52,918 bases of DNA. Origin: Octopus sinensis. Its lineage: Eukaryota. The stretch covers positions 1-52,918 of the forward strand of contig NW_021833921.1 of the NCBI RefSeq assembly GCF_006345805.1, written 5' to 3'. Position 1 is the first letter of the stretch. Each line of letters begins with the position of its first letter. Both the position numbers and the translations under genes were made by a program. Shown in pieces: positions 1-52,918 of the stretch. A model generated the notes under the pieces. It made no database searches. It saw nothing but the letters and a program-made list of their open reading frames with translations, and was not told where the DNA came from.

Positions 1-116
1 CCGATAGAATAAGTACTGGGCTTAGAATAAGTACAGGGTCGATTTGCTCGACTAAAGGCGGTGCTCCAGCATGGCCGCAGTCAAATGACTGAAACAAATA
101 AAAGAGTAAAAGAGTA
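1..116 (+). mobile_element. 3' end of a tRNA-derived SINE (cut by window edge)
   Basis: GTCGATTTGCTCGACTAAAGGCGGTGCTCCAGCATGGCCGCAGTCAAATGACTGAAACAA plus a short repeat tail. The same tail ends the full SINE at 41128-41510 and occurs inverted at 15588-15710. Confidence 0.8.
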
Positions 117-145
117 ATATGTATGTATATATATACAATATATTG

Positions 146-3100
146 AGATAGTCGAGATGCTTAAACGGAGATGTGTGGATATATGTTGCATGCAAGATAT
201 AGGTGGAGAGGAGATCAGCTAGGTTCCTCACAGGCAAGGAACGCAGGTACAAGATTTTCTGGGCAGGGAACACTGACGGGGTTGGTGGCGTGGGTATACT
301 TATCGCTGAGAAAGGGTAGATAAAGTAATTGAGGTAATCAGAGTATGTGACAGAATACTTAAGATTAGATTAGTGCTTCATCATGGATTAGCAACCATTA
401 TATCGGCCTATGCTCCTCAGCCGGGGTTACCCGATGGACAGAAAGACCGATTCTATGACACTCTACTGCAGACTACCTCGTTGACGAACGACAGAGACCT
501 TATCTTTGTGGCTGGTGACTTCAATGGTCACGTTGGACGACATGCTGGGGGCTTCCATGGCGTACATGGAGGCTATAGCTATGGCTCCCGCAACGAGGAG
601 GGACCAGGCTGCTGGAGTTCTGCGATGCAAATAATCTTATGATTTGCAACACTAACTTCAGGAAACCTACCAGCCACCTAGTCACTTACCGATCGGGCCA
701 ACATACCAGCCAAATTGACTACATCCTTGCAAAGCAAAGGGAGAGATGGCTGCTTATAAATGCCAAAACCTTCCAGGTGAAGAATGTACCCCACAACATA
801 GACTGGTAGTTAGTGACATTAGGATCAGGACTAGGAGGACAACCAGAAGACGACCAATATGGAGAAGAAGGATCTGAAGCTTAAAGATCCTGCAAATGGA
901 CAGAGATTTAGGGACATATTACTTGAAGCCTTTGACGAAGTAGAAGGGGATAGAGCATCACAGGGGAAAGACAGCTGGACGTTTCTAAGGGACACCTGCT
1001 GAGAGCCACTGACCAGATCTGTGGCTGGTGCAAAGTCCCCTCTCGACCTAGAATAACGTGGTGGTGGAACAATATTGTAGATAGGGCTATTAGAGAAAAG
1101 AGACAGGAATGAAGGTCTGGAAAAATGGGGGTAGCAGGGAATTGTATCAGACTGCCAAAAGAGAAGCTAGGAGACAGGTTTATTTAGCCAGAGGGGAAGC
1201 AGATAAGAAAAAATTTGCCAATGTTCTGCGCCGTGAGGACCAAAGACTGGAGGTGTTTCGCGTTGCAAGACAGTGTGTGAGAGAGAATCGTGATGTGGTA
1301 GGAGAGAGTGTGTTCGCATGGAAGATGGTTCACTTGCGCTAAATGAGGATGCAAAGAGAGAGGTTTGGAGATGCCACTATGAAAGGTTGCTGATAAAGAA
1401 AATGAATGGATAAAGAGAGTCTGCCGAATGTTGACCCAACAGAGGGACCAGCTATTCGAGTTGATAGTTCCGTGGTAGCTAAGGCAATTAGAAGCATGAA
1501 GACAGGGAAAGCCCAGGCCCATCAGGAATCACTGCAGAGATGCTCAAAATGTCTGGTAGTGTCGGCTATAGCCTAGTCACCCGTATAGTTAATCAGGTGA
1601 TACACAAAGGAGTCATACCCAATGACTGGTGTAGCAGCATAATAGTCAACTGCTACAAAGGTAAAGGTGACGCCCTAGATACAAATAACTACAGAGGTAT
1701 CAAGCTGTTGGATCAGGTCATAGCCCAACTAATTAGAGAGAGAGTTAGTTTAGATGAGATGCAGTTTGGGTTTGTGCCAGGGAAAAGTACTACTGATGCT
1801 ATAATCCTGGTAAGGCAGCTGCAGGAGAAATACCTAGCCAAAGATAAGCCCCTGTACCTGGCTTTTGTTGACATGGAGAAAGCCTTCGACAGGGTCCCCC
1901 GATCCCTTATCTGGTGGGCAATGAGGAAACTAGGGATAGATGAATGGTTAGTGAGAGCTGTGCAAGCCATGTACAGGGACGCTGCTAGTAAGGTGAGGGT
2001 TGGCAACGAGTACAGTGCAGAATTCCGGGTAGAGGTAGGGGTCCACCAAGGCTCAGTCCTCAGCCCCCTCCTATTTATCATAGTCCTCCAGGCAATAACG
2101 GAGGAATTGAAGACAGGATGCCCTTGGGAGCTCCTCTATGCTGATGACCTTGCTCTAATTGCTGAGTCGCTATCAGAACTGGAGGAGAAGTTTCAGGTGT
2201 GGAAACAAGGATTAGAATCGAAGGGCCTCAGAGTCAATCTAGCTAAAACCAAAGTCGTAATCAGTAGGAAGGTAGACAAATCACAAACGCCTTCAGGTAG
2301 ATGGCCCTGCTCAATCTGTAGAAAAGGTGTAGGTAGAAACTCTATAAGATGCACCAAGTGTAAGCTATGGACACATAAGATGTGCAGCAATGTCAAAGGA
2401 AGGCGAACTAGGAAGATGGTTTTTGTATGTAGCAGATGCTCAGGAACAATAAACACTGAAAATGCTCTGAGACCAACTTCCGTCACTTTCCAGGGAGTAA
2501 AACTAGAAATAGTTGATAGTTTCCGTTACCTAGGTGACCAAGTCAGCAGCGGGGGCGGGTGTGCTGAAAGTGTAACTGCTAGAGTAAGAATAGCTTGGGC
2601 AAAGTTCAGAGAGCTCTTACCTCTGCTTTTGACAAAAGGCCTCTCGCACAGAGTGAAAGGCAGACTGTATGATGCGTGTGTACGAACAGCCATGCTACAT
2701 GGCAGTGAAACATGGGCCGTGACTGCTGAGGACATGCGTAAGCTCGCAAGAAATGAAGCCAGTATGCTCCGATGGATGTGTAATGTCAGTACTCATACTC
2801 GGCAGAGTGTAAGTACCTTGAGAGAAAAGCTGGACGTTTGCGCTGGTATGGTCATGTGGCGAGAATGGATGAAGATAGTTGTGTGAAAAAGTGCCACACC
2901 CTAGCAGTTGAGGGAACCTGCGGGAGAGGCAGACCCAGGAAAACCTGGGACGAGGTGGTGAAGCACGACCTTCAAACTTTAGGTCTCACTGAGGAAATGA
3001 CTAGAGACCGAGACCTCTGGAAGTGTGCTGTGCGCGAGAAGACCCGGCAGGACAAGTGAGTCCATAACCCGTGGCCTTCTACATGGGATGGAGCCAGCCT

Positions 3101-3640
3101 ACGTATGCATACCTTCCCTCTTGGGACACAAAACTCTACTTGTGAAGACTTGTTGAGGCAAGTGAGGATCAGAATCGAAATCGTTCAATGGAAATTGCAG
3201 ATGTGTTACCAGTGCCGGTGGCATGTCGAAACTCTACTTGTGAAGACCTGTTGAGGCAAGTGAGGATCAGAATCGAAATCGATCAATGGAAATCGATCAA
3301 TGGAAATTGCAGATGTGTTACCAGTGCCGGTGGCATGTAAGAGAACCTTCCGTTTTGCGACCGTTGCCTGCGCCGCCCCACTGGCCTCATGCCGGTGGCA
3401 CATAAAAAGCACCATCCGTTCGTGGCCGTTTGCCAGATCTGTCTGGCACCTATGCGGGTGGCACGTAAAAAAACCCCCACTACACTCACGGAGTGGTTGG
3501 CGTTAGGAAGGGCATCCAGCCGTAGAAAACACTGCCAGATTTGACTGGCCTGATGAAGCCATCTGGCTTCACAGACCCCAGTAGAACCGTCCAATCCATG
3601 CTAGCATGGAAAACGGACGCTAAACGATGATGATGATGAT
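146..3640 (+). mobile_element. RTE-clade non-LTR retrotransposon, copy 1 (APE endonuclease + RT, frameshifted) with (GAT)n tail
   Basis: APE motifs SAYAPQ and GDFNGHVG (373-642). RT ORF 1540-2886 with QFGFVPGKSTTDAI, FVDMEKAFD, GVHQGSVLSPLLF, YADD and YLG. C-terminal RWYGHVARM..GRGRPRKTW (2838-3059). 3' UTR ends in TAAAC(GAT)n at ~3621-3640. Confidence 0.93.
1540..2886 (+). pseudogene. RTE reverse transcriptase domain with embedded PHD-type C4HC3 finger
   Basis: 448-aa ORF with intact YADD. It is part of a longer ORF broken by frameshifts and stops upstream and downstream. Confidence 0.9.
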
Positions 3641-3666
3641 ATATTATATATATATATACAATATAT

Positions 3667-3720
<54 letters not shown>

Positions 3721-3999
3721 ATATAAAATATATATATATAAATGATGATGATGATGATGATGATATATACATATATATATAATATATAACATATATAATA
3801 TATATATTATATATATACAATATATAATATATATATATAAAATATATAATATATATATATATATATTACATATATAATATATATATATACAATATATAAT
3901 ATATATATATACAATATATAATTATATATATATATACAATATAATATATATATATATATAAATATATAATATAATATATATACAATATATAATATATAT

Positions 4000-4037
<38 letters not shown>

Positions 4038-4250
4038 ATATATATATATATATACAATTATATATATACAATATATATATATATATACAATATATATGTA
4101 CAATATATATATATATATATATATTGTATATATATATATATATATATACAATATATACAATATATAAAATATATAACAATATATATATATATATATATTG
4201 TATATATATATATATATACTGTTATATATACTATATAGTATGTATATATA

Positions 4251-4284
<34 letters not shown>

Positions 4285-4368
4285 ATATACTGTATATATA
4301 TATATACTGTATATATATATATATATACCGTATATATATATATATAGTGTATATATATATATATACTG

Positions 4369-4402
<34 letters not shown>

Positions 4403-4434
4403 TATATATATATACTGTATATATATATATACTG

Positions 4435-4467
<33 letters not shown>

Positions 4468-4584
4468 ATCTATCTATCTATATATATATTGTTATATTTC
4501 AGAATGGTCATATTGCCAGTTTAGCCAATAAAAAAATCTTGCACAACAAATATTTAAACGTATATATATATATATATATATATC

Positions 4585-4664
<80 letters not shown>

Positions 4665-4999
4665 ATTATATATATATCTATATATATAGATATATTATAT
4701 ATATATTATTATATATATCTATATATATTATATAATATACAATATATATATATATATACCATATATATATACTAATACAATATATATATATATATATATA
4801 CTATATATATATAGTATACAATATCTATATATATACAATTACTATCTATATATATATATATATATCATATATATAATATATATATATATATAGTATACAA
4901 TATATATATATATAATCTAATATATATAGATATATATACAATATCTCTATCTATATACAATATATATATATATATACAATATATATATATATATAATAT

Positions 5000-5030
<31 letters not shown>

Positions 5031-5087
5031 CCAATATATATATATATATATATCCACTATATATATAATATATATATATATATACAC

Positions 5088-5128
<41 letters not shown>

Positions 5129-6052
5129 ATAGATATATCTATATACAATATATATTATATATATATACCAATATATACAATATATCATATATAGTATATA
5201 TACAATTATATATATATATAATATATCCAATATCTAGATATATATATATATATATATACAATATAATATATCTATCCAATATATATATATACAATATATA
5301 TCTATATATACAATATATATATATATACAATAATATATATATATATATACAATATATATATATATACAATATATATATATATATACTCTATACTATATAA
5401 CATATATATGATATTATATATACATATATATATATATACACATATCTATATATCTAAATATATATATCATATAATATATTCCACTATATATATATATATA
5501 TCTATCTAACAATATATATATATCTACCATATATATCTCTATATATATATATACAATATATATATATATATACAATATCTATATAATACATATATATATA
5601 TATACCATATTATATATACTATATATCTATACAATATATATATATATACAACAATATATATCTCTAATATATATATATATACAATCTATCTATATATACA
5701 ATATTATATATATATATATACAATATTATATATATATCAATATATATATATACATACTATATATCTATATATATATACTACTATATATATATATACATAC
5801 TATATATCTATATATATACTATCTCTATAATAATACCTACTATATATATATATACAATATATATATATCTATATATATATACATACATATATATATATAT
5901 ACCATATATATCATATATATATATATATCAATATATATATATATCTAATCCACTATATACTTCTATATACATATATCTATATAATAATATATATATATAT
6001 ATCTATATAATATATATATATATATATATAAACCAATATATATATATATATG

Positions 6053-6092
<40 letters not shown>

Positions 6093-6438
6093 TATACAAT
6101 ATATATCTATATACTATATATATACCGTATATATATATATCTATATTTATATACACCGTATATATATATATATTTGTATATATATATAATATATCTATAT
6201 ATATATCTATATATATCTCTATATATATATATACCGTATATATATCTATATATCTATATATATCTATATACCGTATATCTATATCTATATCTATATAATA
6301 CCGTATATATCTATCTATACTAGATATACCGTATATCTATATATCTATATATTTGTATATATATATATATACCGTATATATATATTTGTATATATATATA
6401 TATTTGTCTATTATATATTCTATATATATCTATATATA

Positions 6439-6491
<53 letters not shown>

Positions 6492-7099
6492 GGTTTTGTT
6501 ACATATTTCTCGATAAATTTTGAGCGCTAGACGATATACCAGAATCCCTAGTTTTGTCGGGACGTTCGGAGTCTGCGCAGTGATCTGATTAGTTAGAGAG
6601 AGTAAATCATTAGAAGCACATGCTTCTAGTGAGTTAGGATCTCAGAACAACAGGGCTCTTACCGATGAATTCTCCCTGAGCAATAAATTATCTTTATTGC
6701 TGAAAAGAAAGAAACTGCAGTCTAAGAGTAACCGAGTTAGTAAATGTTTTTATCTTCATTTCACTAAATTTATCTAGCTTCTGTGTTCCTAGCACATATT
6801 TCGCCTTATGTACTGATATATGGAAAATATATGGCTTGTGCTAGAAATACCAGCGATTATAATTATTTTTATTTTATCGCAATTTGATTTGTTTTCTTTA
6901 TATATATAATATATATATAATATATATATTATACAATATATATATATATATATGTATATATATTATATATAATATACTGTATATAGATATATATTGTATA
7001 TATATATATATATATATATACTGTATATATATATATATTGTATATATATATATATAGATATTGATATATATATCTATATATCTGTATATATATATATTG

Positions 7100-7152
<53 letters not shown>

Positions 7153-7195
7153 TATATATATATATATATATAATATACAATATATATATATATAT

Positions 7196-7237
<42 letters not shown>

Positions 7238-7755
7238 ATATAATATATATATATATCTTATATATCAATATATATATATATATATATATATATCAATATA
7301 TATATATATATATATATATCAATATATATATATATATATATTGTATATATATATCCTTAAAAATCCTTAAAAATGTTTTAGCCCGAAGGCCGCGGCCATG
7401 CTGGGCACCACCGCTGAATAGCTACACTAGTTTGTGAATCCACCTCTGATACGTGGCACTTGATCAACAAGGGAGTTCGATGCTGCTGCCCGCATCTGTG
7501 TCTCCTGTCGTGAGGTAGGTTCATCTGGGACTCCCAACAGAAGAGATCCAGTTTTAGTTTTAAAGAAACCCACATCCACACCATGTAAGTCTCTCAGGCA
7601 TTTAGGGAGGATGTTAAAGAGCTGTGGTCCTCTGAAACCCAAGCTGTTGCAGTATCTGGACCTGTATTTTGATGGTGATGTTGGAATCCTTGGCACCACG
7701 CAGCGGCGCCCCGTTCTGCGGTTGGAGTAACTTTATACAATATATATATATTGTA

Positions 7756-7794
<39 letters not shown>

Positions 7795-7930
7795 TGTATA
7801 TATATATATAATATATATATTGTATACAATATATATATATATATATTGTATACAATATATATATTATCGTATATATATATATATATTGTATACATATATC
7901 TATATATACAATATATCTATATAATACAAT

Positions 7931-7970
<40 letters not shown>

Positions 7971-8038
7971 CACTATATATTTATACAATATATCTATATA
8001 TATACCATATATATATATATAAAATATATATATATATA

Positions 8039-8091
<53 letters not shown>

Positions 8092-8161
8092 ATATATATA
8101 TATATATACAATATCTATATATATATATCCAATATATATATATATCAATATAATATATACA

Positions 8162-8192
<31 letters not shown>

Positions 8193-8219
8193 ATATATAT
8201 ATATATATATTATATATAT

Positions 8220-8261
<42 letters not shown>

Positions 8262-8270
8262 ATATATCAG
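3641..8270. repeat. Long degenerate (TA)n microsatellite field with three non-repetitive islands
   Basis: TA dinucleotide runs interrupted by CAA/TTG/CTG/CCG/TC variants. Islands at ~4490-4560, 6490-6897 and 7355-7735. Confidence 0.97.
7356..7730 (-). mobile_element. 3' terminal fragment of a LINE (CR1/L2 group-like ORF2 C-terminus)
   Basis: Minus-strand translation RYCNSLGFRGPQLFNILPKCLRDL..FFK(T)KLDLF..VPDEP resembles the 'F..R...LWNxLP...FKxxLD' end of LINE ORF2. Confidence 0.7.
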
Positions 8271-8652
8271 CTACAATGTATTGTATTTTCTATTTTTATT
8301 TCTATGTCTAGTTATATTTGTAATATATTATGTATAATGTCATTGCTGTTGTGTAATGGTTTAATAAAGTATTGATTGGGTATTATCTGATGGTTGATGA
8401 TTGATTTAGGTATGTTTCTCCATTTTCTCATTTTGTATATATACATATATATATATATACAATATACATATACATATATACAATATATATATATATTCTC
8501 ATCACCTAAAGGAAGACAGTATATTTATAAGGAGCATTCATGAATAAGTCTACCTCTGTATATAAATACAGTCTATAACAAGGAACAGCGGAATATTTTT
8601 CTTTCTGTGGAATGTATGGAAGAAACATTGCATTAAATTGTTATCTGAATGA

Positions 8653-10130
<1,478 letters not shown>

Positions 10131-10317
10131 TATATAAAATACTTATTGACAACTTACCGTATTCAGACAAAAACTACAAATCACAGACCGATAACTAATT
10201 AGTCTAATTAATAATAATGATGTCAATTTCAAAGCACCTTGCACACACAGAAGACAGTAAGTGTATGACGTCATCAAGAGTGAAAGCACACTGTTTTGTG
10301 GCCGACCGGAATGAGCA

Positions 10318-10677
10318 ATTCATACAGGAGAGAAACCTTACCATTGTGATATCTGTGGTAAACCATTCTCTCGTAATAGTCAATTTGTTAGTCACAATCG
10401 CACTCATACAGGAGAGAAACCTTGTCATTGTGATATCTGTGGTAAGTTACTCCCTTGTAAGAGTCAATTGACTAAGCACAAACGTGTTCATACAGGAAAG
10501 ACACCATATCAGTGTGATATCTGTGGAAAATCGTTTTCTCGAAATAGTCATTTGGTTACTCACAATCGCCTTCATACAGGAGAGAAACCTTATCATTGTG
10601 AGATCTGTGGTGAGTCATTTTCTCAAAGGCATCAGTTGAATAGACACACGCATACACATGCAGTAGAGAAGCCATAA
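10318..10677 (+). pseudogene. C2H2 zinc-finger gene 0, 3' part (4 fingers)
   Basis: An open frame from [13 protein letters not shown] through ORF 10468-10677 ([42 protein letters not shown]), followed by a decayed finger after the stop. Confidence 0.85.
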
Positions 10678-11599
10678 CCTTGCATTACTTGTTGTAATTC
10701 ATTTTTTGCAAATGGTGTTGTAACTACACACGAAAATCTTCATGAATGCTCCTTATAAATATGCTGTCTTCCTCTAGGTGATGAGAATATCAAAGACACT
10801 TCTGAATGTAGAGATTTCCTTCATGTCAACATGTTGTGATATTCTGAAATAGGAAAAGAAGCAGTAAGATAAAACTGGATAGTTGACCAACATAAGTAAT
10901 TCAACATTGCAGATTTTATATCACTACCATTGTCATGCATTTACTGTCCATGCTTGCATAAGTAGATTGAGTTGGAAGGTGTTAGAAGCTAATGGGAATG
11001 GAGCTAGCCAAAACGAAAATATAGTGGGCATAACATGACCAGAGTAGTGAGTTGATGCCATCCAGAATTTCGCAGAGCAAAGTTGCCACAAGTGAAATGG
11101 GCTGTTTATGAAGTGATCAGAGTTAATGATAAAGAAGCATTGTTACTCGTCTGCCGCCTTTCCGCTAACTAATTAAAACTCCCACTTCTCTTCATGGGCA
11201 CTGAACTTCCCTCTAGGATCCATACGTGCCCACCCTGAAGGGCTGGAGAATGCCCCTCCCACCTAACCAGGAGTCCCTTCTCTGAAGACCAGCTTGCTAG
11301 CTAGCCCACAGTGAAGGCCCCTCTTTATATTTAGTCTGTCAAAACTTGGTGCCCCAAACATCTTTCCGTTAAAAAAAAAATCATTATCATTATTATTATT
11401 ATCATCAACATTAATATTTTACAAACCCCAAAAAGTAGAGTCGACTCATCGAGCAAAATCCTGACTCCGAATACATCTTACAATTTCATGAGTCCTTCAA
11501 TTTAAAAAGGGACAACAGTAATTATACTCCTTCCTCTAGCAGGTGTTACGACCACTCACGGAAATGGTGACACACGTCTTTGTGAGCAGGAAGGATCTC

Positions 11600-11800
11600 C
11601 TCAGTAGAATCAATAGCTGCAAGCCCTCTGAAGACCTCACAGGTTGTGTCCGGGTAGAATGGATATAATTCGCCTCTACTCATCTATAGACAGAGATTTT
11701 CTTGTGGGGTGCTTGTAAAGACAAGAACATTACATACGTTGGTGAGACATCTAGAAGCATTGCAGGGGGATGAAATAAAAATTAGAGGCAGCATGACCAC
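11600..11800 (+). mobile_element. Penelope-like element relic (GIY-YIG endonuclease fragment)
   Basis: 11711-11766 translates ACKDKNITYVGETSRSIA and is preceded (across a frameshift) by IYR..FSC. This matches the Penelope 'VY.I.C..C....YVGET.R' motif. Confidence 0.6.
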
Positions 11801-11827
11801 ATAACCAGTCCTCCATACTCTACCAAA

Positions 11828-12190
11828 GGTACTACTCAAAGACTGGTCCCGGTGCGCGTACTCGTGACTGGTCGATCCTTCAACGACTACCTAGCGCGAG
11901 TATGCAAATTAACAGATGCACGCATAATAATATATGTATATAATGGCTGAATATATATCAAATAAAATGGGTTTTGTCTTAAACAAAGTAAATAAAAGAC
12001 TCAACAAAAGAAATTACTTACTTTGTGTTTTATTTTCTTTGTTTAAAAAATTTATTTGCTAAAAGAAACCTCATACATGTCTAGCCCATGCGAGTGTGAT
12101 TTTTAGTCGCGCACTCGAGTTATGTATTCTTTGTAAGATCGACTAGTCACGACTAGCTAGCACCGGGACCACTCTTGTAGAAAAGAACCC
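11828..12190. mobile_element. ~360-bp MITE with ~55-bp imperfect TIRs (GG...CC ends)
   Basis: Left end GGTACTACTCAAAGACTGGTCCCGGTGCGCGTACTCGTGACTGGTCGATC. Right end GATCGACTAGTCACGACTAGCTAGCACCGGGACCACTCTTGTAGAAAAGAACC. A second right end lies at 15760-15840. Confidence 0.7.
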
Positions 12191-12205
12191 ATATATATAT
12201 ATATA

Positions 12206-12915
12206 CTAGCAGCATAGCCCAGCGTTGCCCGGGTATGTAAGCGCCCCTAGTAGGCAACGACTAATCCCAATCTTGTCCTTTCCCTCTAGGGAACGAAGGC
12301 GCATGTGTAGGCTGCAATGTCTTCTCTTCACTCCCAAATAACTATCAAACAGCTATCGATAATTCAACCCAACCAATTCCTACCAGGAAGAAGTTACATT
12401 CAAGACTTCTGCCAATAGCTGTTGCAGCCGCAAGTTATTCAAATACATCTTTTTGTTTTAACTTTCTTTATAACTACCACCCCAAACGTTTTACCTTAAA
12501 TTTTTGACGTACCCTAAGGGTCCTCGGACGCTACTTGCAAACTCTTGGTTTATTATAAACCGCTTTTGTCGTGTGCACCAAAAAACCTTTTCCATTCGCT
12601 TGTTCAGTTTGGTCACTTTTGACTTTTTTGGGACACTTACCCCACGTGTTCCGAGAGTTAAAAAGGTCGAGTTGCGTCCCCTAGACAGTCTGTAGAAAAT
12701 GTGTTGCATATAAAAAGCTTAGATTCTCGACCCCATGTCGAATTTATCGATTTTTTTTCAGAACTAGGGGAACTTTTCAAAATTTTCGCTGCGTTAGTTT
12801 TGAATTATGACATTGGGCTATGTGTGTGTCAAGTTTCATCAGAACCAGTTGAAAGCCGTGGTCAGGGTGAGGGTACAACCTGACAGACAGACAAACTGCC
12901 GTTTATATATAGAGA
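12206..12915 (-). mobile_element. Non-autonomous Helitron, copy 1
   Basis: On the minus strand it starts TC(TCTATATATAAACGGCAG) and ends with the hairpin CCCGGGCAACGCTGGG plus CTAG. It is inserted between A and T with no TSD. Confidence 0.8.
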
Positions 12916-12927
12916 TATATATATATA

Positions 12928-13302
12928 CTAGCAGTATCGCCCGGCGTTGCTCAGGTTTGTAAGGGAAATAACTATAAAGCATTTTTAGAGAGTTATAGCC
13001 AAAAAATAGCAAAAAAATGGAAAAAAATGATGGTAAATTTTTTTTTAGTTAAAAAAGGTGGAGTTGCGTCCCCTAGACAGTTTGTGTTTCTGATTCTGGA
13101 CCCCATGTCGAATTTATCGATTTTTTTCAGAACTGGGGGAACTTTTCAAAATTTTCGCTGCGTTAGTTTTGAATTATGACATTGGGCTATGTGTGTGTCA
13201 AGTTTCATCAGAATCGGTTGAAAGCCGTGGTCAGGGTGAAGGTACAAGCAAACAGACACACAGAAACACGCACAGACAAACTGCCGTTTATATATAGAGA
13301 GA
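12928..13302 (-). mobile_element. Non-autonomous Helitron, copy 2
   Basis: Same 5' TC end and internal block (GAACTTTTCAAAATTTTCGCTGCG...), with 3' hairpin plus CTAG at 12928-12955. Confidence 0.8.
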
Positions 13303-13615
13303 TATATAGTAGGTAGTAGTCGCGAAGACTGAACCCGGTTTGCACAGACGCGCATCTGCGCAAGCCAGTCGTAGGTAGTCGATCCTACAGCGACTTGCGT
13401 ATGCAAATGAGCTGATTGGCGCAACATTGCAAAAACTAAGTTAATAGCGAGCCCCTACTGGAGCTTAGGAAATATTTTTCAATGATATTCGGTGTATATT
13501 ATTTTAAAGACAATTGCTTTTTTTTTTTTTCATTACAAAAGAATTAGAAGCATTGAAAAACATGTTTTTCAAAGTAGAACACTACAGGCAACAATTCACT
13601 TGTGTTTAGTTTGAA

Positions 13616-14018
13616 CTAGCAGCATAGCCCGGCGTTGCCCGGGTATGTAAGAGCCCCTAGTAGGCAACGACTAATCCCAATCTATTTCTTTCCCTCTAGG
13701 GAACGAAGGCACATGTGTAGGTTGCAATGTCTTCTCTTCACTCGAATACTTCTGTGTATACGATGTTCCTAGCTGTCTCCCGATTGCAAGTTGCAAAAAC
13801 TACAACAGAAAATGTGTCGCATATAAAAAGCTTAGATTCTCGACCCCCATGTCGAATTTATCGATTTTTTTCAGAACTGGGGGAACTTTTCAAAATTTTC
13901 GCTGCGTTAGTTTTGAATTATGACATTGGGCTATGTGTGTGTCAAGTTTCATCAGAACCAGTTGAAAGCCGTGGTCAGACACACAGACAGACAAACTGCC
14001 GTTTATATATAGAGAAGA
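13616..14018 (-). mobile_element. Non-autonomous Helitron, copy 3 (internally deleted relative of copy 1)
   Basis: CTAGCAGCATAGCCCGGCGTTGCCCGGG at 13616 and GACAAACTGCCGTTTATATATAGAGAAGA at the other end. The first ~125 bp are nearly identical to copy 1. Confidence 0.8.
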
Positions 14019-14419
14019 TAGCTACGGCAAACAGCAGCATGAAAATTCAAAAAGAAGTTTTAAAAAATTGGCTTAACCCCTCCCCAACAAGGTAATTTTA
14101 CTGTAGGCTTCAACAGGAAAATCGGTTACTGGTGACAAGCCAACAACGTGGGGTCAGAATTTATTTGCCAGGCAGATAGAGGAAGGGTAGTACAGTGACA
14201 GAACACCGACGAAGATAACACTAATTGCCTCGTATGAAATGGTTCACTGCGTTAACTTATGAGGCTCCTGTCAACGACCAAGTCTCTTCAATGTAAACTT
14301 ATAGTAACCAAATTTCCACCACGTAGAAATAAAACATTTCTATGAAGTAAAGGGTTATTTTACGTCTGGTTAAAAATAAACTCCTTTGATCAGGTCTGCA
14401 CGACCAGGGCAGTGTTGGG

Positions 14420-14610
14420 ACACTTCAGTTTGGAAGTTATTAATTAAGACGAGGTACGTTCTGAGTTCAAATTCCGTCGAGGCTGACTTTAACCTTTTAT
14501 TCCTTCTGGGTCGATAAATTAAGTACCAGTTAAATATTGATGCCGATATGATCGACCATTGACCGCCCTCAAATTTCAGGTCTTGTATCTAAAGAAGAAA
14601 ATATTATTTA
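14420..14610 (+). mobile_element. Decayed tRNA-derived SINE fragment (second family)
   Basis: B-box-like GAGTTCAAATTCCG..GAGG..GACTTT..CCTT..GGGTCGATAAATTAAGTACCAG. Related to 27685-27742 and 38652-38870. Confidence 0.6.
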
Positions 14611-14946
14611 AGACGAATTAATATATTTTCCTTATATTTTTATGTTTTCGCTTCGAAATGATTACTGTAACATCGAAAGATTCACAGAATTCTACGATTT
14701 ACAATATTATTATTAGTATTATTATCATCATTAAAGCCTTAAAGTAAATCTTTGTCAACTTACCCTGTTCAGATAGAAACTGTGAGTCAGTTAATTAAGC
14801 ACCTTAATTAATAATTGGAGCTTGGTTGATGTAGTGTAGAAGTTATTTCCCTTTGTATGATTGTATTTCTTGAATTCTCCAATAGATGTCTCTACTGACT
14901 GGTTGGATTCGTTCCAGCATTTTTGTCTGTTCCCTTATGTTAACTA

Positions 14947-15338
14947 CCAGCAGTGTAACCCGGCGTTGCTCGGGTTCTTTTCGACCCTTTAGAATTGGAA
15001 TTTTTGAAAAGTAAAAATGTTGCATTATGTAGCTTGTTATTCTCTTAAAGTGAACATTTTTCTGGTTGAAATAAACCGAAAAATGGCGACACAACAATAA
15101 AAAAATCGTAAAAAATAGGGATTTACAAAGAAAAAGAAGCACCTTTTTGATGTAAATAATTTTTGGTGTTAACATGGTCCGATTTGAATTTTATCTGCTA
15201 CGGAATGAAGAGCAAGCCTTCTTCTATCATACTCTCAATTTTGGTCAACTTGCTCCGCAGGGTCTCGGAGGAGATAGTGTTAGTTGGAGGCTACCAAACC
15301 TGCCATACACAGACAACTTCAGCTTTATAACATAGAGA
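14947..15338 (-). mobile_element. Non-autonomous Helitron, copy 4 (different subfamily)
   Basis: Minus strand has 5' TCTCTATGTTATAAAGCTGAAG and 3' hairpin CCCGAGCAACGCCGGG followed by CTGG (CTRR). Confidence 0.72.
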
Positions 15339-15587
15339 TTTCACTTTCAATTCTTTTTTTTTTTATTTTCACCTGGTCATTTTAAGAAAGTTTACTAATA
15401 TACTCTGTTACAAAATACTGGTCCCCAGATACCGGAACCATGCAATTGGTTATTGGTGTAATTTATAGAGATTTTCGTCTCAAATTGCCCACTGCCGGCC
15501 TCAATTTCATTATCTTCACTGTAGAATATGTTATTTTCTAAATCTATTTCATCATCGTCAACTTCAATGTCGTCAACGTAAGACATA

Positions 15588-15710
15588 CTCTTTTACTTAT
15601 TTCAGTCATGTGACTGAGGCCATGCTGGAACACCGCCTTTAGTCGAGCAAATCGACCCCGGGACTAATTCTTTGTAAGCCTAGTACTTATTCTATCAGTC
15701 ACTTTTGCCA
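15588..15710 (-). mobile_element. SINE 3' fragment (same family as 1-116)
   Basis: Reverse complement of the tail at 1-116 and 41385-41510. Confidence 0.75.
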
Positions 15711-15857
15711 TATCGACTGGCCTCCGTGCCGGTGGCACACAACAAACACCATCCGATTGTGATTTATAGTCGCGCACTCGCGTTAAGATTGACTAGTCAC
15801 GACTAGCTAGCACCGGGACCTCGCTTGTAGAAAAGTACCGATATATATATACAGATA

Positions 15858-16360
15858 TATGATTTTTTTCTTTTAACTTTCTCAACACATCGAAACAAAT
15901 AAATGTACATAATACGACACATATATAATAGAAATGTTTAAATAAATACTTACATAGTAATAGATATGGAGAGAAAGAGTGAACGAGGAAGATGTGAGAA
16001 CTGGAGTCAGAGTGGACAACGACAGCTTCAAGAGAATTTCTAGGTTTCTACAACAAACGTTAATTAATATTTTTCAGGTCCACATAATCGTAAATGCTGT
16101 ATCTGTTTGTTTAGACAGTTAATTACCAATTATTTGTATATATTTGATTGGATTTTCTCTTAAATATCAGTTGTCAAGAGGAACTGATCAAACAATCAAG
16201 GTGCGTGAGAAACAAGAACAAGAAATACACTTAATGAGGAAGAGTTTTTACAATGAAGAACGGGAACTAACTCCAGTCTTCAAAGAATTGCGGCTCTACT
16301 TTAATAGATTTTGGATTTTGTGAAAGAGATTTCTTCAATATTCGGCTTCATCACTGTTAT
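15858..16360. repeat. Segmental duplicate of 26146-26646 and 52408-52912 (ZNF upstream region), fused to the Gypsy LTR end
   Basis: Near-identical ~500 bp (TTTTAACTTTCTCAACACATCGAAAC...CAATATTCGGCTTC) present three times in the same orientation. Confidence 0.92.
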
Positions 16361-16861
16361 GTGTTGTTTCGTTCTAATGGGATAGACAACTTAATACGAA
16401 GCATAGTTATTCTTTTACGTGTTTATTTACTTTTTCATGTTACAAGAACTGGACTACATTCAGCACAGCGACACTTATATAACTCTAGACACAGCGTAGT
16501 AATACTTATAAAATAGTGCCAAAAGCGGGGAAGCATTCCACGCACGCACGCCCACGCATATATATGAATGTGTAACATCCCTTCTTCTTGAAAAAAGGGT
16601 TCTTTTGGCAATGAAGACAAATATAGTAGTCTTCCTTACTCTAATGGATTGTCAGCGTGAGGTGGCACTCCTGCAGCAGAAACCATGAGATTATTCTGCC
16701 TCTGCTTTGTAATCGAGCAGAATTAGTTACTTATCTTTTCATTATTTTTCTTCTTTTCTTTTGAAAAAACTTTATCATGAACAAAAAGAGAAAATATTTT
16801 TTCTTTAACGGTATCGAACCGGTGGCAGGATGTTCTTTTTCCATCTGGTTGATCTTGTGCT

Positions 16862-19051
16862 TCACACCGGTGTCTGAGGTGTGTTGTTGGGCTGCTGATG
16901 GGTGGTTGGTGCCCATTGGGATGATGATTCTGTGGGTGTTGTCACTGATGCAGTAGGTGTTGTACTCGTTGTCTGCTGATGGGTGGTTGTTACATTTATA
17001 ATGTGGTGGACCTTTATGCTTAGTCCTTCCATCTCCTGTTTATCATGTGAGGATAGTCTGGAAAGAACATCCGCCAATATCAGGTCTTTTCCTGGCTTGT
17101 ACCTGATATCATAGTCGTAGGTTTGAAGCCGTAACAGTAATCTTTGCAGTCTGGCTGGTGCTTTTGTCAGGTTCTTTCTATGTATTTGTTCTAGCGGTCG
17201 ATGGTCTGTTTCAATATTGAAATATCTTCCATACAGGTATGTATGGAACTTTTCACATCCATATACTACTGCCAGGAGTTCCCTTTCAATATTTCCGTAC
17301 ATTGTCTCTGTGGGCGAGAGAGCTTTCGAGGCATATGCAATGGGCTTACCTTCCTGTATCAGTGCTGCGCCAACTCCTCTCATAGAAGCATCGACTTGGA
17401 GTGTTACTGCTTTGCGTCTGTCATAGTATTGCAGAGTTGTCTCCTTACTGATGAGCTTTTTGATTGCTTTGAAATCCTGTGTGTGTGAAGCACACCAATC
17501 AAACTCTACGTCATCTTTGTTTAGTTCTCGGAGATGTGCAGTGTGATCGGCCAGCTTGGGCATGAAGGCTCCCATGTTGTGAATGAGTCCTAGGAAGCTC
17601 CTGAGTTCCTTCTTGTCTTTAGGTTCTTTGATGTCTCTGATGGCTTCCACTTTAGTGGGGTCTGGTTTCACTCCCTCTGCAGAGTATATAATTCCAAAGA
17701 ATTTGCACTCCTTTGCTTTGATCACACACTTGTCTGCATTGAGTTTGATGCCTGCTTGTCGGGTTTTCTCCATAGCTTCATGTAAATTGAAGTCATGTGT
17801 GGTCTCATCCTTGCCATGCACTTGGATGTCATCTGCTATTCCAATTGCTCCCTTGCAGCCTTGGTAGGTCTCATATATTTGGCACTGGTAAACATCTTGG
17901 CTCACCTTCAATCCAAATGGGAGTCGGTTGAATCGATATCTGCCAAATGGTGTGTTGAAGGTAGTGAGCATGGATGACTCTTTGTCTATCTTTACATTCC
18001 AGTACCCATTACTGGCATCCAGTTTGCGGAATAATTTGGACCCAGTCAATGATGGTGGGATTTCTTCAAGGGTTCGAATTGGATGGTACTCTCTTTTTAA
18101 TGCCTTGTTCAGGTCCCTTGGGTCGAGGCATATCTGTAGGCTACCATTGGGTTTTTCTTTGATTACAATTGAATTCACCCTGTCTGTTGGTTGTGTCACT
18201 TTGGTGATTATTTCTTTTTTTTCCATTCTGTCCAACTCTGTCTTCAGCTTCTCTTTTAGTTCTAGAGGGACGCGGCGAGGTGGGTGAACAATTGGTTTGA
18301 TATTGGGGTCGACTGTTATATGGTATCTACATTTCACAAAGCACCCGACTGTATCGTCAAAGCATTCAGGGTACATGCTTATCAGTTCTTCTTTGTTTGT
18401 GATTGGTGGTCGGTCTTTGATAGGCATATCTCTGTCAATCCTGCTCGGAGTTGCCTTCACTTCAACATTGATTGACACAATATTTAGCTTTTTGCAGGTA
18501 TTGAGTCCAAGAATTGCTTGACCTTCTGTTGTTGTGACATAAAAAGAACACTTGATTGTTTTTCCTTTGTGTGTCCCTGTGATTGTTGTTTTGCCCAGTT
18601 GTGGAATCCTGGTACCTCCGTACGCAGTGAGGATTACATCATTTGGTGTGAGGACTCCTTCTTTGATTTTATCCTCTCGTGTCATGTGTTCTGGGAACAC
18701 CTTTTTGTAGAGGTTGACAGGCAAGATATCACTCTGGGCTCCAGTCTCAATCTTCAGCCTTAAGTCAATGTTTATTCGTTTCTTGCCAGACTTCTTTTGT
18801 ATTCTTATTGTTGTGTATGCCTCATTTTTTTTCTTGTCGCCATTTCCCATCTCATGCACATTTATTGTGCCGACTGCCAAGAATTCCTCCTCTGAGGTGT
18901 TTTGTTCCTGTAGTTGTGCATGTATATCTCTTTGTCTTCTCTTTGAAAATTGGGGCTTGTATTTCTGGGATTTTGCCAACCTACACATTTTTTCCCAGTG
19001 GTTAGGTTTTCCACATGCTTTGCAGTGTGTACCGAATGCAGGACATTTCAT
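16862..19051 (-). pseudogene. Gypsy zinc knuckle-protease-RT-RNase H polyprotein remnant
   Basis: 729-aa ORF with a CKACGKPNHWEKMC knuckle. The protease motif reads ETGAQ instead of DTGA. It ends in a Thr/Pro/Gln-rich tail. Confidence 0.88.
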
Positions 19052-19149
19052 CCGGTTATCGAACTCATGCTCTGTACCACAGTACTGGCATGTTCTTTGT
19101 TTGCGGGTATGTTTCGTCCTGTGCCTAGATACAATATCTACACTGCTGC

Positions 19150-19710
19150 CTAGTGAGCTTGTTTGTAAGGTGAGGCCATTTGTTTGGTAGTGGCTTCGAA
19201 TGTTCTTGCAGTGTCTACTGCTTCTATCAACTGGAGAGCGTCCATACCTATGAGGGATTTCTGAACTTCTTTATGAGCACACCCCCATATTAATTGATCA
19301 ACAATTCTTTTGTCCTTATCTTTGAATTTGCATTTTTCGGCAATGTTCTTTAGTCTGGACAGGAAATTGTCACTCGTTTCTTGTGGGTCTTGTTTCAGGA
19401 TCTGGAATTCGAATCTGTGAATTCTATGGTTCGATCTGGGCTCTAGGTGCCTTTCAAATTTCTCTAAAAGTGTGTCTGGGTTATTGCAATCCGATTCTGA
19501 CATGTCCCAGCTATTGAATTGGTCTAGGCCCTTCTCTCCCGTCCATAAAAGAATGTAGCTCACCTTTTCATCTTCAGTCGTGCCTTTCAGGAAACTTTTG
19601 AAAGCTAGTTGAGTTTTCTGTTTGAATTTCTTAAACGCTTCCACGATATCATCGGAGTCCCAGTTCATGTTTGGATGTAGATTCATCTGTACGGTGACGG
19701 GGGTCGCCAT
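19150..19710 (-). pseudogene. Gypsy gag capsid region (frameshifted from pol by a 4-bp deletion at ~19170)
   Basis: MATPVTVQ... is colinear with the uninterrupted ORF 34872-36395. Copy B reads GCCTCACTTACCTTACAA and copy A reads GCCTCACCTTACAA. Confidence 0.88.
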
Positions 19711-20519
19711 TTTTGATTCTCGTGTATGTGTGTCCGAAGACGAAGCGATGTTTTGTTTGTTAATTTCTGGTTCGTTGTTTCTGTTTTGTTGTAAAGGCAC
19801 AGTTTCCGATTAATCATTTACCGCTGCCACCATGTTATGTGTTGTATCCTTCTAATGGGATAAACAACCAATATGAAGCCATTGTTATTCTTTTACGTGT
19901 TTATTTACTTTTTCATGTTACACAAACTGGACTACATTCAGCGTAGTGATACATATATACTTTAGACACAGTTCGTACTGTTACTAACAAAATAGTGCCA
20001 AAAGTGCGGATGTATTCTACATACATATACCTGCATATACACATAGATATGAATGTGTAACACTGTGGTTTAAAGTTTGATCTTTCTTACCCATTTAGAA
20101 AACAATATTTGGAAGCTGTCATTTTGTTCATGTAAAAAAAGGGGTGTGAAATATCAAATTATTGTGATTTTGTACTTTTTATACAGAAATTCATACGATT
20201 CTGCAATACGTGACATAAAAAACTTTGTTCAATTAAAAACAAATTACTTTTAACTATGCACTGTCCATCACTATTTCCTCCACCACAACCATCATCTCTC
20301 TATCTCTGTGCCTTAAATCTCACCATCAGAACATCACCACTCTGCTAAAATTATATTGCTAACTTCTCTATATCATCAACTTCAACTAACGTTTTTAACG
20401 ATGTAATAAATATTATATGTATCCCCTATCACATATTATGTACACTTCTCTCTGTCCCTCTTTCTATCTTATTCTAATATATGGGTGCTTGAAACACTCA
20501 GATAAGAATTGCTAGGACC

Positions 20520-20872
20520 AGTATTCCATTTGGGATATGCTTTTGAAATGGAAAGAAGCATGCCCTTCTTTGGAAACGAATTGTGACTGAAGATGAAAAA
20601 TGGATTGCATGCTTAATGTTGTGCAAAACTGATCCTGGAGTTTGAAGAAATATCCCCCAAGCAACCAAAGATGAATATCCATGGCAACACACCTGTGCTT
20701 TGTGGGATCATAAAGGCATTGTTTATTACGACCTTCCCCATAAAACCAAACCATTAATTCTGATGTGTTCTGTCATCAACTGGCTAATTTGAACCAAAAT
20801 ATATCAAAGAACTGCGGCTGGAGATTACCAACAGAAAAGCATTAGTCTTCCAACAGGACAATGCCCGACCAT
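20520..20872 (+). mobile_element. mariner transposase relic (copies at 33697-34062 minus and 45981-46333 plus)
   Basis: KRIVT(E/G)DEKWI at ~20575-20610, WDHKGIVYYDL, TINSDVFC and LVFQQDNARP. These are the mariner D,D34D-family motifs. Confidence 0.82.
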
Positions 20873-22960
20873 TGTCAAAAAGAAAGGATTCACCCTATCT
20901 CCCTCATATTCCCTATAGTCTTCATTGTTATCATTTTTATGTCGTATGTTTTTTAAACCAATATTCTTTCACCAGATGCATTCTTAATTGAATTCTTTTC
21001 TTTTTGCTTTGCATCTTGTACAGATTTAAGTCTTTAATTTTATAAATATATATTTATATAATCTTTTAGCTGTTTATCCATTATCCAAAAACAAATGGTC
21101 CCGGTCACTAGTCATGGCCTCGGTGTCTAGTGAGGCAATGTATTGGGTTATTCCTGAAACCAAAACACTCTAAAGTGGAGCCTGTATTGTGTCTGCATCA
21201 AAAGATAGTCGCTCATCTGCTACTCACTGAAAACTGAAGGAAATTGGATTACGGTAATTACTTAATACACTTTATGCACAATTTTAGACACAGCACTCAT
21301 AAAATAAATATTCGCTCATATTTTTCCAGTTTTCTCATGAACAGAAAAAAATTACATTTTAAAATTTACATGGGCACAATTTCTTGTATACTAAAACAAA
21401 TACCTTATATGTAAAATATAGGGGTCAGAATTTAATGTAACTTTGCTTACTCTGAAAACCACATCAGTGGTAACTTGTAAGCCAAGGTGATGGGTCAGAG
21501 AGCCAATACACATTTCAATTTGTAGGTGTTGTAAAAAAAACTTTGTTCAAGTAAAAAAAACATTACTTTTCACTCTGTATTCACCATCACAACCACCACC
21601 ATCATGTCTCTCTCTACCTTTCTTTAATCTCTCCATCAGAACATTACCCACCTTCTAAAATTATATTCCTAACTCTCCTCTATATCTCAACCTTCAACTA
21701 AATATGTCCCCCTATCACGTCATGCACGCTTCTCTCTCTTCCCGTCTCACTCATGGCCTTATCCTTTCTCTCCAATCACATGAAAGTGTTACTGACGACC
21801 TAAGTAATGTAATGACAAGCAGAATTATTATAAGACCACCTTCCTTTACTTTCCCCCCCCCTCACCCCACTACTCTAACTAACATAAATACACAAGTTGA
21901 ACAAAGAAGCTTGTGATTACATATATACACGTACATTATTTTTGTGGGAGGTTTGGATAATATTTTTTGCAAGGTTATTACAAATCACACAAGGAGACCG
22001 GAGAAAAGTTTGATATTATTTATTCAGCATTACATGTGTTTCATTTCCTAATAGGAATCAAAATATTTTACATGTGTAGAAAACATGTAAGATATTTCCT
22101 ATAAGAAATTCTTCAGACATACATGTGTCTGTATGTGTGTGTACCCTTGTCCAGATATTATGTGATGTTCGTAAAGGGCCATCATGACCGTCATACTTGT
22201 GCAGTTGTTCACTTCCAGTCTTCTGTGTAAAATATGTCTCACCAGGGAAAATATTTCCTTGCTTGGAAACAGGTGAGGATTGGTCACAAGAAAGGTACCC
22301 AGATGTAGAAAATCTGCATCAATGAATTCCATCTAATCCACAGAAGCAAGAATAGGAGAATGTTAAATGATGAGGATCATCATCATCGTGGTTCCTCTTC
22401 TGTATCAATGCATTTACATTTCAATAATTGATCATTTTCATAGATTGATTTAGCACAAATAGCTAAGGCTACAGTTATATCTTTCATATTAATAGGACTG
22501 TACAAACAATTCACCATTTTGAAAGAATGATTCAGGTTTAACATCACAGTGATAGGTTTTCCTTCCTCTGTCAATGCTCTTTTGATTCAATAATGGATGA
22601 TTTCATGTCAAAGATTTACCATAGATGTTCATATAGTTTCTATATTCTGTGGATGTCTTTATGAGATACGTCCTTTGTCCTTCTGAGGAAATGTTGTACA
22701 ACAAATATCACTGTGTTATGGACCCACTTCATAAGGAAAGACTTCTGTTTAAATCAGAAATGATTTTGTGTAAATGATTTGCCACAGATATCACTGTGAA
22801 TTGATTTTTCTTGAGTGTGAATGCATTTGTGTATAGCTAAGTGACTGTTTCCAGAGAACATCTTACCATAGATATCACAGGGTTTCTACCCTGTATGAAT
22901 ACGGTTGTGGTGAGTTAAGCCACTGTTCTGAGAGAAAGGTTTACCACAGATATTACAAGG

Positions 22961-23830
22961 TTATGGTTCCGCCCCTGTATGAATATGCTTGTGTCTAGTT
23001 AAGCTACGGCTTTCAGAGAATGATGTACCACAGATATCACAGGTATATGGTTTCTCACCTGTATGAATCCATTTGTGAGTAGTTAAGCTACCGCTATAAG
23101 AGAATGATCTTCCACAGATATCACAGGAATATGGTTTCTCTTTTGTATGGATACTTTTGTGTTGAGTTAAGCCACTGTCCTGAGAGAATGACTTACCACA
23201 GATATCACAGTGATATGGTTTCTCCCCAGTATGAATACGTTTGTGTTTCGATAAGCTACCGCCACTACATAATGATTTACCACAGATATCACAGTTATAT
23301 GTTTTGTCAACTGTATGAATACGTATGTGAAGAGCTAAGCTATGATAACGAGAGAATGATTTACCACAGACTTGACAGCAATATGGTTTCTCCCCTGTAT
23401 GAATACCTTTGTGTCGAGTTAAGCTACTGCCATCAGAGAATGATTTACCACAGATATCACATTGATATGGTTTCTCCCCTGTATGAATACGCTTGTGTTT
23501 GGTTAAGCTACTGCCATCAGAGAATGATTTACTACAGATATCACAGTGATATGGTTTCTGCCCTGTATGGACTTGTTTGTGAATAGCTAAGCTTTGAGCA
23601 TGAGAGAATGATTTACCACAGATACTACAGTGATATGGCTTCTCCCCTGTATGAATACGTTTGTGACGAGCAAAGCTACTCCTGTCAGACAATGATTTAC
23701 CACAGACAGTACAGTGATATGGTGCTTCCCCTTCATGAATTTGTTTGTGTTGATTGAATTTACTTTCTTCTAAGAATGATTCTTTGCAGATGTCACAGTC
23801 ATATGATGATTTTGTTAATTCTTCCGACAT
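22961..23830 (-). CDS. C2H2 zinc-finger protein A (289 aa, 10 tandem fingers, no effector domain)
   Basis: Uninterrupted ORF from ATG ([15 protein letters not shown]) with TGEKPY linkers. Decayed fingers continue beyond the TAA to ~22750. Confidence 0.85.
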
Positions 23831-24254
23831 CTCTTCAAGAAAAATGAAATCAATCCTTCAAGTTGTACAGATCAACAACTTTTCAATAATATTTTTCCTC
23901 TCACCAAAATTTATGGATATTTTGCTTCTTTTGGCTTTTATAGTTTATTCCAAACAAATATCACTTCTCTTATATTTCTTCTAAATGTGGTCAATGCCAA
24001 TACTAAAAAATGTCACAAATACTGTTTCAAAATCTATCAAAGTATATTTAAAAGAGAAAATTATCTCTTGCACATTTCAGAAGTAAAGAAATGCTTTCTC
24101 TCTCAGAGGAAATATTTTACTGTAATTCAGCAATGTTTTCTAGAAGCAGGATTATACGTTTGTAGAATATCTTTGCAGAGTCTTTCAAACATGATACATA
24201 TTGATGATTCTTTAAAAGTAAAAAATACTTTTTAGCCAATTTCACGTGATTTTT

Positions 24255-24285
24255 CTGAAAGAATAGAAAAAATAATATAAGACAT
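24255..24285 (-). other. Putative 3' splice acceptor of the ZNF coding exon (also at ~42077 and ~49738)
   Basis: Minus strand TTATATTATTTTTTCTATTCTTTCAG|AAAATCAC is conserved in three paralogues, ~260-425 bp upstream of the start codon. Confidence 0.6.
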
Positions 24286-24482
24286 CAAGTATGTTTAAAA
24301 GGCAGATATTCAAAACTGCAAATTTACGACATTTCTGTTTTCATAAATTGTAGAAGTAATTCTTTATTTGAACCATTAAATTTATCCAATTTCTGCATTA
24401 CCAAAATGTTTATAAATCTAATATACCAACTCCTGGAATATAAAGTCTGTCATAGACACACTTCCACACACACACCAATATA

Positions 24483-24859
24483 CACTTGCGTCAGAAATTA
24501 ATTAGCACTTCTCAAATTTCTACATTAAATAGGTTAAATCAATTGACCTATGAGCTGTTCAAAACGTCTTACGCGATGAGAAACCTTAGTATGGTGTGAT
24601 TTCGGTCCTTGCGAGGCGCTACCTATATCTATTAAACAAAGGAAGATTTGTCTGCATCCGCACTCCAAGTTGTTGCACTGCTATGTCAACATCATAACGC
24701 TGTAGACTCTCAAACTGCTCTGCAAACAAAGTTACGTCATCGTTCTGCGCAACAGTGAACTCGCAACAAAGCAATAGTTCGAGATATGGCCACTAGGTGA
24801 CAGCACATACCTTGAGTGAAGAGCAAATCAAGGGTGCTAATTAATTTCTGACGGTAGTG
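24483..24859. mobile_element. Tc1/mariner-type MITE, 377 bp, 26-bp TIRs, TA target duplication
   Basis: TA-CACTTGCGTCAGAAATTAATTAGCAC ... GTGCTAATTAATTTCTGACGGTAGTG-TA. The paralogous empty site CAATA-TA-CATATAAATGACAC is at 49921-49941. Confidence 0.92.
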
Positions 24860-24947
24860 TACATATAAATGACACTAGATTTCTGATGTTTTCATTGCAG
24901 TCTTGTATCTTTGTTTGCTAAAACAGACATCGCTCTTTCTCTACCTT

Positions 24948-25245
24948 CATCATCATCGTTTAACATCTGCTTTCCACGCTGGCATGGGTTGTGAGGTTTG
25001 ACTGAGGACTGGCAAGCCATGAGGCTGAACAAGGTTTCAATCTTATCAGGCAAGATTTCTACAGCTGGATGCTGTTTGAGCGTGTAGCAGTTGCCTTTCA
25101 TGTGCCACAGAGCCAGTCAGGTAGTATTGGCATCGACCATGCCTGAATGGTGCTTTGTATGTGCCACCGGCATGGGTGCAAGTCAGGCAGCACTAGCATC
25201 AATCATGCTCGAATGGTACTTTTTACATGCCACTTGCATGGGAGC
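24948..25245 (-). mobile_element. Old RTE 3'-UTR fragment or RTE-related SINE (copy at 50014-50312)
   Basis: (CAT)nCGTTTAAC tail, TTTCTACAGCTGGATGC and GTGCCACCGGCA modules, all inverse of the RTE 3' UTRs at 3.2-3.6 kb and 32.7-33.1 kb. Confidence 0.7.
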
Positions 25246-26799
25246 CATATATACAAATACACACACACACACATATATATATATATACGGTTAGCTCAAC
25301 GTTAATATTTAGGTGAGCATAAAAGATGAATAAATGTCAGTAAATAATATTGATGTCTCACTAACAGCATCAAAATCCTTAGTGGGGTAATTTTAATGTA
25401 GGAAAAATTATTGGTTGATGTGGAGAATGAAAGCCAGATTCCTCCAAAGAGTTTGGCGCGTCCTGAAGAAGGCAACGTGATGTTGCTTGCCATTTCTTTC
25501 TGGGGGATGGCCTGGTCTATGTCTCCCCTCTTCCTGCAAGCCCAGAGGAACTTAAGCAGAGAATTATTACCATACTGGTCGTGAGATGTGCGAAAAATAA
25601 CAGCTAAATAGCTCATAAATCGCAGTTGATTTTTTTCTTTTTTTGGTTGCATGACCGAACGAATTCTCGAACGCAAAAATTTCTGAAAATTCCCCCAAAT
25701 AAAAATATGTGACGAGGGATTATATTAGGTGCTTAAAGCAACACTCAACACACAAAAATTAAATAAATTAGAAAACCATATTAGTTCTAACTTTTAATGA
25801 TGCAGAAGAACCACCAGAAATAAAGACTTCCTATGTCTCAAATAAAAGCTGTTCCATTTCCTCTCGAAACGATATTTGCTTTTCGTTTCAGTATTTCAAG
25901 TGCACACTCGTATTTTTATACATTCCCCATTTCTTACTAATTACGTCGTAATTTTCTCGTATTTAACGAAATTGTCAAATTTACACGTTAGAAAGAAAGA
26001 TAAATGTTATCTAAACAAGGGATTGATCCGACGTTTTTACAAATAATTTAGAAAATAACCAAAAGTGCAATGAAATGTCTAAAAGAAAACGACAACACAA
26101 TGAAAGTATTAAAATTACAGCCTTTCGTATAATTTCGTCTTAGTGAGATTTTTTTTCCTTTTAACTTTCTCAACACATCGAAACAAATAATGTACATAAT
26201 ACGACACATATATAATAGAAATGTTTAAATAAATACTTACATAGTAATAGATATGGAGAGAAATAGTGAAGGAGGAAGATGTGAGAACTGGAGTCAGAGT
26301 GGACAACGACAGCTTCAAGAGAATTTCTAGTTTTCTACAACAAACGTTAATTAATATTTTTCAGGTCCACATAATCGTAAATGCTGTATCTGTTTGTTTA
26401 GACAGTTAATTACCAATCATTTGTATATATTTGATTGGATTTTCTCTTAAATATCAGTTGTCAAGTGGAACTGATCAAACAATCAAGGTGCATGAGAAAC
26501 AAGAACAAGAAATACACTTAATGAGGAAGAGTTTTGGCAATGAACAAAGGGAACTAACTCCAGTCTTCAAAGAATTGCGGCTCTACTTTAATAGATTTGG
26601 TATTTTGTGAAAGAGATTTCTTCAATATTCGGCTTCGTCACTGTTATTGTTATTATCATCAACCCTTTTCCGATCTTTTCCGTTTTGCTGCTATGTGTGG
26701 AAATGTTCGAGTGTAGTGAAAATTTCAGTATTTCAGGAATCTTATAATTTTCCAGCTGAATTCCACGAGTTCGCTTTGATGCTGCTGTCTAAGATTCAT

Positions 26800-26866
26800 T
26801 GCACATGCGCAGAATGGAGTTACTTCCGGTTGCGCACCGGAAGTCTTCCTTATGCACATGTGCGGG
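26800..26866. promoter_or_regulatory. Candidate bidirectional core promoter: inverted ETS pair flanked by NRF1-like motifs
   Basis: ACTTCCGGT-TGCGC-ACCGGAAGT (26822-26844), TGCACATGCGCA (26800-26811) and TGCACATGTGCG (26853-26864). It lies in a CpG-richer island between divergent ZNF genes A and B. Confidence 0.62.
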
Positions 26867-27659
26867 AAAGTGAACCCTAAAACGCGGTTCGCTCCCTCAT
26901 CTTTTCTGGCTCTTGCAGCACCCGGTGATGGACGTGTATTGGCAGTCTCTCTGAGGACTTCTCACCAACCAAGCAGCGAACCCGACAAATCGTTCGACTA
27001 ACAAACAAGAAAGCGAGCAACCAGTGCTGCAGATTCGGCTGTCGGTTTCCCGCCACAGAACACGTGCACCAGTTCTACATTACGACCAGAAATAAACAAC
27101 CGTTTTGCTGTGTTCGTAGATCGCCTGACTTTTCTGTTATTTTAGCTAAAATTGACTGTGACGGGATCAGATCGGACACCCCTCCAGTGATACCGAAACT
27201 GATCCTGTTGCAATATACATCCTTGTATGTTGGCATTATTACCCGGGAACGGAATCGAAAAAACAAAATAAATGGAACTGGTGTAAAAAAAAAAAGAGGG
27301 TAGGGAACGAATCTGAGAACAAAAAGGCCCGGAAAGCAACGGGGGTGGGGAGAGACCTTCGGAACATTCACAAGATCCGACGTTTTTTTCACATAACTTT
27401 AAAATGGGTTTTTATAAATGAAATTTTATATAAATACCTTTCAGACGGTATAGATTAGGATTATAAAGAAATTTGTGGGGAAAATCTTTTCCGAGGGGGT
27501 GTGGAGAGGACGTCGGATGATTCCCTCGTAACTTTGAGAAAAATATAATCCTTTTAATGTTATAAAGTAGGATTTTCGTCATGAACTTCGATGCTAAACA
27601 TCCCTTTGAAGGGTTCAGGTCTTTACTTCTACCGAGTTTATATATATTATATATATGAA

Positions 27660-27742
27660 ATACTTAGAAGTATTTTGTCTATCTTTACGTTTTCAGTTCA
27701 AATTCCGCCAAGGTCGATTTTACCCTTCATCCTTTCGGGGTG
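27660..27742 (+). mobile_element. SINE fragment at the breakpoint of the inverted duplication
   Basis: GTTCAAATTCCGCCAAGGTCGATTTTACCCTTCATCCTTTCGGGGT joins directly to GAGAGGAGAAATAT (ZNF 5' region). Confidence 0.65.
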
Positions 27743-27813
27743 AGAGGAGAAATATTTTTGAAAAGTTGTTGATCTGTACAACTTGAAGGATTGATTATAT
27801 TTTTCTTGAAGAG

Positions 27814-28672
<859 letters not shown>

Positions 28673-29814
28673 AAACCATACCCCTGTGATATCTATGGTA
28701 AGACGTTCTCTGGAAACAGTCACTTAACTATACACAAATGCATTAACACTCAAGTAAAATCAATTCACAGTGATATCTGTGGTAAATCATTTACACAAAA
28801 TCATTTCTGATTTAAACAGGAGTCTTTCCTTATGAAGTGGGTCCATAACACAGTGATATTTGTTGTATAACATTTCCTCAGAAGGACAAAGGACGTATCT
28901 CATAAAGACATCCACAGAATATAGAAACTATATGAATGTGACATCTATGGTAAATCTTTGACATGAAATCATCCATTATTGAATCAAAAGAGCATTGACA
29001 GAGGAAGGAAAACATATCACTGTGATGTTAAACCTGAATCATTCTTTCAAAATGGTGAATTGTTTGTACACAGTCCTTTTAATATGAAAGATATAACTGT
29101 AATCTAAGCTATTTGTGCTAAATCAATCTATGAAAATGATCAATAATTGAAATGTAAATGCATTGATACAGAAGAGGAACCACGATGATGATGATCCTCA
29201 TCAATTAACATTCTCCTATTCATGCTTCTGTGGATCAGATGGAATTCATTGATGCAGATTTTCTAAATCTGGGTCCCTTTCTTGTGACCAATCTTCACCT
29301 GTTTCCAAGCAAGGAAATATCTTCCCTGGTGAGACATATTTTACACAGAGGACTGGAAGTGAACAACTGCACAAGTATGACGGTCATGATCTCCCTTTAC
29401 GAACATCACATAATATCTGGACATGGGTACACACACATACAGACGCATGTATGTCTGAAGAATTTCTTATAGGAAATATCTTACATGTTTTCTACACATC
29501 TAAAAGTTTTTGATTCCTATTAGGAAATGAAACACATGTAATGCTGAATAAATAATATCAAACTTTTCTCCGGTCTCCTTATGTGATTTGTAATTACCTT
29601 GCAAAAAATATTATCCAAACCTCCCACAAAAATAATGTACGTGTAATATAATTTTGGAAGGTGGGTGATGTTCTGATGGAGAGATTAAAGAAAGGTAGAG
29701 AGAGACAGATGATGGTGGTGGTTGTGATGGTGAATACAGAGTGAAAAGTAATGTTTTTTTTTCACTTGAACTGATGTGTTACATTATATTGTGACCCCTA
29801 TATTTTACATATAA

Positions 29815-32800
29815 GGAACACTGACGGGGTTGGTGGCGTGGGTATACTTATCGCTGAGAAATGGGTAGATAAAGTAATTGAGGTAATCAGAGTATGTGAC
29901 AATACTTAAGATTAGATTAGTGCTTCATCATGGATTAGCAACCATGATATCGGCCTATGCTCCTCAGCCGGGGTTACCTGATGGACAGAAAGACCGATTC
30001 TATGACACTCTGTTGCAGACTACCTCGTTGACGAATGACAGACCTTCTCTTTGTGGCTGGTGACTTCAATAGTCACATTGGACGACATGCTGGGGGCTTC
30101 CATGGCGTACATGGAGGCTATGGCTATGGTTCCCGCAACGAGGAGGGAACCAGGCTGCTGGAGTTCCGCGATGCAAATAATCTTATGATTTGCAATACTA
30201 ACTTCAGGAAACCTACCAGCCACCTAGTCACCTACCGATCGGGCCAACATACCAGCCAAATTGACTACATCCTTGCCAGGCAAAGGGAGAGATGGCTACT
30301 TATAAATGCCAAAACCTTCCCAGGCGAAGAATGTACCCCACAACATAGACTGGTAGTTAGTGACTTTAGGATCAGGACTAAGAGGACGACCAACATGGAG
30401 AAGAAGGATCTTGAAGCGTAGAGATCCTACGAATGGACAGAGATTTAGGGACATGCTACTTGAAGCTTTTGACGAAGTAGAAGGGGATAGAGTCCCCTCT
30501 CGTCCCAAAGTAACGTGGTGGTGGAACAGTGTTGTAGACAGGGCTATTAGAGAAAAGAGACAGACTTAGAAGGACTGGAAGAATGGTGGTAGCAGGGAAT
30601 TGTATCAGACTGCTAAAAGGGAAGCTAGGAGACAGGTCTATCTAGCCAGAGGGGAAGCAGATAAGAAAAAATTTGCCAATGTTCTGTGCCGTGACGACCA
30701 AGGACTGGAGGTGTTTTGCGTTACAAGACAGTGTGTGAGAGAGAATTGTGATGTGGTAGGAGAGAAGTGTGTTCGCATGGTAGATGTTTCACTTGCGCTA
30801 AATGAGGATGCAAAGAGAGAGGTTTGGAGACGCCACTATGAAAGATTGCTGAATAAAGAAAATGAATGGGATAAAGAGAGTCTGCCGAATGTTGACCCAA
30901 CAGAGGGACCAGCTATCAGAGTTGATAGTTCCTTGGTAGTTAAGGCAATTAGAGGCATGAAGACAGGGAAAGCCCCAGGCCCATCAGGTATCACTGCAGA
31001 GATGCTCAAAATATCTGGTAGTGTCGGCTATAGCCTAGTCACCCATATAGTTAATCAGGTGATACACGAAGGAGTCATACCCAATGACTGGTGTAGCAGC
31101 ATAATAGTCAACTGTTACAAAGGTAAGGGTGACGCCCTAGATACAAATTATTACAGAGGTATCAAGCTGTTGGATCAGGTGATGAAGGTTACAGAGAGGG
31201 TCATAACCCAACTAATTAGAGAGAGAGTTAGTTTAGATGAGATGCAGTTTGGGTTCGTGCCAGGGAAAAGTACCACTGATGCTATATTCCTGGTAAGGCA
31301 GCTGCAGGAGAAATACCTAGCCAAAGATAAGCCCCTGTACCTGGTTTTCGTTGACATGGAGAAAGCCTTTGACAGGGTCCCCCGATACCTCATCTGGTGG
31401 TCAATGAGGAAACTAGGGATAGATGAATGGTTAGTGAGAGCTGTGCAAGCCATGTACAGGGACGCTGCTAGTAAGGTGAGGGTTGGCAACGAGTACAGTG
31501 AAGAATTCCGGGTAGAGGTAGGGGTCCACCAAGGCTCAGTCCTCAGCCCCCTCCTATTTATCATAGTCCTACAGGCAATAACGGAGGAATTCAAGACAGG
31601 ATGCCCCTGGGAGCTCCTCTATGCTGGTGACCTTGCTCTAATTGCTGAGTCACTATCAGAACTGGAGGAGAAGTTTCAGGTGTGGAAGCAAGGTTTAGAA
31701 TCGAAGGGCCTTAGAGTCAATCTAGCTAAAACCAAAGTCGTAATAAGTAGGAAGGTAGACAAATCACAAATGCCTTCAGGTAGATGGCCCTGCTCGATTT
31801 GTAGAAAAGGTGTAGGTAGAAACTCTATAAGATGCACCAAGTGTAATTTATGGACACATAGGAGGTGCAGCAATGTCAAAGGAAGGCTAACTAGGAAGAT
31901 GGTTTTTGTATGTGGCAGATGCTCGGGAGCATTAACCTCTGAAAATCTGCAGAAAACAACTTCCGTCACTTTTCAGGGGGAAAAACTAGAAGTAGTTGAT
32001 AGCTTCCGTTATCTTGGTGACCAAGTCAGTAGTGGGGGTGGGTGGGCTGAAAGTGTAACGGCTAGAGTAAGAATAGCCTTGGCAAAGATTAGGGAGCTCT
32101 TACCTCTGCTGGTGACTAAAGGCCTCTCGCTCAGAGTAAAAGGCAGACTGTATGATGCATGTGTATGAACAGCCATGCTACATGGGCCGTGACTGCTGAG
32201 GACATGCGTAAGCTCGCAAGAAATGAAGCCAATATGCGCCGATGGATGTGTAATGTCAGTGTGCATGCTCGACAGAGCGTTAGTACCTTGAGAGAAAAGT
32301 TGGACCTAAGAAGCATCAGTTGTGGTGTGCAAGAGAGACGATTGCGCTGGTATGGTCATGTGGCGAGAATGGATGAAGATAGGTGTGTGAAAAAGTGCCA
32401 ATCCCTAGCAGTGGAGGGAACCCATGGAAGAGGTAGACCCAGGAAAACTTGAGACAAGGTGGTGAAGCACGACCTTCGAACTTTAGGCCTCACTGAGGAA
32501 ATGACCAGCGACCGAGACCTTTGGAAATATGCTGTGCATGAAAAGACCAGGCAGGACAAGTGAGCCCAGCCCACTTATGCATGCCTTTCCTCCCTTGGAC
32601 ACACAAAGACCTGTTGAGGCAAGTGAAGTCGATATCGAACCTCATCCGATGACAGGCACCTATGCCAACCCCCCTTTGCTTGCGAAGACCTGTTGGGGCA
32701 AGTGAAATCGAAATTGAACCAATCCTATGATTGGCACCCGGCAGATGCCAGGAACCCTGGACTGGAGATACGTAAAAAGCACTACCTGAATCGTGGCCAA

Positions 32801-33148
32801 AGCCAGTGCCGCCTCGACTGGCTTCCGTGTCAGTGGCACGTAAAAAGCACCATCCGAATCATGGCCGAAGCCAGTGCCGCCTCGACTGGCTTCCGTGCAG
32901 GTGGCACGTAAAATGCACCAATCCGACCATGGCCGATGCCAGCCTCGCCTGGTACCAGTGCAGGTGGCACGTAAAAAGCACCCACTACACTCATGGAGTG
33001 GTTGGCATTAGGAAGGGCATCCAGCTGTAGAAACTTTGCCAGATAAAACCGGAGCCTGGTGCAGCCTTTTGGCTTCCCAGATCCCCGGTCGAACCATCCA
33101 ACCCGTGCTAGCATGGATAACGCACGTTAAACGATTATGATGATGATG
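29815..33148 (+). mobile_element. RTE-clade LINE, copy 2 (5'-truncated, inactivated) inserted in the 3' flank of ZNF B
   Basis: Colinear with 268-3060. ORF 30600-32168 has YAGD instead of YADD. It has a (GAT)n tail and is absent from the paralogous sites at ~21400 and ~46880. Confidence 0.93.
32770..32990 (+). repeat. ~62-bp tandem modules in the RTE 3' UTR
   Basis: About 4 units of (GGTGGC)ACGTAAAAAGCACC..GAATCATGGCCGAAGCCAGTGCCGCCTCGACTGGCTTCCGTG. Confidence 0.8.
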
Positions 33149-34516
33149 TAATTTTTTTACTATACACTTCTCGTGTTTTAGATAAGAAATTGTGCCCATG
33201 TAAATTTTAAAATGTAATTTTTTTCTGTTTATGAGAAAACTGGAAAAATATAAGCGAATATTTATTTTATGATTGCTGTGTCTATAAAATTGTGCATAAA
33301 GTGTATTAAGTAATTACCGTATTCCAATTTCCTTCAGTTTTCAGTGAGTAGCAGATGAGCGACTATCTTTTGATGCAGACACAATACAGGCTCCACTTTA
33401 GAGTATTTTGGTTTCAGGAATAACCCAATCCATTGCCTCACTAGACACCGAGGCCATGACTAGTGACCAGGAACTTTTGTTTTTGGAAATGGATAAACAG
33501 CTTAAAGATTATATAAATATATATTTATAAAATTAAAGACTTAAATCTGTACAAGATGCAAAGCAAAAGAAAAGAATTCAATTAAGAATGCATCTGGTGA
33601 AAGAATATTGGTTTAAAAAACATACGACATAAAAATGATAACAATGAATACTATAAGGAATATGAGGGAGATAGGGTGAATCCTTTCTTTTTGACAATGG
33701 TCGGGCATTGTCTTGTTGGAAGACTAATGCTTTTCTGTTGGTAATCTCCAGCCGCAGTTCTTTGATATATTTTGGTTCAAATTAGCCAGTTGACGACAGA
33801 ACACATCAGAATTAATGGTCTGGTTTTATGGGAGAAGGTCATAATAAACAATGCCTTTATGATCTCACCAAACACAAAGCACAGGTGTGTTGCCATGGAT
33901 ATTCATCTTTGGTTGCTTGGGGGATATTTCTTCAAACTCTAGAATCAGTTTTGCACAACATTAAGCATGCAATCCATTTTTCATCTCCAGTCACAAGTCG
34001 TTTCCAAAAAAGGGCATGCTTTCTTTCCATTTCAAAAGCATATCCCAAATGGAATACTGGTCCCAGCAATTCTTTTCTGAGTGTTTCAAGCACCCATATA
34101 TTAGAATAAGATAGAAAGAGGGACAGAGAGAAGTGTACATAATATGTGATAGGGGAAACATATAATATTTATTACATCGTTAAAAACGTTAGTTGAAGTT
34201 GATGATATAGAGAAGTTAGCAATATAATTTTAGCAGAGTGGTGATGTTCTGATGGTGAGATTTAAGGCACAGAGATAGAGAGATGATGGTTGTGGTGGAG
34301 GAAATAGTGATGGACAGTGCATAGTTAAAAGTAATTTGTTTTTAATTGAACAAAGTTTTTTATGTCACTTATTTGCAGAATCGTATGTATTTCTGTGTAA
34401 AAAGTACAAAATCACAATAATTTGATTTTTCTCCCCACTTTTTTTACATGAACAAAACGACAGCTTCCAAATATTGTTTTCTAAATGGGTAAGAAAGATC
34501 AAACTTTAAACCACAG

Positions 34517-36945
34517 TGTTACACATTCATATCTATGTGTATACACAGGTATACGTATGTAGAATACATCCGCACTTTTGGCACTATTTTGTTAGTAACA
34601 GTACGAACTGTGTCTAAAGTATATATGTATCACTACGCTGAATGTAGTCCAGTTTGTGTAACATGAAAAAGTAAATAAACACGTAAAACAATAACAATGG
34701 CTTCATATTGGTTGTCTATCCCATTAGAACGAAATAACACATAACATGGTGGCAGCGGTGGGATAATTAATCGGAAACTGTGCCTTTACAACAAAACAGA
34801 AACACAACGAACCAGAAATTAACAAACAAAACATCGCTTCGTCTTCGGACACACATACACGAGGATCAAAAATGGCGACCCCCGTCACCGTACAGATGAA
34901 TTTACATCCAATCATGAACTGGGACTCCGATGATATCGCGGAAGCGTTTAAGAAATTTAAACAGAAAACTCAACTAGCTTTCAAAAGTTTCCTGAAAGGC
35001 ACGACTGAAGATGAAAAGGTAAGCTATATCCTTTTATGGACGGGAGAAAAAGGCATAGACTTATTCAATAGCTGGGACATGTCAGAATCGGATTGCAATA
35101 ACCCAGACACACTTTTAGAGAAATTTGAAAGGCACCTAGAGCCCAGATCGAACCATAAAATTCACAGATTCAAATTCCAGGGCCTAAAACAAGACCAACA
35201 AGAAACGATTGACAATTTCCTGTCCAGACTAAAGAATGTTGCTGAAAAATGCAAATTCAAAGATAAGGACAAAAGAATTGTTGATCAACTAATATGGGGG
35301 TGTGCTCATAAAGAAGTTCAGAAATCCCTCATAGGTAAGGACGCTCTCCAGTTGATAGAAGCAGTAGACACTGCAAGAACATTCGAAGCCACTACCAAAC
35401 AAATGGCCTCACTTACCTTACAAACAAGCTCACTAGGCAGCAGTGTAGATATTGCATCTAGGCACAGGACGAAACATACCCGCAAACAAAGAACATGCCA
35501 GTACTGTGGTACAGAGCATGAGTTCGACAACCGGAAGAAATGTCCTGCATTCGGTATACACTGCAAAGCATGTGGAAAACTTAACCACTGCAAAAAAATG
35601 TGTAGGTTGACAAAATCCCAGAAAAACAAGCCCCAACTTTCAAAGAGGAGCGGAAATAGAAGAAGAGATATACATGCCCAACGACAGGAACAAAACACCT
35701 CAGAGGAGGAATTCTTGGCAGTCGGCACAATAAATGTGCATGAGATGGGAAATGGCGACAAGAAAAAAAATGAGGCATACACAACAATAAGAATACAAAA
35801 GAAGTCTGGCAAGAAACGAATAAACATTGACTTAAGGCTGAAGATTGAGACTGGAGCCCAGAGTGATATCTTGCCTGTCAACCTCCACAAAAAGATGTTC
35901 CCAGAACACATGACACAAGAGGATAAAGTCAAAGAAGGAATCCTCACACCAAGTGATGTAATCCTCACTGCGTACGGAGGTACCAGGATTCCACAACTGG
36001 GCAAAACAACAATCACAGGGACACACAAAGGAAAAACAATCAAGTGTTCTTTTTATGTCACAACAACAGAAGGTCCAGCAATTCTTGGACTCAATACCTG
36101 CAAAAAGCTAAATATTGTGTCAATCAATGGTGAAGTGAAGGCAACTCCGAGCAGGATTGACAGAGATATGCCTATCAAAGACCGACCACCAATCACAAAC
36201 AAAGAGGAACTGATAAGCATGTACCCTGAATGCTTTGACGATACAGTCGGGTGCTTTGTGAAATGTAGATACCATATAACAGTCGACCCCAATATCAAAC
36301 CAATTGTTCACCCACCTCGCCGCGTCCCTCTAGAACTAAAAGAGAAGCTGAAGACAGAGTTGGACAGAATGGAAAAAAAAAAATCACCAAAGTGACACGA
36401 CCAACAGACAGGGTGAATTCAATTGTAATCAAGGAAAAACCCAATGGTAGCCTACGGATATGCCTCGACCCAAGGGACCTGAACAAGGCATTAAAAAGAG
36501 AGTACCATCCAATTCGAACCCTTGAAGAAATCACACCATCATTGACTGGGTCCAAATTATTCCGCAAACTGGATGCCAGCAATGGGTACTGGAATGTAAA
36601 GATAGACAAAGTCATCCATGCTCACTACCTTCAACACACAATTTTGGCAGATATCGATTCAACCGACTCCCATTTGGATTGAAGGTGAGCCAAGATGTTT
36701 TCCAGCGCCAAATAGATGAGACCTACCAAGGCTGCAAGGGAGCAATTGGAATAGCAGATGACATCCAAGTGCATGGCAAGGATGAGACCACACATGACTT
36801 CAATTTACATGAAGCTATGGAGAAAACCCGACAAGCAGGCATCAAACTCAATGCGGACAAGTGTGTGATCAAAGCAAAGGAGTGCAAATTCTTTGGAATT
36901 ATATACTCTGCAGTGGGAGTGAAACCAGACCCTGCTAAAGTGGAA
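34517..36945 (+). mobile_element. Gypsy copy B: 5' LTR (34517-34746), tRNA-Leu PBS (34747-34764), gag-PR-RT truncated in RT
   Basis: TG...CA LTR. TGGTGGCAGCGGTGGGAT is complementary to the ..AUCCCACCGCUGCCACCA 3' end of metazoan tRNA-Leu (from recall). ORF 34872-36395 has two Cys/His knuckles. Frameshifted RT continues to 36945. Confidence 0.92.
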
Positions 36946-37131
36946 CATATCTATCGTAATAACACCTCCTGGACATTGCGTCTGTCCTAGACACACACCA
37001 ATATACATGTCAATGACACTAGATATCTGATGGTTTCACCTCAGTCACGTGTCGTATTAACACAGCTTCTTTTGTTAACATAGACATCACTCCTCCTCTG
37101 CCTCCTTCTGTACATTTGTAAATACACAAGA

Positions 37132-38270
37132 AAGAAACTATATGAATGTGATATCAATGGTAAGCCTTTCATTTAAAATGATCCATTAACGAATCAAAAG
37201 AGCATTGACAGAGGAAGGAAAACATATCACTGTGATAGCAGTGCTTAATCATTTTATCAAAATGGAGAATTATACAGTCATATTAATATGAAAGATAAAG
37301 CATACCCTAAGACATTTGTGCTAAATCAATCTATGAAAATGATCAATTATTAAAACATAACTGCATTCATACAGAAGAGGAACCATATCACTACAATGAT
37401 GATAATCATCATCATTTAAAATTCGCTTTTCCATGCATCTGTCTATCTGATGGAATTCATTGATGGAGATTTTCCTGAGCTGGGTACCCTTTCTTGTCAC
37501 CAATCCTCACCTGTTTCCAAACAAGGAAATATTTTCCCTGGTGAGACATATTTTACGCAGAGGACTGGAAATGAAGAACTGCACAAGTATAACGGTCATG
37601 ATGGCCATTTACGGACATCACATAATATCTGGACACACACACACACATGTATATATGAAGAATTTCTTATAAGAGATATTTTACATATTTTCTCTTTGTC
37701 TAAAAGTTTGTAATTCCTATTAGGAAATGAAACACATGTAATGCTGAATAAATTCTATCAAACTGTTTTCCAGTCTCCTTATGTGATATGTAATTACTCT
37801 GCAAAAAATATTATCCAAACCTCAGACAAAAATAATATTTATGTATATATATAATAACCAGCTGTTATGCTTTCATCAGATTAGTGGAATAAATGAGGGG
37901 TGGGGACAGAAGTGGAGAAAAGGGAGGGAGAAATAGAGTAAGGTGATCTTATAATAATTCTGCTTCTCATTCTGTTACTTAGCTCGTCAGTAACACTTTC
38001 ACGTTATTAGAGAAAAGGGGGGTAGAGAGAGAAAAGATGATAAGACAAAGAGTGAGGCAAATAGAGAAAGAAAGAAAAGGGAGAGACAAAAATACTAAGA
38101 AAGAAGCAAGCATGACATGTGATGGGGGGAATGTAATAGTTATTTTATGTTTAAAAGAGCTAGCTGAAGTTTGTGATATAGAGAATAGTTAGAAATATAA
38201 TCTTAGCAGAGGGGTGATGTTCTGATGTTGATATTAAAGAAAGGCACAGAAAGAGAGAGATGATGGTGGT
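37132..38270 (+). repeat. Orphan, more diverged copy of the ZNF 3' flank without coding fingers
   Basis: Colinear with 28925-29720 (GAAACTATATGAATGTGA..., GAATCAAAAGAGCATTGACAGAGGAAGG..., ATTCCTATTAGGAAATGAAACACATG). Confidence 0.8.
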
Positions 38271-38651
38271 TTATAGAGACCATCACTCAACACTTGCACT
38301 TCTGTGCAATTATTTATCGTCTTCTCACTTAAGAGATTGATATTTGTTTCTAAGGATTAATTTAGCCTAAACTATGGATTCACAAGAGACACAGTTGCAA
38401 GCTGCCTGAGAAAAGATACACAGATCTAGAGCATGGAACACTAAAAAGATGTAATAAAAAAGAGGAAAAAGATGGCACCGATGGTGTTGTGAGGAATTGG
38501 ATGTAGACAGATGCCAAGTATATTCAAAGAAAGCTAAAACTATGAATGCTATAAAAATGCAAATCATCCTCTCTTTCTTAAATAGGTCCTCTTAATTTTT
38601 TTCATTCTGTAGAATTTACATGGGTCCCACTAGTAATTAATAAGAAACTAA

Positions 38652-38870
38652 AGTGGCGAACTGGCAGGGTCGTTAGCACATTGGGGAAAATGCTTAGCTG
38701 TGGTTCTTCTGGCATGACATTTGCATTTAAATTCTGTCAAGGTGGACTTTGTCTTTCGTCCTTTTGGGGGTTGGTGGAAGTAATCAACAGTTGAGCATTA
38801 GAATCGACATATTCAACTTAACACACACACCCGTGGAATTGCTGGCCTTGTGCCAAAATTTGAAAACAGT
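38652..38870 (+). mobile_element. Decayed tRNA-derived SINE (second family)
   Basis: GGCGAACTGGCAG..TCGTTAGCAC...AAAATGCTTAGC head and GGCCTTGTGCCAAAATTTGAAA tail. Body related to 14420-14610. Confidence 0.55.
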
Positions 38871-38949
38871 ATGAACTTTAATGTCGACTTCTTGCTCTTG
38901 CCTGTGATAATGCCAGAAGCACGTTGGTTTGCTTCAGTAGGTTCTATTG

Positions 38950-39035
38950 AACCTTGGTGTCTGGCCAACAGAGGAATTCTATCAAAGCCTTTCTCCAGGC
39001 CAACAAGTGCCAAGTATAATGGTTTATTCACGACT
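38950..39035 (-). mobile_element. Short old RTE RT fragment
   Basis: NKPLYLALVGLEKGFDRIP resembles DKPLYLAFVDMEKAFDRVP of the RTE copies. Confidence 0.65.
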
Positions 39036-40930
39036 TAATACTTGTATTGCAGTTGTAAGTAGGCAGACCTATACACACACATATATTACATTAAAAATGA
39101 ACTTCAATTTTGCTTCCAATGTTACATAGCCAAAATGGCACATAATGGGGAAAATACTAAGAATTAAGACTTTCCTGAAATGTGAATACAAATGGAATAA
39201 AACAAGTTTCGCGTGAATTGGACAACTGGTTCTTGAGATATTAGGAGTTTTGTGGGGTATAAATACCCAAAACAGTGCATATTGAGAAAATCCACCAAAA
39301 ATAACTTAACCCTGAAAAGGAAGAATTTCTAGCTTTTCGGTTAGACACATTATGACTAACTTGCCAACAAAAAAAGTTGTTTTTACAGGAAATGTTTCTA
39401 CTTTTGCTTTTTTGTATTTATATTTTAGCTTTCTTTAAACAGACAATTTTATTTATTTTTTTATTATTTTCAATTGAATACCATTACAAAAATTGTTTTG
39501 GCATATTTAAAAAATATTTTAAAGTGAAGATGGCTTTAGAAATACTGTAAATATTTCGTAAAAGACCTGTTCATAACCTCACTGAAATAAATTCTTTCCA
39601 TAGGTTTTTTTCCAGTGCATTCAATGTATCTCATCTCCAAAGATTCGGTTACTATTTCTAGCATGCCTTGTTACCATACAACAGCTATTTACGATAAAGG
39701 ACTCAAAATAACTGTTACATGGTAGCAGGGCATGCAAGAAATAGTGGCCGAATCTTTCTTTTTCTAAGGAAAGGAGCCCTTTACGTGTAATTTCAATGTC
39801 ACATACGTTGAAAGCATGTAAAATAACCCAGAAAAAAACAAAATACAAAATAAAACTGTTGGTGGGAAACTCCAAGGTCCCCCCCCTTCTTTTCCAGAAG
39901 AATCTGGCGGGTGGTGGGTTTGGACTGAGCATCGTTGAATGCACTCAAAAAAACGTGTGGAAAAAATTATTTCACACCAAAGTACAAACGGGTCCTTTAT
40001 GAAAAAGAAAGGACGGGTCATTTGAAGCTTTCTGTCCCCTGTAAAGAACCAGATCATCCTCGCAATTTCAGCTGATTAATCTTGAGATTGCTCCAATCTG
40101 GCCAGCCCCAAGGAAATACTAAGCTAAGAGCATCAGATTCCTTGGAAGAAAGCATGGAATGTATACGAAAATAAGGACGGAAAAACAGACGATGTTACAC
40201 AAATATAAATACAAAATACAATAAAAATATTAATAATAATAACAGGACATAACAACAGGTGTCTTTCGACTGGGGACGAATTGAATTCAGCTGGTGTGTG
40301 TGGAAATGAAGCCTTACGGCAGAGATACAGAGCTTTCACAAACACACGGAAGAATATCAATGTTGCACTGACCGTGGTCAGACGCAAAAAGAGGGCTAAC
40401 CATCTGGCCTATCGGTCACATGGGAAAAGAAGAGAGAGAAAAAGAGGAACAAAAGAATTAAGGAGGGGAAAGAGAGGAGAGAGAGTTGTAGAAGCAGATG
40501 AACAGAAGAATTAAGGAGGAGCATATATATATATATATATACACACACATATTGTTATGAAAGTCTTTTCCTTGGGAAGTAAAATAGCGGATTTCATTTG
40601 GGGCATATAGATTTGAACCTGAAAACAGCATTTTCCCACAGAAAAACAGTAGTTGACAACAGTGACACTCCACACATACCCTCTGCCAGGCCAATTGATA
40701 TGTTTTCCTATTTCACCCCTAACCTCTTCTATACCACCAAAAGTCAAAATTAAATGAAGAGTTACCTACATCAGTTTCCTCATTGTTCTCGGCAATATGC
40801 CTCTCTTTCTCGCTATATTGCACTTATAAAATACTAGAATTTCGTAAAGCAAAAGCCAGTTGGTGAAATGAGATGACCAGAGACAGCCATGATACATACA
40901 ACTTTCACCAGCTCATCTTTCTCTAGCAAA

Positions 40931-41510
40931 GGCACAGGAGTGGCTGTGTGGTAAGTAGCTTGCTTACCAACCACATGGTTCTGGGTTCAGTCCCACTGCG
41001 TGGCACCTTGGGCAAGTGTCTTCTACTATAGCCTTGGGCCAACCAAAGCCTTGTGAGTGGATTTGGTAGACAGAAACTGAAAAGAAGCCCATCATATATG
41101 TATATTATATATATATATATATATATAGGCACAGGAGTGGCTGTGTGGTAAGTAGCTTGCTTACCAACCACATGGTTCTGGGTTCAGTCCCACTGCATGA
41201 CACCTTGAGAAAGTGTCTTCTGCTATAGCCTCGGGCCGACCAAAGCCTTGTGAGTGGATTTGGTAGATGGAAACTGAAAAGAAGCTCGTCGTATATATGT
41301 ATATATATATATGTGTGTGTTTGTCCCACCAACAATGCCTGACAACCGATGCTGGTGTGTTTGCGTCTCCGTAATTTAGCGGTTCGGCAAAAGAGACCGA
41401 TAGAATAAGTACTAGGCTTACAAAGAGTAAGTCCTGGGGTCGATTTGCTCAACTAAAGGTGGTGCTCTAGCATGGCCGCAGTCAAATGACTGAAACAAGT
41501 AAAAAAAAAA
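40931..41510 (+). mobile_element. tRNA-derived SINE with tandemly duplicated head (40931-41127 head; 41128-41510 full copy)
   Basis: A box TGGCTGTGTGG, B box GGTTCAGTCC, an internal (TA)n/(TG)n spacer, and the tail shared with 1-116. Confidence 0.85.
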
Positions 41511-41552
41511 GCGACAGGCTTTAAAGAAAGCATCGTTCAGTCTTCCTCCTGA

Positions 41553-41820
41553 AGTGATATGGTTTCTCCCCTGTATGAATTAGTTTGTTTTTAGTTAAGC
41601 TATAGTTTTCAGGGAAAGATTTACCATAGATATCACATTGATATGGTTTCTCCCCTGTATGAATATGCTCGTGTGCAATCAAGTTTCTTGCAGAAGAGAA
41701 TGATTTCCCACAGATATCACAGGAATAAAGTTTCTCCACTGTATGAATTCGTTTGTGTTCATTGAATTTACTTTCTTCTGAGAAGTCATGTGAGGATTGT
41801 CCTAATTCTTCTGTCATCAC
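41553..41820 (-). pseudogene. Truncated C2H2 zinc-finger gene E
   Basis: [41 protein letters not shown]..., breaking off after TGEKPYH. Upstream 41820-42350 is homologous to 23830-24480. Confidence 0.8.
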
Positions 41821-42394
41821 TTCAGAAAAAATATAATCAATCGAAGAATATTTCTTCTCTCACCAAAATTTATGGATATTTTTCTTCTTTTTGCTTTTAT
41901 AGTTTATTCCAAACAAATATCACTTCTCTTATATTTCTTCTAAATGTGATCAATATGTTTTATAGAAGCAGGATTATACGTTTGTAGAATATCTTTGCAG
42001 AGTCTTTCAAACATGAGACATATTGATGATTCTTTAAAAGTAAAAAATACTTTTTAGCCAATTTCATGTGATTTTCTGAAAGAATAGAAAAAAATAATAT
42101 AAGACATAGAATAGGTTTAAAAGGTAGATATTAAAAAATGCGAATTTATGCCATTTCTGTTTTAATGGATTGTAGAAGTTAACCTGCATTCAAACTAATA
42201 AACTTACCCAAAAGTTAATAAATTACGAGCAGATTCAATAATTATAATTGCAACTCCTGGACATTAAATCTGTGACACACACGCTCTTTCTCTCTCTCTC
42301 ACACACACCAATATAGATGTTAATGGCCTAGATAACCAATGTTTTCACCTCGGAGTTCTATCTTGTCAACACAGCTTTGTTTAGTAACACAGAT

Positions 42395-42685
42395 GTGGAG
42401 GCACATGGCCTAGTGGTTAGAGCAGCCGACTCATAGTCGAGGGATCACAGGTTCAAATCTCAGACCGAGCAATGTGTGTGTTTATGAGTGAAACACCTAA
42501 GCTCCACGCGGCTCCGGCAGAAGGTAATGGCGAACTTCTGCTGACTCTTTCGCCACAACCTTCTCTCACTCTTTCCTCCTGCATCTTGCAACTCACCTGC
42601 GACGGACTGGCGTCCCGTCCAGGTGGGGAACCTATACGCCAAGGAAACTGGCCCTTATGAGCCAGGCATGGCTCGAGAAGGAACA
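42395..42685 (+). mobile_element. Full-length tRNA-derived SINE (third family) with 12-bp TSD
   Basis: A box TGGCCTAGTGG and B box GGTTCAAATC. AGTAACACAGAT is duplicated at 42383-42394 and 42686-42697. Confidence 0.9.
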
Positions 42686-42699
42686 AGTAACACAGATAT

Positions 42700-43050
42700 C
42701 ACACCTGTTTTGCCACCTGAATAGGCAGGTGCATTGTCACTCCCTGGAGGCATCGAATTGTGGCCCTTTCCAATGAATAGCATCCCGCAAACATCACAGT
42801 AGAACTCCTGGTTTACTATCTGACCAGGTGGAGCATACTCATGATGAACAATCCCCTGGAATTGAAGAAAACGGTCAACAGTGTCTTGACATTTGTCAGT
42901 CTTGGAGAGGTCGAGGTTTTCAACTTCAAAGACTGAACCTTTAGGGGAAAATTGCTGTTCGCTTGAAGCATTGCACACTGTTCGTAAAAATAATGCATTG
43001 AATGGCACAAGAACGGATTATAATAACCTTTGTAATTCAATCATCCATAG
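42700..43050 (-). mobile_element. Second mariner transposase relic
   Basis: KTLLTVFFNSRG / GIVHHEYAPPGQIVNQEFYCDV / DNAPAYS on the minus strand. Confidence 0.75.
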
Positions 43051-43134
43051 TCTGATATAATATTTCAGAATATAAAAATCCCTTCTTCAGATATCCCTGG
43101 GAATTGATCGAGTCACTGCTATAATCGGTTTTCC

Positions 43135-44500
<1,366 letters not shown>

Positions 44501-44840
44501 TGATTTAAACAGAAGTCTTTCCTTATGAAGTGGGTCCATAACACAGTGATATTTGTTGTACAACATTTCTTCAGAAGGACAAAGGACGTATCTCATAAAG
44601 ACATCCACAGAATATAGAAACTATATGAATGTGACATCTATAGTAAATCTTTGACATGAAATCATCCATTATTGAATCAAAAGAGCATTGACAGAGGAAG
44701 GAAAACATATCACTGTGATGTTAAACCTGAATCATTCTTTCAAAATGGTGAATTGTTTGTACACAGTCCTATTAATATGAAAGATATAACTGTAACCTAA
44801 GCTATTCGTGCTTAATCAATCTACGAAAATGGATCAATTA

Positions 44841-45523
44841 TCTTGTGGGTCATTTCAGGATCTGGAATTCGAATCTGTGAATTCTATGGTTCTATCTGGG
44901 CTCTAGGTGCCTTTCAAATTTCTCTAAAAGTGTGTCTGGGTTATTGCAATACGATTCTGACATGTCCCAGCTATTGAATAAGTCTATGCCTTTTTCTCCC
45001 GTCCATAAAAGGATATAGGTTACCTTTTCATCTTCAGTCGTGCCTTTCAGGAAACTTTTGAAAGCTAGTTGAGTTTTCTGTTTAAATTTCTTAAACGCTT
45101 CCGCGATATCATCGGAGTCCCAGTTCATGGTCGGATGTAGATTCATCTGTACGGTGACGGGGGTCGCAATTTTTGATTCTCGTGTATGTGTGTCCGAAGA
45201 CGAAGCGATGTTTTGTTTGTTAATTTCTGGTTCGTTGTGTTTCTGTTTTGTTGTAAAGGCACAGTTTCCGATTAATTATTTACCGCTGCCACCATGTTAT
45301 GTGTTGTATCCTTCTAATGGGATAGACAACTCAATACGAGCCATTGTTATTCTTTTACGTGTTTATTTACTTTTCATGTTACACAAACTGGACTACATTC
45401 AGCGTAGTGATACATATATACTTTAGACATAGTTCGTACTGTTACTAACAAAATAGTGCCAAAAGTGCGGATGTATTCTACATACATATACCTGCGTATA
45501 CACATAGATATGAATGTGTAACA
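44841..45523 (-). mobile_element. Gypsy copy C: 5' LTR (45295-45523), PBS and 5' part of gag
   Basis: Colinear with 19379-20062. The gag ATG is mutated to TTG and there is a premature stop at 44892. Confidence 0.9.
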
Positions 45524-48198
45524 CTGGTTTAAAGTTTGATCTTTCTTACCCATTTAGAAAACAATATTTGGAAGCTGTCGTTTTGTTCATGTAAAAAAAG
45601 TGGGGAGAAAAATCAAATTATTGTGATTTTGTACTTTTTACACAGAAATACATACGATTCTGCAAATAAATGACATAAAAAACTTTGTTCAATTAAAAAC
45701 AAGTTACTTTTAACTATGCACTGTCCATCACCATTTCCTCCACCACAACCATCATCTCTCTCTCTCTCTCTCTACCTTAAATCTCACCATCAGAACATCA
45801 CCACTCTGCTAAAATTATATTGCTAACATCTCCATATCATCAACTTCAACTAACGTTTTTAACGATGTAATAAATATTATATGTTGCCCCTACCACATAT
45901 CATGTACACTTCTCTCTGTCCCTCTTTCTATCTTATTCTAATATATGGGTGCTTGAAACCCTCAGAAAAGAACTGCTGGGACCAGTATTCCATTTGGGAT
46001 ATGCTTTTGAAATGGAAAGAAAGCATGCCCTTCTTTGGAAACGAATTGTGACTGGAGATGAAAAATGGATTGCATGCTTAATGTTGTGCAAAACTGATCC
46101 TGTAGTTTGAAGAAATATCCCCCAAGCAACCAAAGATGAATATCCATGGCAACACACCTGTGCTTTGTGGGATCATAAAGGCATTGTTTATTATGACCTT
46201 CTCCCATAAAACCAGACCATTAATTCTGATGTGTTCTGTCGTCAACTGGCTAATTTGAACCAAAAAAATCAAAGAACTGCGTCTGGAGATTATCAACAGA
46301 AAAGCATTAGTCTTCCAAGACAATGCCCGACCATTGTCAAAAAGAAAGGATTCACTCTATCTCCCTCATATTCCTTATAGTCTTCATTGTTATCATTTTT
46401 ATGTCGTATGTTTTTTAAACCAATATTCTTTCATCAGATGCATTCTTAATTGAATTCTTTTCTTTTTGCTTTGCATCTTGTACAGATTTAAGTCTTTAAT
46501 TTTATAAATATATATTTATATAATCTTTTAGCTGTTTATCCATTATCCAAAAACAAATGGTCCCGGTCACTAGTCATGGCCTCGGTGTCTAGTGAGGCAA
46601 TGTATTGGGTTATTCCTGAAACCAAAACACTCTAAAGTGGAGCCTGTATTGTGTCTGCATCAAAAGATAGTCGCTCATCTGCTATTCACTGAAAACTGAA
46701 GGAAATTGGAATACGGTAATTACTTAATACACTTTATGCACAATTTTATAGACACAGCACTCATAAAATAAATATTTGCTTATATTTTTCCAGTTTTCTC
46801 ATAAATAGAAAAAAATTACATTTTAAAATTTACATGGGCATAATTTCTTATCTAAAACACGAGAAGTGTATACTAAAATAAATACCTTATATGTAAAATA
46901 TAGGGGTCAGAATTTAATGTAACTTTGCTTACTCAGAAAACCACATCAGTGGTAACTTGTAAGCCAAGGTGATGGGTCAGAGAGCCAATACACATTTCAA
47001 TTTGTAGGTGTTGTAAAAAAAACTTTGTTCAAGTAAAAAAAACATTACTTTTCACTCTGTATTCACCATCACAACCACCACCATCATCTGTCTCTCTCTA
47101 CCTTTCTTTAATCTCTCCATCAGAACATCACCCACCTTCTAAAATTATATTACACGTACATTATTTTTGTGGGAGGTTTGGATAATATTTTTGCAAGGTA
47201 ATTACAAATCACATAAGGAGACCGGAGAAAAGTTTGATATTATTTATTCAGCATTACATGTGTTTCATTTCCTAATAGGAATTACAACTCTTATATGTGT
47301 AGAAAACATGTAAGATATTTCCTATAAGAAATTCTTCAGACATACATGTGTCTGTATGTGTGTGTACCCTTGTCCAGATATTATGTGATGTTCGTAAAGG
47401 GCCATCATGGCCGTCATACTTGTGCAGTTGTTCATTTCCAGTCTTCTGTGTAAAATGTGTCTCACCAGGGAAAATATTTCCTTGCTTGGAAACAGGTGAG
47501 GATTGGTCACAAGAAAGGGACCCAGATGTAGAAAATCGCCATCAATGAATTCCATCTGATTCACAGAAGCAAGAATAGGAGAATGTTAAATGATGAGGAT
47601 CATCATCATCGTGGTTCCTCTTCTGTATGAATGCATTTACATTTCAATAATTGATCCAGTTTCATAGATTGATTTAGCACAAATAGCTAAGGCTACAGTT
47701 ATATCTTTCATATTAATAGGACTGTGTACAAACAATTCACCATTTTGAAAGAATGATTCAGGTTTAACATCACAGTGATATGTTTTCCTTCCTCTGTCAA
47801 TGCTCTTTTGATTCAATAATGGATGATTTCATGTCAAAGATTTACCATAGATGTCACATTCATATAGTTTCTATATTCTGTGGATGTCTTTATGAGATAC
47901 GTCCTTTGTCCTTCTGAGGAAATGTTATACAACAAATATCACTGTGTTATGGACCCACTTCATAAGGAAAGACTCGTTTAAATCAGGAATGATTTTGTGT
48001 AAATGATTTGCCACAGATATCACTGTGAATTAATTTTTCTTGAGTGTGAATGCATTTGTGTATAGTTAAGTGACTGTTTCGAGAGAACATCTTACCATAG
48101 ATATCACAGGGGTATGGTTCCTACCCTGTATGAATAGGGTTGTGGTGAGTTAAGCCACTGTTCTGAGAGAAAGATTTACCACAGATATTACAAGGTTA

Positions 48199-49315
<1,117 letters not shown>

Positions 49316-50539
49316 CTCTTCAAGAAAAATATAATCAATCCTTCAAGTTCTACAGATCAACAACTTTTCAATAATATTTTTGCTCTCACCAAAATTTATG
49401 GATATTTTGCTTCTTTTGGCTTTTATAGTTTATTCCAAACAAATATCACTTCTCTTATATTTCTACTAAATGTGGTCAATGCCAATATTTAAAAATGTCG
49501 CAAATACTGTTTCGAAATCTATCAAAGTATATTTAAAAGAGAAAATTATCTCTTGCACATTTCAGAAGTAAAGAAATGCCTCTCGCTCAGAGGAAATATT
49601 TTACTGTAATTCAGCAATGTTTTATAGAAGCAGGATTATATGTTTGTAGAATATCTTTGCAGAGTCTTTCAAACATGAGACATATTGATGATTCTTTAAA
49701 AGTAAAAAATACTTTTTAGCCAACTTCATGTGATTTTCTGAAAGAATAGAAAAAATAATATAAGACATAAAGTATGTTTAAAAGGCAGATATTCAAAAGT
49801 GCAAATTTACGACATTTCTGTTTTCATAAATTGTAGAAGCATAGAGTAGACACATCTATCATAATACCAACTCCTGGAATATAAAGTCTGTCATAGACAC
49901 ACTTCCACACACACACACACCAATATACATATAAATGACACTAGATTTCTGATGTTTTCATTGCAGTCTTGTATCTTTGTTTGCTAAAATAGATATCGCT
50001 CTTTCTCTACCTTCATCATCATCGTTTAACATCTGCTTTCCACGCTGGCATGGGTTGTGAGGTTTGACTGAGGACTGGCAAGCCATGAGGCTGAACAAGG
50101 TTTCAATCTTATCAGGCAAGATTTCTACAGCTGGATGCTGTTTGAGCGTGTAGCGGTTACGTTTTATGTGCCATGGAGCCAGTCAGGTAGCATTGGCATC
50201 GACCATGCTTGAATGGTGCTTTGCATGTGCCACCGGCACGGGTGCAAGTCAGGCAGCACTAGCATCAATCATGCTTGAATGGTACTTTTTACATGCCACC
50301 TGCATGGGAGCCATATATACAAATACACACACACATATATATATATGTATATATATACGGTTAGCTCAACGTTAATATTTAGGTGAGCATAAAAGATGAA
50401 TAAATGTCAGTAAATAATATTGATGTCTCACTAACAGCATCAAAATCCTTAGTGGGGAAATTTTAACGTACGAAAAATTATTGGTTGATGTGGAGAATGA
50501 AAGCCAGATTCCTCCAAAGAGTTTGGCGCGTCCTGAAGA

Positions 50540-50645
50540 AGGCAACGTGATGTTGAAATGGCCGCTACGTTCACCTGAGCTGACACCTTGCCATTTCTTT
50601 CTCAGGGAGGGCCTAGTCTATATCTCTCCTCTTCCTGCTACAACC
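50540..50645 (+). mobile_element. Tc1-like transposase relic (deleted copy at ~25465-25560)
   Basis: WPLRSPELTPCHFFL resembles the Tc1-family WPxRSPDLxPxDFFLWG motif. Confidence 0.6.
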
Positions 50646-51068
50646 ATACTGGTCATGAGATGTGCGAAAAATAACAGCTAAATAGCTCATAAATCGCAGT
50701 TGATTCTTTTCTTTTTTTGGTTGCATGACCGAACGAATTCTCGTTCACAAAAATTTCTGAAAATTCCCCCAAATAAAAATATGTGACAAGGGATTATATT
50801 AGGTGCTTAAAGCAGCACTCCACACACACACACAAAATTAAATAAATTAGAAAAATATATTAATTCTAACTTTTAATGATGCAGAAGAACCACCAGAAAT
50901 AAAGACTTACTACGTCTCAAATAAGAGCCGTTTCATTTCCTCTCGATACGATATTTGCTTTTCGTTTCAGTATTTCAAGTGCACACTCGTATTTTTATAC
51001 ATTCCCCATTTCTTACTAATTGCATCGTAATTTTCCCACATTTAACGAAATTGTCGAATTTACAACAG

Positions 51069-52335
51069 TTCTTCACTTTTTCCAGAATCTCTTCTCTTTA
51101 TTATTTTTTTTTTTTTGCGAAATATGTACAAAAATACGGAGTTTATGATTCATGTGTGAGTGTGTGTTCTTGATACTCGTTTAGAACAAGTAGTTTTACA
51201 CCATTACACTATTTTTTCTTAGTTTAAAGGCCGTGGACTGAAGATGTGAAATTTCCGAAGCCTCTCCCCCCCCCCCTTTCGCGAGCGCGCATTTTTTTCA
51301 TGATAGTCGTTTAGAGCAAGTTGTTTTACACCTATTACGCTGTTTTTGTTTTTGTTTTTGTGCCCGGTTCAGACGCTTTCGGAAATTCCCGATATAAATT
51401 TTCCGAGGCCTCTCCCCCACCCCTCTTTCGCGAGAGCGCATTTTTTTTTACACATATTACACTATTTTTTTTTTGTTTTGGTGCCCGGGTCAGCTCCTCA
51501 GACGCTTTCGGAACTTCCCGATGTGAATTTTCCGAGGCCTCTCCCCCACCCCCCTTTCGCGTGCGCGAATTTTTTTTTTTCATATTCGTTCATAGGAAGT
51601 TGTTTTACACCTATTACACACATTTTTTTTTTTATTTTCTGATAATCGTAACGCCCTATATTAACCAATTTCTGTAGTATTTCAAGATGTTTCTGACACG
51701 TATTTTGATTCACATGGCGGAGATCCAACATTTCTTCACTTTTTCCAGAATTTCTTCTCTTTATTATTTTTTTTGCGAAATACGGAGTTTATGATTCATG
51801 TGTGAGTGTGTGTTCTTGATACTCGTTTAGAACAAGTAGTTTTACACCAATTACACTATTTTTTCTTAGTTTAAAGGCCGTGGACTGAAGATGTGTAATT
51901 TCCGAAGCCTCTCCCCCACCCCCCTTTCGCGAGCGCGCATTTTTTTCGTGATAGTCGTTTAGAGCAAGTTGTTTTACACCTATTACGCTGTTTTTGTTTT
52001 TGTGCCCGGTTCAGACGCTTTCGGAAATTCCCGATATAAATATTCCGAGGCCTCTCCCCCACCCCTCTTTCGCGAGAGCGCATTTTTTTTTGTCATATTC
52101 GTTTAGAGCAAGTTGTTTTACACATATTACACTATTTTTTTTTTGTTTTGGTGCCCGGGTCAGCTCCTCAGACGCTTTCGGAACTTCCCGATGTAAATTT
52201 TCCGAGGCCTCTCCCCCACCCCCCTTTCGCGTGCGCGAATTTTTTTTTTCATATTCGTTCATAGGAAGTTGTTTTACACCTATTACACACATTTTTTTTT
52301 TGATTTTCTGATATTTGTTACGCCCTATATTAACC
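51069..52335. repeat. Higher-order tandem repeat: two ~600-bp units (51069-51666, 51732-52335), each with three ~140-bp subunits
   Basis: The core TTCCGAGGCCTCTCCCCCACCCCCTTTCGCG(A/T)G(C/A)GCG occurs six times (~51253, 51401, 51530, 51900, 52043, 52200). Confidence 0.92.
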
Positions 52336-52918
52336 GAAATGTCTAAAAGAAAACGACAACACAATGAAAGTATTAAAATATCAGCCTTTCGTATAATTTT
52401 GTCTTAGTGAGATTTTTTTCCTTTTAACTTTCTCAACACATCGAAACAAATAAATGTACATAATACGACACATATATAATAGAAATGTTTAAATAAATAC
52501 TTACATAGTAATAGATATGGAGAGAAAGAGTGAAGGAGGAAGATGTGAGAACTGGAGTCAGAGTGGACAACGACAGCTTCAAGAGAATTTCTAGATTTCT
52601 ACAACAAACGTTAATTAATATTTTTCAGGTCCACATAATCGTAAAGGCTGTATCTGTTTGTTTAGACAGTTAATTACCAATCATTTGTATATATTTGATT
52701 GGATTTTCTCTTAAATATCAGTTGTCAAGTGGAACTGATCAAACAATCAAGGTGCATGAGAAACAAGAACAAGAAATACAATTAATGAGGAAGAGTTTTG
52801 GCAATGAACAAAGGGAGTTAACTCCAGTCTTCAAAGAATTGCGGCTCTACTTTAATAGATTTGGTATTTTGTGAAAGAGATTTCTTCAATATTCGGCTTC
52901 GTCACTGTTATTGTTATT

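What the first reader, a model, noticed from the sequence alone, without database searches (positions are those of the whole stretch)
16355..52918. A ZNF gene + Gypsy LTR/gag cassette is the unit of amplification of this zinc-finger cluster
Seen: the same ordered cassette (ZNF exon, decayed-finger 3' flank, mariner relic, Gypsy 5' LTR, tRNA-Leu PBS, gag/pol, with ZNF and Gypsy co-oriented) occurs three times. A is 16355-26646 (-), B is 27739-36945 (+) and C is 44841-52918 (-). In each copy the downstream breakpoint lies in or at the Gypsy element (LTR tip 16355, RT 36945, gag 44841). Known: C2H2-ZNF clusters are greatly expanded in coleoid cephalopods, and in vertebrates KRAB-ZNF clusters co-evolve with and repress LTR elements. 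Inference: the retroelement acts as recombination substrate for ZNF birth here, and the locus could be a KRAB-independent ZNF/TE co-evolving module.
Basis: partly seen in the sequence, partly recalled or inferred. Interest (0 to 1): 0.72.

Follow-up and report, generated by a model that had tools for sequence, protein, structure and literature searches.

The report
Jumping gene riding zinc-finger duplications
In what is likely an octopus genome, about two dozen copies of a zinc-finger gene repeat carry a broken jumping gene right at the front of the next zinc-finger gene; it was most likely copied along as a passenger after several separate insertions at that one spot, and it likely took part in a few flips, much as reported for mouse zinc-finger clusters.

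Summary
The window is an unplaced contig from a ZNF cluster on C28. I found 25 Gypsy-bearing copies of the unit and 4 empty ones; 60 of 79 listed C28 paralogs have no Gypsy nearby. The Gypsy sits at exon 1 of the next ZNF gene. Position 16355 is that integration joint, not a duplication breakpoint: 16 of 22 sense copies run on into the next gene. The B and C ends are one-base-overlap joints to non-Gypsy DNA. The repeats bounding the unit are ZNF 5' regions, so the Gypsy is most likely a passenger. New and unexpected: three LTR subfamilies end cleanly within about 200 bp of this promoter, two of them on opposite strands of the same 5 bp (GTGAT). Type I cassette elements are hybrids (LTRs 84-89% alike, flanks unmatched), and two cassette pairs are joined, inverted, through a hybrid element, so some retroelement-mediated recombination is likely. 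This parallels mouse KRAB-ZNF clusters (PMC12575710), here without KRAB. No evidence that the fingers bind the element. The scan's index held no look-alike of this junction.

The parts
15861..16354 (-). Exon 1 (16354-15954) and start of intron 1 of the next ZNF gene, cut at 15861 (true end of block A)
   Evidence: 96.6% to 26151-26654; splice donor seen in sequence; cut shown
16350..16354 (-). 5-bp target GTGAT, single in empty units; abuts the 3' LTR end
16355..16577 (-). 3' LTR of A, beta subfamily, TG...CA
16578..16590 (-). Polypurine tract
   Evidence: sequence; same in dispersed copies
16800..19832 (-). Gypsy internal region: gag, protease region, RT, RNase H; broken reading frame; about 1.1 kb missing near 16974-16983
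19821..19832 (-). Primer-binding site complementary to tRNA-Leu 3' end
19833..20062 (-). 5' LTR of A, alpha subfamily, preceded by CACAG; 84.6% to A's own 3' LTR
20461..20900 (+). Mariner-type transposase relic
   Evidence: weak Pfam PF01359 in two frames; motifs
21400..22960 (-). Decayed fingers and 3' flank of gene A
22961..23830 (-). ZNF A ORF, 289 aa, 10 C2H2 fingers, no KRAB hit
24254..26241 (-). Intron 1 boundaries of gene A (exon 2 starts 24254, exon 1 ends 26241)
   Evidence: sequence; joint 24253-26241 in one contig of run X15, RNA by guess, paralog not resolved
26241..26860 (-). Non-coding exon 1 and promoter-like region of gene A, without an LTR; ETS- and NRF1-like motifs (motifs recalled)
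26072..27741 (-). 1.67 kb block 99.6% identical to C's upstream region; joined to B's intron at 27739-27741 with a 3-base overlap
27814..28437 (+). ZNF B ORF, 207 aa, frameshifted; further fingers follow out of frame
29815..33150 (+). RTE-type LINE inserted in cassette B (also in A' on C28)
34517..34746 (+). 5' LTR of B, alpha subfamily
34747..36945 (+). Gypsy gag-pol of B, cut in RT and joined to reversed ZNF intron with a 1-base overlap
37124..38270 (+). ZNF 3' flank fragment E, no Gypsy
41553..42315 (-). ZNF 5' fragment F, no Gypsy
43108..44841 (+). ZNF fragment D, no Gypsy; its flank is fused to C's gag
44841..45294 (-). gag stump of C, inverted non-homologous joint at 44841, 1-base overlap
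45295..45523 (-). 5' LTR of C, alpha subfamily
48374..49315 (-). ZNF C ORF, 313 aa, 11 fingers; first six fingers match A
52336..52918 (-). Exon 1 of C; the window ends at the contig end and C9084 continues into an LTR-free promoter

Best explanation
The repeat is a two-gene unit (zinc-finger gene 1, 3' flank, mariner relic, then promoter and exon 1 of gene 2) that carries Gypsy sequence at the front of gene 2 in 25 of 29 copies found, and it likely multiplied by unequal exchange between the look-alike 5' regions of the two zinc-finger genes, with the Gypsy likely a passenger that later served as a secondary recombination substrate. Shown: empty units with a single GTGAT; one shared 3' joint in 16 copies; direct repeats of exon 1 on both sides of the element; three LTR subfamilies at the site; hybrid elements; mosaic identity across host and Gypsy parts alike. 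Inferred order: (1) the gene pair with its mariner relic formed and began to duplicate; (2) a beta element integrated at GTGAT, its 5' end imperfectly or later rearranged (Type II: about 70 b of target repeated, first 26 LTR bases lost); (3) alpha and gamma elements integrated at the same promoter stretch; (4) recombination between these elements made alpha/beta hybrids (A, B, C, A', C28:4325, C2 array), a solo LTR and two inverted cassette pairs; (5) non-homologous breaks cut B, C, Z and C2:203.05 inside the element.
For: Empty units 4 of 4 with a single GTGAT. 16 of 22 sense Gypsy copies read through the same LTR/GTGAT joint into gene 2; 4 end at non-homologous joints and 2 at inverted hybrid joins (my tally). 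The first unit of the C2 array has no LTR before it. 60 of 79 listed C28 ZNF starts have no LTR within 8-9 kb. The newest window joint and the A/C exchange lie in ZNF intron/exon 1. Four-gamete incompatibility is 0.35-0.45 in host DNA and 0.28-0.49 in the Gypsy, 10 copies. LTR pairs: Type I 83.8-89.1% (4 pairs), Type II 91.1-95.8% (5), dispersed 95.4-99.1% (6). Dispersed copies have exact 5-bp duplications in 21 of 25 loci with both ends visible (3 with one mismatch, 1 ambiguous); the 8 two-LTR Type I cassettes have CACAG versus GTGAT. 41 of 78 LTR-end matches lie in cassettes (35 of 72 after removing redundant contigs).
Against: Within the mariner-linked sub-lineage, filled units outnumber empty ones 25 to 4, which a Gypsy-driven boost could also explain. 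Gypsy incompatibility is slightly higher than host at distances over 100 b (0.45-0.49 versus 0.35-0.45), and B switches nearest neighbour inside gag (A' to Z). The host tree is mostly unresolved (6 of 22 inner branches starred), so the order of events is not shown. The gamma assignment rests on 132 b (support 99/87). Only part of the C28 cluster was fetched, and 31 of 131 ZNF starts were not listed. Block A and its two joints are found only in the window and one near-identical contig.
Confidence: 0.68

Rival explanations
1. The Gypsy is the main recombination substrate that creates new ZNF copies.
For: Hybrid LTR pairs and unmatched flanks; two inverted pairs joined through beta/gamma elements; one solo LTR; 25 of 29 units filled; B changes partner inside gag.
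Against: No array seen starts with an LTR; the B, C, Z and C2:203.05 ends are non-homologous; 60 of 79 paralogs are unlinked; host DNA is about as mosaic.
Confidence: 0.17
2. The promoter site is a true integration hot spot set by a bound factor or chromatin; a beta/gamma double insertion at one 5-bp target made an unstable head-to-head pair that seeded the inversions.
For: Three subfamilies end at clean TG/CA termini within about 200 b; two 3' ends are staggered by exactly the family's 5 b. Random expectation is 2e-4 insertions per 100 events in 25 such sites. The matching 5'-side joints were not found at this site. This is compatible with the best explanation rather than exclusive of it.
Against: 0 of 37 dispersed loci lie by ZNF promoter or exon sequence. 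All C28 LTR ends listed lie in this one sub-lineage. Empty sites end in ATAACA or ATAATA like the LTR end, so the beta 3' joint could be a microhomology joint. Capture through homology to the resident element is an alternative.
Confidence: 0.3
3. The linked ZNF proteins recognise and repress the linked element, and the pair is co-selected.
For: A and C are intact; predicted octopus ZNF motifs are enriched in TE libraries (PMC10547256, section 6).
Against: Finger arrays of Gypsy-linked genes differ widely by eye; B and A' are truncated (207 and 67 aa); no KRAB or other effector domain was found. A trans-acting repressor needs no physical linkage (inference).
Confidence: 0.07
4. The three-copy layout is partly an assembly artefact: block A is mis-joined to B.
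For: 27739-52918 is 99.9% identical to C28, where B has a different left side and then a gap; the 1.67 kb upstream of A is 99.6% C's; no listed contig piece bridges 27741 or 15861.
Against: C9084 carries the same joints; the joint has a 3-base overlap typical of end joining; A differs by 2-6% from every other copy compared, so it is a real paralog or allele. The B and C ends are in three assembled sequences.
Confidence: 0.15

Closest known systems
Young mouse KRAB-ZNF clusters expanded with ERVs (Bruno et al. 2025, PMC12575710, passages; review PMC13709654, passages)
   Same: Retroelements multiplied by segmental duplication with ZNF genes; chimeric elements as recombination scars; inversions.
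   Different: Invertebrate, no KRAB domain, a Gypsy-type element with no env seen, a fixed position at exon 1 of the next gene, and no binding data.
Double insertion of TEs at one target (McGurk and Barbash 2018, PMC5932611, passages)
   Same: Two LTR elements at one target site, including an inverted Rover pair with the motif at the joint.
   Different: Here the pair itself is not seen, only the two outer 3' ends in different copies, and they belong to different subfamilies.
mdg4/gypsy insertion bias at OVO-bound promoters (PMC12919034, abstract)
   Same: Repeated Gypsy insertion into a transcription-factor gene's promoter.
   Different: No tethering factor is known here; dispersed copies show no ZNF-promoter bias.
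Aberrant retroviral integration with host duplications, deletions and inversions (PMC5041404, abstract)
   Same: Type II joint: one clean end, one truncated end, about 70 b of target repeated.
   Different: That work is drug- or mutant-induced HIV in culture; a later rearrangement explains Type II equally well.
Coleoid C2H2 expansions (PMC9068888, passages; PMC10547256, passages and section 6; PMC12988792, passages)
   Same: Large clusters of finger-only genes; a proposed link to TE control.
   Different: The passages read describe no Gypsy-linked duplication unit.

Membership tests
Ty3/Gypsy LTR retrotransposon | TG...CA LTRs, PBS, polypurine tract | tested here: met
Ty3/Gypsy LTR retrotransposon | RT followed by RNase H | tested here: met
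   Pfam RVT_1, RT_RNaseH
Ty3/Gypsy LTR retrotransposon | Integrase downstream of RNase H | tested here: inconclusive
   A lacks about 1.1 kb present at that position in dispersed copies; I did not scan that segment for the domain
Ty3/Gypsy LTR retrotransposon | RT phylogeny within Gypsy rather than BEL or Copia | not tested
   Assigned from domain order and motifs only
Single intact proviral-type insertion (copy A) | Near-identical LTRs and matching target-site duplication | tested here: not met
   84.6% LTRs; CACAG versus GTGAT
KRAB-ZNF gene | KRAB domain | tested here: not met
   Only finger families among the hits shown; 10-residue N-terminus
KRAB-ZNF gene | Tandem C2H2 array in one exon after a 5' exon | tested here: met
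TE-repressing ZNF | Binds and silences the element | not testable with these tools
   No binding assay; motif prediction is weak by PMC10547256 section 6
LTR-mediated (NAHR) duplication | Homologous element at both ends of the duplicated unit | tested here: not met
   First units of A, C, Z, A' and the C2 array lack an upstream LTR
LTR-mediated (NAHR) rearrangement | Chimeric element at the joint | tested here: met
   10 Type I alpha 5' LTRs, 8 of them paired with a beta 3' LTR; 2 beta/gamma inverted joins; 1 solo LTR
Site-targeted LTR element (Ty3, Tf1, mdg4 type; Ty3 and Tf1 recalled) | Most independent insertions at one class of site | tested here: not met
   0 of 37 dispersed loci near ZNF promoter parts; target 5-mers vary
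Double insertion at one target | Target motif preserved between two elements | tested here: inconclusive
   Outer ends staggered by 5 b; inner joint not found
Tc1/mariner relic | DDD transposase similarity | tested here: inconclusive
   PF01359 below cutoff in two frames

The most novel reading that the evidence does not exclude
One zinc-finger promoter was a base-precise landing site hit by three Gypsy subfamilies; the resulting back-to-back and hybrid elements seeded inversions and a burst of about 25 duplicated units, including an array on another chromosome, and left 16 zinc-finger 5' ends with an LTR in place of their own upstream promoter, so that retroelement activity both multiplied and rewired a KRAB-less defence-type gene family in a mollusc.
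Probability: 0.25. Interest if true: 0.7.

Novelty: new variant of a known kind. Interest (0 to 1): 0.48.

Why it matters
It gives a base-level invertebrate case of the joint expansion of zinc-finger genes and LTR elements described for mouse KRAB-ZNF clusters, and separates the two roles: passenger in most duplications, substrate in a few rearrangements. About half of this family's LTR ends in the genome come from duplication, not transposition, which bears on ZNF-TE copy-number correlations. The empty, alpha, beta and gamma versions of one promoter form a natural series for testing LTR-driven ZNF expression and insertion hot spots.

Tried and rejected
Breakpoint at the LTR tip: rejected, it is the shared integration joint. 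A as one old insertion dated by its LTRs: rejected, the LTRs belong to different subfamilies. Family-wide targeting of ZNF promoters: rejected. The one exact match (C6) is a chance flank beside an unrelated LTR. Crossover between alpha and beta internal regions could not be placed: subfamilies are 92-98% alike inside and mosaic. Read support for the window's own joints: only short Logan contigs were available, no listed piece bridged 15861 or 27741, lists were cut; no verdict. No RNA holder listed on record; four runs, three guessed as RNA and one of unrecorded kind, gave one exon 1-exon 2 joint, and nothing on LTR-started transcripts. A formal count of finger blocks shared by Gypsy-linked genes was not obtained; that statement is by eye. 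No binding-site prediction, fold or complex job was run. g_4814 in the host tree has a long branch caused by an internal deletion and its place is unsure. Literature searches for a cephalopod ZNF-Gypsy unit found none in the listings; subscription papers and all supplements were not seen, and Supplementary Fig. 11 of PMC12575710 may hold closer parallels.
Full report
Setting. The window is the whole unplaced contig C10392 of a 2.72 Gb animal genome. An octopus is inferred from its content and from earlier notes; I did not identify the record. C9084 repeats the window at 99.2-99.99% and runs 7.5 kb further. Window 27739-52918 equals C28:5464763-5489941 at 99.9-100%. On C28, B has its own 5' region and then a gap. 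A 1.26 kb probe from the left block matches at 100% only in the window and C9084.

Observation. The three cassettes exist, at 94-98% identity in most parts. RT and RNase H, the tRNA-Leu primer site and a weak mariner signal were confirmed. A has a second LTR at 16355-16577 and lacks about 1.1 kb found in dispersed copies. A and C encode intact finger-only proteins of 289 and 313 aa; B is frameshifted at 207 aa. No KRAB hit appeared. The segment 26646-26241 is a non-coding exon 1: one contig of a run guessed to be RNA joins 26241 to 24253, in line with note e1-10334538.

What the unit is. Searches with the LTR, the 3' flank and both junctions, followed by mapping of fetched stretches, gave 29 non-redundant units on C28, C27, C2 and unplaced contigs. 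My tally: 10 Type I (A, B, C, A', C28:4325, five on C2), 8 Type II, 3 with an antisense LTR end, 3 with deletions over the 5' joint, 1 with only the 3' part, and 4 empty. All 4 empty units read mariner end, promoter, one GTGAT, exon 1. The element therefore sits at the front of the next ZNF gene.

Breakpoints. Of 22 sense Gypsy copies, 16 pass through the same LTR/GTGAT joint into gene 2, 4 end inside the element (B, C, Z, C2:203.05) and 2 are joined to an inverted cassette. B joins reversed ZNF intron and C joins reversed ZNF flank, each with a 1-base overlap; Z has a few inserted bases. A really ends at 15861 in intron 1 of gene 2. The newest joint, 27739-27741, has a 3-base overlap in ZNF intron and follows 1.67 kb that is 99.6% C's upstream. 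The first unit of the C2 array has no LTR before it.

How much of the cluster. The ZNF start motif has 131 matches, 100 listed, 79 on C28; 19 of these 79 have a family LTR within 9 kb downstream or a sense 3' LTR within 8 kb upstream. Of 78 LTR-end matches, 41 lie in cassettes and 37 are dispersed; removing 6 redundant rows leaves 35 of 72.

Evidence that the element did recombine. LTRs fall into alpha, beta and gamma groups, each with dispersed members. Dispersed loci show exact 5-b duplications in 21 of 25 with both ends visible, and LTR pairs of 95.4-99.1% (6 pairs). Type I cassettes pair an alpha 5' LTR with a beta 3' LTR (83.8-89.1%, 4 pairs measured) between CACAG and GTGAT. At C28:4364-4384 kb and 4808-4818 kb two cassettes face each other across one element whose 3' end is gamma; the first has a beta 5' LTR, the second has lost its 5' LTR. 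One unit has a solo LTR. Exchange is not confined to the element: four-gamete incompatibility in 10 copies is 0.35-0.45 in host DNA (87 sites) and 0.28-0.49 in the Gypsy (92 sites), with homoplasy not separated. Z has an A/B/C-like host flank with a Type II joint.

The unexpected point. Alpha begins cleanly after CACAG; about 190 b on, beta ends cleanly before GTGAT; gamma ends cleanly on the other strand of the same 5 b. Random insertion predicts about 2e-4 hits in 25 such stretches per 100 events. The partner joints were not found at this site. None of 37 dispersed loci lies by ZNF promoter or exon sequence, so this is not family-wide targeting. A local hot spot with a double insertion, whose head-to-head centre was unstable, fits; so does capture of incoming copies through homology to the resident element; and the beta 3' joint could be a 6-base microhomology joint. 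These were not separated.

Co-evolution claim. By eye, finger arrays of Gypsy-linked genes share little beyond the first finger and scattered modules; A and C share six. B and A' are truncated. Binding was not tested. Wells et al. report TE enrichment of predicted octopus motifs and call for experimental validation (PMC10547256, section 6).

Known work. Bruno et al. describe ERV copy gain by segmental duplication and chimeric ERVs at duplication edges in mouse KZFP clusters (PMC12575710, passages). Double insertion (PMC5932611, passages), promoter-biased mdg4 (PMC12919034, abstract) and aberrant integration (PMC5041404, abstract) supply precedents for the parts. PMC12368964 was seen as abstract and outline only and not used. 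Four searches found no cephalopod ZNF-Gypsy unit in their listings. No supplement was read. The scan's index had no look-alike of the junction; the 8 notes shown of 213 on this genome concerned other features.

Verdict. Real structure; passenger first (0.68), secondary substrate likely; a new variant of a known kind; interest 0.48.

Noticed in passing
L070-L076 (C2:195.328-195.394 Mb): Five tandem units of about 13 kb on another chromosome; the element is reduced to two LTRs around about 300 b; finger arrays differ between units (up to 17 fingers, two ORFs cut near 50 aa); ends at an assembly gap.
   Followed up: partly
window 26790-26860: ETS- and NRF1-like motifs (recalled) in a CpG-rich stretch upstream of A and C; this stretch is absent from the gene-2 promoter.
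   Followed up: partly
window 51063-52335: C's intron 1 holds a 1.27 kb nested repeat (157 b period inside a ~660 b duplication) absent from A; a 427 b piece is 99.5% identical at C28:4429501.
   Followed up: no
window 267-3064 and 29815-32568: Two RTE-type LINE copies, 90-93% alike; the second has a weak PHD-finger hit inside the RT ORF, as in note e1-9883115.
   Followed up: partly
window 3639-8496: About 4.8 kb of AT/TA microsatellite in several blocks.
   Followed up: no
L123, L125, L126 and others: Several dispersed copies of this LTR family sit inside (TA)n tracts.
   Followed up: no
L117 (C28:3079585): A cut 3' LTR plus ZNF gene preceded by TTAGGG-like repeats, 1.2 Mb from the main cluster.
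   Followed up: no
window 24485-24859: 375 b insertion in A's intron, absent from other cassettes; high-copy by contig depth; a 99% copy at C2:203048936.
   Followed up: no
window 8634-8963, 10315-10743, 9035-9823: Two older, divergent finger clusters separated by a LINE RT fragment.
   Followed up: no
window 42655-43017 (-): A second mariner-like fragment by eye; no Pfam hit.
   Followed up: partly
G000 C518, C8813, C10399: Arrays of matches to the tRNA-Leu 3' end (17, 15 and 8 copies).
   Followed up: no
whole window: The assembly holds the B-C block three times (C10392, C9084, C28), so ZNF counts from it are inflated by redundant contigs.
   Followed up: yes
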